From an uncultured cyanobacterium (lineage in GTDB: Bacteria > Cyanobacteriota > Cyanobacteriia > PCC-9006 > JAAUQQ01): a stretch of DNA of 64,000 nucleotides. The stretch lies in the NCBI GenBank assembly GCA_963718615.1, contig OY970368.1, positions 1,760,001 through 1,824,000 on the forward strand. Reading direction: 5' to 3'. Under the pieces are notes generated by a model. That model made no database searches. It saw only the letters and a list, made by a program, of their open reading frames with translations, and was not told the DNA's origin. A program made the translations under genes and the position numbers. This document shows positions 1-64,000 of this stretch, piece by piece; within the stretch, counting starts at the first letter, position 1; each line of letters starts with the position of its first letter.

Positions 1-2309
1 TTGAGGGCATCGATCGGAAAGCGATGCAAACGACTAAAGGAAGAATAGCCCGTGCCAAAATCGTCGATGCAGAGCCTGACACCGATATCCTTGATTTCCT
101 CCAGACAACGTTCTACCTTGTGCTCATCGCCAATCAGAACACTTTCCGTAATTTCCACCCGCAAACAGCTCGGGTCCAGCCCCGTCGCCGCCAAAACCGT
201 ACGAATCTGTGCTGGCATGTCCGCCCGCACGAGCTGACGTCCCGAGACATTCACTGCCATTTTGACCGTTTCATCCACGAGCCCAGCCTTTTGCCAAGCC
301 CGCATTTGGCGACAGGCTTCTTCCAGAACCCACTGGCCGAGGGGGACGATCAAGCCCGTTTCCTCCGCCACTGGAATAAACTCCGTCGGCGAAATCATGC
401 CCCACTCGGGATGGTGCCAGCGAATCAGGGCTTCAAAGCTGGCCACTCGCCCCTCTGGCAGTTGCACAATGGGCTGATAGAGCAACTGGAGTTCCTGGCG
501 CTGGAGCGATCGCCTTAAATCGGTCTCCAACTGAAGCTGGCTCAAGGGCGTTCGATGGATGCTGCTGTCAAACACCTGGGAACAGGCCCGACCGCTGTGC
601 TTCGCCCGGTACATGGCAATATCCGCGTCCCGCAGCAGGTCTTCGATGCTGCTGTAGAGCTCGCCAGTCACCGCATCCCGACAGGGGACGATGCCGACAC
701 TGGCACTGACAAAAAATTCCTGCTGTTGCAGTTGGAAGGGGTGATGCAAACTGGCGTGGATTTCACGGGCGATCGCCCAAGCCTCCTCAGAGGTCTGGGT
801 TCCCTCCAGCAAAATCGCAAACTCATCGCCGCCCAATCGTGCCAGGGTATCAGACTCCTTGAGACAGGAGCGGAGGCGATCGCTAATCTTCACCAAAAGC
901 TGATCACCCACCAGCGGCCCTAGGCTATCGTTAACCACCTTGAACCGATCTAAATCCAAAAACAGCAGCGTAAACGACCAATCTTCGTTTTCCTGAGCCA
1001 CCCCGAGGGCATGCTGAAGCCGCGTCGTAAACAGCGTGCGGTTGGGCAAGCCCGTGAGGGAATCGTACAGAGCACTGTACATCAGCCGTTCCTCCGCCTC
1101 CTGACGTTTGCTGATATCTTCGACGGTGCCCTCAAAATAGAGAAAATTGCTCGCACCGTCGTAAACCGGATGAACGCCCAGGGAAATCCAAACCAGGCTA
1201 CTATCCTTGCGATGGACCTGGGCCGTAAACTCTGACACTTCGCCCTGGTCATCGATCTCATCCAGAAATTCCTGCCAGCGCAGGGGCTCGAGGAAAAGCT
1301 GCTTGCTGACATCGGTCAGATTAGTAATTAGGTCCTCTGGGGAGTCATAGCCGAGAATATTGGCTAAGGCCGGGTTGGTGCTGATGAAATAGCCCTGGCG
1401 GGTCATTTGAAAAATCCCTTCCGTGGCATTTTCAAACAGCACTTGGTAACGCTCCTCCGCGCGCTGGAGTGCGAGCTCTGCCAGCTTATGCCGGGTCAAA
1501 TCTACCACCTGTACCAAAAAGCTCAGGGGCTGATTTTGAGAGTCATACATCAGTGCGATCTTGAGCAGGACGTGAACCAGCCGCCCATTTTTCGCTACGT
1601 AGCGCTTTTTAACCTGGGCGTAGGGTTGTCCTTCATCCAGGAGCTTATTGACCAACGCCAAACTAACGGCTAGATCCGCCTCGTAGGTAATCGTCTGCTG
1701 GGTTAGCCCCAAAAGCTCCTGTTCTGAGTAGCCGAGCGTTTTACAGAGCGCACTATTCACCCGCAAATAGCGACCATCCAGCCCCATCACCGCCATGCCA
1801 ATGGAGGCCAAATCAAAGATCAGGTGATACATGGCCTCGGAGGATTCCATCAGCCGTTCGCGCTGATGCAGTTGCTTGAGCGTCCGCTGGAAATGCTGGC
1901 TCAACGACGTAAATTCATCACTGGCACTGCCCACGGTAAAGGGAACGAGCGCCCCGTCATCCTGTTCTTGTTCAAAGAGTTTGACCGCTTTTGAAAAGCG
2001 ATGGAGCCGCCGAGCCAAACGACCTGAAAGGCCATAGCAACTCAGCCATAGCAACCCCAAGATGAGCCAGCCCGTTTCCCAAAGAGACTGTCCATACGCT
2101 TGCTTTAACTGCTCAATTTCAGTGGTCTGAACCTGGCACACCGGACCATTACAGTCGAGCAGCGTGGCGATCGCCCTCAACCAATACCAACCATGAGCCC
2201 ATCCAACCGTTCCCAGGATTAGACCCAAGCAGATCAGCAAACTGAGTGCCAATCCTAGAGACTGACTTCCATTAGGAAAAAGCTGTCGAGTAGAAAAGCT
2301 GCGCTTCAT
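1..2309 (-). CDS. Membrane-anchored PAS-PAS-GGDEF-EAL diguanylate cyclase/phosphodiesterase (3' end runs off the window)
   Basis: Manual translation from ATG at 2309 gives N-terminal hydrophobic helices, two PAS-like segments, [10 protein letters not shown]...[16 protein letters not shown]...[11 protein letters not shown] and GFEALIRW. It is absent from the ORF track because no stop falls in the window. Confidence 0.9.
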
Positions 2310-2960
2310 GAATGGGACAAGTTTGCCTTGAATCTGTCAAGTGGTTCTCAATCGACTCGTTACATTTGCTGATGCATATATCGATGCATCATTCAGCTTA
2401 CGCGCTTAAAGCACACCCTATCTCTGTGCGTTCTTTACTACCATAGACGCTCTGATTCAGAACGCCGAATTTACAACTTCCCCTGGGTTGATGTAGGGCA
2501 TTTATCCCTTGACAAAGTGAAGAAGGTAGAGAAAGCCTCTGGTCTTAAGATGCACGAGTGCCCAGGGAAGCTAACGGTTTTATATCCTTTTCACAGACAC
2601 GGTTCACAGGTCCTTAAAGCACGATCGCCTTTCAGATAGTATTGAAATTGGGGAAATAGGGTTAGGTAACGCTGCGCTCAGTAAAATGCTCTAAACAGCG
2701 CCTATATATTTATACAAAGCTATATGCACAACCGAATATAATCTAGCCGTTTCCCTTCAAACCTCTGCCTACAGAGGGTTTCTCAGGGAATGAGAGATTT
2801 ATGCTTCTAAAGTTTGATAAATGAAAGTTTGGAATTTTAAGGTTTCTTTAAGAAGGATAGCCCAGTTCTCTGGCCTATGGAAACCAGGGATGGAGTCACG
2901 ACAATGCAGTCGTGGCTAGGGAGAATCTAACCTTCAACGCTCCATCAACGCTTTAATCCT

Positions 2961-3311
2961 TTAATCAGAGTCCACATCGAGATTTGGGCTTTGTAAACCG
3001 GTCCCCATCAGATGAGTCTCCAATTCCATGCGCTGCTCCATTTGGCGGAGGAAATAGCCTGTCATCATGGCCGAGGCTAAGAGCCCTGCGAGGTTTTCGC
3101 GATTGGTCGTGACCTGGACATTAAAATTGTCCGAGGGCAGCATCCCTAGGAGCCCCTGTACGTTTTGACTCACGATCTCTTTGACCTCTGGTCCCACAGA
3201 GCGGGCAACCCGAGATAGCACCTCCGGCGGCTGATGCTGGAGATATTTCAGAAGCTCATTGACTTCTGCGGCATCGGTGTCTGAACTGAAAAAGTTTGAA
3301 TTAAACGCCAT
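2961..3311 (-). CDS. DUF760 family protein
   Basis: LLKYLQHQPPE...NVQGLLGMLP...LLASAMMTGYFLRQMEQR, typical of the cyanobacterial/plastid DUF760 family. Confidence 0.85.
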   Translation of the reverse strand: MAFNSNFFSSDTDAAEVNELLKYLQHQPPEVLSRVARSVGPEVKEIVSQNVQGLLGMLPSDNFNVQVTTNRENLAGLLASAMMTGYFLRQMEQRMELETHLMGTGLQSPNLDVDSD

Positions 3312-3539
3312 GAGTAATGTGTCTAGTGACCTCGTAGTCAGGGCAGATTACGACGGCGGACTCACTTCTCCCTGCGTACCACTGAACTGAATCGGGCAAT
3401 CGCACAGGCGATAAGGTGGGATAGCCTACCTCTTAATGTAACGCAACCTTCGCTCCTATGTTGCCCAGCCTGAATAGAATTCAGCTCAGTAAAGACGCGA
3501 AGTTTTGCATCCCAAATCGAATAGACGCCAGTATACTGC

Positions 3540-4166
3540 CTAGACTTCCGCTTGCGCCTCAGCATCTCGACTCAAGCCTTCCCTAGGCTGCGTGTCTAAA
3601 ACATCAAGCTGTACGGGGTCGGAGGATTCAGAGTCTGGGGTTAAATCAATGGCACCGCTGGCTTGTCCCTTGGGAACGACGCGCCGAATGGGCTTAATTT
3701 CAGGCAGCTCTTCAATTTCAAAGTATTGATGAAATTTTTCGGTTACCCGCAGATGGGCGGAGCGGCTGTCCTTATGGTTGCGCTTTTGGACAAAGCCTTC
3801 TTCTACGAGGGTCTGGACATGGTGATAGGCTCCGGAGCCCCGGAGTTCCACCAGCTCGCTGAGTTTGAGATCCTTGCGCAGGGCGATCGCCGCCAAGGTC
3901 CGCAAGGCCCCAATGCCCAAGTCCACCGGCACCAACGTATGAATGAGGTCCTTAAGGGTTTCCCGCAGCTGCAAAATATAGCCATCGGGTTCCTCTACGA
4001 CTTCCAGGGCGCTGTCCCGCTGGGCATAGTCATCCATGAGTTGAATCAGGGCATCTTCGGCGGTTTGGCGATCGCACTGGGCATGTTCCGCAATTTCCCC
4101 TAGGGAGAGTGGCCGACCCCGCAGATACAAAATGGCTTCAATTTTAGTGGCGAGAGAAACCGACAT
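3540..4166 (-). CDS. scpB: SMC-Scp complex subunit ScpB
   Basis: KIEAILY...ALRTLAAIA...ELRG...T.KF..YF winged-helix pattern. Confidence 0.9.
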   Translation of the reverse strand: MSVSLATKIEAILYLRGRPLSLGEIAEHAQCDRQTAEDALIQLMDDYAQRDSALEVVEEPDGYILQLRETLKDLIHTLVPVDLGIGALRTLAAIALRKDLKLSELVELRGSGAYHHVQTLVEEGFVQKRNHKDSRSAHLRVTEKFHQYFEIEELPEIKPIRRVVPKGQASGAIDLTPDSESSDPVQLDVLDTQPREGLSRDAEAQAEV

Positions 4167-4185
4167 AGGTTTTAGTTCAGGGATT

Positions 4186-5127
4186 TTAGTCCAGGCTGCG
4201 CCCGGTCAACTCCACAAAGATATCTTCCAGGTTCGAGGCACGCACCATCATACCGGTTTTATCGCTTTGGGCTTCTAAATAGGCGGTGGCTTCGCTTTCC
4301 GTGGGGAAAAATTGATACTCCCAGCGATCGCCCCTCTGCTTCATCACTAACCCCTTACCATGGCGCTCTCGCAGTTCCGCCAGGGTACCCAGCTCGATGA
4401 GTTTGCCGTGGTCCATGATGCCGATGCGATCGCACAAATACTCCACCTCGTCCATGTAGTGGGTGGTGAGGAGGATGGTCATGCCCTGTTTTTTATTCAG
4501 TTCGCGGATCATTTCCCAGAGGCGGCGGCGGGTTTGGGGGTCGAGGCCAACGGTGGGTTCATCGAGAAAGAGAATTTGGGGCTGGTGCAGCAGCGCACGG
4601 GCGATTTGCAACCGGCGCTTCATGCCACCGGAGAGGGTTTTGACAAGGTCATCGCGCCGTTCGACGAGTTCCACATATTCGAGCCAGTGATGAATGCGCG
4701 ATTGGCGATCGCCCTTGGGAATATGGTGCATCCGCCCGTGGAATTCGAGGTTTTCCCAGACGGTCAGGTCCGCATCGACGCTGGTTTGCTGGAGGACGAC
4801 GCCGAGGGTGCTTTTGACCTGTTGGCGATCGCGCACGACGTCATATCCCATGATCTGAATCCGGCCCTCGCTCGGCTGGGTCAGCGTTGTGATCATCCGA
4901 ATCGTGGTGGATTTGCCTGCCCCATTGGGACCCAAGAGCCCAAACATTTCACCCGGCTGAATGTCAAAGGATAAGCCATCGACCACCGGTACATCGGTAA
5001 AGCGTTTGGTGACGGTTTGCAGCGAAACAGCGGCTTGGGTGGTGGCGGAATCTGGAGACACAGTGGCGGGGGAAGCAGTCATGCAATCAGAGCCTGAGCA
5101 GGGATACTGCTTCATATTATTCAACAA
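4186..5127 (-). CDS. ABC transporter ATP-binding protein (DrrA/NodI-like)
   Basis: Walker A GPNGAGKST, signature LSGGMKRR, Walker B LFLDEPT. True start is probably the downstream Met near 5082. Confidence 0.9.
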   Translation of the reverse strand: MLNNMKQYPCSGSDCMTASPATVSPDSATTQAAVSLQTVTKRFTDVPVVDGLSFDIQPGEMFGLLGPNGAGKSTTIRMITTLTQPSEGRIQIMGYDVVRDRQQVKSTLGVVLQQTSVDADLTVWENLEFHGRMHHIPKGDRQSRIHHWLEYVELVERRDDLVKTLSGGMKRRLQIARALLHQPQILFLDEPTVGLDPQTRRRLWEMIRELNKKQGMTILLTTHYMDEVEYLCDRIGIMDHGKLIELGTLAELRERHGKGLVMKQRGDRWEYQFFPTESEATAYLEAQSDKTGMMVRASNLEDIFVELTGRSLD

Positions 5128-5177
5128 TGGGGGCTAGCCCAGTCTCGATTGGCAAAAGAAACCCGGTATGAAGCAGA

Positions 5178-5492
5178 TTAGGGTTTAAAGGGATGGACCT
5201 GTTTTACGGCATCAAGATTTAAGGGACCGTACAGGTGGGGAAAGGTGCCGTGGCCAGGAACCTCGTCGTAGCGGAGTTCGGCTTGGAGGCGATCGCCCTC
5301 AATTTCCAACAGCACCAGTCCGGACTGACCTGCATAAAACCGAGCGGCCACTTCCAGGACCTGTTCTTGTTTAGAAAGATGAATAAAGCCTTCTGCTGCC
5401 AAGGAAGCCGCCCGATAGAGACCGTCACGCTGGGCACTTTCCCAGGCCGTTTTCTCAGTGATATGAAACAGGATGGTTGAAGGGTTTTCCAT
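5178..5492 (-). CDS. DUF952 family protein
   Basis: SLAAEGFIHLS and FPHLYGPLNLDAV motifs. Confidence 0.9.
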   Translation of the reverse strand: MENPSTILFHITEKTAWESAQRDGLYRAASLAAEGFIHLSKQEQVLEVAARFYAGQSGLVLLEIEGDRLQAELRYDEVPGHGTFPHLYGPLNLDAVKQVHPFKP

Positions 5493-6373
5493 CAGTGATT
5501 TTCCTTGGGCTGGGATAATTTGGGCTGGGATAATTTGGGCTGGGATAAGTTTAGTTTGGCCTGCTGGGCGATCGCCAGAATCCCATCCAATTGCAAATCC
5601 AACAGGTCTGCCGAGACATCAGCCTGACTTAACCACAGCAAATATTCAATATTGCCCGCCGGTCCCGTTAAGGGCGACCAGGTCAAACCCCGATCGCCCC
5701 ACCCCAACGCCCGCGCCGTAGCCAACACCTGGGCGATCGCCCCTGCTTGGTCCTGGGGATCACGGACAACGCCTTTTTTACCGACGCGATCGCGCCCTAC
5801 CTCAAACTGTGGCTTGACCAACAGCAGCAGCTCTCGCGGTTCCCGCAGCAACCGATGCAGCGCAGGCAGGACCTTTGTGAGGGAAATAAATGACACATCA
5901 ACAACGCCTAAATCGGGCCAAGTTGCCCCTTCCCCATAAAGTTCATCGGGTTGTAGATGCCGTAAATTGATCCGTTCCTTCAGGACCAACCGCTCATCGG
6001 TGCGCAGTTGCCAAGCAACCTGTCCATACCCCACATCGACACCGTAAACTTGACGAGCTCCGTTTTGCAGCAAGCAATCGGTGAACCCGCCCGTTGAAAT
6101 ACCGCCATCTAAACAAATGCGATCGCCCACCGCCACCCCAAACGTGGCTAACGCCTTGGCTAGCTTTTCACCCCCTCGGGAAACGTAGGGCGATCGCTGC
6201 TTAACTTCAATCGCGGCATCGACCGCAACTTCTGTTCCCGGCTTATCGATGATCTGCTGATTGATTTTAACTTCACCTGCTCGAATCAACCGCTGAGCCA
6301 AGGCGCGCGAGTCACAAAGCTGACGATCCACTAATAAGGTATCCAATCGCTGCTTGGCGGAAGCTTTAGGCAT
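5492..6373 (-). CDS. tlyA: TlyA family rRNA 2'-O-methyltransferase
   Basis: S4 domain (RLDTLLV), YVSRGGEKL, STGGFTDCLLQ, DVSFISL, LVKPQFE, GNIEYL. Confidence 0.95.
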   Translation of the reverse strand: MPKASAKQRLDTLLVDRQLCDSRALAQRLIRAGEVKINQQIIDKPGTEVAVDAAIEVKQRSPYVSRGGEKLAKALATFGVAVGDRICLDGGISTGGFTDCLLQNGARQVYGVDVGYGQVAWQLRTDERLVLKERINLRHLQPDELYGEGATWPDLGVVDVSFISLTKVLPALHRLLREPRELLLLVKPQFEVGRDRVGKKGVVRDPQDQAGAIAQVLATARALGWGDRGLTWSPLTGPAGNIEYLLWLSQADVSADLLDLQLDGILAIAQQAKLNLSQPKLSQPKLSQPKENH

Positions 6374-6379
6374 AAATCG

Positions 6380-6922
6380 CTATTCTCCTCCTCGGATTAG
6401 CTCGACGCGATCGTAGTGATCAATCGAATTCAAATAAACTTTAACCTGTTCATGTTTTGCTGTAGGTAAGCGTTTTCCCACAAAATCCGGATGAATGGGC
6501 AACTCGCGATGGCCTCGATCCACCAAGACCGCGAGCCGAATCAGGGCCGGTCTCCCATAGTCATTAATGGCATCCAACGCCGCTCGAATCGTTCGACCCT
6601 TAAAAATTACGTCATCCACAAGCACGACAACCTTGCCCGTTAAATCCACTTCAATATCCGTTTTAGCCGGTGTCCGAATGCCAATTTGGTCGAGATCATC
6701 TCGATAAAACGTAATATCTAAGGCTCCCATCGGCACCTCTATCCCTTCCATCGCCTTGATTTGATTGACCAGCAATTCAGCCAACGGTACCCCTCGGGTA
6801 TGAATGCCGAGGAGAACTAGATTATTCAGATCGCCACCCTGCTCAATGATCTGTGAAGCCAAGCGATTGCAGGTGCGGCGAACTTCTTCGTCTGACAGGA
6901 TTTCGATGATTTCTTGAGGCAT
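6380..6922 (-). CDS. pyrR: Pyrimidine operon regulator / uracil phosphoribosyltransferase PyrR
   Basis: [38 protein letters not shown]. Confidence 0.95.
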
Positions 6923-7063
6923 AGAGCAGCAGTAAGATTTAGTATCCAGTTTGGCATCAAGACCGGTATCCAGTCTGGTATCAAGTCTGAGCCTTTAGTT
7001 TACTCGGGGTTCTTGTCAGAATGGACTGGGGGGCGAGGGTCTTTATCCATCCATTAAAAGTTA

Positions 7064-8059
7064 TCAATCTATCAAAATCAGAATGCCCCCGGCGATCGCC
7101 AACCAAATCAAAAAGCAAGATCGGGTGAGGGCGAGGGCCTGGTGAATCCGTTTTGGGGTGATGGGGGTTCGATCTTCCCCCAGCAACGGCTTAGGCTTGA
7201 TCACCCCATGATAGAGATTGTTTCCTCCCACCTGAACGCCGAGGGCTGCGGCATAGGCGCATTCGCTCCAACCGGCATTGGGACTAGGATCAGTGGGAGC
7301 ATCGCGGCGACAGAGGCGGATCACGGTACTCGGTTGTTTCGATAGCAACGCAATGGTCAATACCGCAAGCCGACAGGGTAGCCAAGTTAGGCCATCTTCA
7401 AGACGCGCGCTAAACCAGCCGAGATAGGTGTAAGGCAACTCCCGATAGCCCACCATGGAATCTAAGGTGCTGGCTGCTTTGTAGCCCAGGGCGATCGCCA
7501 CCCCCAGACCCCCTCCCCCCATGGAGAACGCACTGCCGAGGATGACCCCAACGACGCCATAAAACAGAGGCGCTAAGACACCATCCACCCCATTCTCCGT
7601 CACGGTTTCAAACACCGCCCGGTACACCTCAGTCTCCGAGAGCTGGTCGGTATCCCGTCCGACATATCGACTCAAATGTTTGCGGGCCAACTCTAAATTT
7701 CCCGCCCTTAAAGGCCCTAAGACCTCTTCCGCTGCCCGCCGCAAACTTCGCCCTGCCAAGCAACTGGCCAACAAAAGGGTTGCCACTCCCCAGCCCAAAA
7801 TTGGAGATAATTGAGTGGCGATCGCGACAATCCCAGCCCCAATCCCACCACTTCCCATCACTAACCCCAGCCCCAATAACACTCCAGCTAGCCGCTGTCC
7901 ACCAGGGGATTTAATCCAGGCCAAGCTAATCGATTGATACCGCCTTATTCCCGCCCCCATGAGCTGAACGGGATGGGGCCAACCCCAAGGATCACCCAGG
8001 CAAAAATCCAAGATTGCAGCAGCGACTAAAATCGTGAAACTGGATCTCAAAACCTGCAT
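7064..8059 (-). CDS. cbiB: Adenosylcobinamide-phosphate synthase CbiB/CobD
   Basis: GDP..WPHPV, VGRDT, TLDSMVGYR, SPNAGWSE motifs; hydrophobic segments. Confidence 0.93.
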   Translation of the reverse strand: MQVLRSSFTILVAAAILDFCLGDPWGWPHPVQLMGAGIRRYQSISLAWIKSPGGQRLAGVLLGLGLVMGSGGIGAGIVAIATQLSPILGWGVATLLLASCLAGRSLRRAAEEVLGPLRAGNLELARKHLSRYVGRDTDQLSETEVYRAVFETVTENGVDGVLAPLFYGVVGVILGSAFSMGGGGLGVAIALGYKAASTLDSMVGYRELPYTYLGWFSARLEDGLTWLPCRLAVLTIALLSKQPSTVIRLCRRDAPTDPSPNAGWSECAYAAALGVQVGGNNLYHGVIKPKPLLGEDRTPITPKRIHQALALTRSCFLIWLAIAGGILILID

Positions 8060-8203
8060 TTAGAGTAGGACAAAGGAACTATTTTGATTGAATTTGATCA
8101 AAAACAATGCCTTTGGCCGGCTCATTTTTAAAGCCATTGACCCTGCAAGGATTGATCCGCTGTATCCTCATCCTAAGGCAGGAGCGTCATCCCCATCAAT
8201 GCC

Positions 8204-8650
8204 CTAGATAATAAAATGGTTTTCCATTCCCTGGGCCGCTTGCCAGCTGCGAGCATCGTAATAAAGATCTTCTAGGGAGATGCTTTGCAAGGTTTCTTTG
8301 AGCTTGAGATTGAGCCGCTTCCAAAGGCTAAAGGTTACCCAGTCTTCCGTCTGACTGGCATCAGGTTGTTGCGCCAAAATCGGGGAAATAGATTCACCCA
8401 CGGCCTCCAAGATCTGGCCCAACGAGATTTGTTCCGGTGGACGAGCCAGACAATAACCGCCCTGTGCCCCTCGCATGGATTGAACGATACCTGCCCGTCG
8501 TAGCTCGATCAGCAGTTTCTCCAGATAGGGAGCAGGCAGGTCCTGTCGCTTAGCGATCGCCTTTACGGAGACCGGTGCCTGACTTGCTTGGAGGCGTAAA
8601 TCCAAGAGGGCTTTAACGCTGTACTGACCACGAGTCGTGAGCTTTAACAT
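8204..8650 (-). CDS. Rrf2 family transcriptional regulator
   Basis: LTTRGQY...YLEKLLIELRRAGIVQSMRGAQGGY. Confidence 0.92.
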   Translation of the reverse strand: MLKLTTRGQYSVKALLDLRLQASQAPVSVKAIAKRQDLPAPYLEKLLIELRRAGIVQSMRGAQGGYCLARPPEQISLGQILEAVGESISPILAQQPDASQTEDWVTFSLWKRLNLKLKETLQSISLEDLYYDARSWQAAQGMENHFII

Positions 8651-9109
8651 AGGGGAGAGCCTAGGGATTACTGTTAGTTATCTCACCGGAAAACCAGATA
8701 TATCAGCACTTCCGGCTTATTCTGCCGAGGGGCGGTGGGATAGAGTATGCCTGTCAAGAACAAGCCATTGCAGCGACAACCAGCAAGTTCAGCTACGCAG
8801 AAGAGACCATAGAATTAAGAAACTGACTCAATTTAATGACTATTTTTTAACGATGACTGTAAGATGTTAGAGATGTTGATGCTATGCTTTGCACAGAATA
8901 TCTAAGCGCATGGGAATACTAACCTGGTTAGTACATAGTTGATCACGCTAGACCTGATCGCATCAGCAACAGTTCAGTCCCTTTGACAGAGACGAAAACT
9001 GAATACCAACCCCTAGAGGATATCGATCTTGCTTTCCCATTCTTTAACTGGGGATGCAGATTGTTTCCACTGAACTGCCCTATTAGAGTGGAGTAACCCA
9101 TTGAAATAA

Positions 9110-9724
9110 ATGCCTAGAAAGAAAGCAGAACCCAAGACAGTAACGAAAACTGCCAGAAAAACCGTTAAAAAGGGCGCTACGCAGACTGTTGCTAAGGCTG
9201 AGCCGAAGACCACAGCCAAGCGGGCAACTCGTACGGCGACAAAGACCGCTAAAGCTGCTCCTAAGGTTGAACCCCAGGTTGAGCCTAAAGTGGAATCGAA
9301 AGCGGAATCGAAGATTGAAGCCTCCGCAGCATCAATCACACCGTCTCCAGTTCCTTTGACAGGCGCAGATCTCGTTAAGAAGATCAAGGAACTAGGGAAC
9401 CTCAGCAAAGAGGAAAAGGCGAAAGCCTGTGGATATTACGCAATGACCAAGAATGGTCTTGAGCGCGTCAATATGATGAAGTTCCTTAACGCCCTCATTG
9501 ATGCAGAAGGCATCGATTTGGATAGCAAAGGGAATGACATCAATGGGCGGGGAGGCCGCAGTGCTAGCTACAAAATCACCGTTCAATCCAATGGCAACTT
9601 GTTAATTGGTGCCGCTTATACCAAGCAAATGGATCTAAAGCCTGGGGATGAATTTAAGATTACCCTAGGTCGGAAGCACATTCGCCTCACACAAGTGGGT
9701 TCAGAGGTTGACGAAGAAGAGTAA
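9110..9724 (+). CDS. Cyanobacterial AbrB-like regulator (cyAbrB) with Lys/Ala/Thr-rich N-terminal extension
   Basis: AKACGYY...F.NAL..A and GR.ASY.I.VQSNGNLLIGAAYTKQM.L.PGDEF.I.LGRKHI. Confidence 0.92.
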   Translation: MPRKKAEPKTVTKTARKTVKKGATQTVAKAEPKTTAKRATRTATKTAKAAPKVEPQVEPKVESKAESKIEASAASITPSPVPLTGADLVKKIKELGNLSKEEKAKACGYYAMTKNGLERVNMMKFLNALIDAEGIDLDSKGNDINGRGGRSASYKITVQSNGNLLIGAAYTKQMDLKPGDEFKITLGRKHIRLTQVGSEVDEEE

Positions 9725-9961
9725 GACGAGTGGGATACCCTTTTGGGTTAAAGGGGAATCCTAAAAGTATCTAGTTTTACCTACAGCTAGGTCATGGTTG
9801 ACCACAGGGGTTGTTCACAGCGGTTGTGATGTCATCTCCTGTGGTTATTTCTATAATTATTTTTCCTAAATTTTTCTGGCAGGCAAATGCTTCAAAATAC
9901 TTGACAGTCAAGGGCGAGTATCCTCGCTAAGCTGGAGATTAGTGTTCTGGAGGCTGCTCCT

Positions 9962-10471
9962 ATGCGTTCTTCCGTAGCTCCCGACTCCCGATCTGTATCC
10001 TGGCAATCCCTGATTTTATTGCTAGCGACAGCTTGGCTCGGAGCCAGTTTGTTATTGGATTTATGGGTCATGCCTAGCCTCTATGGAGGGGGAATGATGA
10101 CCCAAGCTGGATTTGCTAGCACAGGGTATATGTTGTTTGGTGGATTCAATCATGTCGAACTTATTTTTGGAGCGTTATTGTTAACGGGGCTATTGGTCAT
10201 GACCCAGCAGCCAACAGCGACTGGACAAACCCGTTGGCGGGTGCTGTGGCCTGCTCTCTTGTTATTGCTGATTCCCGCTTTTGACGCCTATGGTTTGACC
10301 CCGATCATGAGTGCCCTGGGATTGTCGATTGATGGATCGGTGGGAGAAGCTCCCGCTGTCATGGGAGTGATGCATGGTGCCTATTGGGGACTAGAGTTGC
10401 TGAAAATCGGGGCGATCGCCCTACTGATTCACCGTTTCAGCGGTCGCCTTAGCCTCACAGATGCTCTCTAA
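9962..10471 (+). CDS. Four-helix membrane protein (DUF4149-like)
   Basis: Four hydrophobic segments; FNHVEL and HGAYWGLELLK motifs. Confidence 0.6.
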   Translation: MRSSVAPDSRSVSWQSLILLLATAWLGASLLLDLWVMPSLYGGGMMTQAGFASTGYMLFGGFNHVELIFGALLLTGLLVMTQQPTATGQTRWRVLWPALLLLLIPAFDAYGLTPIMSALGLSIDGSVGEAPAVMGVMHGAYWGLELLKIGAIALLIHRFSGRLSLTDAL

Positions 10472-10477
10472 AGAGGG

Positions 10478-10798
10478 TTAGGATTCGAGGGATTCGAGGG
10501 ATTCGGGGGGCTGCTCCTCGGTTGCAGATTCACCAAACCATAACAACCGAATTCCCATGACCAGAAATCCAATTGCCGCTGTGCTTTTAACCAGGTACGG
10601 CGGCAAAATTGTGGCAGTTCCTTCCCCCAGTAAAACGCCAATAAGGCTGGCCACGAGCAACGCCGCTGCCGTTCCCGCGAAAACGGCCTTGGGAAACTTA
10701 GAGCTTCCCCCTAGGGCGATCGCCGCCACCTGGCTTTTGTCCCCCAATTCGGACAAGAAAACCGCTACAAAACTCAGGCCCAAGAGACTCCAATCCAT
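10478..10798 (-). CDS. TMEM165/GDT1 (UPF0016) half-transporter
   Basis: ELGDKSQ motif and three TM segments. Confidence 0.9.
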   Translation of the reverse strand: MDWSLLGLSFVAVFLSELGDKSQVAAIALGGSSKFPKAVFAGTAAALLVASLIGVLLGEGTATILPPYLVKSTAAIGFLVMGIRLLWFGESATEEQPPESLESLES

Positions 10799-10869
10799 TC
10801 TGATCTGACTCCTTCTGCTTGAATGCTTGCTTTGACAAATCTATAATCCAGTCAGCGACCCACGAGTGC

Positions 10870-11232
10870 TTAACCCCAGCTTGACCAAATATCCCAGCCG
10901 AGCCAAAGGGCGATCGCCAACAGCGTCATTCCAGCGCTCTTTTCTAGGGTTTTAGGCGAAAGCCATGTCGCCAACCAGCGACCTAAGAGAACCCCCAGCA
11001 AACTTGTGGCAATCAAGGCGGAACCGGCACCCGCAAACACAATCCAGGGATGGTGGGACTCTGCGCTCATCAACAGCGTGGTGACTTGGGTTTTATCCCC
11101 CAACTCGGCCAGGAAAATCGTCACAAACGTTGAAGCAAAAACCTGCCAAGCGGATTTGCCCGGAGAGGGATGGGGGGGAGAGGGGGAGGCGGGGGGCGCG
11201 ATCGCGGGTTGGGGAAGGGAAGAAGGGGACAC
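10870..11232 (-). CDS. TMEM165/GDT1 (UPF0016) half-transporter
   Basis: AELGDKTQ motif; adjacent to the other half. Confidence 0.9.
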   Translation of the reverse strand: MSPSSLPQPAIAPPASPSPPHPSPGKSAWQVFASTFVTIFLAELGDKTQVTTLLMSAESHHPWIVFAGAGSALIATSLLGVLLGRWLATWLSPKTLEKSAGMTLLAIALWLGWDIWSSWG

Positions 11233-11309
11233 GGATAGTTTTCATAATTGATTCATAATCCATGATAGCTTCTGAGCGGTTGCTTAACCGTTCCTGAACT
11301 GTCGACGGA

Positions 11310-11672
11310 TCATTCGATCGCTTGATTCATCGATATTGCTTGATTAAACCGTGTGAGAATCTCCCCATCCCCATAGACGCCTTCAATCTGTTGCTGACAA
11401 CAATCGATGGCAAAGTCATTTAAATCTGCGGGTTCAATGCCATAGAGATCTTCAAAAACATCCGCTTGTACTCGACAAAAACGAGGACGATTTTCATAAA
11501 TCGTGCATTTTCGAGTCTCGGCATGAAAATGAATACACCAGCCATCCTCACCCACCATACTGAGATAAAGCTGGAGATCCGCCGGGGATAGATATTGCTC
11601 CAACTCCGGTCGGTCTTCAGGGTGAAGATGACAGCAAGCTCCACAATTGCTGATGCAGCGCCAAGTTGCCAT
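11310..11672 (-). CDS. YkgJ family cysteine-cluster protein
   Basis: C..NCGACC...WC...CTIYENRP..CR. Confidence 0.9.
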   Translation of the reverse strand: MATWRCISNCGACCHLHPEDRPELEQYLSPADLQLYLSMVGEDGWCIHFHAETRKCTIYENRPRFCRVQADVFEDLYGIEPADLNDFAIDCCQQQIEGVYGDGEILTRFNQAISMNQAIE

Positions 11673-11801
11673 GGGAAAAATCTAGGTTTAACGGCAGATT
11701 AACAGGGGAGAGTCCATTATAGGTGAGTTATCTGATGTCTTTGGAGAAAGCCTTCGCTACACTAATTGAAGCTTTTTATCCTTATTTTCCCAAACACCGC
11801 T

Positions 11802-12767
11802 ATGGCTTCGATTGTCAGTTTAATCCGTGCTGAATCCTACGAACAGCGCCGTTTAGAACAATCCGTTAGCGATGTTTTGGCTCCGTTAGGGGGGATCCAG
11901 GCCTTTGTAAAACCCGGTCAACGGGTATTACTCAAGCCCAATCTGCTCACCGGTTCGCGCCCCGCCCGAGAATGTGTAACGCGCATTGAAGTCGTGGCGG
12001 CGATCGCCCGTCAAGTTCTCCATGCCGGAGGCAAACCTTTTTTAGGGGATAGTCCGGCTTTTGGGAGCGCCAAAGGCGTGGCCTTGGCCAATGGTTATGG
12101 CCCGCTGCTCGAAAAACTCAAGTTGCCAGTCATCGAATTTCATGGCAAACGCTACGGGACTCAATCCGAACAGTTTCAATCGCTGCGATTGTGCAAAGAG
12201 GCGATGGATGCGGATGTGGTCATTAACTTACCGAAAGTAAAGTCCCATGTGCAATTAACGATGACTTTAGGGGTCAAGAATTTGTTTGGTTGTGTACCGG
12301 GAAAAATGAAGGCTTGGTGGCATTTGGAGGCGGGTAAAGATCGCGATCGCTTTGGTGAAATGCTGGTGGAAACCGCTCGGGCGATCGCCCCAGATCTGAC
12401 CCTAATCGATGGCATCATCGCCCACGAAGGCCGAGGCCCAATGGATGGCGATCCCAAAAACCTAGGAATTTTGGGGGCTTCGCGGGATGTGTTTGCCTTA
12501 GACTGGGCCTTGCTGGATCTGCTCAACGTCGATCCACAGAAGGTTCCCACGGCGGATATTGCCCAGCGCTTAGGACTCTGTGGCCCTGACCATGAGATTG
12601 ACTACCCGTGCCTGAATCCCGATGCGTTGCGCATTGAAGATTGGCAACTGCCCAACAATTTAGTGCCCATCGACTTTGGTGCACCACGGGTGGTCAAGTC
12701 AACCTTTAAGCATCTCTATATTCGCTTTATCAAAGAGCCGCTCAAAGCCTATGCACGGGAATCATGA
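11802..12767 (+). CDS. DUF362 domain protein
   Basis: VKPGQRVLLKPNL, VINLPKVKSH, TLGVKNLFG, DGIIAHEG.GP. Confidence 0.88.
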   Translation: MASIVSLIRAESYEQRRLEQSVSDVLAPLGGIQAFVKPGQRVLLKPNLLTGSRPARECVTRIEVVAAIARQVLHAGGKPFLGDSPAFGSAKGVALANGYGPLLEKLKLPVIEFHGKRYGTQSEQFQSLRLCKEAMDADVVINLPKVKSHVQLTMTLGVKNLFGCVPGKMKAWWHLEAGKDRDRFGEMLVETARAIAPDLTLIDGIIAHEGRGPMDGDPKNLGILGASRDVFALDWALLDLLNVDPQKVPTADIAQRLGLCGPDHEIDYPCLNPDALRIEDWQLPNNLVPIDFGAPRVVKSTFKHLYIRFIKEPLKAYARES

Positions 12768-12785
12768 ATGACAATGTTCTGAATC

Positions 12786-13022
12786 ATGAAAAAACAGGTC
12801 AAGGTTAAACCCAATTCAAAACAAGCGAGCATTACCGAAGCCGAAGACGGGAGCTTGACCGTGCGATTGCTCTCGCCGCCCGTGGATGGCAAGGCTAACC
12901 AAGAACTGATTGAGCAACTGGCCAAGCATTTTGGGGTGGCCAAGCGAGAGGTTCGGATTTGTTCAGGGGCGGGATCACGGACCAAAATCGTCGAAATCAG
13001 GGTCGAGTCTGATCAGGGTTGA
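12786..13022 (+). CDS. DUF167/YggU family protein
   Basis: VKVKPNS...PPVDGKAN...V.I..G..SR.K. Confidence 0.9.
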
Positions 13023-13176
13023 GCCACTAAACAAAAAGTTTTGGCACAATCGCGCTGCTGAATTCCCCATCCACTGACAATATAGAATAGAGAGCCTACC
13101 TTCACCGATCTCGTGCCCTGGCTCGAATCATTCACCCCTCATTCGGACTCAGGATCCCTTAAAACCGCCTATCGCT

Positions 13177-14241
13177 ATGCGCAGAACCTCTGACCTCCAC
13201 GTCGTGGAGACTCGCCCCCTGATGACGCCCGCCAGCATCCACAGCGAGTATCCCATCACCGAAAAGGCCTCGACCCTTGTGGGAGAAACGCGCGATCGCA
13301 TCCGCAATATTCTTCGTAATGAAGATCATCGGCTGTTGGTCATTGTCGGCCCTTGCTCTATCCACGATGTTAAAGCCGCTCACGAGTATGGCCACAAGCT
13401 GTTGGCCTTGCGGGAAGAACTTCGGGATGAATTGGAAGTGGTCATGCGGGTCTATTTTGAAAAACCCCGAACCACGGTGGGTTGGAAAGGCCTGATTAAT
13501 GATCCCCACCTCGACAATAGTTACGACATCAACAGAGGTCTGCGTTTGGCCCGAGAGCTCTTGCTTGACTTGGCCGAAATTGGCATGCCAGCGGCAACGG
13601 AATTGCTTGATCCCATCATTCCCCAATACATTGCTGATTTGATCTCCTGGACTGCCATTGGCGCGCGCACCACTGAAAGCCAAACCCACCGAGAAATGGC
13701 GTCCGGTCTATCCATGCCCATTGGCTTCAAGAATGGGACCGACGGCAGCCTCCATGCCGCTGCCAATGCCATGCTGGCAGCGGCCCAGTCCCACCATTTT
13801 TTGGGAATCAATTTGCGCGGCACCGCCAGTGTGATTAAAACCACGGGGAATCCCGACGGTCATTTGGTGATGCGCGGTGGCAATTCTGGCCCCAACTTTG
13901 CCCAGGAATTTGTCGACCAAGCTGCCCGAGAACTGATGCGCTTGGAGCTAAATTCGCGGGTGATGGTGGACTGTAGCCACGGCAATTCCAATAAGGACTA
14001 TCGACGGCAAACTGAAGCGCTGCAAGCCGTTGCGGATCAGGTGGCGGAAGGATCTAGAAATATTCTGGGTGTGATGATCGAGAGCCATTTGGTGGCTGGC
14101 AGTCAGAAAATTGCGGCGGATCTCAATCAGCTCACCTATGGCCAAAGCGTGACGGACGCCTGCGTTTGCTTTGACGATACGGTGACGATGCTGCGCGATT
14201 TGGCCCGTGCAGTCAAGGCCGCAGGTCTCGCCCATCGGTAG
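13177..14241 (+). CDS. 3-deoxy-7-phosphoheptulonate (DAHP) synthase, class I-alpha
   Basis: GPCSIHD, RVYFEKPRTTVGWKGLINDP, IGARTTESQTHRE, DCSHGNS. Confidence 0.96.
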   Translation: MRRTSDLHVVETRPLMTPASIHSEYPITEKASTLVGETRDRIRNILRNEDHRLLVIVGPCSIHDVKAAHEYGHKLLALREELRDELEVVMRVYFEKPRTTVGWKGLINDPHLDNSYDINRGLRLARELLLDLAEIGMPAATELLDPIIPQYIADLISWTAIGARTTESQTHREMASGLSMPIGFKNGTDGSLHAAANAMLAAAQSHHFLGINLRGTASVIKTTGNPDGHLVMRGGNSGPNFAQEFVDQAARELMRLELNSRVMVDCSHGNSNKDYRRQTEALQAVADQVAEGSRNILGVMIESHLVAGSQKIAADLNQLTYGQSVTDACVCFDDTVTMLRDLARAVKAAGLAHR

Positions 14242-14297
14242 CATTTCCGACTCACAGAAAAGGGTGGGTTGGGGCTCACCCATTCCTGTAATTTTCC

Positions 14298-16388
14298 ATG
14301 ACTTCACCGTTTCAAACTTCACCGTTTCAAACTTCAACGTTGCTAAATGATCTCGATCGCGTCGCCCAGATTCGCGATCGCATGGCCTACCATTTGGAGG
14401 CGATCGCCCAGACCCTCACCCAGGCGGAACAGGAAGGTACAGCGGCATCGGGCTCTATGCAGCTTCAGCGAGACATCGAAGACCTTCGCAAGGCCAGCAC
14501 CAACCTCAAACAGGGGGTCTTTCGGCTGCTGGTTTTGGGGGATATGAAGCGGGGAAAAAGCACCTTTTTGAATGCCTTGCTGGGCGAAAACCTGTTACCT
14601 TCGGATGTCAATCCCTGTACCGCTTTGCTAACTATTTTGCGGTATGGAACTGAGAAGAAAGTCACGGTTTATTTTATCGATGATCAAGCACCGCTAGTCC
14701 TAGATTTTGCGGATTTCAAAACGCGCTATACCATTGACCCCGCCGAAGCGAAACTGCTGTCCCAGCGCCGTGAACCAGCCTTTGCGGAGGTGAGTCACGC
14801 CATTGTTGAATATCCGCTACCGCTGCTGGAGAAAGGCATTGAAATTGTCGATAGTCCCGGCCTCAATGACACAGAGGCTCGCAATGCTCTGTCTTTAGGT
14901 TTTATTGGCAACTGCCATGGAATTTTGTTCGTGATGCGGGCTTCACAACCTTGTACTCTGGCGGAGCGGCGCTATTTAGAAAACTATATTCAGAATCGCG
15001 GTTTATCTGTTTTCTTTTTAATTAACGCCTGGGATCAGGTTCAAGAAAGTTTGATTGATCCTGAGGATAGAGAAGAATTACAAGGGGCAGAGACTCGCTT
15101 GCGCCAGGTGTTCAAGTCCAACTTAGCAGCCTATTGCCAAGGGGAAGGCTACGATTTTTATGCTGAGCGTGTCTTTGAACTGTCCGCTTTACAGGCGTTG
15201 CGACGACGCATTCAGGATGCGGATGCGGATTTGGAGGGCACTGGCTTTCCTGCCTTTCTGGCGGCGCTCAATACCTTTTTGACCCAGGAACGGGCGATCG
15301 CCGAACTGAGGCAGGTACGCACCCTGGGACGACAGGTGGCGCATCGAGTCCAAACGGCGATCGCCCGACGCCTACCCCTCTTGCACCAAAGTGTTGCGGA
15401 ACTGAGTCAGCGCATTGCCGCCGTCCAACCGCAATTTAATCGGCTCTTGAAGATTCGCGATGAGGTTCGCCAGGAAATTCAGAACACGCGGGATGAACAA
15501 GCTCGGGCGATCGCCCACTCCTTTCAACACTATCTTCTCCATTTAGAACAGCGTTTTGAGCAGGATTTTTCCCGCTATCAACCTCCAGAGTTAGGGCTAC
15601 TCGATACCCTCAGCCCAGACAAGCAGGAGGCCTTTCGCCAAGCCCTAGAAAAGGCCTTTCAACAGTATCTCAAGGATCAGGTTTATGCCTGGGGGATCAC
15701 TGCCGAGCAGGATCTAAAGGAGACATTTGCTCAGCTCGGTCGCAAAGCGGAAGTTTACGGTTTGTCCTATCAGGAAATCACTGACCAGATTCATGCCACG
15801 CTCACCGGAGAGGATCTCAAGGCCCAGCCGCATTTTTCTGGGGATGAGGGTTCAATCCCCACTTGGGCGCAATGGGCCATGGGGCTGTTTTCCTGGGCGA
15901 CGGGAAATCCTACAGCGGTTGATGTAGCCACAGTTGGATTTGACCTCACCCGTTTGGGGGCCAACCTTTTAACGGCAGCGACCATTGGATGGGTGGTTTC
16001 GTCCATCTTTGGCGTGGTCTTGGGGCCGATTGCCTTTGCGCTTGTGGGTCTAGGATTGGGAGCACTTCAGGCCCAAGACGCCCGCGACAAAATTAATCAA
16101 ACTCTCAAAGCAGCCCTGATTCAACAGTTGCCCCAGGTGGCTGAGGACCAACGGCAAGCCATTGCAACAGCGGTCCGGGACTGTTTTGACCAATACGAAC
16201 GGGAGGTGATCAGTCGGATAGATGACGATATTCAAGCCCGTCAGACAGAGCTGGATCATCTATTGCAACAAAAGCAATCCCGAGAAATTGATCAGCAGCA
16301 AGAGCAGGCCCGTTTCAACCACCTGGAAGATCAAATCACTCTCGCCTGCGAGGGCATCGAAGTGGCCTACCAAGCGTTATTGGCCTGA
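14298..16388 (+). CDS. Bacterial dynamin-like GTPase (BDLP-type)
   Basis: P-loop GDMKRGKSTFLNAL, NPCT, DSPGLND; long helical stalk with hydrophobic paddle. Confidence 0.9.
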   Translation: MTSPFQTSPFQTSTLLNDLDRVAQIRDRMAYHLEAIAQTLTQAEQEGTAASGSMQLQRDIEDLRKASTNLKQGVFRLLVLGDMKRGKSTFLNALLGENLLPSDVNPCTALLTILRYGTEKKVTVYFIDDQAPLVLDFADFKTRYTIDPAEAKLLSQRREPAFAEVSHAIVEYPLPLLEKGIEIVDSPGLNDTEARNALSLGFIGNCHGILFVMRASQPCTLAERRYLENYIQNRGLSVFFLINAWDQVQESLIDPEDREELQGAETRLRQVFKSNLAAYCQGEGYDFYAERVFELSALQALRRRIQDADADLEGTGFPAFLAALNTFLTQERAIAELRQVRTLGRQVAHRVQTAIARRLPLLHQSVAELSQRIAAVQPQFNRLLKIRDEVRQEIQNTRDEQARAIAHSFQHYLLHLEQRFEQDFSRYQPPELGLLDTLSPDKQEAFRQALEKAFQQYLKDQVYAWGITAEQDLKETFAQLGRKAEVYGLSYQEITDQIHATLTGEDLKAQPHFSGDEGSIPTWAQWAMGLFSWATGNPTAVDVATVGFDLTRLGANLLTAATIGWVVSSIFGVVLGPIAFALVGLGLGALQAQDARDKINQTLKAALIQQLPQVAEDQRQAIATAVRDCFDQYEREVISRIDDDIQARQTELDHLLQQKQSREIDQQQEQARFNHLEDQITLACEGIEVAYQALLA

Positions 16389-17336
16389 GGGTTGCGTGGG
16401 AATGTCTATCCCAGCCCGAGGCGCATTCGCTTGCTGTTCAAATGCTTGTTGCTCAAATGCTTGTTGTTCAAACATTTTGAGCGCCGTACTCCAGACCCAA
16501 TAGCCCTGAACATTGAGATGTAGACCATCCGTCGTCAGATCCTGGCGAAGATAGCCTTGGCGATCGCGAAAAAGCTCATACAAATCCAAATACAAAACCG
16601 ATTCCTGCTGGGCGATCGCCGCCAACTGCCGATTCATTTGCTGAATTTGCTCGATGGGAATTTGCTGGAGCTTCGCCTTGCCTTCCCAAGTCGCTTTGGG
16701 ACCATCGTGGGGCAAAATCGACTGCACAATGATTTCGGTCTGGGGATGCTCTTGGCGCAAAATTTTGAGAATGGCTCGATAGTTGCTTAAAACCGTCTCG
16801 GGAGACTCGCCCCGAATCAAATCATTGATCCCAATCATCAAAAAAATTCTTTGGGGCTGGAGCGATCGCCACCCCGCCAAGCGCTTAAGCAAGCCCGTCG
16901 AAGTTTCCCCCGAAATGCCTTGATTTAACCAGAGTTGCTGATCCGGCAACAGGGGCTCTGGAAACCAAAGACTGAGGGAATCCCCCGCCAAAATGGCTAG
17001 GGGCTCCGTGGGCCTATGGGCCGCTACCGCATCTACTTCCTGCTGCAACAGCGCCACCCAGTCTTCATAATGCAATTGCTGCTGGGGGCCTAAACGCGGC
17101 GGGGCCGCCGTGGCGCTGCCGGGCATGGGGGAAGAGGCTTGCACCGCTTGCTGAGAAAACCCCAGGGGCTTGGGGTGCGATCGCTCAAAAATCGCCCAGC
17201 CGCCCAGGCCCAGGCCACTCAGCAGCATCAGAGACATCCACCGTCGTCGCCAGCGCTGACGACGCAGACTACGGCGGCGGCGACGGCGCTCGCTAGGGGA
17301 TTCAAGCACATGGGGGTAGCGATCGGAGGAAACCAA
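16377..17336 (-). CDS. SGNH/GDSL lipase-esterase with N-terminal membrane anchor
   Basis: GDSLS, NQGISGET, MIGIND, DGLHLN. Confidence 0.92.
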   Translation of the reverse strand: MVSSDRYPHVLESPSERRRRRRSLRRQRWRRRWMSLMLLSGLGLGGWAIFERSHPKPLGFSQQAVQASSPMPGSATAAPPRLGPQQQLHYEDWVALLQQEVDAVAAHRPTEPLAILAGDSLSLWFPEPLLPDQQLWLNQGISGETSTGLLKRLAGWRSLQPQRIFLMIGINDLIRGESPETVLSNYRAILKILRQEHPQTEIIVQSILPHDGPKATWEGKAKLQQIPIEQIQQMNRQLAAIAQQESVLYLDLYELFRDRQGYLRQDLTTDGLHLNVQGYWVWSTALKMFEQQAFEQQAFEQQANAPRAGIDIPTQPSGQ

Positions 17337-17519
17337 GGGAAGCTAGGTCCGTGGAATGAGCGACGTGTCCTGTAAAAATTGAATGGTGACTAGCTTAAAG
17401 CATTTTGTTGATTCTCCCGCATTGGAACAAAAAATTGCCCATGAAAAAGGTGCCTCTCCGTTGAAGCACCCTTTCCAGCTTGTATTGGTTTAGTCTCGAA
17501 CTAGTCTCGAAAGTTTGGA

Positions 17520-19016
17520 TTAACGGCTAGAGACCGTTGTTCCTCCTACGCTCACTTCCTTAGAGAAACCGCTGTAGGCTTCCATTCCGTGCTCGCTGAT
17601 ATCGAGACCAATGAGTTCTTCCTCTTCTGAAACTCGCATGCCGAGAACGGCACGAATCGCACCCCAGAAGATGACGCTCAGCAGAACTGTAAAACCACCC
17701 ACCGTCAGGATACCGACGATTTGAGCAAGCAACTGGGTAATGCCGTTGCCCGTCAGCAGACCGGTTTCCATGTCAAACAGGCCGACAGCCAAGGTCCCCC
17801 AAATGCCGTTGACAAGGTGGACTGAGGTTGCCCCCACCGGGTCATCAATCTTGATCGAATCAAAGAAGAAGACCGAGAAGACCACCAGCACTCCTGCAAT
17901 GATGCCAATAATGACCGCACTCAAGTAGCTGACGCCTGCACAACCTGCCGTCACTGCCACGAGGCCAGCAAGGATACCATTGATGACCATAGATAGGTCC
18001 GGCTTGCCTGATACGAGCCAAGAGGTCACGGTGGCAGCAACACCGCCCGCAGCCGCAGCCAGGTTGGTGGTTACAGCGATATAGGGAACGGCAAGGTCAG
18101 CGGCCAACTCAGAACCAGGGTTAAAGCCAAACCAGCCGATCCAGAGAATCAAGCAACCTAAGGTCGCAATCGACATATTGTGACCCGGCAGCGCACCTGC
18201 ACCCCCATCCGTCCGATACTTACCAATCCGAGGACCGAGGAAAGCCGCGCCCACGAGCGCTGCCCAGCCGCCGACGGAGTGGACCACCGTGGACCCGGCA
18301 AAGTCCTTAAAACCCGCGCCACCGAGAAACCCAATCTCAGAGAGCATGCCGCCGCCCCAAACCCAGTGGCCGGAGATGGGATAGGCGATCGCCGTCAGCA
18401 AAAGACTGAAAACGATAAAGTCAACAAATTTAATTCGTTCGGCAACCGCGCCAGAAACGATCGTCGCAGCGGTTCCGGCAAACGCGGCTTGAAAAAGAAA
18501 TGCCACGGGAATGGTCAAGCCCGAATCTGCCGATAAACCATAGGCTTCCGGTTCACCCGTGAGGAAAAAACCGCCGCCACCGATAAAGCCATTGCCCGAT
18601 GCACCAAACATCAGGGAATAACCAATGGCCCAAAACGCTAACGTTGCCAAAGCAAAAACGATGAGGTTTTTGGTCAAAACGTTAACGGCATTCTTTTGAC
18701 GGCAAAAGCCCGTCTCCAACATACCGAATCCCGCGTTCATGAAAATCACGAGAATCGACGCAATTAAAACCCAGACGTTGTCTAGGATGCGCTGAACATC
18801 CGCAACGGTTGCTTCTTCTTGAGCATGGGCCGCAAAACTAAAGCTTGCAACAATTAGCACTGCCAACGGAATGCAGGCAGCCCAGCTAAGGGGCAAGTTT
18901 GGCAAAAATGTACTTGCCTTCTTAAACAGGCGATTGGCATCTGGATAGGCTGCACCAGTCGTGCGTCCTTTCCCCTTTAGCCGTCTCTTTCGTACTGTCA
19001 ACTGAGACATTGTCAA
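17520..19016 (-). CDS. amt: Ammonium transporter
   Basis: [49 protein letters not shown]. Confidence 0.96.
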
Positions 19017-19277
19017 TTCAATTCCCTAACGGATTGTGTGGAATCATATCAGCCCATGCGCCTGAATCAGGGAGTGGTGGTGTAGGGCAACATAAAGCTC
19101 TATCAGTGATAAAACACTGCGAAATCCGTATATGACTCGCACCGCGTATCAATTGCTTCAAGGCTATTCCATACAGCAATTGCACAGTTTTGCTTTATCT
19201 AATCGCATTGAAAGCCTAGAACACTGAACCCATGATTCAAGGTTGTCTAGATTGCACCAATTTACCGGTCTTCATTC

Positions 19278-19293
19278 TGTATAGGGAAATACA
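19278..19293. promoter_or_regulatory. NtcA binding site upstream of amt
   Basis: TGTA-tagggaaa-TACA fits the GTA-N8-TAC consensus, about 260 bp upstream of amt. Confidence 0.75.
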
Positions 19294-19413
19294 TTCATTC
19301 GACGCAAAATAAACCTCGGCAGTCTCTGGAAATTCACGGACAGATTTTCTTTCGCCGCTTTTTTAAATGCTGGTCGTCTTGTTTATCCATGACTATCGCG
19401 GCGACCATTGCGG

Positions 19414-19941
19414 CTACGGCTGGGGCGATCGCGCTAAATAGGCTTGGTATCCTAACGCCTCTAGCTGGTTTTGCTTGGCTTGAACTTGGGCCTTGAGCTC
19501 AAGCCGATAGGACTGAACTTGTGCCAAAAGGGTTGGACGCTGACAGGCGAGAATTTGCACGGCGAGGAGTCCGGCATTCGTGGCATTGCCGATCGCTACG
19601 GTGGCTACCGGAATCCCGCGCGGCATTTGCACAATTGAATAGAGCGAATCCAAACCCTGAAGATGTCGGCTGGCCACCGGGACACCAATCACCGGCAGGG
19701 GCGTAATCGCTGCCACCATACCCGGTAGATGGGCTGCGCCTCCAGCTCCGGCAATAATCACCTGAATCCCGCGTTCATGGGCTGTTTGAGCGTAGTCCAC
19801 CATGCGCTCAGGGGTGCGATGGGCAGAGACAATCTCGACTTCGCAGGCAACCTGAAACTGCTCGCAGATGGCGATCGCCGCTGCCATGGTCGGCAAGTCC
19901 GAATCACTACCCATAATGATGCCGATTTCGGAAGAGGTCAT
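19414..19941 (-). CDS. purE: N5-CAIR mutase PurE
   Basis: [38 protein letters not shown]. Confidence 0.97.
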
Positions 19942-20360
19942 TGCGATCGATCCTTGTACATGAGCCTTTTACACGAGCGCTGAGGGGCTGATTTCAGCCG
20001 CAAGTTAGCGATCGCTAACTTTGTGCCCTATTGTGACACCGATCCCCGGTCCCTCCTGCAATCTACCGCAATCCATCTATCTAAAATAGAGGTAAGGGCG
20101 ATCGGGATCGATAGACCCCAGAGCGCTCTAGCAGACGTTGATCCCCAGACCCCTGCTTCCTAGAGGATCAACTTAAACCATCATCCTGAAGAGGCTTTGC
20201 CATCTGTTTATGAAGTTTGTCAAATTTTGAAAGGGACGTGATTTCAAGGCGACCAGAGTACTATCCTGGAGGGGAACCATTTGCTGATTGTCCCTGTGGA
20301 CTGACGTTCCGACCGAGTTTTAAGCCCTTAACGTTTCACGGCAATAGCTCTATTCAAACT

Positions 20361-21623
20361 ATGACTCCAGCCGTTCAGCCCAGTCTCCTCAAAGTTCAAC
20401 CCCTTGCGGAGACGTCGCGACGTACGATGCTGATCACCAATGTTCGTCTGCCAGGCTACAACGGCCTGAAGCGACTTTGGATCTCCCCAGAGGGAGAGGT
20501 TCAGGCGATTGAGGCGATGGATCAATCCTTTGAGCGGATCCCACCTGAAGACCTTGCGGTGGTGAATCTCGAAAAAGATTGGTTGTCCTTAGGCGGAATT
20601 GATTTACAGATTAACGGGGCTCAGGGGGTGGCCTTCCCTGAATTGTGCCTAGAGAATGCCGATCGCCTGCCTGAGATCTGTCAATTTCTCTGGGAACAGG
20701 GGATCGATGCCTTTTTGCCCACCCTGGTCACCTGTTCAATTGAGCAACTTCACCAGGCCCTTCAGGTCCTGCAGAACTATTGCAAGCGACCTTCTGAGGC
20801 GAATGCAGCCAAGATTTTGGGGGTTCATCTAGAAGGACCTTGTTTGAATCCGCAGAAGCGAGGAGCCCATCCAGAAGAGCATTTGCAACCCCTCACCCTA
20901 GAGACGATGGAGCAGGTCCTGGGTGACTACGGTGATCTGGTCAAAATGGTAACCCTGGCTCCGGAGCTGGATCCCAGTGGTGTGGTGATTCGGGCGTTGA
21001 TTCAACGGGGCATTATCGTGAGTTTGGGTCATTCCCAAGCGACAGCGGCGGAAGCGGTGCGTGCCTTCAATCAAGGGGCAACGTTGGTGACCCATGCCTT
21101 TAATGCCATGCCGGGATTGCACCATCGGGAGCCAGGGTTGCTAGGGGCGGCGCTGCTACAACCAGGAGTTCGTTGTGGGTTCATTGCCGATGGGCAGCAT
21201 ATTTCGCCGATGATGCTGCGGCTGTTGCTTCAGATGGGCCGCGACCATTTATTTTTAGTGAGCGATGCGCTGGCTCCCTTGGGTCTGCCAGATGGCACCT
21301 ATCCCTGGGATAGCCGGGAGATTCAGGTAGATCAGGGCACCGCTCGGTTAGCCGATGGCACGATTTCGGGCACGACGCTGCCGCTGTTGTCCGGGGTGTG
21401 TAATTTGGTCAAGTGGGATTTGTGTTCGGTGGAAGAGGCGATCGCCCTCGCCACCACCACCCCTAGACAAGCCTTAGGCTGGGAGCCGGGGGGCGAAGAC
21501 GACGAAATTCCCAGTAGTCTGCTGCGGGATCGGCTCTATCTAGGGCGCTCGATTCACCAGTTCTTGCGCTGGACGATAGACCCCAATTCCCATGAGTTGA
21601 CCTGGAAGCGGTTGGGTCGTTGA
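20361..21623 (+). CDS. nagA: N-acetylglucosamine-6-phosphate deacetylase
   Basis: GVHLEGP, KRGAH, TLAPE, LGHS, THAFNAM, IADGQH; start codon uncertain. Confidence 0.92.
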   Translation: MTPAVQPSLLKVQPLAETSRRTMLITNVRLPGYNGLKRLWISPEGEVQAIEAMDQSFERIPPEDLAVVNLEKDWLSLGGIDLQINGAQGVAFPELCLENADRLPEICQFLWEQGIDAFLPTLVTCSIEQLHQALQVLQNYCKRPSEANAAKILGVHLEGPCLNPQKRGAHPEEHLQPLTLETMEQVLGDYGDLVKMVTLAPELDPSGVVIRALIQRGIIVSLGHSQATAAEAVRAFNQGATLVTHAFNAMPGLHHREPGLLGAALLQPGVRCGFIADGQHISPMMLRLLLQMGRDHLFLVSDALAPLGLPDGTYPWDSREIQVDQGTARLADGTISGTTLPLLSGVCNLVKWDLCSVEEAIALATTTPRQALGWEPGGEDDEIPSSLLRDRLYLGRSIHQFLRWTIDPNSHELTWKRLGR

Positions 21624-21721
21624 CGATCGCCCCTTCCCGTCCATTCCTTCACCAATCGGCAATCCTCGGCTGTTGGTATCTGTACTAAGATTCTTAAAGC
21701 GATGCAATCGTCTTTATACCT

Positions 21722-22456
21722 ATGACAGCGACCAACAGCCAACCCTCTCTCCCCAATTCAACCGACGACAAAACCGTTGTTCGGGATTATTTCAATGCCA
21801 CTGGTTTCGATCGCTGGCGGCGGATTTATGGCACGACGGATGAAGTGAACAAGGTACAGATGGACATCCGGGTGGGTCATCAGCAAACCGTGGATACATT
21901 ATTGGGCTGGCTTGATGCCGATGGTAATGTCTCCGAACTGACGATTTGTGATGCAGGCTGCGGGGTAGGAAGTCTGAGCTTGCCCTTGCTAGAGCGGGGA
22001 GCCCAGGTTTTTGCCAGCGACATTTCAGAAAAAATGGTCATTGAGGCCAAGGAGCGGGCCGAGGCGCAGTTTGGTTCTCTAGACCGAGTGGAGTTTTCAG
22101 TGCAAGACCTAGAACACATTACAGGCCGGTATCACACGGTGGTCTGCCTTGATGTGCTGATTCACTATCCCACCGAGCAGGCCGCAGCCATGATTGGCCA
22201 TCTGGCAAGCCTTGCGGAGCAGCGTTTGGTGCTGAGCTTTGCGCCCAAGACCTGTTTGCTGACGATCCTGAAAAAAATTGGTGAGTTTTTCCCTGGCCCC
22301 AGCAAAACAACCCGTGCTTACCAGCATCGCGAAGCCGATATTGTGAAAATTTTGGAAAGCTGTGGGTTTGAAATCCAGCGCAAAGCCATGACGAGTACCC
22401 GCTTTTACTTCTCCCGAATGGTGGAAGCCGTGCGCCCCTCGACCTCAGGTGCCTAA
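21722..22456 (+). CDS. chlM: Mg-protoporphyrin IX methyltransferase
   Basis: YFN.TGFDRW.RIYG, DAGCGVG, CLDVLIHYP, FPGPSK.TRAY. Confidence 0.96.
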   Translation: MTATNSQPSLPNSTDDKTVVRDYFNATGFDRWRRIYGTTDEVNKVQMDIRVGHQQTVDTLLGWLDADGNVSELTICDAGCGVGSLSLPLLERGAQVFASDISEKMVIEAKERAEAQFGSLDRVEFSVQDLEHITGRYHTVVCLDVLIHYPTEQAAAMIGHLASLAEQRLVLSFAPKTCLLTILKKIGEFFPGPSKTTRAYQHREADIVKILESCGFEIQRKAMTSTRFYFSRMVEAVRPSTSGA

Positions 22457-22506
22457 GGTTAGGGTTGCCTAGAAAGCAGACACAAACCAAAAGTAGGAAC
22501 AAACTA

Positions 22507-22540
22507 AAAGTAGGGACGAACTGCGGTTCGTCCCTACTTT
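22507..22540. terminator. Bidirectional intrinsic terminator between convergent chlM and rnhA
   Basis: Perfect 15-bp stem aaagtagggacgaac / gttcgtccctacttt with a 4-nt loop. Confidence 0.8.
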
Positions 22541-22650
22541 CGTTGGTGAATGGATTTGAGTGAATTTAGCCCCCAGAAAGGGCCGGGTTGGATGGGGCGG
22601 ATGAGGCTTGCCGGTTTTGACGCAGGAGCAGGTGGAATAAAACGCGGGTT

Positions 22651-23709
22651 TTAATCAACACGCTCTAGCTGCCAGAGAATTTGATTTCCCTCACGGCGGA
22701 CACGGGAGACGACCCAATTGCGCCAGACCCATTGCTCTCCTCGACTGGTAACGGCGCTAGCGTTAACGTCCATTAAATCAGCAAGCTCAGAGCTGCTAAT
22801 CAAATAGCCTTTGTCGGCAATCTCGTCCGCCATATTGAGCGTGTCTACCATGTTACGAACCTGGGCAACACGAACCTCGCGTGGGAGATTACCGCTAGAC
22901 TCATGGGATTGTGAACTTTCGTGGTCCATGCTGTGCTCTGTAAGGCGATCTTCGGTATGAATTTCTGCGTTAAACGTCGCTTCTATCCATCCTAACGTGT
23001 CTTCTTGTGAATCGACGTGCTCCGTCACACTAAAACCTGAATTATCAGTGAATTTTGACGAAGATTCTGGCTTATTTGCCTTGATTTCCGATTTTTGGCC
23101 TGATCTCACCCCTGGGCTAGATGCTGTCTCATTCGAGGCCGTAGAAAGTAAGCTGGGCATGGCTGCGGGCGGTTCTGCAAGCTGGCACTGGGCGAGGCGA
23201 GGCGGACGTCCGGCGGCAAATCCGGTGGCGATCGCATCACACCGTTCATTACCGGGAACCCCTGCATGGCCTCGTACATGCTGCCAGGTCACCTGGGGAT
23301 GGTTGAGGGCATCAAGCGCTTGCCATAGGTCTTGATTGAGGACAGGTTTCCCCTGGGCCGTTTTCCAGCCTTTGCGCTTCCAGCCCTTGATCCACTGGGT
23401 AATACCTTTGAGCACATATTCACTATCAATATGCAGCGTCATCGGCTGCTGGGGAGGGGCGAGGTCTGGATGGGCGGTAATGTATTCGAGGGCGGCGATC
23501 GCCGCCTGCATTTCCATCCGATTATTGGTTGAGTTCGGTTCCGCCCCGCCCAGTTCCTGTACCTGCCCGTCGCTTAACTCAATGCGGGTCCCCCAGCCAC
23601 CGGGTCCGGGATTTCCCGAACAGGCACCATCGGTATAGATAGCCTTGATATAAACCGCAGAGGATAAATCGGCAACAGCGTTCGGACGGGATTGACGAGG
23701 CGTGGCCAT
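22651..23709 (-). CDS. rnhA: Ribonuclease HI with C-terminal extension
   Basis: [44 protein letters not shown]. Confidence 0.93.
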
Positions 23710-23903
23710 AGAACTTTCGCTTACGGGGTGAAAATACAGCCGAACTAGCCTAGCACTGTTGGGCTGGAGCATTTGCTGGGGCATTTGCTGAGGTTAGCCG
23801 CTGAAGCTTGCATTGGGGCCATATGATAGAGACACTGAGGTTTGACCGTTTTAAGCAACCCTTTTTTTAGCCGATTTTTAGCTTAACCATCTTTAGCTTA
23901 ACC

Positions 23904-25127
23904 ATGGATACCAAAGCCTTCAAGCGTGCGCTCAACCACTCCGATCGCTATAACCGCAAAGGATTTGGTCGAGCGGAAGAAATCTCTGGAAGCCTCGATC
24001 GGGCCTATCAAAGCGGTCTGATTCAAGAAATTCGCAATCAACAGTATTCCCTCCAGCGGGGAGATGTGACGATTCGGTTAGCGGAGTCCTTCGGCTTTTG
24101 TTGGGGCGTCGAGCGTGCTGTGGCCATGGCCTACGAAACTCGTCAGCATTTCCCTACGGAGCGGATTTGGATCACAAATGAAATCATCCACAACCCTTCG
24201 GTGAATCAGCACCTGCGAGAGATGGACGTGCAGTTTATCGAAGTAAACGGTGAAGAGAAGGACTTTTCCGAGGTAGGCCGGGGGGACGTGGTGATTTTGC
24301 CTGCCTTCGGTGCGAGTGTGCAGGAAATGAAGCTGCTGAATGATCTAGGCTGCAATATCGTAGATACGACTTGTCCCTGGGTTTCGAAGGTGTGGAACTC
24401 GGTGGAGAAGCACAAGCGAGCGGACTATACTTCGATTATTCATGGCAAATATAAGCATGAAGAAACCATCGCCACCAGCTCCTTTGCCGGAACCTATTTG
24501 GTGGTTCTGAATTTGACAGAAGCCCAGTATGTGGCGGATTACATTTTGCAGGGGGGCGATCGCGCAGCCTTCCTGGAAAAATTCAAAAACGCCTATTCCG
24601 AAGGGTTCGATCCCGATCGCGATCTGATCCGGGTGGGTGTAGCCAATCAAACCACAATGCTCAAGGGAGAAACGGAAGATATTGGCAAATTGTTTGAGCG
24701 GACGATGCTGAAAAAGTATGGCCCCACAGCGCTCAATCAGCATTTTATGGCGTTCAATACGATTTGCGATGCCACCCAAGAACGTCAGGATGCGATGTTT
24801 CAGTTGGTCGATGAACCGCTGGATTTAATTGTGGTGATCGGGGGCTATAACTCATCGAACACCACCCATTTACAAGAAATTGCCATTGAGCGGAGGATTG
24901 CCTCTTACCATATTGATTCAGGCGATCGCATCGGTCCCGGCAATCGGATTGAGCACAAGCCCTTGGATGGGGATTTAACGGTGGTTGAAAACTGGTTGCC
25001 CTCAGGCAAACTTGTAGTAGGTATTACCTCAGGGGCTTCGACGCCCGATAAGGTGGTTGAAACGGTGATCGAAAGGATTTTTGAGCTGAAGGGCGCGGTG
25101 GCGATCGCCCCTAGGTATTCAAGCTGA
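23904..25127 (+). CDS. ispH: 4-hydroxy-3-methylbut-2-enyl diphosphate reductase
   Basis: [37 protein letters not shown]. Confidence 0.97.
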
Positions 25128-25266
25128 GACGCGGCTGCCTCAGGAGAGATTCTGTCCTCAGAGGCTTGCCAAGATACAAATAATTAAGAATTATGTAGGC
25201 AGGATCAAAGTAGGATCAGTCAGCAATTAGGACCGAAGCCCACCTCTACCCCCCTTGGAGTCGCCC

Positions 25267-26739
25267 ATGTACATCGTGCAAATCGCTTCGGAATGCGCCC
25301 CTGTGATTAAGGCGGGCGGTCTCGGAGATGTGGTCTATGGCCTCAGTCAAGAACTGGAAGCCCAAGGCCACTGCGTCGAGCTGATTTTGCCGAAGTACGA
25401 TTGCATGCGCTACGACCATATTTGGGGCATGCACGATGCCTACAAAGACCTTTGGGTGCCCTGGAATGGCGGTTCGGTGCATACCTCTGTCTATTGTGGC
25501 TGGGTGCATGGTCGGGTTTGTTTCTTTATTGAACCCCACTCGGATAATCGCTATTTCGATCGCGGCTGCTATTACGGTGAATTCGATGACCAAATGCGCT
25601 TTGCCTTCTTTAGCAAAGCGGCCCTAGAATTTTTGCTCCAAAGCAACAAGCGCCCTGACATCATCCACTGCCACGATTGGCAAACGGGTCTTATTCCCGT
25701 CATGCTCTATGAGATGTATCAGTACTACGGCATGGATCGGCAGCGGGTGTGCTACACGATTCACAACTTTAAGCACCAGGGCATTGGTCAGCTCGATATT
25801 CTCCAAGCCACGGGGCTCAATCGTCCTGATTACTACTATCAGTTTGAGCGGCTGCGGGATAATAGCGGCAGCGCCATCAACTTTATGAAGGGTGGCATTG
25901 TCTACGCGAACTATGTGAATACGGTCTCGCCGCACCACGCCTGGGAAGCCCGGTTTAGTGATGTGGGCTGCGGCCTCCAAGGGGTGCTAGATTTCCACCA
26001 GGCTAAATTCGGCGGCATCCTCAATGGCATTAGCTACGATTTTTGGGATCCGGAGAGCGATCGCTACATCCCCCACCACTACAGCAAGAGCGACCTCACG
26101 GGCAAAGAGGACAACAAAAAGGCTTTGCGCGATCGCCTCACGATGCGTCAGGTGGATAAACCCTTGGTTTGTTTTATCGGTCGCCTCGACCAGCAAAAGG
26201 GCGTTCACCTGGTCCACCACGCCATCTACTATGCCCTCAACCAACGGGCGCAATTTGTCATGCTGGGCTCGGCAACGGAACAAACGATTAATGACCAGTT
26301 CTGGCGCGAAAAGAATCATCTCAATAACAATCCCGATGCCCACCTCGAAATTGGCTACAACGAGGAGTTAGCGCATCTGATCTATGCAGCGGCAGATATT
26401 ATCGTGGTTCCCAGCAATTACGAGCCCTGCGGTCTGACCCAGGTGATTTCGATGAAATACGGCACTGTGCCGGTGGTGCGCGGTGTGGGCGGTTTGCTGA
26501 ATACGGTGTTCGATTGGGATTATGACGAAACCCATCCCCTGGAAGAACGTAATGGCTTTGTCTTCTATCAGCAGGACTTTAAGGCGCTAGAGTCGGCCAT
26601 GAGTCGGGCGATCGGGCTTTGGTATGGCGATCGCGAAACCTTCCAGCAGCTCCAAAGCCAAGGCATGGAGTATGACTATTCCTGGAAAGAACCTGCCGAA
26701 AAATACAATGGCGTCTACGAATTTATTCGAGCCAAATAA
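25267..26739 (+). CDS. glgA: Glycogen synthase
   Basis: K.GGLGDV, HCHDWQTG, TIHN, GRL..QKG, PS.YEPCGL.Q. Confidence 0.96.
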   Translation: MYIVQIASECAPVIKAGGLGDVVYGLSQELEAQGHCVELILPKYDCMRYDHIWGMHDAYKDLWVPWNGGSVHTSVYCGWVHGRVCFFIEPHSDNRYFDRGCYYGEFDDQMRFAFFSKAALEFLLQSNKRPDIIHCHDWQTGLIPVMLYEMYQYYGMDRQRVCYTIHNFKHQGIGQLDILQATGLNRPDYYYQFERLRDNSGSAINFMKGGIVYANYVNTVSPHHAWEARFSDVGCGLQGVLDFHQAKFGGILNGISYDFWDPESDRYIPHHYSKSDLTGKEDNKKALRDRLTMRQVDKPLVCFIGRLDQQKGVHLVHHAIYYALNQRAQFVMLGSATEQTINDQFWREKNHLNNNPDAHLEIGYNEELAHLIYAAADIIVVPSNYEPCGLTQVISMKYGTVPVVRGVGGLLNTVFDWDYDETHPLEERNGFVFYQQDFKALESAMSRAIGLWYGDRETFQQLQSQGMEYDYSWKEPAEKYNGVYEFIRAK

Positions 26740-26804
26740 GCCCACTCGTACCCTAGGGACAGAACATTCCTGCCCCTAGGGACTGTCCTTTAACTTTTTG
26801 GGAC

Positions 26805-27500
26805 TCATGTGTTCCAATTCGCAGGCAACTGAGCAATCTCATCCAGCAAAAAATTAGGGTACACCCAAATATGGGATTTTCGATAAAGATTGCTGAGTAA
26901 TGGCTTCAACTGCCCCGTTTTATCCCAAGGTTGTAAATCTGAGTCCAGTTCACAAAATCCCGTCCAGCCCAATTCCGCGTTTAGTGCTTCTGCTTGGACC
27001 AAGATAGCTGATAAAATTGCCAAATCATAAGGCTTAAGCAATACATCAAGAGAGCCTAGTTCAACCTGTCGCTCTAGCATTTGTTCTGATAACGGAAAGA
27101 TATGCAGACCAGGATTGTGGAATAACGCTTTTAGCTTGCTAGAGACTTTGGTCAGTTCGTGGGCAACTAAGCCATCAAATTTTTCAAAAACCCGAAACGC
27201 AGCTTCAGCATCAACGGTGCTAATCTGCGCAGTTTCTCGCGCCCAGCGAACGAACTTACGAAAATCCTCAGAGCGAGACCGGGGAGTAAACCGCCGGGGA
27301 ACCGTTTCTCGGGCTTCAGCTAAACAAATGGCAGGAACATACAAAGCAAACTCTCCTCCATTTGCCTGCTCCAAAAGTTGCAATGCTTGTGGACTTTGCA
27401 AATGGGCTGGAGCAATAATATCGACAACCCAATTTGTCTCAACAAAAACAGCCTTGGGTTTCACGGGGCACATGGGTTTCACGGAGCAACAGGACTCCAT
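26805..27500 (-). CDS. PIN-like domain protein
   Basis: VFVETNW...P.ICLAEA...YDLAIL...CELD.D acidic-residue pattern. Confidence 0.55.
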   Translation of the reverse strand: MESCCSVKPMCPVKPKAVFVETNWVVDIIAPAHLQSPQALQLLEQANGGEFALYVPAICLAEARETVPRRFTPRSRSEDFRKFVRWARETAQISTVDAEAAFRVFEKFDGLVAHELTKVSSKLKALFHNPGLHIFPLSEQMLERQVELGSLDVLLKPYDLAILSAILVQAEALNAELGWTGFCELDSDLQPWDKTGQLKPLLSNLYRKSHIWVYPNFLLDEIAQLPANWNT

Positions 27501-27946
27501 CGAGGATGGGTGACTAAAATTTCACCCAACCGCAATAATCCCAATACCGTTCCACCCAGCAGTTCACCCCAAGCATCCGGTAGTGATTCTGGGTCCGTAA
27601 ATAGTTTGAGGCTTTCTAGCCATTGCTGGACCCGAACCTCGAATTCGGCATAGGATTCCTGGCGATTAGGACGCTCTAAAGCGGTGAGCAATTCATGGGG
27701 TAAGCGGGCTTCTCCCATTTTTTGAATAGAAGCTCCATTAACAGATTCTAAAGAATCGCGCAGCAAAATGATTCGGGCTCCTGTGATTAACAACCCAGTT
27801 GAGCAGCCCATTGCCACCATTGCATGCGTTAGCTGTGCTATTCCAGTGCGAACTTGAGATTTACTATCGTTGAGCTTGATTTCAACAAGCATTAAATACT
27901 CGCCGTCTGGACTGACTAAAACAATATCGGGCTGGGATGAGATCAT
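27479..27946 (-). CDS. PD-(D/E)xK nuclease-fold hypothetical protein
   Basis: PDIVL...LVEIK...QL motif. Confidence 0.5.
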   Translation of the reverse strand: MISSQPDIVLVSPDGEYLMLVEIKLNDSKSQVRTGIAQLTHAMVAMGCSTGLLITGARIILLRDSLESVNGASIQKMGEARLPHELLTALERPNRQESYAEFEVRVQQWLESLKLFTDPESLPDAWGELLGGTVLGLLRLGEILVTHPRWSPVAP

Positions 27947-28021
27947 CGAAACCTCCGGGAAACCCCTTGCTTCAGGTAGGGGAGGATGTCAACATAAAAA
28001 TCATGATAGCTATTGGAGCAA

Positions 28022-29494
28022 TTATCGCGCTTCCCAAAAGCGGATGGTGCGGTCTTCGCTGGCGCTGATCAGCTGGGAGCCTGGTCCATTAAATACAAGC
28101 CCCGTTACCGTGGAATCATGACCCGGCAAAACTCCTAGGAGTTCGCCCGTGTGGTAGTCCCAGAGGCGAATATCGGAGTCGTCGCCGCCTGCGGCGAGGG
28201 TGCGGCGATCGCTACTAAAGGCGATCGCCTTCACCGGCCCCTTCAATCCCAACAGCCGCCGATGGTAGCTGCCATCGCGAAACGACCAAAGCTTAATACT
28301 CCCATCACTGCCCCCTGCGGCCAGGAAAGCACTATCCGGGCTAATTTGCAGCAGCGGATCTCCTAAGGTGCTGTCCTCAAACTCGATCAGCGCCTTTCCG
28401 GTCTGGGCATACCAGAGCTTCAAGGGTTCATCCAAAATTCCCGTCACTAAAGTCTTGCCATCTCGACTCAGCGCCAGGGAGCCAATGCCGCTGCTGCCGG
28501 GGGACCATTGCTGCACAATGCGACCCGTCGCGAGATTCCATCGTCGAATCGTGCCATCTGCGCCACCGCTGACCAAGCTTGCCCCATCTCCGCTAAACGC
28601 CAGACCTCGAACAGGCCGTTCTTCATGTCCCAACAGCGTTGCTAAAAGCTGGACCTTGGGCAAACTCCACAGCTCAATCACCCCCTCCCGGCTCCCGGTG
28701 GCAAACCGACGCTGGGATGGACCGAGGGCCAACGTGAGGATGGGGCCATGGCGGCTGCGCAGGTGGTCCAATACCCGGCCCGTAGACAGGCTCCAGCGCA
28801 GCAACGTGTGGTCAGCACAGGCGGTTAACAAGGTGCGACTGTCCGTGGAAAGGGCGATCGCCGTCACGCCACTCTCAAGCTTGTCCCAGGTTTCGACCCA
28901 TTGCCAAGTGACCGTCGAACTCGGCGGGGCATAGTAGACTGGCGAGGTCTTGGGCGGTTGCTGCCGTTCAGAGCGCGGGAAATCTGGGGCGGGACGAGGG
29001 GGCGGTGGGTTGGGAGATGGGTTAGAAAATGGGTTGGGAGATGGGTTAGAGGATGGCCTGGGAGAGTCCCTGGAAGATTCCCTGGGCGGCTGATAATACC
29101 GATAGGGCGATCGCGGCGGGGTTCTAGGGCCTGGGGGGGGTGGTGGATTGGTGGATTGGCGAGTTGATGGACGAGAGGTGGCGCTAGGCGTTTTAGGGGT
29201 CTTCGGGGTTGAGGGAGCAGCCGGAGCAGGGCTCGGCGAAGCTGGCGCGGACGGAGCCTGGGGATGGGCCTTGGGAGGATAGATCTTGGGAGGATGGGCT
29301 TTGAGATATTCGTAGGCCGCATTAATGCGCTTAAAGGCTTCCTCCGCCTGGGCCTTTTCAGTCGAATCCGTGAAGCGATCCGGATGCCAAGTGCGCGCTA
29401 AACGCCGATAGGCCCGCTTGATCTCATCTGGGGTGGCATCGAACGCGAGGCCAAGAATTTGATACGAGTCTTTCCGGGAGTCGTGGGGCATCAA
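28022..29494 (-). CDS. DnaJ J-domain / Pro-rich linker / WD40 repeat protein
   Basis: J-domain with HPD motif, then about 7 WD40 repeats (GH...V..L.F...S.DRTIRFW). Confidence 0.92.
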
Positions 29495-29778
29495 GAACGG
29501 CGGATCGCAAACCGATTGGGGGACGGATTCATCAACGGATTGAGCAACAGATTTATCAACGGATGCATAGATGGAACATCGACAGCCTAGGGGCCATCAT
29601 TAGCCTCATCCCATAGCTTCATCATACGGTTCTAGCGCCCACTCCCATGCGATCGCCTCCCCCAGTGACTTTCCCCGTGACGTCCCCAGCGACTTTCCCA
29701 GCGCCCGAGCGGGGCCATGCCCCGACACACAACGTTGACCGAGACCGCTAAGATTTTATACAGGCTGTAAGGTTTTTT

Positions 29779-31443
29779 ATGGGTTTGTGTATGTTTCCTC
29801 CTGCCTTGACCCTGGCGAAACGCGCTACGGGAATTTCGATTGCGATCGCGACCGTTCTCTTACCGAGCAGTCTCTCAACCCCTTCAGTCGCTGAAGCTCC
29901 CCTTAACCCGACGATGAAAGTCGGGATCATCCAACGGTTTGGCGCAGAGCCCCAGGACAAAATTGAGATCACAGCAGCACCGGGTGAAATGCTGTCTGTG
30001 CGGATGTTTTATGAAGGGAAGGATGAAACCATCCAAACCAACAAGCTCACCCTGGACACCCAGCCCCGGACCCTGCAGGCCCCCCAATTACAAGAACGTT
30101 TGGTCCTCAGCACCCATCGCAGTTTTGAGAGCGCCGAAGACAGTGCTAACCAATGGCGTGCCCGAGGGATCGAGGTGGAAATCGCCCATCCTGAGCGTTG
30201 GGAAGTCTGGGCCAACCGGGAGGTTTACGATACGCCGGTTATCCGCCGCATTTTCCTGGAGAACCTGAAGCAAGAAGGCTTTACTCTGCCCTATCTCGAC
30301 AGCAAAGTCCTGGAGGTTGTCCCGCAAGCGGGGGTTGTGGCCAATTATTTTCGCTATAACCGCAACGAGGTCGAGATTAGCGGAGGTCGGACGATCATCG
30401 TCAACAAAGTGCCCTTCCCCGGTAAACTACGGCTTCAGCCCAATGCCTACGGAACCTATACCCTCGTCAACAACGTCACGATTGAGGATTACCTGCGTGG
30501 CGTTGTTCCCCACGAGATTGGGGCTGACGCCCCTGCCGCTGCCGCTGAGGCCCAGACAGTCCTGGCGCGGACCTATGCCCTGCGCAATCTGCGGCGATTT
30601 ACCATCGATCACTACGAGCTTTGTGCCACGACCCAGTGCCAGGTATATTTTGGCTGGAAGGATACGGTGCCCGAGGCGGATCGGGCGATCGCCAACACCC
30701 GTGGCCTGGTCCTCACCTATAACAACGAGCTGATCGACGCAGTCTATTCCTCCACAACCGGCGGCGTCACCGCTGCCTTCACCGATGTTTGGAACGGTGC
30801 CCCCCGCCCTTACCTCCAGCCCGTGGTGGATTCCGTGGCGGGCACCTGGAACCTGGGGCAAAAAAGCCTCGACAATGAGCAGAATTTTCGCGAGTTCATT
30901 AATACAAAGCAGGGGTTTAACGAAGTCGGTTGGTACTATTTTCGCTGGAGCAATGAGGCAAATCTCAAGAAACTCAACCTGGATCTGAAAAAATATTTAG
31001 AAAGCAAGCAGCATCCCCTGGCGCAGTTTCAAACGATTCAATCCATGCAGGTCACCGCTCGGGCCAAGGGAGGCCGAATTCAAAAGCTGCAAGTCGTGAC
31101 CGATCAGGGGGAAATCATCCTTGAAAAAGACGAGGTCATCCGTGCCTTCGAGGCCCCCAATAGCTTGCTTTGCTATCTCGATCCCCTTTACGAAACCAAT
31201 CCGAAAACTAACCAGAAAACCCTGAAGGGCTATCGCTTTACCGGCGGCGGCCTCGGCCATGGTGTCGGTCTCAGCCAGACGGGCTCCTACAAACTGGCGC
31301 AATTGGGCTGGGATAAGAGCCGGATTTTGAATTTTTACTATCCCAACACCCAGCTCCTCCCGCTTCAGCCCTCGATTACCTATTGGCGGGAGCCCCATGC
31401 AGCGCTCAAGGAGGCGGCCAATCCAACCCCGATCACCCCTTAA
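29779..31443 (+). CDS. SpoIID/LytB domain protein (amidase enhancer / lytic transglycosylase)
   Basis: EDYLRGVVPHEIG, AQTVLARTYA, TTQCQVY, GGG.GHGVGLSQ.G. Confidence 0.92.
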   Translation: MGLCMFPPALTLAKRATGISIAIATVLLPSSLSTPSVAEAPLNPTMKVGIIQRFGAEPQDKIEITAAPGEMLSVRMFYEGKDETIQTNKLTLDTQPRTLQAPQLQERLVLSTHRSFESAEDSANQWRARGIEVEIAHPERWEVWANREVYDTPVIRRIFLENLKQEGFTLPYLDSKVLEVVPQAGVVANYFRYNRNEVEISGGRTIIVNKVPFPGKLRLQPNAYGTYTLVNNVTIEDYLRGVVPHEIGADAPAAAAEAQTVLARTYALRNLRRFTIDHYELCATTQCQVYFGWKDTVPEADRAIANTRGLVLTYNNELIDAVYSSTTGGVTAAFTDVWNGAPRPYLQPVVDSVAGTWNLGQKSLDNEQNFREFINTKQGFNEVGWYYFRWSNEANLKKLNLDLKKYLESKQHPLAQFQTIQSMQVTARAKGGRIQKLQVVTDQGEIILEKDEVIRAFEAPNSLLCYLDPLYETNPKTNQKTLKGYRFTGGGLGHGVGLSQTGSYKLAQLGWDKSRILNFYYPNTQLLPLQPSITYWREPHAALKEAANPTPITP

Positions 31444-31495
31444 ACCCTGCTCGGAAGTCTGCTTGGCGAAAAACAGATCCCAAAACCGGCATTTG

Positions 31496-31509
31496 TTGAC
31501 TTATCCTCT
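31496..31509 (+). other. Left junction (attL): host ttgact + core TA + element tcctct
   Basis: ttgactTA is identical to 48658-48665; TAtcctct(aa) is the reverse complement of 48706-48713 and 48825-48834. Confidence 0.8.
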
Positions 31510-31516
31510 AAGGACT

Positions 31517-32179
31517 TCATTCAAGCACAGCGATCGCCGCTGCCCGCTGTCCCTCATCTACCTCAATATAGCGAGTCAGGGAAGAGAGAGAACGGTGACC
31601 CGTGATGGAGCGGATCACCGGCACGCTCAATCCAGCGCGAGACATTTCGGTGATGCTTCCCCGGCGGGTTGAGTGAGTTGAGTAGCCCCGGTTATGTAAA
31701 TCGACCCGCTTGAGGGCGCGGCGCAATGCCCGATCGGCGGCGCGAAGCGTCAGGGGTTGACCCGGTGAAACTAGCGAGGGAAACAGCCATCCTTCCTTAA
31801 TAACGGAAATCCCGATTTTTCGATAACAAGACTCTAGCGCCGGTCGATAGACTTTCAACTCTTGAGCAAGGGCGCGGGACACGGGAACGTCACGGGTTGC
31901 TCTGTCTTTACGGATGTTGGCAGGAATGGTGATAGAGCGGCGCGGCTTGCCCTCGGAGTCATAGCAATCGCCCACACGGAGCTGAAGCAGCGCGCCCCAT
32001 CGCTCGGTTGTGTGCCAAGCAATCGCGAACAGCATTCTATGGCTGTCCGTTATGAAGGCATCGCGAGTCTTTCTAAAAGTTTCTTTGTCGAATGGGGTTG
32101 CTTGCCCAAATCTATTTTGCTTAGCCACTACCTTTAACGTTCCGGTTTCATTTCCTGACAGCGTCTTTGCAGAACACAA
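31517..32179 (-). CDS. Small tyrosine recombinase (catalytic domain only)
   Basis: R (TTERWG), K (IRKD), HSTRR, GHRSL..L.RY catalytic residues present; likely GTG start at 32128. Confidence 0.9.
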   Translation of the reverse strand: MCSAKTLSGNETGTLKVVAKQNRFGQATPFDKETFRKTRDAFITDSHRMLFAIAWHTTERWGALLQLRVGDCYDSEGKPRRSITIPANIRKDRATRDVPVSRALAQELKVYRPALESCYRKIGISVIKEGWLFPSLVSPGQPLTLRAADRALRRALKRVDLHNRGYSTHSTRRGSITEMSRAGLSVPVIRSITGHRSLSSLTRYIEVDEGQRAAAIAVLE

Positions 32180-32332
32180 CCCTTTTTCTCTCGCTGCCAG
32201 GATAGCCGAAAGCCTTATAAATTGGGCACTGTGGGATTACGTAAGCCGTTCTGCTTTTAGATAAAAGAGGGCAATTTGCAGCAGAGAAATTGATAGCTAC
32301 GCTCGGTTTATTCGCATTCCGAGGAAGTACCC

Positions 32333-32635
32333 ATGACGGCCATTGCAAAGCTAAACATCCCCGACGGCTGCAACAGCGTCGAAAAAATCGCCGCTTGGGC
32401 GATCCTGACCCTGGTACGGCACAACCCGACGATGCGCGTGCTTGAGATTGACGACGAGACCCCGGTTCGAGTGGTGAGTTCGTCAGTTCTGGAGGCCGCA
32501 GGCGGGACTACTCGGCTGTTAGGCCGGGTGAGCCTGGAACTAAATGCAGGCTATGACATCAGCACCCTCCCGCTCTGGGAAGAGGTGAAAGACCTATCAA
32601 ACACGACCCTTAACGCTGGATACTTCAAGCCCTAA
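32333..32635 (+). CDS. Hypothetical protein, first gene of the putative virion operon
   Basis: RBS gagga; stop overlaps the next start (taatg). Confidence 0.75.
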   Translation: MTAIAKLNIPDGCNSVEKIAAWAILTLVRHNPTMRVLEIDDETPVRVVSSSVLEAAGGTTRLLGRVSLELNAGYDISTLPLWEEVKDLSNTTLNAGYFKP

Positions 32636-35023
32636 TGCCTATCCCCAATCCCGCCGGGGGACGGGGTTACACTCCCCCCTCCGCACCTCGCAGCACCCCC
32701 AGCGGGTTTCCTTCCGGAGGCTCTAGCCCCGGCGGGGTTGGCGGCGGCAAGCCCTCCTGGACCCGCGACACCGGCAACTACAAGCGGACCCAGTCCGCAC
32801 AGAACTACAAGCCGACAAGGGGGGCGAGTGGGGGGAGTAGCGCGGGGCAGATTCGCCGCGCGCCGATCCAATCGCGAGCGCCGGGAACTCAGGCGGCCAA
32901 GCCGCCCGGCGGAACCTCTCCCGCTGCTCAGGCTAGGGGCGCTGCGGGCACCTCTCCCGCTGCCATGGCCAAGGGCGCGGGGGGAGCGGCTGCGCTTCCT
33001 GCTGTGGCGGGAGCGGCCAAAGCACCCAGCGCCTTAGGGGCTGCGGGGAGCCGCTTAGGCCCTGCGGGGATTGCTGCGGGTGTGGGATTGCTCGCAGGGG
33101 AGGGGTTGCGGCGTAGCTTGGTTGAGCAGGGTCGGGAGGGGTTTGCCTACCCGTCGAATACTGGCGCATTGTTGGCGAACCCGGCTCGGACCGCTGTTGA
33201 TGGGTTGAGGGGACTGGGGGAGAGCTATGGGGATTTGCTGAATGGAAAGGGGAGCGAGGCGATCGCCACCGGCACCCCACCCGGCTACACCGCGCCGGGA
33301 GCACCGCCATTTACCGGAGGGCAAAGCCCTGGAGTCACCTATCGGATTACGTTCCAGAATACCGGGCAGACGTCTGCGGGAGCGAGCACTAGCATTCAAA
33401 CCACGGCGAACGTACCGGGTCCTGTTTCGGGCCTATCCAAGAGAACCAACACCGATGGAAGTTGGGAGTACTGGCTAAAGTACGGCAGCAATCAAGAAAC
33501 AAGGGTTAGGACTTGGGCGAATTTTTTCGTTTCCGGTGTCACTACAATCGCCTCAATCGTCCGCTCAGACGGGGCACCCGACACAGGCGGCGACCCACTA
33601 GGTCCCCCCGAACCCATCGCCCCACCGGCCCCAGTGCGCCCACCCACTCGCCAACCCCGACGCCCACCCACCGAAGACCCAACCCAAGAATCCAACCCAA
33701 GATCCAACCCAAGCCCCACCCGCCACCGAACCACCGCGCCCCGTTGAGCCACGGCTACCCGGTGAACCCGCGCCCCCCTATCGCCCACCCGCGACCGAGC
33801 CACCGCCCACAGAACAGCCCCCCGCGACCGAGCCACCGCGCCCCGTGCTACCCGGCGATCCACTTGAGCTACCGCCTGGGACGGAGCGAGACCCAGAGCA
33901 GGACCCCAAAAACGACAAGCCGACACAGCCCAAGACCCCGCCAATCTTTCCGCCGGTTATTCGCCGCAATATCACGACGCGGAAGACCAACACCAACGGC
34001 GCGGGGCCTCCGACCGGCTCGCAAAATGCCCCACCGGCACCGCCACTGAAGGTGAACCAAACCTCGCCGCCAACGTGCCGAGGGTGCGGCGCTGTGACCA
34101 GCTCAAAGCTGGATCAGCTCGGAGCTGGGCAGGGGGTGATTATCAACAACATCGGAGCACCGACGGACATCAGTCCGTTAATCGCGCTCCACGGAATCAC
34201 TCACGCCACGCAGGCCACCATGCTCACTCGCCTAGGGGCACAGCTTCCCGGCGGGATTGGGGGAGTGCTTGGGTTACTGGATGAATTCTTGCGCAAGGCA
34301 TGGAAGGCAACGAGGCTCGATAAAGTACTCAACGCCTTAAACACCTTGTTGCTAGTTCATAACGCTGCACTCCTTAGCCGGTCGCTCTTTCAGACCTTTG
34401 GAGAAGTCGCGAGCCAAGCCTTAAACCTGTTTGGAATCAAGGATGAAGAGAACAACCCCATCGACATCAATGAAATCCTAGGGGGGCAAATCACCAACCT
34501 TGTTAAGGGCGTGCTAGGAGATGCCCTATATACCAACGTCACGACGACTTGGGCAAAGGGTAGCGCCATTCTCAGCAGCGCGAGCCAAATCGTCTGGACT
34601 ATCCGCAGCATCGGAGATTCAAGCCGTGAGATCGCCGAATGGACAGCGGAGAACACCGGCAAAATCGGCAACGCGCTCAAACAATGGCGTATTGTCGGCC
34701 CCAACGCCTACAAATGGATGCCTGAGCGGGTTTCCAGTCAGAACGCATGGCAACTAAAAGTACAGAGAGCTCGCGACCAGGTCGAGGCTCTGGAGGATGC
34801 AGCCAGTTCCCTCAGTTCTGTGCTGGGCGAGGCCCAATCGATCCAGGATGAGTTTAAAGAGTTGGATGACCAACAGAAGCGCTTTAAGGATGCCATGAAA
34901 GCCGCGACACCCAAGGATCGGGAGGATAACGACATCGTTAAACTGGCGGCGGCAGAGGCCAAGGACGCCAGCAAATCACCCGCACTAGACGCTTTCAGCC
35001 GTAAAAAGGGGGATGAGTTGTAA
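32635..35023 (+). pseudogene. Large Gly/Ala/Pro-rich + coiled-coil protein (~795 aa if joined), split by a single +1 frameshift near 33690
   Basis: An extra A sits in the middle copy of a 12-bp DPTQ repeat. Removing it joins ORFs 32635..33747 and 33845..35023 into one open frame with repeated PATEPP motifs. Confidence 0.75.
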
Positions 35024-35376
35024 TGGCACTTCCTGATAATTTCAGCCCGGTTGAGCACTTCCAGGACTCAATCGGTCGAATCTACAACAAAGAGGTTAAA
35101 GACTGGTTCTCGGACCTTGACCCAGACGAGCTGGGCATCGACACCCCGCGCAGTTCACTAAGGACAGCGTGCTGGCATCAGGAGAACGATTCCGTCATGG
35201 TGACGGTCGGGCGAATGCTGCTGTTTGATATGGTGGTCGCCCGCAAGGTTCAGGGCAGCGGTAGCGACATCTATCAAGTGTCAAGACATTTGCCTGTCGC
35301 GACAATTAGAAGGCGGGGAGCCCACTGAATTGGCAAAAGGAAATGAGAAGCGGCAATCTCAGGTCAAGACGACAAT

Positions 35377-36291
35377 CTAAGATCGCTTCTGGTGTGTCGA
35401 TGTTTGGGAGTCAGATTCAGAGGATTTTGCCGGGAGTGCCTTCAAGTTCTCAGAGCGCTGGTGAGCGGAGCGTTTACGAAAACTGTCCGCCTTGATTTCG
35501 AGAATGACCGCATGGTGAATGAGGCGGTCAACGGCGGCGACGGTCATCATGGAATCACCAAAGATGGAGTTCCACTCACTGAACGGCTGATTGGCAGTGA
35601 CCATGATGCTTTTGCGCTCATAGCGATAGGCAATGAGTTCAAAGAGAACGGAGGTTTCTGCCTCGGATTTTTGGACATAGCCGAGGTCATCAATGATCAC
35701 GAGGTCAAAGCGGTCGAGCTTTTTCAGGGCAGGCTGAAGCTGGAGATGAAGCTTTTCTTTTTGGAGATACTGCACCAGGGTGGTGGCACAGAAGAATTTG
35801 ACGCGCTTGCCCGCTTCCAGGGCGGCACGAGCGATGCCAGCGGCCAGATGGGTTTTGCCGACCCCAGAAGGTCCGAAGAAGAGACAGTTTTGGGCGTCAT
35901 CAATCCACTGGGGTTCAGTGGCGAGTTTTTGAATCGGGAGAGGGTTAACCAGGGGCAGGTGTGTCCAATCGAAATTGGAAACCGTTTTGGCGTTGGGCAG
36001 TTGAGCTTCGGTGATGGCTCTTTGGAGGCGCAAAGCCTTGCGGCGGTCTGTTTCGAGTTGGCACAGGGCCAAGAGAAATTGCGCGTAGGACCAGGTCTCT
36101 CGCATGGCTTGCTGCTCCAAGGTCTCCCAGTGGTTGAGCATATGGGATAAGCGCAGGTGCTTGAGCTGAGCGCTGAGGCTTTGGTAAGGGCTCAGCTCCG
36201 GTTGAGACGAGCTCTGGTTCTGCATCTGGGATGACGCTGCTGTGGGTGAACAGAAGGGCATCGTAGTCGTTGAGGTCATGTTGTTGGACAT
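35377..36291 (-). CDS. istB: IS21 helper ATPase IstB
   Basis: GPSGVGKTHLA, LVIIDDLGY, T.NQPFSEW, AAVDRLIHH; true start probably 36225 or 36261. Confidence 0.95.
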   Translation of the reverse strand: MSNNMTSTTTMPFCSPTAASSQMQNQSSSQPELSPYQSLSAQLKHLRLSHMLNHWETLEQQAMRETWSYAQFLLALCQLETDRRKALRLQRAITEAQLPNAKTVSNFDWTHLPLVNPLPIQKLATEPQWIDDAQNCLFFGPSGVGKTHLAAGIARAALEAGKRVKFFCATTLVQYLQKEKLHLQLQPALKKLDRFDLVIIDDLGYVQKSEAETSVLFELIAYRYERKSIMVTANQPFSEWNSIFGDSMMTVAAVDRLIHHAVILEIKADSFRKRSAHQRSENLKALPAKSSESDSQTSTHQKRS

Positions 36292-37735
36292 TCACGGTGG
36301 GGAATTCGAGTTTGGTGAGCAACTGAAAATGGAGTCTGAGCCTTGAGAGGGTGAGGGTTTTGGCCTCAATCTCTGGGAAGAGGTAGTCAGCGACCGCCGC
36401 TTCCTTGTTTTGGGTCGCCGCAATATAGAGGGCTTCGACCATGAGCACGGCGGCAGAATCAAGCTCAAAGCCAGCCTGGAGCTGTTTCCAGAGTTGGTGA
36501 TAGCGCTCATTGGGCAGGAGGTCCTCTCGCCAGGTGCTGTGGAGGAAGGCCAAGGGCTTTTTGCGCAACCCTTCGATGACATGGTGATAGTCCACCGAGC
36601 GGGCGCGCCGCTTGTCCTTGTCAGTAGAACGAATCCGTTTCAACCTGAACACTTCATGGCCTTCGAGGTAGCCCATCAGGCGGTTGTGGTGCAGATGCAC
36701 TTCCAGGGACCGGCCAATTAAGCGAGACGGCACGCTGTAGAGCATGCAGCGGATATCAATCGTGCTGTTGCTGCTCACCTTAGCGGTGAGGAGTTCGTAG
36801 TCCGCAGCCCGGTATTTGGGCAACGCCTGGAGATGCGCTTTCTCATGCTCATACTTATCCTGATGCTGGGCATTGAGCTTGGCCACACAGTCATTGAGCA
36901 GGTCTTGATAGTCGCTGACGCTAGCGAAGTCGGTGCTGCCGCGCAGGTACATCGCTTGGACAATGCGGTTCTTCAGATGACCGTGGGGGCCTTCAATAGA
37001 ACCGTTCTCGTGGGCGATTCCCCGGTTGTTTCGCGTCGGTTGCAACCGATAGTGCTCACACAGGTCGTCATACAAGCGCGTCAGCGGTTTGGTCTTCTTC
37101 CCACCCAGATTTCGATAGGCCGCACTCAGGCTATCGGTGCGATGCTGCTTTGGAGCCCCGCCGCAGGCAAACAGGGCATTCTGCAATCCTTCGGATAGGG
37201 CGACAAAGCTTTCACCCCCCTCGATTAACTCCGCGTAGGACCAGCCGCTGTAGCCCAAGCGGTAGTGATAAATCAAGTGCTCATAGGGCTTTCCATTTAT
37301 CGTCACCACCGTCCCTTTGAGTTCGGTGAAGTCGGAAAATCCTTGCACCCCCGGCTCGTGACGCAGCTCAAACATCACCTCGGGAGCTGGACCATACAGT
37401 GCTTTCCAGGTTCTCACTCGCCGCTGAAGCGTCCTGAGCACTTGCGGATATTGACCCGGATATTTGTCCTGCAAATGCTCAAATAACGTCGTCGGTTTCA
37501 GTCTTGGCTCAGCTCGCAGCATCGCCTCTAGTTCGGCTTCCCAAAGACCGTTGAGTGGATCTGGCCGGGTCCGCACCCCGGTGCCCTCTCCACTCCCCTG
37601 CTGCCACTCGTTGGCATCCATTCGTTGCGCGGTTCGCACCGAAAATTCCGCCACCGCTGCCGCATCTTGCTGCGACAGGCCATGCTCCTTTGCATTCATG
37701 TACACTCGCTGTTGATACATTATTACTCTCGACAC
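35945..37735 (-). CDS. istA: IS21 transposase IstA
   Basis: HTH, LRTLQRRV, SDFT, HRTDSLSAA, HENGSIE, YSVPSRLIG. Confidence 0.95.
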   Translation of the reverse strand: MSRVIMYQQRVYMNAKEHGLSQQDAAAVAEFSVRTAQRMDANEWQQGSGEGTGVRTRPDPLNGLWEAELEAMLRAEPRLKPTTLFEHLQDKYPGQYPQVLRTLQRRVRTWKALYGPAPEVMFELRHEPGVQGFSDFTELKGTVVTINGKPYEHLIYHYRLGYSGWSYAELIEGGESFVALSEGLQNALFACGGAPKQHRTDSLSAAYRNLGGKKTKPLTRLYDDLCEHYRLQPTRNNRGIAHENGSIEGPHGHLKNRIVQAMYLRGSTDFASVSDYQDLLNDCVAKLNAQHQDKYEHEKAHLQALPKYRAADYELLTAKVSSNSTIDIRCMLYSVPSRLIGRSLEVHLHHNRLMGYLEGHEVFRLKRIRSTDKDKRRARSVDYHHVIEGLRKKPLAFLHSTWREDLLPNERYHQLWKQLQAGFELDSAAVLMVEALYIAATQNKEAAVADYLFPEIEAKTLTLSRLRLHFQLLTKLEFPTVNVQQHDLNDYDALLFTHSSVIPDAEPELVSTGAEPLPKPQRSAQAPALIPYAQPLGDLGAASHARDLVLRAISLGPVPTRNRPPQGFAPPKSHHRSSTAQRQNGFQFRLDTPAPG

Positions 37736-38586
37736 TCGTTAGAGTCCTTTCTTTCCAGGGGGACCCTATGAGTGTCTTTTTTTGTCGATCGCCACGCCAG
37801 TGAGCTGTCAAAGTCTCACGTCTGTCTCACGATCCAAGCCACGCTTTCGCGACAACTCCCGCCAGGAAATGTCGAGCAGCCGCCAATGCTATTGTCGTCT
37901 AACAGACATCGAAACCTCTCCCCCCTACCAGGTGAACCGACGGCATAAACCGCAGGTCACCCTGTTCTTCCTAGAAGATGCAGACCGGATTGAGCCCGGT
38001 TACCGTCAGGTTGAAGGGCGGATCAGCTTCCGCATCATGGACGAAACCGTGGAAACCATGACCCAAGCGAAAGCCACCCAGCTTGCCAACCGGGTGAAGA
38101 CCGCCATGGGGACCGGCGGCGGATTTGTCTGGAAGAAGGGCAAAGCCATGGCGACCTATGCCGACTGGGACAAGGGGTATCAACTCCAATTGTTCACCCC
38201 CAACAAGGTCGAGGCTAAGCGGCTGATTGAGCAGATTCTTGACATTCAGCAGCACACGCCGAACTGGAACTACCTCAATTACGAAGAAAACGACGACCCT
38301 AACGACGCTTACCCGACAATCCCGCCGACCCAAATCATCTTGGGCAAGTCGAGGCGGCTGGCGCGGCGACGGCCACGGGCTGACGTGAGGTTTCAGTATG
38401 CGGTTTTGACCCTCGCGGGTCTGCCGAATCCCATCGCTTTGTACGATCGCAGCGGGCGTTACCCTGACCCACTGGTCCTTTGAGTCGTTTGGATAATCTC
38501 GGAACGGTTTAACCCTTCCGAAAATCGAATATGCACTGATACGAGGCCAGAGTAGATGCAAAGTTTTTCGACGGATCTGAAGAATC

Positions 38587-39180
38587 ATGGCTAAACGCCG
38601 ACCTTACTCGCTAGTCCTGATTGGTGCTCGCAAAGAGTCCGCTCGGACCAAATATCTACAGTTTTTGGCTGGTGCAGCCGATCGCCCCAGCCGCATTGGC
38701 TCCCAAGGCGCTCGCCCGGAGCGCGTGAGCTTGGCCGTGCAACCTTTTGCCTTTTCGCTGCCTGAAAATATTCTTGCTCAAGGCTCCGCTCTTCTGCCTG
38801 CCGTTGTTTCCCTACAGGGGATCGCAGCAGTCAGCGAGCGCGTCAAATTGGGCGTCAAGACCGGCGCTCCGGCTACCTCAACCCCGACGGGTGTCAGCCT
38901 GACCCGGATTGCTGACACAGATGAGCTACTTGGCATCAAGAACTTCAGCCCAGCTCGCATCATTCGCCGGGTTTACCAAACCAAAACGGCAACTAAGAAA
39001 AACTCTGAAATCACTGGCCTTGCCTACGGCTACCGTAAGTCAACCTCGGTCTCTGTTCCTTTTGGGAAAAAGAACGCGACGGACACGATTACGGATGCCT
39101 TCAAGGCCGTCAGCGATGCGATCGAAGGTGCAGACGGAAACGGCCTAACTCAGGTCTTTCTGAAAGAAGAGGATGTCTAA
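38587..39180 (+). CDS. Basic hypothetical protein, paralog A (candidate virion protein)
   Basis: K/R-rich; clear full-length paralog of the next gene. Confidence 0.75.
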   Translation: MAKRRPYSLVLIGARKESARTKYLQFLAGAADRPSRIGSQGARPERVSLAVQPFAFSLPENILAQGSALLPAVVSLQGIAAVSERVKLGVKTGAPATSTPTGVSLTRIADTDELLGIKNFSPARIIRRVYQTKTATKKNSEITGLAYGYRKSTSVSVPFGKKNATDTITDAFKAVSDAIEGADGNGLTQVFLKEEDV

Positions 39181-39183
39181 GCT

Positions 39184-39765
39184 ATGGCTAAACGCAACCC
39201 TTACTCTCTGGTATTGATTGGGGCGCGGAAAGCTTCGGCTCGGACCAAGTACCTTGAGTTCCTGTCTGGCAGAGCCGACCGGCCTAGCCGGATTGGAACA
39301 AAGGGGCCTCGCTCACAAAGGTACCCGCTAGCTCTCCGCCCCTTTGCGGGAATTGTCCCAAATACTGTACTAGTGGCCACATCCGCATCGAAAGAGGCAG
39401 TTTTGGCCCTACAGGGATTCATTTCTATCCAAGGGCGAGTTGTTTATCGCTACTCTCCCTTGCCTGCGGAGATTCAGCTCACTTTCCCAGGCGCGGGACT
39501 AGACTTTTTAGAAATCAAGGGGTTTAGCCCAGCGCGGATCATTCGCAAGGTCTATCAAACTCGGACAGCTACGGTCAAAAAGTCGGAGACGACCGGCCTA
39601 ACCTATGGCTATAAAGCCTCGTCTACGCTTTCAATCCCAATCGGAAGAAAGAACGCGACTGATTCGCTCGTTGACGCCTTGAGCGCAGCGGGTGGAGCAA
39701 TTAGGGGGGCTGATGGTAGCGGGCTGACCAAAGTCTTCTTGAAAGAAGAGGAGATTCCCGCGTGA
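39184..39765 (+). CDS. Basic hypothetical protein, paralog B
   Basis: Shares MAKR.PYSLVLIGARK.SARTKYL, FSPARIIR.VYQT and GLT.VFLKEE with paralog A. Confidence 0.75.
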   Translation: MAKRNPYSLVLIGARKASARTKYLEFLSGRADRPSRIGTKGPRSQRYPLALRPFAGIVPNTVLVATSASKEAVLALQGFISIQGRVVYRYSPLPAEIQLTFPGAGLDFLEIKGFSPARIIRKVYQTRTATVKKSETTGLTYGYKASSTLSIPIGRKNATDSLVDALSAAGGAIRGADGSGLTKVFLKEEEIPA

Positions 39766-40058
39766 TTCATTGGATAGACCCCATTTTGCCCGAGGTTTTT
39801 CTAACCCCGGATCACAATCAGGCCGACACGGCCCAGGCGACCTTAGAAGCCCTTGAGCGGCAACGCATGGTTAAGGGCTTCTTCGAGGGGAGTATTGATG
39901 GGGACGTGGTTGATGATTGCCTCGCTGAACATGGGATTAATCCCCATGCTTTTTGGGTGCAGGCAGAAGAAAATATTGAGGAGTTCATTCTGATGGACCC
40001 TCAGGAAATTGAAGGTCTAGACCGGCTTTTGAGACATGGCCCTTACTTGGGATCCTGA
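39762..40058 (+). CDS. Acidic hypothetical protein
   Basis: Translationally coupled (gtga overlap). Confidence 0.6.
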   Translation: MIHWIDPILPEVFLTPDHNQADTAQATLEALERQRMVKGFFEGSIDGDVVDDCLAEHGINPHAFWVQAEENIEEFILMDPQEIEGLDRLLRHGPYLGS

Positions 40059-40518
40059 AAATAGTTCCAACTGGGAACTGACCTATTCGGATCAACGGTT
40101 TGAGGAGCAGAGGGAGGGATATCTCCCAAGGCGAAAGCGCATTCAGCCCTTCGTCATCCCAGTGCTTATCTCCTCACCGTTGATTGCGATTTGGACAGAC
40201 TCAGACGGTAAAAACGACACTTGGAACCTTGCGGGCTGGGTCCGGGGTGCCATTGCCGTACCCAGCTTAATCAATGACATCAAGCTGCTCAACGGCCCGA
40301 GTCAGGCGCTGCAATTGAGGGAGGCGACGCGGTTTGACTTTACGGCCAATCCGGCCAGTAGTTACCAACTGCGTATCTTCCCCCAAAGATACCTGCCAGA
40401 TCTCCGCATCAAGGTCTACGAATACCGTGGTCCTATCGGTGACAGCACCGAAGAATTGATCACAGTAACTAGAGTTGACCTTGCAAGAATCGAAACCAGA
40501 ATCAATGCCCTACTCTGA
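40036..40518 (+). CDS. Hypothetical protein, beta-rich with C-terminal coiled-coil (candidate structural)
   Basis: Coupled within the operon. Confidence 0.65.
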   Translation: MALTWDPENSSNWELTYSDQRFEEQREGYLPRRKRIQPFVIPVLISSPLIAIWTDSDGKNDTWNLAGWVRGAIAVPSLINDIKLLNGPSQALQLREATRFDFTANPASSYQLRIFPQRYLPDLRIKVYEYRGPIGDSTEELITVTRVDLARIETRINALL

Positions 40519-41716
40519 TGGCCTCACCCACGCTCGACGCGTTGATTTCAGCGCTCGGCTGTTCCCGGATACGACCAGCAAAACGCTGTATCGACCGGGC
40601 GATATTGACAATTTCTCCCTCCTGACTGGCTATCGCTACTCGGGCCAGGTGCTACAGCTTCAGATTTTTAGCAATCGCTTTTTGCGGCTGCGGTTTTGGA
40701 TTCAGACCACCTTAGGCGAGCGACTTTATTTCGGCCCAGAGCAGCCCGTAAATCGCGATCAGTTCCTGCTCAAGGAACACATCGCAGCGGGTCTATTCTT
40801 GGGCGGCGGGGCTTCGTTGGGGGTCGATATACCTGCGGGGCAAATCTTAGTTGAGGATCAAATCTCAATCCTGGGATTCGCTGAGGAGCGGGGTAACACT
40901 CGACCGCTTCGCACCGTTGAGGGCGGCATCGCCTGGGGGGATATTGGCGGAGACCTGGGAAACCAGGGGGACATCGCTGATGCGCTGACCGCTCAGGCGG
41001 AGAACTTCGCCAGCGAGCTGGCGGCGATCGACATCGCCCAAGAGGCCCAGGACAATCTGATTGCAGATCTACAGCAGGCCCAAACGACCCAAGAGACGCA
41101 ATTCTCTGGGGATATTGAGACGCTGCAAGGCGACGTGATCCAGCTTCAGACAAGTGTTGGGAACATCCAGAGTCAGCCGGGAGGAGTGAGCGAGTTTCAC
41201 TATTACGGGCCGACCTTGCCCAGCGCCCCCACCGAGGGAGAGACCTGGAGGGAAACGACGGAGGCGGGGCTGTGGGTTGGAGATTGGGAATGGGTTTCGA
41301 GTTTGTCCAAGTGGATTGACAGATACCCCGTCTACTCGGACATGGCACAAAACATATGGGCTGCATCCGGAATCGCCTCGCTCACCAATTACGCATGGCT
41401 TCGACCTTCTCCAAACGCAGCAGTCCGGGGGGTCTTTCAGTTCCTAAGCCCGGATGACTCAAACCGCTACCACGTCATCAATGTTCAATGGGCGAGGCTG
41501 ACGGGAGGAAGTAGCAGCTACGAAGGAAGCGCGGTAAACGTGAACACCAAAGACATAGCTAGGCCATTGGGAAGCAACGAGGCGGCGATTTATGAAACGG
41601 AATGGAGATCGCTTGCCTACCCATGGCATGTGAGGTTTCAGATCACTGGGGTTGGATCACCGCTGCCCGCTATCTACGGCAGACTCTTGGCTGAACAACG
41701 AAATATACGGGGGTAA
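40505..41716 (+). CDS. Putative fibre/spike (receptor-binding) protein
   Basis: WGDIGGDLGNQGDIADAL motif of the kind seen in phage fibre proteins, heptad stalk, PSAPTEGETW linker, aromatic beta-rich C-terminus. Confidence 0.55.
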   Translation: MPYSDGLTHARRVDFSARLFPDTTSKTLYRPGDIDNFSLLTGYRYSGQVLQLQIFSNRFLRLRFWIQTTLGERLYFGPEQPVNRDQFLLKEHIAAGLFLGGGASLGVDIPAGQILVEDQISILGFAEERGNTRPLRTVEGGIAWGDIGGDLGNQGDIADALTAQAENFASELAAIDIAQEAQDNLIADLQQAQTTQETQFSGDIETLQGDVIQLQTSVGNIQSQPGGVSEFHYYGPTLPSAPTEGETWRETTEAGLWVGDWEWVSSLSKWIDRYPVYSDMAQNIWAASGIASLTNYAWLRPSPNAAVRGVFQFLSPDDSNRYHVINVQWARLTGGSSSYEGSAVNVNTKDIARPLGSNEAAIYETEWRSLAYPWHVRFQITGVGSPLPAIYGRLLAEQRNIRG

Positions 41717-41988
41717 TGATGAACTATTTCCGATTGATGGGGCTGATTGCCCAGCTCGCACAGATTGCAGAATCGACCGGCGGCCAAGTGCCCAAGGGCG
41801 ATGCGGGGCTGTATTTCCTTTGCCGCGCCTTCTGCGAGCGGTTGGAGGAGCGCAACCCCGGCATTGCTGAGGCGGCGGGGTTTGATTATGAGGTGCTGAC
41901 CTATCGAAATTTGGTGCCGAGGCCCCCCGCGACCTTTGCCCAGGTTCCGACGGCGGGACTATTGCGGGAGGATGACCCATGGAGTTAG
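41716..41988 (+). CDS. Hypothetical protein
   Basis: Coupled ORF with RBS gggg. Confidence 0.55.
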   Translation: MMNYFRLMGLIAQLAQIAESTGGQVPKGDAGLYFLCRAFCERLEERNPGIAEAAGFDYEVLTYRNLVPRPPATFAQVPTAGLLREDDPWS

Positions 41989-42188
41989 CGATCGCCCTCG
42001 CGGGTTTCATGGCCACATCAGCAGCGACCATCCTCAAGATCAACAATCATCTGGATAAGCGCTTTGATTTCCTTGAGCGGCGCATGGAAATCTTGAGCAC
42101 TTCCGTCGAGGGCAATCAGCGGCTAGTGGATCATCGGCTTGAGGTGCTGGAAGACCAACGATTTACGGTAAACGGGAAAGGACGATGA
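41979..42188 (+). CDS. Small single-TM coiled-coil protein, holin-like
   Basis: N-terminal hydrophobic helix plus coiled-coil, directly before the amidase. Confidence 0.5.
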   Translation: MELAIALAGFMATSAATILKINNHLDKRFDFLERRMEILSTSVEGNQRLVDHRLEVLEDQRFTVNGKGR

Positions 42189-42748
42189 GAACGGTAGTGA
42201 TTGACCCAGGACACGGCGGATTTGACCCTGGAGCCGTGGCCAATGGGTTGCTTGAAAAGGATGTAGCGCTAGACATTGCAAGGCGGGTGCAGCGGCTAAC
42301 GCAGCGGCGAAACCTAGACTGCATCTTGACCCGTGACAGTGACCCAGCGCCGGGAACCGAGTTAAGCCTGGAGCGGCGCTGCGAGATTTCCAACGCGGCG
42401 CGAGCGGATTGTTTCGTTAGCATCCACTGCAATGCGGCGTCGAATCCCAACGCCTATGGCAGTGAGACGTTTTTTTGCAGGGGTAGCTATGGCGGCGCGG
42501 CGCTGGCCCGGTCGATTCAGGGGCAGTTTAATCAAAAGGTGCGAGAAATCCCTGAGCGCCGGGTGAGTGGTGCGGGGTTCTATGTCCTGAAATACACCGA
42601 TGCCCCGGCGGCGCTGGTGGAATGTGGATTTTTAACCAACACCGACGACGCCACGCTGCTGAAGAAAGAGGCGGTGAGACAGGCGATCGCCCAGGGAATC
42701 TCTGATGGCATCTTGGAATGGTTAAACGCGGGGGAAGCGGCGGCATAA
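42185..42748 (+). CDS. N-acetylmuramoyl-L-alanine amidase (Amidase_3), putative endolysin
   Basis: IDPGHGG.DPGA, EK, FVSIHCNA, PAALVECGFLTN; no signal peptide. Confidence 0.93.
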   Translation: MRTVVIDPGHGGFDPGAVANGLLEKDVALDIARRVQRLTQRRNLDCILTRDSDPAPGTELSLERRCEISNAARADCFVSIHCNAASNPNAYGSETFFCRGSYGGAALARSIQGQFNQKVREIPERRVSGAGFYVLKYTDAPAALVECGFLTNTDDATLLKKEAVRQAIAQGISDGILEWLNAGEAAA

Positions 42749-42768
42749 CTTCACCCTAATTCACCCTG

Positions 42769-43182
42769 CTACAGCAGACTGAGCTGGGCTTCTTTGACCT
42801 TCCGAGTTTTCCACCCTCGGATCATCTTCAAAATTGAATCAGCACTCTGACCACGGGCGATCGCTTTCTCTACGGCGATCGCCCGTTGTTGTGCGATGGG
42901 GTTGCTCACATTGCCGCCGGGAATGTGGATGGAGTGGACAACCTTATGGCCAGCCCAGACCTGGTAACGGAAATACAGCACCCCATTGGTACCACCGGGG
43001 AGCTTGTGTAAGGCATGACCGACGCTGAGCGTAGGAGGCTCCGTAGAGCTAACGAACGACTCTCGATCGGTTTTGCGCCGCATAGGATGAGGGGTGATGC
43101 TTTGATCACCCTCGCCAGGTGCGGCGGCGCTAGAATTCGTTAGCAACGGTGGGACAGGGGTTTGGGGGTTTGGTGTGTTCAT
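42769..43182 (-). CDS. Hypothetical protein
   Basis: YFRY.W...HIPGGN..N..A..RA..V..AI; last gene of the leftward operon. Confidence 0.55.
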   Translation of the reverse strand: MNTPNPQTPVPPLLTNSSAAAPGEGDQSITPHPMRRKTDRESFVSSTEPPTLSVGHALHKLPGGTNGVLYFRYQVWAGHKVVHSIHIPGGNVSNPIAQQRAIAVEKAIARGQSADSILKMIRGWKTRKVKEAQLSLL

Positions 43183-43289
43183 TTCACGATGTCCTGAGAA
43201 AGTGTTTAAGCGCTGTTTGATGGCTTAGCCCATTTCTACCGTTTAAATCGCTGAACTGCTTGCTGGGTGTGCGTTTCGCTACTTAAACG

Positions 43290-43676
43290 CTATTCGGCTT
43301 CAAGGGAACTGAGGAAATATTCATAGACGCCCTGACAGGAGCTGGGCTTGACTTCGAGGCTGTCCGCTGCCTCACTGAATGACCGCATCCAATCCAGGTA
43401 GTCAGCTTTCTGACCGGCCTGAGCGTCTTTTGTGGCCAGGTTGGCGGCCATGCTGTTAGCGACGGTTGGCGATTCGGTGCATTTGCTGGCGATCGCGTTG
43501 AACTGCTCGACATAGGGGGCGATCGCCTTGGGGTCCGCAGGGTCTTTGCCGTCACGCTTGGCCATGACTTGAGCGAATTCCTCTGACTTCATCTCTTGCA
43601 CCCTGGGACCAGGCGCAACCGGGGAATTGCAGGCGGTCAACAGCAGGGCGAGGGTAGCGACGGTAAGAATTTTCAT
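43290..43676 (-). CDS. Putative lipoprotein
   Basis: Signal peptide with lipobox LLLTA-C. Confidence 0.7.
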   Translation of the reverse strand: MKILTVATLALLLTACNSPVAPGPRVQEMKSEEFAQVMAKRDGKDPADPKAIAPYVEQFNAIASKCTESPTVANSMAANLATKDAQAGQKADYLDWMRSFSEAADSLEVKPSSCQGVYEYFLSSLEAE

Positions 43677-43679
43677 GGG

Positions 43680-44615
43680 TTAGGCCAGTTGTTGTGCTTC
43701 CAGAATGCCCAGCTCTGGACCCGCGAGACCGTAGGGGATGCCGAGGCGATCGCATTCCTCCCGCACCTTGGCACGCTGCCCAGGGAATGCCCGCCACTTG
43801 GCTGCAAGGCGAGCGGCTTGAGCTTCAGCAGTGGGCGGCGCGGTGGGAACCGGCGGCGGCAGCTCTGGCCAGAGGGCACCCGCGAGAATGCGATCTGCCA
43901 CAGTGGGCGGGGCTTGCTGACTGGCTTGAAATTCTGCCCAGAGAGCGGGGCGCTGCTTGGCGATCCAAGATTCAGCAGCGGCGTGGGGGGACTGGGGAGG
44001 CTGAGGGAAGCGCCGCACCTTGGCCAGGACGAAATTAAAAAATTCGGGGTCAGCGGCGGCGGCGGAAAATTTGCCACCGGCAGTTTGAGCAGCCTTAGAC
44101 CGGGGTGTGTTTTGGGGAGCTGATACCGCAACCGGGGTACTGAAGCTTCTCCGGACTGGGTTCGGTTCCGGTTCGATCGCGTGCGCTTCTCTCTCTCTTT
44201 TTATTGTCTTAGAGTCTTTAAATTCTTTATTGTTTGAGGACTCTTCAAAGCCAGTGTTTAAGCGGGTTTCAGAGGTTGGATGTTCACCAGCGTGAACGTC
44301 TTGTTCACCAGCGTGAACGTCTTGTTCACCAGCGTGAACGTCTTGTTCACCAGCGTGAACGTCTTGTTCACCAGCGTGAACGAGCCAGCCCTTTGCATCC
44401 AGTGATTTTAGAGCGGCACTGATACCGCTTTTGGCCAATCCCGTTGCACGGGCGATCGCAGTCGGACCAGGGCGATCGCCACGGCAAAACGGGTCATGGG
44501 CTTTGAGGTAGAGATAGACAATGATCTCTACCTTGGAAAGCTCGGAAAGCTTGCAGACCGTGGATTCCGTGAGGCGATAGTGTTTCACTGTGGCGGTTCC
44601 TCCACTTGAAACCAC
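43680..44615 (-). CDS. Putative replication initiator (N-terminal HTH, internal iterons)
   Basis: VYLYLK...IARATGLAKSGISAALKSL..KGWL winged-HTH, followed by HAGEQDV repeats and an AT-rich tract. Confidence 0.7.
   Translation of the reverse strand: MVSSGGTATVKHYRLTESTVCKLSELSKVEIIVYLYLKAHDPFCRGDRPGPTAIARATGLAKSGISAALKSLDAKGWLVHAGEQDVHAGEQDVHAGEQDVHAGEQDVHAGEHPTSETRLNTGFEESSNNKEFKDSKTIKREREAHAIEPEPNPVRRSFSTPVAVSAPQNTPRSKAAQTAGGKFSAAAADPEFFNFVLAKVRRFPQPPQSPHAAAESWIAKQRPALWAEFQASQQAPPTVADRILAGALWPELPPPVPTAPPTAEAQAARLAAKWRAFPGQRAKVREECDRLGIPYGLAGPELGILEAQQLA
44281..44382. repeat. 21-bp tandem repeat x~5 with internal palindrome (candidate ori iterons)
   Basis: Unit tgttcaccagcgtgaacgtct (gttcac-N4-gtgaac): four full identical copies plus one 18-bp copy. 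Confidence 0.9.
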
Positions 44616-44770
44616 CAGCCCTCACCATTGACACAACGAAGCCCCAACGCACCGCGCCGATTACCGCCCATGCGTTGCGCCGCCCAGGCGATGAGCATGA
44701 GCAGCTCGGTTTCGCTCAGGTAAAACACGGTCTCGGGACCGCTGACAAACTCTTTGATTTCCTTTCTCAT
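44585..44770 (-). CDS. Small hypothetical protein
   Basis: ATG at 44770 with RBS ggag; overlaps the rep start. Confidence 0.45.
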   Translation of the reverse strand: MRKEIKEFVSGPETVFYLSETELLMLIAWAAQRMGGNRRGALGLRCVNGEGWWFQVEEPPQ

Positions 44771-44812
44771 GGGTGCTCCAAACGACAAAGCCGTAACCCC
44801 AATGGGTTACGG

Positions 44813-45040
44813 CTACTCTTCCTCTTCAGTTTCAACGCTTGCGACTTCAGCGGCTAGGGCTTCGAGTTGTTGGAGCTGGTGCTTTAACTCTTCCAGTGCA
44901 GCAGCGTGAGCGGCGATCGCCTGCTCTTCAGTTGCAATCAGATGGCGCGTTGATTCGATCTGACTGCAAAGAATTCCCCCAGCATTTTCCCCGCTGAGGG
45001 CATCAACACCGCATCCTCTTGAGCCAAGGCCCTGAACCAC
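44813..45040 (-). CDS. Acidic coiled-coil hypothetical protein
   Basis: Heptad C-terminus (EEQAIAAHAAALEELKHQLQQLE); start uncertain, overlaps the upstream regulator. Confidence 0.4.
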   Translation of the reverse strand: MVQGLGSRGCGVDALSGENAGGILCSQIESTRHLIATEEQAIAAHAAALEELKHQLQQLEALAAEVASVETEEEE

Positions 45041-45186
45041 TGAGTTCGGTTGCTGAATCCGTGAATCTTGGCCTTTTCCTGAAGCTTCTCCCACAAGCTC
45101 CTTTCTATCTGGACTGTCCCGTTTACCGTGTCTTCCCCGAGCACCTTGGGGCGACCGGGACCCCTCTTTTTCTCCGATTTGGACAT
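44938..45186 (-). CDS. Putative small DNA-binding repressor (GRPK hook + ribbon-helix-helix-like)
   Basis: KRGPGRPK...TVQIERSLWEKL...FSNRTQWFR; first gene after the leftward promoter. Confidence 0.55.
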   Translation of the reverse strand: MSKSEKKRGPGRPKVLGEDTVNGTVQIERSLWEKLQEKAKIHGFSNRTQWFRALAQEDAVLMPSAGKMLGEFFAVRSNQRAI

Positions 45187-45213
45187 ATTTACTGGGCATT
45201 CACTACACCTCAT

Positions 45214-45292
45214 TTTTGCACGTGGATAAAAGGGGATTGACTTAAAGTTATCCCACGTGGATAATGCTGTCAAAGGTTTTCCACGTGCGAAA
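45214..45292. promoter_or_regulatory. Overlapping divergent sigma70-type promoters with three CACGTG-centred operators
   Basis: Plus strand TTGACT(45237)-17-GATAAT(45260); minus strand TTGACA(45273)-17-TAACTT(45250); CACGTG at 45219, 45254 and 45282. Confidence 0.75.
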
Positions 45293-45877
45293 ACCAATAA
45301 AACCGAATACCGGGCACCCGCACGGCAGCGAGTACAACAACTTGCTGATGGGGTTGGACTCCCCAGGCCCTTCCCCCCCCTAAGGCCCCGCACCATTGAC
45401 CGCCTGAATTCCCATCAGCCTCGGTGAAATTATTGACCGCCTGATGTCAGCCTCGGTGAAAGAGCGCGCGGGAGCTGCAAACCGAATCATTTCTAGTTTG
45501 GTGAGTGCTTGCTCACCGGGCACAGGATTGTTTTGTCTATGCACTTTGAAATCTGGAGAATGGGCGAAAACGCCTGTAACCTATACGGCGCAAGCCCTCA
45601 CAGCAGACTGCACAAGCTGTTAGATGCCGCCCCAACCGGGCGCTATCACATCAAACAAATACCACCGGCAAGGGATAGGGAGGACCGCGACCAGGGCAAC
45701 GCAAACCCCCGACGGACCGAAGCATCCTAGGATCTCCGTCAATCTGAACCAGCGGCGTGAACAACGCGCCGCGCCCTGCTCAAACTTGAGCCACGACCGC
45801 CACGATCACCAACAAAAAAGGGCCAGAAGGCCCAAAGTGTTGTCTACAAGCTGCTTGAAGCAATTACCAAAACCACT

Positions 45878-46357
45878 ATGACCCAAGAAACACCGGAAAC
45901 ACCGCGTAATTACGAGGAATTGACCCAGTTATGGGGCATTGACATCGAATCGCTCAAGAAAGCTCGCACCAAGGCCGAATTAGTCGAGGGCGTGCATTTC
46001 ATCCGCAAGCCTGAGGAGCAAGGGCGGCTCTATTTCACCTCCGAAGGCCAGGACGCGATGGCTAAAGCCCTTGGCATTGCGCCGATGGCGGAATGTTCGG
46101 ACCTTGGCTCCGAACATTTGGAGGGCGGCTCCGAACATTTGGACATTCCCGAGACCATGGGGGAAGCGATGGCGAGTCAGTTTGCCTATCCAGCGGCGAT
46201 CGCCTTCTTCCAGCACTTCCCCGCTGCGGTTGCTCGGGAGGTCCGACGCATGATCCAATCGCCCTCCGATGAAGAGAAACCCATTGTCTATGGGGCCATG
46301 CAGCTTGCTATGGGAGCGGCTACCGACCCAAAAGGCTACTTGGAGGGCAAATCATGA
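45878..46357 (+). CDS. Hypothetical protein, possible N-terminal HTH/excisionase-like DNA-binding domain
   Basis: YEELTQLWGIDIESLKK...EGVHF...RLYFT..G pattern. Confidence 0.55.
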   Translation: MTQETPETPRNYEELTQLWGIDIESLKKARTKAELVEGVHFIRKPEEQGRLYFTSEGQDAMAKALGIAPMAECSDLGSEHLEGGSEHLDIPETMGEAMASQFAYPAAIAFFQHFPAAVAREVRRMIQSPSDEEKPIVYGAMQLAMGAATDPKGYLEGKS

Positions 46358-46698
46358 GGCATCCAGAGCTTGATGATACCGCTGTTCCCTCATGGGCATT
46401 TGGTCACCAGCAACCCTACATGGCCGTTGGACAGCCCTATGCCCCGGTCGCCCCTGTCTATCAGCAACCACCGAGCAAGGCCCCCGCCTCCGCTCCTAAT
46501 GGGGTTGGGTCGATTCTTTGCATGGCGCTGAGTGCGTTTGTCGCTGGGGCGGCGATCGCCTCAGTCTTTGCCTACCAGGCCCCAAGCGCTGTTAGTGCTC
46601 GGGAGCTGGAACAGCGCGCTGCCATGGAATCCCAGCGGGCCGCTCAGTACCAAGACCGTTTGCTTCAAGTTCGTAACGTTGCTTGTGAGACTTATTAG
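46354..46698 (+). CDS. Single-TM hypothetical protein
   Basis: Hydrophobic helix ILCMALSAFVAGAAIASVF plus coiled-coil; atga overlap. Confidence 0.65.
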   Translation: MRHPELDDTAVPSWAFGHQQPYMAVGQPYAPVAPVYQQPPSKAPASAPNGVGSILCMALSAFVAGAAIASVFAYQAPSAVSARELEQRAAMESQRAAQYQDRLLQVRNVACETY

Positions 46699-46700
46699 CG

Positions 46701-47201
46701 ATGTCCATATTCAATAAACTGACCACCCTAGGCCGAGGGTCTAGCGCCAAGATTGGAGGCCATGCCCTCAGAGATTCTTCTGTGATGGCACCGACTACCC
46801 CAGGGGCAATCAATCCCATGAACCCCGGCGCAATGGCTCACGCTCGGTCTGTGCCCATCATTCGTCAGCCCCGCTACTTCAAGCCAGGGGAAGACCAGGC
46901 GCTTCAAGAATTCGCCTATGCCAAGCGCCAACAGCTTGCGGCATCACGGCGAGCCTATAAAGCCCTGGAGTCGGTGGAACACTCCGATGCTGAACTGACA
47001 GCAACCCATCGGCAATACGAGGCCACCGTTGCTGATGGGGAGCTTCATAAGAAAGCCGCTGATGTGAAGTACGCACGGCATCTTCACCACCAGCGCCCTC
47101 AATACGCCATGCTCAATCAGGCCGTGGCTACGGCACGGGTTGAGGCGGGCTCAACCATTGGGCGCTACATGGCCACCGTTCAGCAGCTAGCAGGAGCATA
47201 G
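46701..47201 (+). CDS. Helical hypothetical protein
   Basis: Tightly packed within the operon. Confidence 0.65.
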   Translation: MSIFNKLTTLGRGSSAKIGGHALRDSSVMAPTTPGAINPMNPGAMAHARSVPIIRQPRYFKPGEDQALQEFAYAKRQQLAASRRAYKALESVEHSDAELTATHRQYEATVADGELHKKAADVKYARHLHHQRPQYAMLNQAVATARVEAGSTIGRYMATVQQLAGA

Positions 47202-47204
47202 ACC

Positions 47205-47480
47205 ATGAAGGCGATGCACCTGACGAGCTTGTTCTTGATGGCGTGCATCGCCTCTAGCGGGCTTGCTTGGTTGGCTGGAGTTGCGCCGCCGTTGGGGCGA
47301 ACTGTGGGTTTTCTGTATTCCCTCACGGCGATCGCCTGGGTCGCCTGTTGGGTCCTCGATGAGCCGATCCAGCGTTATTTGGCGGTCGATGAGATGACCT
47401 ACCAGGCGCTGCTGATTGGGTTTGCGATCGCTGTCCTGTTGGGAGGTCTAGCGCGGCTATGCCTGACATTGCTTGGATGA
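47205..47480 (+). CDS. Small 3-TM membrane protein
   Basis: RBS aggag; three hydrophobic segments. Confidence 0.65.
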   Translation: MKAMHLTSLFLMACIASSGLAWLAGVAPPLGRTVGFLYSLTAIAWVACWVLDEPIQRYLAVDEMTYQALLIGFAIAVLLGGLARLCLTLLG

Positions 47481-47947
47481 AAACCAGTGCCTTTCTGGCT
47501 GCATCATCAGCCCTTTGGGTTGCATCGATGTCCCCAGCGGTACCGCTGCCCACTCAGGCGCTGTGCTTGGTTGGGGCGCTGGCTACCTGCGGGTTTGCCG
47601 TATCGGAATCCCGGCGCTCTATTCCTTCCGCCATTCAGCAGCGGGTGCGGGCTGGATTGGATATGCAGATGATGCAGCAGGAGATGGCGATCGCCGCCTC
47701 ATCCATGGAACAGGCCATCATGAGCCAGTACTTTCCCGGCATGGTGGAGCATCCACAAGCCGCGCGCGAGCAGCTTGAGCAGATGTACGCCGCGAGCCCT
47801 GAATGCAGCCCTGAGCTATACCGAGCGGTGAAGATGCTGGCCAACTCTGGCTACTCCCACGAGGGCATTGCACGGGAGATTTTAGGCGTTGAGGACGTTG
47901 CCAAGGTTGGACGAATTTTGAAGTTTGGAGAGGAGCAAGGATGGTAG
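47477..47947 (+). CDS. 2-TM protein with C-terminal HTH-like segment
   Basis: Hydrophobic N-terminus; GYSHEGIAREILG. Confidence 0.6.
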   Translation: MKTSAFLAASSALWVASMSPAVPLPTQALCLVGALATCGFAVSESRRSIPSAIQQRVRAGLDMQMMQQEMAIAASSMEQAIMSQYFPGMVEHPQAAREQLEQMYAASPECSPELYRAVKMLANSGYSHEGIAREILGVEDVAKVGRILKFGEEQGW

Positions 47948-48243
47948 ACCACGTAAGACTTTCAGAGACATCGCCCTTTTTTGAGGCGTTTGGCGGTTCG
48001 CTGCCAATTCGCTTCGGCGGCCCGGTTTATCAGGTCGATTTGGATCGCTGTACCGGCGTTCAGATTGAGGCGCTGGCTCGCATTGGCCAGCAACTGCTTG
48101 ATGAGGATGATGAGTTGCGGGATAAATCGGTCGCGGTCGTTGCCCAAAGCTTTTATACGGTCGGAGTGAATGTGAAAATGACCCACATCCACCCCGCTGT
48201 TAATCAGGCTTTCGCAGCCCTGGAGAATCATGATGCTTTCTGA
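47941..48243 (+). CDS. Hypothetical protein
   Basis: RBS gagga; coupled. Confidence 0.55.
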   Translation: MVDHVRLSETSPFFEAFGGSLPIRFGGPVYQVDLDRCTGVQIEALARIGQQLLDEDDELRDKSVAVVAQSFYTVGVNVKMTHIHPAVNQAFAALENHDAF

Positions 48244-48568
48244 TGTTCGCTACGGTTCCCGGCTCAATGGCACCTATATCGAGGTGGGGGGCGATTTAGA
48301 GCCCGGTGATAGCGCGATGGATTGTCTTAATCAGCTTCAAGTTCTAGTCGAGCGGGAGCTACACCGCTATGCGCCGCGTGAGTTCTGCGAAATCAACCAT
48401 GTCGATCCAACCAAGACCGGCAGCTTAACCAACCGCATGAGCATCAAAATGCAGCGGGCGCGGCTTGAGGTCGATTGCCTTCATGGGCGTGAGCAGTTGA
48501 TTTCCGATCTGACGCTCATTTTGACCCGTGGCCATGAACTTTTGAAGCAGCTAAACAAAACCGCCTGA
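48230..48568 (+). CDS. Hypothetical protein
   Basis: RBS ggag; coupled; last gene before the ncRNA. Confidence 0.55.
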   Translation: MMLSDVRYGSRLNGTYIEVGGDLEPGDSAMDCLNQLQVLVERELHRYAPREFCEINHVDPTKTGSLTNRMSIKMQRARLEVDCLHGREQLISDLTLILTRGHELLKQLNKTA

Positions 48569-48579
48569 CGAGCGCCGCC

Positions 48580-48845
48580 GGACACGCGGCGCGAAACGGG
48601 GAACGCTTCCCCGTCGCGGATGGTGTCCAAAGCCGCCGCACGTATGAGAGAGGCTTATTGACTTACCGGCATCCTGGGTTAGGTGCATCTGCCAGACGAG
48701 GCTTGAGAGGATATCGGGCCTCTCTCTTGTAGCAGCATCTAATTAGGAAGCTTTTTAACATATCGGCAACCTCATGCGTCAAATCCCATGGCTTAAGGGG
48801 TATTTGGGCTCTTTTTTGGAGCCTTTAGAGGATATCGGTACGCAA
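48580..48845 (+). ncRNA. Putative bridge RNA with 5' stem-loop and three guide-bearing modules
   Basis: 5' hairpin ggacac..acggggaa/ttccccgt..gtgtcc (48580-48628); stems gagagaggc/gcctctctc and tgcgt/acgca; three ...TAtcgg modules whose variable parts match the element junctions. Confidence 0.8.
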
Positions 48846-48856
48846 AGGGGATCCAA

Positions 48857-50020
48857 TTGAAGATTTTAGGGATTGATGTCTCTAGGGGAAGCATTACCGT
48901 ATGCCCCCTGGAGATTTTGCCGCGCGAATTTAAGCGCTATCGCGAGGGAATTGAGAAATTTACCCTCAGCGTCGAGGGTGTCGAGGGCTTGCTGGCCATG
49001 GGCGCGAGTGGCGCGATACTGGAGCCAACCGGTGGCCATTACTCGCGGCTATGGGCGCTTAAGCTGGAAGCGGCGGGCGTAGTGGTCCGATGGGTTGAGC
49101 ATGGGGCGATTGATGCCTACCGCAAATCTCACCGATGCCCGAATAAGTCAGACCTACATGACGCCGTAGCGCTTGCCTGCTATGGGCTGGAGAACTGGGA
49201 GAGGCTTGAGTATTTCATCAGACCTAGCGACCTGGTGCTGAAAGAACACTGCTTAGCGATTCAGCACCTTAATCGCTCGGTCAATGGCTCGGTCAATCGC
49301 CTTAAGCAGCAACTCAACCATGAGTGGCCAGAGGTTGCACGCTTTACCGCCGCGACCAAATGGGGCGAGGAACCGCCGCCGCTACTGAGATACATTGCAG
49401 GGGAAGAGACCCGATCCAAATGGGGCGATATTGCAGCAGACAGCATCGGGACCGGCATTGGGCGTTTTTCTCGGATGCTTGCCCAGCAAGTCTGTATGCA
49501 GCAACGGCACCGGGCAGAGATTGAGCGAGCGATTGAGCTTGAGATTGAGCGCGAAGACTTCAAACCCTACCGGCTCGCTATGGAGCGCTGCGGAATTACC
49601 GCCTATCGCTGCATGGCGGCGCTGATTGTGGCCCTCTACCCGTTTGAGCGCTTTCTGAAGGATGGCAGGATCATCTATGAGCGCATCGAAACCAAGACCG
49701 GTAAGCGGGCGCGGCGCAATCGTTCCCGCGCGGCGTTTAAGCTGGCTTGCGGATTGGGAATGATTTGGTATCAGAGCGGTGATAAGCAGGGGTTTAGACC
49801 CGGTGGATCATCTGAAGCCAGGAAAGCGCTGTATTTGTGGGCGCGTATGGCGATCGTGATTCGGGCGGGGCTTCAAACCCAAGAGACAAACCCGTTCATT
49901 CTGGAAATGCAGGACTACTATCGATCCAATACCGCACCGACAAAGCAGAAGATTCAAAGAACGGTGCGACGCGTGCTCGATAGGTTGTTTGTAGAATTGG
50001 TTCGGGAGTTTGAGCGTTAG
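48857..50020 (+). CDS. IS110-family (DEDD RuvC-like + Ser) recombinase
   Basis: ILGIDVS, LEPTG, KSDLHDA (DEDD) and C-terminal CGL...YQSG...G...RKALY; TTG start after aaagggg. Confidence 0.9.
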   Translation: MKILGIDVSRGSITVCPLEILPREFKRYREGIEKFTLSVEGVEGLLAMGASGAILEPTGGHYSRLWALKLEAAGVVVRWVEHGAIDAYRKSHRCPNKSDLHDAVALACYGLENWERLEYFIRPSDLVLKEHCLAIQHLNRSVNGSVNRLKQQLNHEWPEVARFTAATKWGEEPPPLLRYIAGEETRSKWGDIAADSIGTGIGRFSRMLAQQVCMQQRHRAEIERAIELEIEREDFKPYRLAMERCGITAYRCMAALIVALYPFERFLKDGRIIYERIETKTGKRARRNRSRAAFKLACGLGMIWYQSGDKQGFRPGGSSEARKALYLWARMAIVIRAGLQTQETNPFILEMQDYYRSNTAPTKQKIQRTVRRVLDRLFVELVREFER

Positions 50021-50032
50021 GGCGTATGTTAA
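50019..50032 (+). other. Right junction (attR): element agggcg + core TA + host tgttaa
   Basis: TAtgttaataag matches the reverse complement of 48751-48762 at 11/12; agggcgTA matches aggg-gTA at 48796-48802. Confidence 0.8.
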
Positions 50033-50067
50033 TAAGTGCTGTTCATCCAGTCGGGATCACTTTGCGT

Positions 50068-51498
50068 ATGTCGCGATCGCCAGAGCCAGAGGATTTCTTC
50101 AGTGCTTTTGACCATGCCCTGGACAACGCCTTAGAAAATGCCTTAGACAATCCGTTTGAGACGGTCTTGAACGGAACCGAGGCGGCTTTGGAGGTGCGAT
50201 CGGACTATATTCAGGGCTTTTCCGGCAGGCGAATCAAGGCCGCGCTGGTGCTGCTGAGCGTTTGGCTGGTGGTGATTGGCCTCTACCTGGTGCCCTGGGG
50301 CAGTCGTCTGGTGGCGATTTTCCTGGGATTGCTCTGTATCCAGGCCCTGCGGCTGATCTCGGCGCGTCCGGCGGAGATCCCCGAACCCCTGGCGGGAGAT
50401 CCGGCAACTTGGCCGACAGTGGCCCTCTTGGCGGCGGCGAAGGACGAGGAAGGGGTCATTGAGCGCCTCGTCCATGACCTGTGTAATGTGGATTATCCGC
50501 GCGATCGCTACGAAGTCTGGATCATCGACGACAACAGCCAGGACCGCACGCCGGAAATTTTGCGGCGCTTACAACAGACCTACTCCCAACTGCGGGTGTT
50601 TCGGCGATCGCCCGATGCCACCGGGGGGAAATCCGGTGCGCTTAATCAGGTATTTTTGCGGACCCAGGCGGATTTCCTGGCCATTTTTGATGCCGATGCC
50701 CAGGTGCCTCCGGATTTATTGCGGCGATCGCTCCCCCGCTTCCAGAATCCCGAAGTAGGAGCGGTCCAGGTCCGCAAGATTATTGCCAACGCGACCCAAA
50801 ATTGGCTGACACGGGGTCAGAGCGTTGAGATGATGCTCGATGCCTATTTCCAACAGCAGCGGACGGCGATCGGCGGCATTGGCGAACTGCGAGGCAATGG
50901 TCAACTTTTGCGTCGTGCAGCCTTAGAACGCTGTGGTGGTTTTAACGAAGAAACCATTACCGACGACCTGGATTTAACCTTGCGGCTCAATCTTGATCAG
51001 TGGGATGTGGACTTTTTGCTTCATCCCGGTGTTCTCGAAGAAGGCGTCACCACGCCCCTTTCCCTGTGGCACCAGCGCAACCGCTGGGCGGAAGGCGGCT
51101 ATCAACGCTACCTTGACTACTGGCGACTGATTGCCGACAACCGCATGGGCACAAACCGCACCATCGACCTCCTGGGCTTTTTGATCATTCAATATCTTCT
51201 GCCCATGGCGATTCTGCCAGACCTGTTGATGGCGTTGCTTCAGCAACGGCTGCCGCTGCTGGCTCCCATGGGGATTTTGTCCATTGGCTTGCCGAGCCTC
51301 GCCCTCTGGACCGGCATCCGCCGCAGCTATTTTGCTGAGCATGGCCATTATCCTTCGGCGTTTAAGACCCTGGTTCAATCGGTTTGGGGAATGTTGTATA
51401 TGCTTCACTGGATGATTGTGATGACCGGTGTGACCGTGCGGATGTCCGTACGGGCAAAGCGCCTAAAATGGGTGAAAACGATTCACCATGGTGCCTAA
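50068..51498 (+). CDS. mgdA: GT2 glycosyltransferase, probable monoglucosyldiacylglycerol synthase
   Basis: GGKSGALN, FDADA, GELRGNGQ, TITDDLDL, QRNRWAEGGYQRYLDY; TM flanks. Confidence 0.8.
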   Translation: MSRSPEPEDFFSAFDHALDNALENALDNPFETVLNGTEAALEVRSDYIQGFSGRRIKAALVLLSVWLVVIGLYLVPWGSRLVAIFLGLLCIQALRLISARPAEIPEPLAGDPATWPTVALLAAAKDEEGVIERLVHDLCNVDYPRDRYEVWIIDDNSQDRTPEILRRLQQTYSQLRVFRRSPDATGGKSGALNQVFLRTQADFLAIFDADAQVPPDLLRRSLPRFQNPEVGAVQVRKIIANATQNWLTRGQSVEMMLDAYFQQQRTAIGGIGELRGNGQLLRRAALERCGGFNEETITDDLDLTLRLNLDQWDVDFLLHPGVLEEGVTTPLSLWHQRNRWAEGGYQRYLDYWRLIADNRMGTNRTIDLLGFLIIQYLLPMAILPDLLMALLQQRLPLLAPMGILSIGLPSLALWTGIRRSYFAEHGHYPSAFKTLVQSVWGMLYMLHWMIVMTGVTVRMSVRAKRLKWVKTIHHGA

Positions 51499-51948
51499 GT
51501 GACTAACCCGGACGACGATTTTGCCATGACCTTTGCGCCCCTCTCCTGGGCAGAGATCTATGAACGGGCTGACCATCCCGGCAATGGCGCGGTTGTGGTG
51601 ATGGGTGGGACGGTGCGGAATCAGACTGGGGGAAAGGCGGTGCGATCGCTCGAATATCAAGCCTACGAACCCATGGCATTGAATATTTTCCGGCAGATCG
51701 CCCAACAAATCCGCCAGCAGTGGCCCGACACCAACCGGGTCGTCATCCATCACCGAACGGGCCATTTAATCATTGGCGAAATCAGTGTGTTAGTTGCCGT
51801 GGGTTGCCCCCATCGGGGGGAGGCATTTGCGGCCTGTCAGTTTGCGATCGACACGCTAAAACACAACGCCCCTATCTGGAAAAAAGAGTATTGGGCCGAT
51901 GGCTCCAGTGAGTGGGTCAGTATTGCCGCCTGTGAATCCTGTGATTAG
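51499..51948 (+). CDS. moaE: Molybdopterin synthase large subunit
   Basis: GTVRN, LEYQAYEPMA, HRTG.L.IGE.SV, HR..AF, LK..APIWKKE. Confidence 0.95.
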   Translation: MTNPDDDFAMTFAPLSWAEIYERADHPGNGAVVVMGGTVRNQTGGKAVRSLEYQAYEPMALNIFRQIAQQIRQQWPDTNRVVIHHRTGHLIIGEISVLVAVGCPHRGEAFAACQFAIDTLKHNAPIWKKEYWADGSSEWVSIAACESCD

Positions 51949-52126
51949 GCTTGGGGCTGGACGATAGTCTTGACGGGATGGAGATCTGCGATCGCTGCCA
52001 AAATGGCCAGTATCTTTTGAAAATTGAGCCATAGTTAAACCATTCAGCAGGTTCAGCCGCAACAGTCTGAGTCCATTTCAACTAGTCAACCTCAGCGGGT
52101 ACCGGTAAACGGGCAGTGCAGGCGCT

Positions 52127-52828
52127 ATGGCAGTAGACAATTGTATCGAGTTCTATCAAACCTTTCCTAAAGGGCTCAAGCAGATCGTCGGCAGCGAGGG
52201 CAACGATGTTTACTTCGGGCGATCAAGCTTCAACAACTACAACGGCGCTGGCGGTAATGACTATATTCTTACCGTCCAGGGTCGCAGCTTATTTTCGGGG
52301 GGAGACGGCAGCGACTATCTCGTTGGGGGACGCCTCAACGACTTGTTGTCCGGCGATGCAGGGGACGACTTTCTCTGGGGTGGTGGTGGTAACGATTGTT
52401 TGATTGGCGGCGCTGGCCACAACGTTCTCGTTGGCGGCGGTGGCAGCGATACGTTTGATGTCTTATCCTTCAAAAGTGCTGCTATTCCTGGCGTTTTTTA
52501 CATCATTGATCCGGGCGGTTCGATTGATGGAGTGTCCCGCGTTCGGGATTTTCAGTCCAGTGAAGATACGCTGCGCCTTGATCTGCAAGATTTTGGTTTT
52601 ATTGGCAAACTTTCATCCTTAGATATTGTCGCCAGCGATGGGGCTGCGGCAACCAGTGAAGAAGTTCTGGTTTATAACGAGACCAATGGTAAGTTATTCT
52701 TGAACCTCAACGGCAGTAGCCCAGGGTTTGAGGGGAGCGGTGGCTTGATTAATTACAAAGGGGGCCTTTTTGCCGTTTTATCAGACGCTCCTGAACTGAC
52801 CTTTGAGGATTTGATTGTCATTCAGTGA
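52127..52828 (+). CDS. RTX-type calcium-binding repeat protein
   Basis: Several GGxGxD nonapeptides. Confidence 0.85.
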   Translation: MAVDNCIEFYQTFPKGLKQIVGSEGNDVYFGRSSFNNYNGAGGNDYILTVQGRSLFSGGDGSDYLVGGRLNDLLSGDAGDDFLWGGGGNDCLIGGAGHNVLVGGGGSDTFDVLSFKSAAIPGVFYIIDPGGSIDGVSRVRDFQSSEDTLRLDLQDFGFIGKLSSLDIVASDGAAATSEEVLVYNETNGKLFLNLNGSSPGFEGSGGLINYKGGLFAVLSDAPELTFEDLIVIQ

Positions 52829-52851
52829 GCTGCTCGCTGCGCTCAACCCCC

Positions 52852-53646
52852 GTGATCCAGTTTGCATTTATCCTCGTTGAGCCTGAAGAAGCAGGCAATA
52901 TCGGCGCTGCGGCCCGTGCCCTAAAAACCATGGGACATGGCGATTTGCGATTGGTTCGGCCCAAGGCTGATCCCCTCAGTGAGCGCGCCAGGGTTCTGGC
53001 CCATGGCTCCCAAGATCTCCTGGAAAGTGCTTCTGTTTACACCGATCTCAAGACCGCGCTCCAAGACATTGATCTGGCCTGCGCCACAACCGCCCGTCAT
53101 CGTCTTCAAAAACACCACTATCTTTCCGCACGGGAACTGCCCCTGCATCTCCAGGCCAAGGGTGAAGGCAGCCTCAAGCGCGTCGGTCTAGTCTTTGGTG
53201 GCGAACGCTCGGGGCTGAACCGTCGTGATTTGGCCCGCTGTGATTTGATTACAACCATTCCCCAAAGTTGCCTATACCCCTCGCTCAATCTGGCCCAAGC
53301 GGTCATGGTCTACAGCTTTATCCTTTCCGAAGGCCAAACCGCTATCCAAATTGAAGACCAGCGTCTGAATCGGGATCCGATGCCACCCCAGGAGTATGCC
53401 AGCCTCAAAGCCTCGACCCTGGGGCTAATGGCACGCATTGGCCTCTCCGATCGCGCCCAAACCTATGTCATGCAAGCCTTAGCCCGCCTAGGGCGAGAAG
53501 ATCTCTATTTGCTCCACAATATTCGTACCAGTCTCGATCGCACCCTCGATCGCCTAGAATCTCGTCTAGAAGCCAGAAACCGCCCAAACTCAGCCCAGGT
53601 CCTGTCTTCCCATAATCCCCATAATCCCAAGCGCCAGGATGACTGA
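52852..53646 (+). CDS. SPOUT tRNA/rRNA methyltransferase (TrmJ/LasT-like)
   Basis: GNIGAAARALKTMG, VFGGERSGL, YPSLNLAQAV. Confidence 0.9.
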   Translation: MIQFAFILVEPEEAGNIGAAARALKTMGHGDLRLVRPKADPLSERARVLAHGSQDLLESASVYTDLKTALQDIDLACATTARHRLQKHHYLSARELPLHLQAKGEGSLKRVGLVFGGERSGLNRRDLARCDLITTIPQSCLYPSLNLAQAVMVYSFILSEGQTAIQIEDQRLNRDPMPPQEYASLKASTLGLMARIGLSDRAQTYVMQALARLGREDLYLLHNIRTSLDRTLDRLESRLEARNRPNSAQVLSSHNPHNPKRQDD

Positions 53647-54376
53647 AGATTTCTCCTCGCTCACGCTGACTCCCATCGCCCAGATTCGCTCCTGTTACCC
53701 TGAGCGCTTTGGCATTCCCAGGCAATCGGGCTTAGTCAATGCCGCAACCGCTGAAATTGTCTTTGGGGCAACCGAGGCCAACAAGCTTTCCCTACGGGGC
53801 ATTGAGCAGTTTTCCCATCTCTGGATTATTTTCTGGTTTCACCAAGGCTTTGAGCAATTTAAACCCTTGGTACAGCCGCCCCGGCTCGGCGGCAAGAAAA
53901 CTATGGGTGTCTATGCAACCCGCAGCCCTAACCGTCCTAATCCCATTGGTCTTAGTGCTGTGCGACTGGAGCAGGTCGAATACAAACCCAAGGAGATTTT
54001 GCTCCATATTCGCGGGGGCGATGTCCTAGACGGGACGCCGGTTTTGGATATTAAGCCCTATGTGCCCTATGCAGATGCCATTCCAACTGCGACTAGCGCT
54101 TGGGCTACGGCTGAAAGTCCTTTGCGGGTTCACTGGAGCGCAGAGGCGGCAGCCTATATGGAAGACCGTTGGGCGCAGGGTCAAATTGCCGCTCCGCAGG
54201 CTATCTGCGATTTAATTGAACAGACGATCGCCCAGGACCCTCGCCCCGCCCATGAACGGCGCAGGGACGGACAAGTTGATCAGGAATGGAATCTGCGAGT
54301 AGGGGGATTTGATGTGTTTTGGAAAGTAGAAGGCGGCGTTGCTTGGGTGACGCGATTGGTTCAGTTGAAGCCCTGA
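53639..54376 (+). CDS. tsaA: tRNA m6t6A37 methyltransferase TrmO/TsaA
   Basis: FGIPRQ.GL, PPRLGG, ATRSP.RPNPIGLS, DGTPVLDIKPY. Confidence 0.93.
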   Translation: MTEDFSSLTLTPIAQIRSCYPERFGIPRQSGLVNAATAEIVFGATEANKLSLRGIEQFSHLWIIFWFHQGFEQFKPLVQPPRLGGKKTMGVYATRSPNRPNPIGLSAVRLEQVEYKPKEILLHIRGGDVLDGTPVLDIKPYVPYADAIPTATSAWATAESPLRVHWSAEAAAYMEDRWAQGQIAAPQAICDLIEQTIAQDPRPAHERRRDGQVDQEWNLRVGGFDVFWKVEGGVAWVTRLVQLKP

Positions 54377-54640
54377 GCCAGGGCCGAGGCAAGACACCAG
54401 GGTCTTCGGGATGGGGTTGACTTTGGGGGCATTGGCGATCGCTGATACGGTAGCCTGTTTCTAGGATTGTCTTCGACTGAGAAAGTTGGGCAAGGGCTAA
54501 AGCAAGACACCGGGTGTTTGGCGGGGTAAGTTCGACTGACTCGGGTAATGATGCCGCTGAGGGGCAGGAGTACGGGCATTTCGGCGGCGAGGGGGGCGAA
54601 GCTGAGGAAAAAGCGAATGAGTAAGTTTTGTAAATAGACG

Positions 54641-54922
54641 CTAGCTGTCATAAGCACTGCCTCGGAAGTTGATGTTGTAAATCAGGATTTCGTTGGCTTC
54701 AGGCTTGATTTTGAAGATGATACGGATTTGTCCTGTCCGAATTCGAAAGTATCCTTTCCAATCGCCCTTGAGTTTTTTGAGGTCGAGTTCGTCGGCGGGT
54801 AAGGCTTTCTGCTCTTCGAGAGAGTTTTTCAGCAAAGCGATCTTTTCTCTGATGCGTTCTTGGCGATCGCCATCGAGCTTTTTGAGAAATTTGACAGCGG
54901 AGCGACTAAATTTGACTTGCAT
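54641..54922 (-). CDS. RelE/ParE family toxin
   Basis: V.FS..A.KFLKKL...KKLKG....FRIR.G..RIIF...RG.AY. Confidence 0.9.
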   Translation of the reverse strand: MQVKFSRSAVKFLKKLDGDRQERIREKIALLKNSLEEQKALPADELDLKKLKGDWKGYFRIRTGQIRIIFKIKPEANEILIYNINFRGSAYDS

Positions 54923-55133
54923 TGGTCACCCAATCCGTCATGTCAACAAAGTCTTCTTCTGCGAGTTCTTCTGGTGAGGAACCAAGATTTTCCTCGATTT
55001 CGGTCTGTTCTTCAGTTTCAACGTAGGGGATGAGGACTTGGAACATGTTGAACCACTCTTCGCGCAAGACCTCGCGAACGCTCTCTTTGATTAGCGTTTT
55101 GAGCAGGTTGAGGTCTACGGTTTGGGCATCCAT
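54906..55133 (-). CDS. Putative antitoxin
   Basis: Acidic; LK.LIKESVREVL.EE; overlaps relE. Confidence 0.75.
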   Translation of the reverse strand: MDAQTVDLNLLKTLIKESVREVLREEWFNMFQVLIPYVETEEQTEIEENLGSSPEELAEEDFVDMTDWVTNASQI

Positions 55134-55275
55134 GGGCAGGCTGGGCAATTTCTACCAAGTCGTTACCTCCTAGGATAGTCCTTAAATAAGGAAGATGAGC
55201 AGCACGATGGCCGCTGAAGGGCAGTAGCACGGGCATTTCGGCGGCGAGGGGGGCGAAGCTGAGGATGAAGAATGT

Positions 55276-55710
55276 TCAGGACTCAAGTAGAAGGTTCTGA
55301 AAGGGATGGCGATTTTTCCAGCGATAGGTTCGGAAGTCTCGGCAATCCGTACTTAGAATACGCCCATGTCCGAGGAATTCAGCCAGAACCACGAGGGATG
55401 CATCAGCCAAGTCCATCGGTAGATCAGTGTATTGTTGCATGAGGGATAGGATGCGATCGCGATCGTCCTCGCGCACATCAAATACAGAGAATGCACCGTC
55501 TCTATAACTGCGGATAAAGCCGATTTCCGCCTGGATGCCTTGGCGTTTGAGCAACAAATGACAGGTTTCGGTCATCACTGGCCAGGTTGTAATTAATGGC
55601 TCGGTCAGCTTGCGCATCTGGTTCATCGCTTGTTCGTGGTGCTGATCGGTCCGGTTAGCCAGCGCGACCCAGAAACCAGTGTCTGCAATGATCAAACCTT
55701 GTGGCTCCAA
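55276..55710 (-). CDS. PIN domain (VapC) toxin
   Basis: IADTGF, T.PV.TE..HLL, MDLADASLV, ILSTD.RDF. Confidence 0.9.
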   Translation of the reverse strand: MEPQGLIIADTGFWVALANRTDQHHEQAMNQMRKLTEPLITTWPVMTETCHLLLKRQGIQAEIGFIRSYRDGAFSVFDVREDDRDRILSLMQQYTDLPMDLADASLVVLAEFLGHGRILSTDCRDFRTYRWKNRHPFQNLLLES

Positions 55711-55994
55711 TCTAGCTTTTCTTTGTATTGAGTCGAGAGTTGGGGTTCATCTTGAAGGCTGCCGATAAAGCCGTTGTTTTGCAGGATAGCGAGGGCACCG
55801 GGGCCGATGGCGATCGCAGATCTTGAGAATTGGGCGATCGGAGTTTCACCGCTATTTATTTCTGCTTTCGTTGCTGCTGGGCCAGGGAGCTGTTGAAAGC
55901 GATCGTAGATGAATTCAACGAAGTCCAAAATGGTTTGAATCTGGGCTTCTGGCAGAAGTTGAATGATGCGGAATATCTTATCTTGAGCGTTCAT
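55692..55994 (-). CDS. Putative antitoxin (DUF2281-like)
   Basis: IQLLPE.....ILDFVEFI; GFIG...LS..YK; directly upstream of vapC. Confidence 0.65.
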   Translation of the reverse strand: MNAQDKIFRIIQLLPEAQIQTILDFVEFIYDRFQQLPGPAATKAEINSGETPIAQFSRSAIAIGPGALAILQNNGFIGSLQDEPQLSTQYKEKLDWSHKV

Positions 55995-56151
55995 AGGTTG
56001 GTTCAGCGGTAACCTGTTTCTAGGATAATCCCCAAACGGGAGGGTTAGACAAGGACTGAGGCAAGACACCAAGTATTGGGTGGGGTGGATGCGGCTGACT
56101 CGGGTGAGGCAGAGACTAAAATGGGGTTACACGCGAGTGGAGCGAGGCGCT

Positions 56152-56418
56152 ATGGTTGCACAGGTCATGGTTCAGCCTTCGGGCTTTTTGGCGTCTGGGA
56201 TTCAGATGCATCAACTGGGTGATGTGTCTATTTTTCGGTTTACGGATGAGCTACAGGACCGCTTTGAAAATTTGATGGAGCGCTCTAAATCTCAGGCACT
56301 GACGGAGACTGAACAAGCTGAGTTGGACGGAATCGCAGATTTAGCTCGAATTTTCACATTTATTAATGCTCAACTAGCAGCGCAAGCAAAATGGTGTCTC
56401 GTTCAACAAGAAGCCTAG
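56152..56418 (+). CDS. Small antitoxin-like hypothetical protein
   Basis: LQ.RFE.L.E......LT..E..EL; followed by a short remnant ORF. Confidence 0.55.
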   Translation: MVAQVMVQPSGFLASGIQMHQLGDVSIFRFTDELQDRFENLMERSKSQALTETEQAELDGIADLARIFTFINAQLAAQAKWCLVQQEA

Positions 56419-56450
56419 TGCGGCAGCGGGCGCAGTCACTGTATGAATGA
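56391..56450 (+). pseudogene. Probable HNH endonuclease N-terminal remnant
   Basis: MVSRSTRSLVRQRAQSLYE* resembles the R..V..RA...CEYC start of small HNH nucleases. Confidence 0.4.
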
Positions 56451-56562
56451 TGATTGCTCGGTGACTTTCTGGTTTATGAATCTATTTTATGAAGGAATTC
56501 CTGGATTGGGCAGGGTTGAGTGGGTTGAGATTGGGAAGTCCCGGTAGAATTGAGAACAATGT

Positions 56563-56647
56563 GTAGGTTGGGTAGAACGCAGTGAAACCCAACGAGCTTG
56601 GGCGTTTTGCTTGGGCCTGTTGGGTTTCGTGCCTCAATCCAATCTAC
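56563..56647. repeat. REP-like inverted-repeat element
   Basis: gtaggttgggtagaacgcagtgaaacccaac ... gttgggtttcgtgcctcaatccaatctac. Confidence 0.7.
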
Positions 56648-56679
56648 GTGGCTAGCGATCGCAATCCCAACCAGAAAGA

Positions 56680-57636
56680 ATGCCAGAGACGACATCCGTG
56701 CAAAAAATTCTATTCTTGGCGGCGAACCCGAAGGGAACCTCCAAACTGCGACTGGATGAGGAGTTGCGAGATGTTGAAGAAGGATTGCGGCGAGGCACAA
56801 GGCGGGAGCAGTTTGTCCTAGAGCAGCGTTGGGCGGTGCGACCCAGGGATATTCGGCGGGCGTTGTTGGATGAGCAGCCGAATATTGTTCATTTTTCGGG
56901 GCATGGTGTTGGTTCGGGTAGCAGTGCTGTGGGTCGGGAGGGAACGCGGGAGATTGGTTTTGAGGAAGAGCTAAGTCGCGAAGGGCTGGTTTTTGAGAAC
57001 CAAGCGGGTGAGCCGGTTCTGGTCAGTGGTGAGTCTTTGGCGGGGTTGTTTGAGCTGTTTTCGGATCGGGTGAACTGTGTGGTGCTGAATGGCTGTTATT
57101 CGGAGGTGCAGGCCAAGGCCATTGCTCGGCATATTCCCTACGTGATCGGGATGAATCGGGCGATCGGCGATCGCGCAGCCATTGAGTTTGCGGTGGGCTT
57201 TTACGATGCGCTGGCAGCGGGGCGGAATATTGAGTTTGCGCATCGTTATGCTTGCTCTGCGATTCGGATGGAAGGAATTGAGGAGTATCTGACCCCTGTT
57301 TTAATCTCGGGGAGTGCTCCGTCGGTGGCGCAGCCTGAGGCCGATCCTGAATCATCTGAACCAGAGCCTCGGCGGCAGCGAGATTATTCGGATATCGAGT
57401 CCCCCTTTATTGGGGGTCCTCCGATCACGAATCCGCGTCAGTTTTTTGGGCGAGAGAAGGAGCTGCGGCGGTTGTTTGGGTTGATCAAGCGGTTGCCGTT
57501 GCAGAATGCGGCGATTATTGGGCCAAGGCGGGCGGGGAAGACGTCGTTGCTGTATTACTTGATGAAGATTTGCACGACGCCGGAGTCGGAGTTGAGGCCG
57601 GGGCAGAAGAATGATTGGTTACCGAATCCGGAGTAA
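56680..57636 (+). pseudogene. CHAT domain + AAA ATPase, N-terminal part (truncated after Walker A)
   Basis: KILFLAANP, LRLDEE, IVHFSGHG, VLNGCYS; FFGREKEL, GPRRAGKTSLL; stop soon after. Confidence 0.85.
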
Positions 57637-57756
57637 AACCGTTAGGTATGTGTGAATCTATTGAAGAGTATAACCATTGAAGTTGTACAGCTTTATTGAC
57701 AACAAGTAGACCCTATCAAGTAGACAGGATCTCCTTACTGTATAGATTTAGACCGA

Positions 57757-58092
57757 TTAGCTCCCACGCGATGCCTGGAGTCCAGCCAAAAGGATGTTTG
57801 CTAGTGGATGGTCTACTGCCTCTTCAAATGCTTGAATACCCATTGCTTGCATAGTAGCTTGAATCCTCTTAAGGAAATTAGGTGATTCGTTTAATTTTTG
57901 AGCGATCAGAGAAGACTGGTGGGTATCTCCAGTGTGTTTAGATGCAGAGATTTCAATCAAAAAAGATCGCACTTCGCCTACAACCTCTCTATAGCCTTCG
58001 CGACTGCGATCTTGGCAGATAAATTGATCACCATTATGGAGAGAACCATTAAAGTCTCTTCCGATATTGATTGAATTGCTTTGCACTTTCAA
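57757..58092 (-). CDS. Hypothetical protein in AT-rich insert
   Basis: Shares DFNG.LHNG with the C-terminus of the upstream ORF. Confidence 0.5.
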   Translation of the reverse strand: MKVQSNSINIGRDFNGSLHNGDQFICQDRSREGYREVVGEVRSFLIEISASKHTGDTHQSSLIAQKLNESPNFLKRIQATMQAMGIQAFEEAVDHPLANILLAGLQASRGS

Positions 58093-58166
58093 ACATCCTG
58101 GTATAAAGTAACTTCAGATTCAAGCTTGTAATTAAATTCGGTGGTTAGCGCAAGTAAGCATTAATT

Positions 58167-58685
58167 TCAATTGAAGATCGCCACCTTTTTCTCACCATTA
58201 TGGAGATTTCCATTAAAGTCACCTGTCACATTAACTGACTTATTTGTCATATTAACCTCTACCCTTTGAGCATTTTCATCCATTAGCTTTTGGATCGCCT
58301 GAACAATATCAAAAAGAAAGGCCTTGTCCCGGCTTTCAAAGAAATCGCTGTGGCCAGAGTTGAAGTTAAGGATTAGTCCATATTTATTGTCTTGGCCATC
58401 ATAAATCAGTTTGAATAGAGCTGCGAGAACTATAAAAGTTAAACCAAACATTGATGCAGGATAGATGTTGGCAGTGGCTCCGACGAACAAGAGTAATGCT
58501 CCAACTATGCATAGGGATAATGCTACCTTAGCAAGAAGCTCATTGGGAGGAGTCTTTCCTACGGTTAAGCCTGTAAGGTTTTTTAGTTGATATATGGTGT
58601 TGTCAAATCTTACAGTTGCTTGTGTGAACTCTATTTGCGTAGCTGTTTGACTTGTCAGGTTGTTGGACTCTTTGATGCTATTCAT
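58167..58685 (-). CDS. Two-TM protein (DUF6232-like) in AT-rich insert
   Basis: VRFDNTIYQLKN, two TM helices, YGL.L..NSG. Confidence 0.6.
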   Translation of the reverse strand: MNSIKESNNLTSQTATQIEFTQATVRFDNTIYQLKNLTGLTVGKTPPNELLAKVALSLCIVGALLLFVGATANIYPASMFGLTFIVLAALFKLIYDGQDNKYGLILNFNSGHSDFFESRDKAFLFDIVQAIQKLMDENAQRVEVNMTNKSVNVTGDFNGNLHNGEKKVAIFN

Positions 58686-58887
58686 TTTGCACTAAATAGA
58701 CTTGATTCTAGACCCTACTGTTGTATTCTTTTTGTATTCGTGGAGCATGAGTGTTTATGTGTAAAAATATTTTCTTGAAAAGCCTAAAGTAGAATTTTAG
58801 CTCAGTTCAAGAGCTGCATTTGCTGGATAAATCGAAATTTATTTGATGTATGTATGAGTCAGTGAAAATACATGAATACAATGTGCT

Positions 58888-59530
58888 GATCGTCTGGACT
58901 TCACCGTCATCTGGCAGCCACACCCTCCAAGAATTCCAACGCTGGGCCAGCTACCTAATCAACGCCCAAACCATCAAAATCAGCTACCTCACCGAACCCG
59001 AAACCCGCAAACTAATCGAAAACCCCATCCCCGACTTCGCCCTCCGCTACGACCCCGACGCCAGCGATCGCGCCCTCGCCCTCACACGCGGCCACCCCGC
59101 CCTCACCCAGCTCCTCTGTAGCGAAATCGTCAATCTCAAAAACGAACAAGACCCCAGCAACCGCCGCCAAGCCCGCCTCGCCGACGTCAACGCCGCCATC
59201 CCCGAAGCCCTCCAAAGCGGCAGCATGTTCTTCGCCGACCTCGAACAAAACCAAATCACCGCCAACAACACCGTCCCCGGCGGCAGCACCATCCTGCGCC
59301 ACCTCGCCGCCCAAGGCGAATCCATCCCCAGCCCCGACGGCACCACCCCACCCGCCAGCCTCAGCCACACCGCCCTCGCCCAATACTTCCAGCAAACCCA
59401 TCCCGACGCAGATTTTGAAACAGCCTTGGAATTGCTGCTTCGCCGCGAAGTCATCGAAACCGTCGAATCAACCGACGAACCCCACTACAAATTTCAAGTC
59501 GAACTCATCCGCCAATGGTTTCTGCGCTAG
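58888..59530 (+). pseudogene. C-terminal remnant of an AAA ATPase (helical/winged-helix part)
   Basis: GSHTL.EFQRWASYLIN, LT.GHP.LTQLLC, YKFQVELIRQW; no P-loop. Confidence 0.75.
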
Positions 59531-59663
59531 CCCAAGACCCTGCACAACTTGGGTCCAAAATTCAACAGAATTTCTTATAGCTTTTACTTATAAGTTTGAT
59601 AAAAATAACTTTTGAGTCGTTGGATAATAGCATTGTTCACCTCGCAGATAGGGATTTGTACTT

Positions 59664-60281
59664 ATGCTAAAAGCCTCAGACATCATGACCCAGGATGTGG
59701 TGACGATCAAAGGCTTCGCCACCGTCGCCGATGCCGTCAAACTCATGAAAGACAAGGGCTTGCGCGCCCTGATCGTCGAAAAACGCATCGCCGATGACGC
59801 CTACGCCATGGTCACCGAGACCGATATCGTCTACAAAGTGGCTGCCTTTGGCTTGGATCCCAAGGAAGTCCGCATTTACGAAATCATGACCAAGCCCTGC
59901 ATCACCGTGCCCCCCGATCTAGGCGTTGAATACGTCGCACGGCTGTTTGCCAACACCAAAATTCGTCGGGCTCCTGTGGTAGGCGACCAGGGGTTGCTGG
60001 GCATTATCTCCATCAGCGATATTTTGCACAAAAGCGACTTTGTGGAAAAGCCCAAAGCTGTGGTTTATGAAAACCGGATTCAGGAGGCGATCGCCAACGC
60101 CCGCGAAATCTGCGCCGCCCAAGGCGCAACCTCTGCCGACTGCGCCGCCGCCTGGGATATCGTCGAAGAACTCCAAGCCTCCGCAGCCCACCAGCGCCAA
60201 ATTAAAATTGAGAAATCCGCCTACGAAACCTACTGCGAAGACAATCCCGATGCCCGTGCAGCGCGGGATTATGAATGTTAA
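59664..60281 (+). CDS. CBS-CP12 fusion protein
   Basis: CBS pair, then CP12 motifs C...CAAAWDIVEELQA and YCEDNPDA...YEC. Confidence 0.92.
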   Translation: MLKASDIMTQDVVTIKGFATVADAVKLMKDKGLRALIVEKRIADDAYAMVTETDIVYKVAAFGLDPKEVRIYEIMTKPCITVPPDLGVEYVARLFANTKIRRAPVVGDQGLLGIISISDILHKSDFVEKPKAVVYENRIQEAIANAREICAAQGATSADCAAAWDIVEELQASAAHQRQIKIEKSAYETYCEDNPDARAARDYEC

Positions 60282-60360
60282 AGCGTATCTATCACTAAGG
60301 TGTACGCTGACTCAGTCGAGAGCTGAAGGTATTTGAGGGTACAGCTATGGGGGTACAGCC

Positions 60361-60933
60361 ATGACGATCGCAACACCCAAACCCATCCCACTTGCAGCGT
60401 TTTTGCAGCTCGATTACATCAACGAATCGCCAGCTTGGGAATATATCAATGGGGAGGTTATCCAGAAAACCATGGGTGGTGTCAAACACAATACAGTGCA
60501 GAAACGCTTGGTCGGGGTTATTGATGGGGCCAGTCTTGATCTGGCCGAGCCCTACGAAGCCTTTCCAGAGTTACGCTGCACCCCCAACGCCCGCTCCGTC
60601 GTACCTGACATTGTTGTGATTCGACGCCACCAAATTCCCCTGGATGAAACTGGAGAACTGAGTGGCCAAGGCATTGATTTTGCACCAGATTGGGTCATTG
60701 AAGTGCTGTCTCCGGGGCAAAATCAAACCAAAGTAACCGACAACATTTTGTACTGCATTCGCCATGGCAGCCAGTTGGGCTGGTTGATTGATCCCATTGC
60801 CAGGGCAGTTTTGGTCTACCAACCCGATCGCCTACCTGAGGTTTTGAGAGAAGACGCCCTGTTACCTGTACTGGACGGACTCACCCTCCAATTGACCGCA
60901 GAACAAGTTTTCCAGTGGTTAAGACCCAACTAA
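60361..60933 (+). CDS. Uma2 family endonuclease
   Basis: WEYING, FPELRC, VPDI, APDW.IE.LSP, GWLIDP. Confidence 0.92.
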   Translation: MTIATPKPIPLAAFLQLDYINESPAWEYINGEVIQKTMGGVKHNTVQKRLVGVIDGASLDLAEPYEAFPELRCTPNARSVVPDIVVIRRHQIPLDETGELSGQGIDFAPDWVIEVLSPGQNQTKVTDNILYCIRHGSQLGWLIDPIARAVLVYQPDRLPEVLREDALLPVLDGLTLQLTAEQVFQWLRPN

Positions 60934-60999
60934 GACCCAGCTAAAACCCAATTCCATCCAGTCCTGCAACTTAATCCATCCCCTTGAGCTCCCATCCCC

Positions 61000-61809
61000 T
61001 CAAGCCCCCATCCCCGAATACTGCCGCAGCCCCTTGCGCCATAGCCAGCGGTTCAGCCCCGCAAAGAACACACACCAGCCCAGCATCACCGCAAAGCCGC
61101 GCAGAATCGCTGTCTCTAGATCGAGCAAGATCGCAGCCGGGAAATAAACCAGATAGGGAAATGGCGTCCAGAGGGCAATTTGGGCCACCAGGGGAGGAAA
61201 GATATTGAGCGGAGCAACCATGCCCGATAGAAACAGATAGAACAGGTACCAAAACTGCTCGATCGCCGTTGCCCGCTCAATCCAAAAGGCTGCCATGGCA
61301 AAGGTATATTGCACCAAAAAGCGTAGGGTAAACGCCAGCAGCAGCGACAGCACAAACAGCACCATTCGCCATCCCTGGGGCACCCACATCGCCTCGGGGT
61401 AGAGTAGCCCAAACAAAATCACGAGTCCGACAATAAAGGGCAACCGGGCAAACCGCTCGGCTAAGTGACTCAAATAGTGATGCCACCCCGGATCCAGCGG
61501 CTGCAAGAGCCGTAGCGAAAGCGTTCCCTCTACAACTTCTTTCTCAAATTCCCAGATCACCCAAATCACCGTAAACTGGCGAGCGATAAACACCACCAGA
61601 AAATAGCGGGCAAACTCAAGGGGGCTGAGGGAAAACTGACCGCTTTGGGCAGCACTGGTCCAAACCCCCAACAAAATTAGCGGTAGCGAACCCGAGAGCA
61701 TCCAGAGCAGCAGCTCGGCGCGGTATTCCACCATGTAGGCGTAGTAGACAGAGAGGAGCGATCGCCCAATGCGCCACCCGTGCTGAATTTTTTGTTGCAT
61801 CACCATCAC
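61000..61809 (-). CDS. ABC-2 type transporter permease
   Basis: Six TM segments; EG.LS..LL.P; LSG..APL. Confidence 0.88.
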   Translation of the reverse strand: MMVMQQKIQHGWRIGRSLLSVYYAYMVEYRAELLLWMLSGSLPLILLGVWTSAAQSGQFSLSPLEFARYFLVVFIARQFTVIWVIWEFEKEVVEGTLSLRLLQPLDPGWHHYLSHLAERFARLPFIVGLVILFGLLYPEAMWVPQGWRMVLFVLSLLLAFTLRFLVQYTFAMAAFWIERATAIEQFWYLFYLFLSGMVAPLNIFPPLVAQIALWTPFPYLVYFPAAILLDLETAILRGFAVMLGWCVFFAGLNRWLWRKGLRQYSGMGA

Positions 61810-62786
61810 ACTGTCCCCTGGGTAAACACCTGGCCAATCACCTCTTCAATGGGCGGATCCGTCACGCTCAAATCCACCACATCGAGCTCCGCTAAAACCT
61901 GAGACACCACCCGCGTGAGTTGATCCCTGGCCACCAGCAACCGCACCGATTGCCCTTCAACACTCTCCACCTGGCCATAGCGCGCCAAATCGGCAGCGGG
62001 ATAAGCACGCCCCAAATCCAACTGCACCGCACGGCAGGGGGCAAACCGCTCTAGCAACCCTTCCAGACTGCCATCGTAGATCAGTTGACCCTGATGAATC
62101 AGCAACACCCGCTCACACAGTGCCGTGATATCGGCCATATAGTGAGATGTCAGCAAAATCGTCGCCTGGTAGCGTTCGTTATAATCCCGCAGGAAGTCCC
62201 GCACCGCCGCCTGAGCGTTCACATCCAGTCCCAGGGTTGGCTCATCCAAAAACAGCACCGTGGGATGGTGCAACAACGCCGCCAACAGCTCTGCTTTCAT
62301 CCGTTCCCCGAGGGAAAGCTTGCGCACGGGCTGCTGGAGTTTGGCCTGGAGGGACAGCATTTCCGCCAGATCATGGATCCGCTGTTGGGCTACGACATCG
62401 CTCAAGCCATAGACCGCTGCATTGATCTTGAGCGAATCCAACGTCGGCAAATCCCAGATGAGCTGTTGTTTTTGCCCCATGACCAGACTAATTTTCTGCA
62501 AGAATGGCGTCTCACGGCGAAACGGCACCCGCCCCGCCACCCGCACCTCTCCCTCCGAAGGATGAATTAACCCCGTCAACATTTTGAGCGTTGTCGTTTT
62601 ACCCGCTCCATTGGGACCGAGGAAACCCACGACTTCTCCTGGCTCAATGTCAAACGACACCCCCCGCACCGCTTCTACGTATTTGTATTGACGTTGCAAG
62701 AAATGCTTGATAGTGCCTTTAAAACCGGGATCTTTGAAGGCTACGGGATAAACCTTCGTGAGGTTATGAACCTGAATAATCGGCAT
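61806..62786 (-). CDS. ABC transporter ATP-binding protein
   Basis: GPNGAGKTT, LSLGERMK, LFLDEPT, TSHYM. Confidence 0.93.
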   Translation of the reverse strand: MPIIQVHNLTKVYPVAFKDPGFKGTIKHFLQRQYKYVEAVRGVSFDIEPGEVVGFLGPNGAGKTTTLKMLTGLIHPSEGEVRVAGRVPFRRETPFLQKISLVMGQKQQLIWDLPTLDSLKINAAVYGLSDVVAQQRIHDLAEMLSLQAKLQQPVRKLSLGERMKAELLAALLHHPTVLFLDEPTLGLDVNAQAAVRDFLRDYNERYQATILLTSHYMADITALCERVLLIHQGQLIYDGSLEGLLERFAPCRAVQLDLGRAYPAADLARYGQVESVEGQSVRLLVARDQLTRVVSQVLAELDVVDLSVTDPPIEEVIGQVFTQGTV

Positions 62787-63265
62787 AGGGTAGCAACACC
62801 ATGGGTCTAGGACAGGGCATCAAGGAGGCTGGACTCCAACCCTTCCCCTACTCTGCCACAAATACTCTGCTAGACAAGTCTCCGTAATTCCTCGCCCCTT
62901 TAACAAGCCCATAGGGGTAGGTTTCGGCTCAGGCTCCCATTCACCTCGGACAAATCGCGCAAGTTTTGAAGCATTATGGGTCTGAATGTTAGGAAATTGG
63001 CGCAGTAAAAGTCACTTGAATCTCAAAATCTTTTAGGGTTTTTAAGGATATAAAACTGACATAATTGATAGCTACTATTCCGGACTATATGCTTTTTATC
63101 AGAAAGAACTTTATAGTAGAGTGATAACAGAGATTGCTCAGGTAAGCGCCTATTTTGCAATTGCAATCTTAAGGTCAATACCTATCGAATATTTGAGTCT
63201 AAAGCATCTAGCCTCTCCCCACCTGATTCAGACTAGATTTTCGATCGAAGCGGCATTCTTGAACT

Positions 63266-64000
63266 ATGGATTTTTCACAAAAGTCTCATGCGGACCAACT
63301 TCTCCGGCGGGGCCTTAGTCAATACAAACATCGCAATTATTCAGAAGCCTTAGGGTTTTACCAAGAAGCTCTGACCCTCTACGAATCGCTCCAAGATGAT
63401 CGCGGTCAGGCCGATGTGACCTTGGAATTGGGAACGGTGTATGCTCAACTCAAATACTATGCACCAGCGTTTGAACTGTTGCAGCGATCGCTCAAGCTCT
63501 ATCAAGCCCTCAACTGTCGCCAAGGCTGTGGCAATGCCCTTCTCTACATCGGCAATGCCTACCTAGACATGAGTCAATGTAAAAAGGCGATCGTGGCCTA
63601 TCAAGATGCGTTTCAGCATTATCAAGCGGTGGGTTGCATTACGGGAGAAGCCCAGGTTTTGAATCGACTGGGAATTGTGTATCGCAACATGGAACAGCCC
63701 GAAAAGGCGATCGCCGTCACCCAGCAAGCCCTCGAAATTCATCGCCAATCGGGGGATTCTCGACAAATGGCCAGCGCTTTAGTTTGTCTCGGCAATATTT
63801 ATTTAGCGACGGATCGCGAACACAAGGCAATTGAAATGTTTGAACAGGCCCGAGAATTGTATCGAACGGTGAGCGATCGCCACTCCGAAGCCCTATCCCT
63901 CTTCAATCTCGGCTTGGCCCATGGCCGCTTATCGCAATTTGAAGCGGCCCAAAAGTGGTTTCAATCTACGATTCGATTGGCCCAAACCATTGGTGCTATC
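63266..64000 (+). CDS. TPR repeat protein (runs off the window; possible 1-nt indel near 63300)
   Basis: Frame from ATG 63288 reads ...YSEALGFYQEAL.LY...LG.VY...A...LY...IGNAY TPR units; ATG 63266 joins it if one T is removed. Confidence 0.8.
   Translation, partial: MDFSQKSHADQLLRRGLSQYKHRNYSEALGFYQEALTLYESLQDDRGQADVTLELGTVYAQLKYYAPAFELLQRSLKLYQALNCRQGCGNALLYIGNAYLDMSQCKKAIVAYQDAFQHYQAVGCITGEAQVLNRLGIVYRNMEQPEKAIAVTQQALEIHRQSGDSRQMASALVCLGNIYLATDREHKAIEMFEQARELYRTVSDRHSEALSLFNLGLAHGRLSQFEAAQKWFQSTIRLAQTIGAI

Follow-up and report, generated by a model that had tools for sequence, protein, structure and literature searches.

The window (the whole stretch of DNA that was analysed, 64,000 nucleotides from an uncultured cyanobacterium) contains a foreign block at 31504-50026, a single insertion of 18,523 bp with a TA on each side (31502-03 and 50025-26). 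The genes for a recombinase and a predicted bridge RNA are both found at the right end, and the left end and the RNA gene, 17 kb apart, enclose about 14-17 kb of cargo:

31493-31503, + strand: left target flank with the left TA core copy (31502-03); 10/11 to the left target guide (48655-65), joined directly to the right flank in the L003 and L004 empty sites
31502-31519, + strand: left end (LE), TAtcctctaaggacttca; complementary to the right donor guide, 10/10 (extended: 15/18, 48817-34)
31517-32179, - strand: short tyrosine recombinase, 220 aa (Pfam PF00589, 2.5e-15; weak Xer-like NCBIfam matches)
32333-35271, + strand: cargo ORFs without assigned function (100, 370, 392 and 101 aa), with no Pfam, PHROG or NCBIfam family
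35272-37904, - strand: IS21-family secondary insertion (istA/istB), 2,633 bp (IstB 4.6e-66; Mu-transpos_C_2)
37905-42188, + strand: cargo ORFs without assigned function, among them two paralogs (38587-39180, 39184-39765) and a coiled-coil protein of 413 aa (40475-41716)
42185-42748, + strand: N-acetylmuramoyl-L-alanine amidase, endolysin type (Pfam Amidase_3, 2.3e-50; PHROG 435 endolysin, 1.9e-47)
42769-43182, - strand: conserved 137-aa protein, no family match; homolog in 31 of the 56 homolog loci whose upstream flank is 5 kb or longer
43680-44615, - strand: replication-initiator-like winged-helix gene, weak matches (PHROG replication initiation, 2e-4 to 1e-2; MarR_2, 3e-4)
44281-44385, within the initiator-like gene: four to five iterons of 21 bp each (a repeat family)
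45237-45265, + strand: promoter-like site TTGACT-17-GATAAT before the + strand gene string (10/12, a consensus match only)
45444-48568, + strand: about 10 small, closely packed ORFs from the ORF list, no families; the string runs into the ribozyme
48561-48619, + strand: predicted type I hammerhead ribozyme (Rfam RF00163 full-length alignment, three-stem fold, covariation)
48616-48856, + strand: predicted bridge RNA, about 230-241 nt (guide matches to the junctions, fold, hypervariable guide positions in homologs)
48655-65, + strand: left target guide (LTG), TTATTGACTTA vs. TTGTTGACTTA at 31493-503, 10/11 (8/8 over the exact stretch)
48698-48717, + strand: RDG', the right donor guide repeated in a hairpin loop
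48751-62, + strand: right target guide (RTG), reverse complement vs. 50025-36, 11/12 (8/8 over the exact stretch)
48796-802, + strand: left donor guide (LDG), AGGGGTA vs. AGGGCGTA at 50019-26, 7/8 with one gap, 6/8 ungapped
48825-34, + strand: right donor guide (RDG), reverse complement equal to TATCCTCTAA at 31502-11, 10/10
48857-50020, + strand: IS110-family DEDD/Ser recombinase, 387 aa, TTG start (PF01548, PF02371, NF051857)
50019-50036, + strand: right end (agggcg), right TA core copy (50025-26) and right target flank; RTG 11/12, LDG 7/8 with one gap, joined directly to the left flank where the site is empty

The recombinase contains a RuvC-like DEDD domain in its N-terminus (PF01548, 31.1 bits vs. 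a cut-off of 29) and a Tnp domain in its C-terminus (PF02371, 22.0 bits vs. a cut-off of 21.3), and its stop codon (TAG, 50018-20) lies ahead of the right TA. It fits the NCBIfam family NF051857 ('transpos_IS110_2', 319 bits vs. a cut-off of 180) and reaches 56.5 bits with NF033542 (IS110 RNA-guided transposases), under the cut-off of 140. D7, E56, D99, D102 and S307 are invariant in an alignment of 40 homologs headed by the window protein, and S307 (motif YQSGD) would be the catalytic serine by analogy with S241 of IS621. The compact, cargo-free form of about 1.2-1.6 kb by which IS110 elements are classically defined was not found at this 18,523-bp locus. The IS21 copy, which interrupts the 101-aa ORF near its 3' end, has a 6-bp target duplication (GACATC), and its ends are set by at least 12 other copies in the genome that are nearly identical to it (99.9-100%); it landed in the cargo later. 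The recombinase gene is present in one copy in the genome (related elements have 1-6 per genome), and both this single copy and the interrupted ORF were counted as points against a mobile, RNA-guided element.

The junctions could be fixed without recourse to the RNA, because the empty sites of two relatives define them. The predicted empty site (…catttgttgacTTAtgttaata…) is intact in 2/2 relatives that retain the adjacency of spoIID, on one side, and a glycosyltransferase (GT2) gene, on the other; this interval reads ggcatttgttgacttatgttaataggtgcc in G001 (L003) and gcatttgttgatttatgttaatcaagtgcc in G003 (L004), with a single TA in each. The initial annotation had predicted this uninterrupted sequence, its breakpoint and a TA core from the window itself, and the relatives agree with it on all three; its estimate of a ~16-kb element has to be amended, since the present insert is 18,523 bp long and becomes 15,884 bp only after subtraction of the IS21 copy and the 6-bp duplication. 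The insertion point is 42 nt upstream of the conserved ATG of the GT2 gene (50068), and a 12-mer of LE occurs once in the 6.1-Mb genome. TA is the sole sequence that the two flanks have in common, so the crossover identity of 6-8 bp expected of a tyrosine recombinase is absent: no identical overlap of about that length, as in tyrosine-integrase elements, was found at the two junctions. No circle joints were seen in the metagenome contigs that were covered.

The region upstream of the recombinase gene contains four guide-like segments, with the coordinates and letters given in the initial annotation, which match target and donor around the TA in the geometry proposed there. LTG, RTG and RDG are exact over 8-10 nt against the independently fixed junctions, and the reverse complement of RDG has its sole exact + strand match in the 64-kb window at 31502-11. 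The LDG match to the right end is the weakest of the four (6/8, or 7/8 gapped) and was also entered on the opposing side. When the 241-nt RNA region was shuffled 300,000 times, with the junctions fixed beforehand from the relatives, TTGACTTA appeared in 1,159 shuffles, the reverse complement of TATGTTAA in 793, that of TATCCTCTAA in 95, and any two matches jointly in 9. LTG and RTG face each other across one 9x9 internal loop in the minimum-free-energy fold, and comparison with homologs showed hypervariable guide positions within conserved flanks. On a tentative reading, RDG', located in the target loop, may help the complex to read the left junction for excision.

The ribozyme, which the initial annotation had overlooked, is located directly 5' of the bridge RNA. 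Its predicted cut, after GUC, falls between 48615 and 48616, and the stop codon (TGA, 48566-68) of the last upstream ORF falls within the CUGA of its core (CUGACGA...GAAA). Like the type I hammerheads of RF00163, it combines a core of CUGANGA, GAAA and a GUC cut with three stems, of which stem I is open; unlike them, it is below the gathering score and has a fixed position, in which the bridge RNA begins with the four bases of the 3' strand of stem I (CCGC/GCGG). The alignment covered the full model (positions 1-45) with 16.3 bits (E 0.15) in a 121-nt search, not reaching the gathering score of 34, which was noted as an adverse point, and a search of 20 kb gave no match at E <= 1. The catalytic core is complete (CUGACGA, GAAA, GUC) and invariant in 35 sequences, and the minimum-free-energy fold of 48561-48619 is a three-way junction. 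Stem positions pair in 92.0% of cells in the 35 sequences (vs. 26.7-51.9% in slid controls), with double-sided changes in 12/18 stem pairs, and the covariation score is 0.437 (vs. <= 0.099 in controls), a value reached by 0/500 shuffles. A ribozyme model (R1) scores 73.9 bits here (E 3e-20), with no other match in the window or the genome, and matches in 114/140 homolog loci (58/78 and 56/62). This ribozyme would free the 5' end of the bridge RNA from the upstream operon transcript. No published link of a natural hammerhead to an IS110 RNA was found in the literature searched.

Related recombinases are found in the same layout, with left ends predicted by each element's own RNA. In L085 (Egbenema), the left end is 6.5 kb upstream of the recombinase gene (junction CATAGGA-TA-TTCTCT) and the right junction, AAGGTGTG-TA-TATAAGA, is 73 nt past the recombinase stop; this locus gave no tyrosine recombinase match. 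The left junction of L033, a metagenome contig, is 6.7 kb upstream of the gene, and in Nostoc linckia NIES-25 the left end is 14.4 kb upstream of it. This strain contains three 15.9-kb copies at two sites; copy A differs from B and C in both left and right target guides, each of which fits its own flanks (8/9 to 9/9), and the tandem pair is joined as right end-GA-left end, with the left junction located exactly 15,895 bp upstream, as predicted. This joint lends indirect support to excision as a circle and RNA-dependent insertion. Whole large units therefore move, since three copies are found at two sites with matching reprogrammed guides. The claim of the initial annotation that the mobile unit is the whole block, and not a 1.5-kb IS, is borne out by the empty site in two relatives and by long-range left ends in three other elements. 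Cargo homologs accompany the recombinase in the family, the tyrosine recombinase in 42/56 loci and the 137-aa protein in 31/56; homologs of the 392-aa, 101-aa and 233-aa proteins are present in L085 and NIES-25, and those of the first two adjoin recombinase homologs in 9 and 5 loci, respectively. Two results weighed on the other side: in L084 no left end was found in 30 kb upstream, and an unguided right-junction scan of 89 loci gave a modest enrichment (own guides with <=1 mismatch in 33/89, vs. 23% of 8,008 pairings with guides of other loci).

The locus could instead have grown in place, a small IS110 element having gained DNA stepwise via half-site recombination, which would make the block a fossil, immobile as a unit. 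This agrees with a preprint model of successive additions, duplication in tandem and a mobility of the whole unit that is lost as size increases, as given in its main text (bioRxiv 10.64898/2026.08.14.744561), with the single, IS21-bearing copy at this locus and with the one-sided donor-like site ccccggcgcg-GA-AACACCC that recurs inside many Nostoc-group loci. It is nevertheless unlikely, because the relatives' empty site shows the two ends to have entered at a single TA, without additional host DNA, because the cargo between the left end and the RNA is homologous between recombinases of only 28-46% identity, and because of the reprogrammed NIES-25 copies. Nested insertion, in which an IS110 element of about 1.5 kb landed at the TA and a 17-kb tyrosine-integrase element then entered the first bases of its left end, would account for a tyrosine recombinase gene whose stop is 14 bp from the left end. 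Prophage edges often carry integrase genes, which also favours such an order of events. It has very little probability, given the same pattern of distances between left end and RNA, with homologous cargo, in L085, L033 and NIES-25, a ribozyme directly adjoining the stop codon of the cargo ORF before it, and no att-type direct repeat around an inner block. Least probable of all is that the tyrosine recombinase, in which H-x-x-R and H...Y motifs were recognised by eye and which co-occurs with the IS110 homolog in 42/56 loci (those with at least 5 kb of upstream flank), is the block's integrase and the IS110 gene a passenger at its edge by chance, because the junctions share only TA, the RNA beside the IS110 gene spells both of them, and L085 has matching junctions with no detectable tyrosine recombinase.

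The junctions, the empty site and the pattern in the family are direct observations, and the 18.5-kb block almost certainly owes its insertion to an RNA-guided IS110 bridge recombinase. It is highly likely that 31504-50026 is one cargo-bearing element of this kind, with a ribozyme-freed RNA, inserted as a circle at TA. The circular form and the chemistry would be those of IS621. The first RNA loop would pair with the chromosomal target TTGACT-TA-TGTTAA and the second with the joined element ends agggcg-TA-tcctctaa, and recombination at the TA core would place the whole-element circle between spoIID and the GT2 gene, leaving a TA on each side. With the left end so distant from the RNA gene, the junction promoter used by small IS110 elements is not an option; the bridge RNA is probably co-transcribed with the upstream + strand genes, and the hammerhead, itself supported by sequence, fold and covariation, would then release it.

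The initial annotation had also described the block as a temperate virus with virion-like genes, a claim that was not sustained. Among 20 block ORFs searched against PHROGs and 27 against Pfam, neither capsid, portal or terminase genes nor recognisable conjugation genes were found, so that 'prophage' is unproven; the only matches were Amidase_3, the weak initiator-like gene, the tyrosine recombinase and IS21. AlphaFold2 models of the cargo were poor (pLDDT 59 and 35) and their folds uninformative, Foldseek giving nothing with them at E <= 0.001; a tblastn search with the 392-aa protein gave no match in 50,697 phage records, viral cluster scores in the Atlas were below 0.9, and the paralog family has only 12 homologs among 5.8 billion proteins. 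Lysis (amidase) and replication (initiator-like gene and iterons) modules are present, neither being virus-specific. The block is a real mobile unit, and its cargo points to a circular replicon, either plasmid-like or virus-like. Like temperate phages and integrative plasmids, it would be a circular replicon inserted site-specifically beside a conserved gene, with an initiator and iterons, an amidase and a tyrosine recombinase; unlike them, it has no att repeat beyond TA and no recognisable virion or conjugation genes, and its site is spelled by an RNA.

IS621 and other bridge recombinase elements of the IS110 group were reportedly described by Durrant and colleagues in 2024. They are also treated in the 'handshake' passages of Hiraizumi et al. 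(2024; PMC11208158). As in IS621, a DEDD plus Ser recombinase is preceded directly by a non-coding RNA with a target loop (left then right guide) and then a donor loop, left guides are in top-strand sense and right guides complementary, and a 2-bp core common to all four guides flanks the element. In contrast to IS621, which has a CT core, the core is TA, or GA in the Nostoc subgroup, large cargo separates the left end from the RNA, the RNA (~230 nt) follows a hammerhead and is not started from a promoter restored at the circle junction, the right donor guide recurs in the target-loop hairpin, and both the NCBIfam assignment and the copy number differ.

The initial annotation knew of no description of such an element, although cargo-bearing IS110 loci of up to ~100 kb appear in the preprint of Hu, Xie, Yang and Rubin (August 2026; bioRxiv 10.64898/2026.08.14.744561), the main text of which argues that compact size does not define IS110 and reports no whole-unit mobilisation detected above ~20 kb, a ceiling also counted as a reservation here. 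As in those loci, an IS110 recombinase bounds many kb, flank matches lie in a bridge-RNA-like region, whole modules are duplicated in tandem (NIES-25) and the cargo derives from mobile elements. The loci in the preprint's main text carry cargo that is mostly of plasmid origin or related to resistance, and they have often grown downstream of the transposase module; unlike them, this family has kept a conserved cargo backbone with its recombinase over deep divergence, and its RNA is linked to a ribozyme. The words ribozyme, cyanobacteri, prophage and virus are absent from that main text. The ribozyme is a new finding here, and neither its coupling to the bridge RNA nor this cyanobacterial lineage was found in print. 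In engineered systems, a hammerhead is placed 5' of a CRISPR guide RNA and excises it from a longer polymerase transcript. Those constructs are synthetic, and the present arrangement would be their natural equivalent for the guide of a recombinase.

Bridge recombinases are programmable tools under study for the insertion of large DNA, and this natural lineage moves units of 8-16 kb with a guide RNA gene distant from the left end. The apparent release by a ribozyme, with no dedicated promoter, suggests a way to express bridge RNAs inside longer transcripts; over 100 natural pairs of RNA and recombinase, with TA or GA as core, are available for mining, and the NIES-25 copies are a natural retargeting experiment. 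The element explains a recurrent cyanobacterial cluster of a tyrosine recombinase, the 137-aa protein and an IS110-like gene, and bears on the question of IS110 enzymes as integrases of larger replicons. A further reading, possible but offered tentatively, is that self-replicating cyanobacterial episomes, perhaps small viruses, form a lineage with the bridge recombinase as their only integrase and a guide excised by a ribozyme from a polycistronic transcript. If this were true, integration competence would follow expression of the element's own operon, and the lineage would be the first natural case of a DNA recombination guide RNA processed by a ribozyme, as well as the first case of a temperate replicon with an RNA-written att site.

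The end of spoIID was searched against 40 relatives, and 19 loci were then tested for a GT2 gene downstream. Adjacency of both genes is kept in two of them (L003 and L004, from another genus of the same family as the window organism), where the sequence runs uninterrupted as ggcatttgttgacttatgttaataggtgcc and gcatttgttgatttatgttaatcaagtgcc, respectively. In a four-way alignment, the left flank of the window matches up to TTGACTTA and the right flank from TATGTTAAT on. The empty site predicted by the initial annotation can therefore be read directly in both relatives, indicating that a single TA received 31504-50026 (18,523 bp) as one insertion; this dinucleotide is now present on both sides of the block and is the only sequence common to the two junctions. 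Junctions that share nothing but TA do not fit a tyrosine recombinase crossover. The block does not stand out by base composition. It contains the following features:

31517-38483, module with the genes for a tyrosine recombinase and for 100-aa, 370-aa, 392-aa, 101-aa and 233-aa proteins (compared with homolog loci L155, L145 and L100)
35272-37904, IS21-family element (istA/istB) with a 6-bp duplication, GACATC
48561-48619, hammerhead ribozyme, with the cut predicted between 48615 and 48616
48616-48856, bridge RNA region
48857-50020, + strand, IS110-type recombinase

The insertion lies 42 nt upstream of the conserved GT2 ATG at 50068, so transcripts that start inside the element may now cover this gene. 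The target half-site TTGACTTA (31495-31503) resembles a -35 box, and an exact ATTGACTTA at 45236-45244 is the -35 of a promoter-like site inside the element. In the model, a circle junction agggcg-TA-tcctct and a restored empty site ttgacTTAtgttaa are predicted. Four metagenome runs, compared as contigs over 31000-50900, contained no joints, a result that is neutral on excision; one contig of run X2 starts exactly at 50025.

The IS110-type ORF stops 4 bp before the TA at 50025-26, where the initial annotation had placed it, and contains DEDD and Transposase_20 domains. It scores 319 bits against NCBIfam NF051857 ('transpos_IS110_2', cut-off 180) and 56.5 bits, less than the required 140, against NF033542, the canonical model for RNA-guided IS110 proteins; this recombinase subfamily is thus already catalogued. 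NF051857 passes its cut-off in 24 of 301 sampled genomes of the phylum, with 1-6 matches each, and in none of 14 control genomes. The recombinase is single-copy in the 6.1-Mb genome, and among plasmids it has one match, at 29% identity. Single-protein pattern searches of genome and viral contigs found no close relatives, and it was alignment-based scans that succeeded, yielding 134 homolog loci to which 7 from relatives were added. The 59 homologous proteins gathered, most of them from one or a few contigs, include closest members (P0002-P0005) that are 55-63% identical to the window recombinase. Across 40 aligned homologs, residues D7, E56, D99, D102 and S307 do not vary.

Four guide-like segments are found in the bridge RNA exactly where they had been reported, in the order left target guide (LTG), right target guide (RTG), left donor guide (LDG) and right donor guide (RDG), which is also the order in IS621. 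The 241-nt region was shuffled 300,000 times against junctions fixed beforehand from the relatives: TTGACTTA was seen in 1,159 shuffles, the reverse complement of TATGTTAA in 793 and that of TATCCTCTAA in 95, and any two of the three together in 9. The real RNA has all three, and the guide-junction matches exceed chance. LDG is the weak one of the four (6/8 ungapped, 7/8 with a gap). In the predicted fold, the two target guides lie opposite each other in one 9x9 internal loop, and the UC dinucleotide that follows both right guides fits at most one position of the IS621 handshake-guide rule, for which reason no handshake guides are assigned. From 10 bridge RNAs aligned with MAFFT, RNAalifold recovered 8 pairs only, and this gives no basis for stem covariation because the alignment is too heterogeneous. 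A second RDG copy, 90% alike, is present at 48698-48717 (GAGGCTTGAGAGGATATCGG, vs GAGCCTTTAGAGGATATCGG at 48819-48838), in the apical loop of a hairpin inside the target loop. It covaries with the true RDG in the TA-core homologs L031, L032 and L033, and together with LTG it could allow the left junction to be read within one loop.

From one genome alone, a large mobile unit could not be told from a normal IS with a later nested insertion. The homologs bear on this alternative, since their guides can be read from an alignment of the upstream RNAs and the predicted junctions then sought in each locus. In L085, from a complete Egbenema genome, the recombinase is preceded at 6.5 kb by the left junction (CATAGGA-TA-TTCTCT) and followed, 73 nt past its stop, by the right one (AAGGTGTG-TA-TATAAGA); in L033, a metagenome contig, 6.7 kb separate the recombinase from the left junction upstream (GTCAGAT-TA-ATCTCTAG). 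Right ends in L084, L030 and L031 read ctagggac-TA followed by the complement of their own RTG with one mismatch; their left ends are outside the DNA examined, and in L084 none was found within 30 kb upstream.

The core of a Nostoc subgroup is GA, and Nostoc linckia NIES-25 contains three copies of the element, with B and C in tandem. With its flanks, copy A is TTAGGAT-GA-[element]-TTAGAGT-GA-AATAATT, and the B/C pair is TTATGAT-GA-[element]-TTAGAGT-GA-ATCCCCG...[element]-TTAGAGT-GA-ATAATAA; where B and C meet, the joint is the donor sequence (right end-core-left end). The repeat unit predicts a left junction of copy B 15,895 bp upstream, and it is found at exactly this distance. The target guides of copy A (TAAGGATGA / GATTATTTC) differ from those of B/C (TAATGATGA / TTATTATTC), and each set agrees with the flanks of its own copies in 8/9 to 9/9 positions. 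The junctions of L085, L033 and NIES-25 thus make large units with a far-right RNA gene the rule in readable cases. Among homologs other than some distant ones on contigs of 1.5-1.9 kb, such as those of Oscillatoria HE19RPO on ~1.9-kb contigs, which may be compact multi-copy IS, none was found with a left end just upstream of its RNA. Empty sites, guide matches and large homolog elements bear out the earlier proposal that an RNA-guided IS110 recombinase integrated the whole block.

The correspondence of guides and flanks across homologs, which the initial annotation had suggested as a check, rests on the individually read cases, which match, since the unguided scan for right junctions was noisy (33 of 89 loci with their own guides; 23% of pairings with guides of other loci as control). 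Guide extraction by regular expressions in the Nostoc subgroup (33 loci) left most ends unlocated. In many Nostoc-group loci, ccccggcgcg-GA-AACACCC recurs as an internal site at 2-4 kb from the recombinase, on its upstream side (L041 7546, L112 5819, L145 6934, L149 7912, L150 7201 and others). It matches the complement of RDG with one mismatch, and its left side is conserved without a guide match. The Hu et al. preprint (10.64898/2026.08.14.744561) links partial excision to one-sided donor-like sites, and this site is of that kind.

Alignment of the upstream regions also shows a hammerhead motif, CCGC-CUGAYGAG-stem-CGAAAC-stem-GUC-GCGG, whose CUGA core in the window includes the stop codon (48566-68) of the last ORF upstream. 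The Rfam type I model aligns full length at 16.3 bits (gathering score, 34). Its three helices were tested in 35 distinct sequences picked by a core-only pattern: 92.0% of cells are paired, sliding the partners lowers this to 26.7-51.9%, changes on both sides occur in 12 of 18 pairs, and the covariation score is 0.437, with controls at or below 0.099 and none of 500 shuffles reaching the observed value. A covariance model spanning the ribozyme and the first conserved bases of the bridge RNA has one match in the window (73.9 bits, E 3e-20) and one in the whole genome, and it matches 58/78 and 56/62 homolog loci, among which L022 is identical DNA to L083, and L155 overlaps with L156. Matches end at ~9,730-9,800 in loci with the recombinase start near 10,000. 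Locus L090 has, in addition to the usual upstream match, a second ribozyme/RNA-start match (43.3 bits, 11231-11313) just after the recombinase stop. The upstream + strand ORFs are tightly packed from 45444, and the promoter-like site is at 45237-65. The bridge RNA would be co-transcribed with these ORFs and freed by the predicted cleavage of the ribozyme. The junction promoter of small IS110 elements would be unworkable here because there are 17 kb to span, and ribozyme release may substitute for it.

Twenty-nine proteins of the block were searched by tblastn in 139 homolog loci. The short tyrosine recombinase was found in 51 (42 of the 56 with at least 5 kb of upstream flank), on the strand of the IS110 recombinase in 44 of 45 and mostly 4-8 kb upstream, and the 137-aa protein in 33 (31 of the same 56). 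The 392-aa, 101-aa and 233-aa proteins occur in 9, 5 and 5 loci, L085 and NIES-25 included. The cargo travels with the recombinase. Relative to the IS110 gene, the window has the tract from the tyrosine recombinase through the 233-aa gene in the orientation of L085, opposite to that in NIES-25, L145 and L100. DNA invertases are short, like the 220-aa tyrosine recombinase of the window; by analogy, our guess is that it may have a role in inversion or multimer resolution. The IS21 copy is a later hit on the element. The genome has at least 12 further copies that are nearly identical to it (99.9-100%), so this IS is currently or recently active in the host. Subtracting the copy leaves an element of 15,884 bp, similar in size to that of NIES-25 (15,895 bp). 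In run X1, a freshwater metagenome, contig pieces are ~90-99% alike over most of the block, with none over the IS21 segment 35648-37639 and no bridging piece, which hints at a relative of the element without this insertion.

The block is likely a circular replicon, of either virus or plasmid type. It encodes an Amidase_3 endolysin-type enzyme and, by a weak match, an initiator-like winged-helix protein with four to five iterons of 21 bp. These iteron-like perfect direct repeats (TGTTCACCAGCGTGAACGTCT, 44281-44385) lie in the 5' part of the initiator-like ORF; since translation through them would give the peptide HAGEQDV again and again, the gene probably has its true start further downstream. 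PHROGs, Pfam and NCBIfam recognised no virion gene in the block, and no conjugation gene was recognised either. A tblastn search of the 392-aa protein against phages gave no match, Foldseek against pdb and viral libraries nothing at E <= 0.001, and ESM Atlas only leads below 0.9; AlphaFold2 pLDDT was 59 for the 197-aa paralog family and 35 for the 413-aa protein. Since no virion gene is recognised and the structure-based attempts failed, the label 'prophage' used by the initial annotation is unproven. The paralogs are adjacent genes (38587-39180 and 39184-39765) for proteins of 197 and 193 aa, 56% identical; their family has 12 members only among 5.8 billion proteins, one of them labelled 'PPE-repeat protein' by one source.

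The initial annotation knew of no such element, and this has to be narrowed, since Hu et al. (bioRxiv 10.64898/2026.08.14.744561) already describe cargo-bearing IS110 loci of up to ~100 kb, with tandem modules and half-site growth. The main text of that preprint does not contain the words ribozyme, cyanobacteri, prophage or virus. The COMPASS preprint (10.64898/2026.10.21.760802), in its available part, handles bridge RNAs and a divergent hammerhead cluster separately. In the literature outside supplements, which possibly hold lists of cyanobacterial elements, neither a natural link between hammerhead and bridge RNA nor a description of this cyanobacterial IS110 family was found. What appears to be new is a lineage of bridge-recombinase elements, 8-16 kb long and conserved in cyanobacteria, in which the guide RNA comes coupled to a putative hammerhead ribozyme and carries a second RDG copy, and in which guides have visibly been retargeted between copies in one genome.
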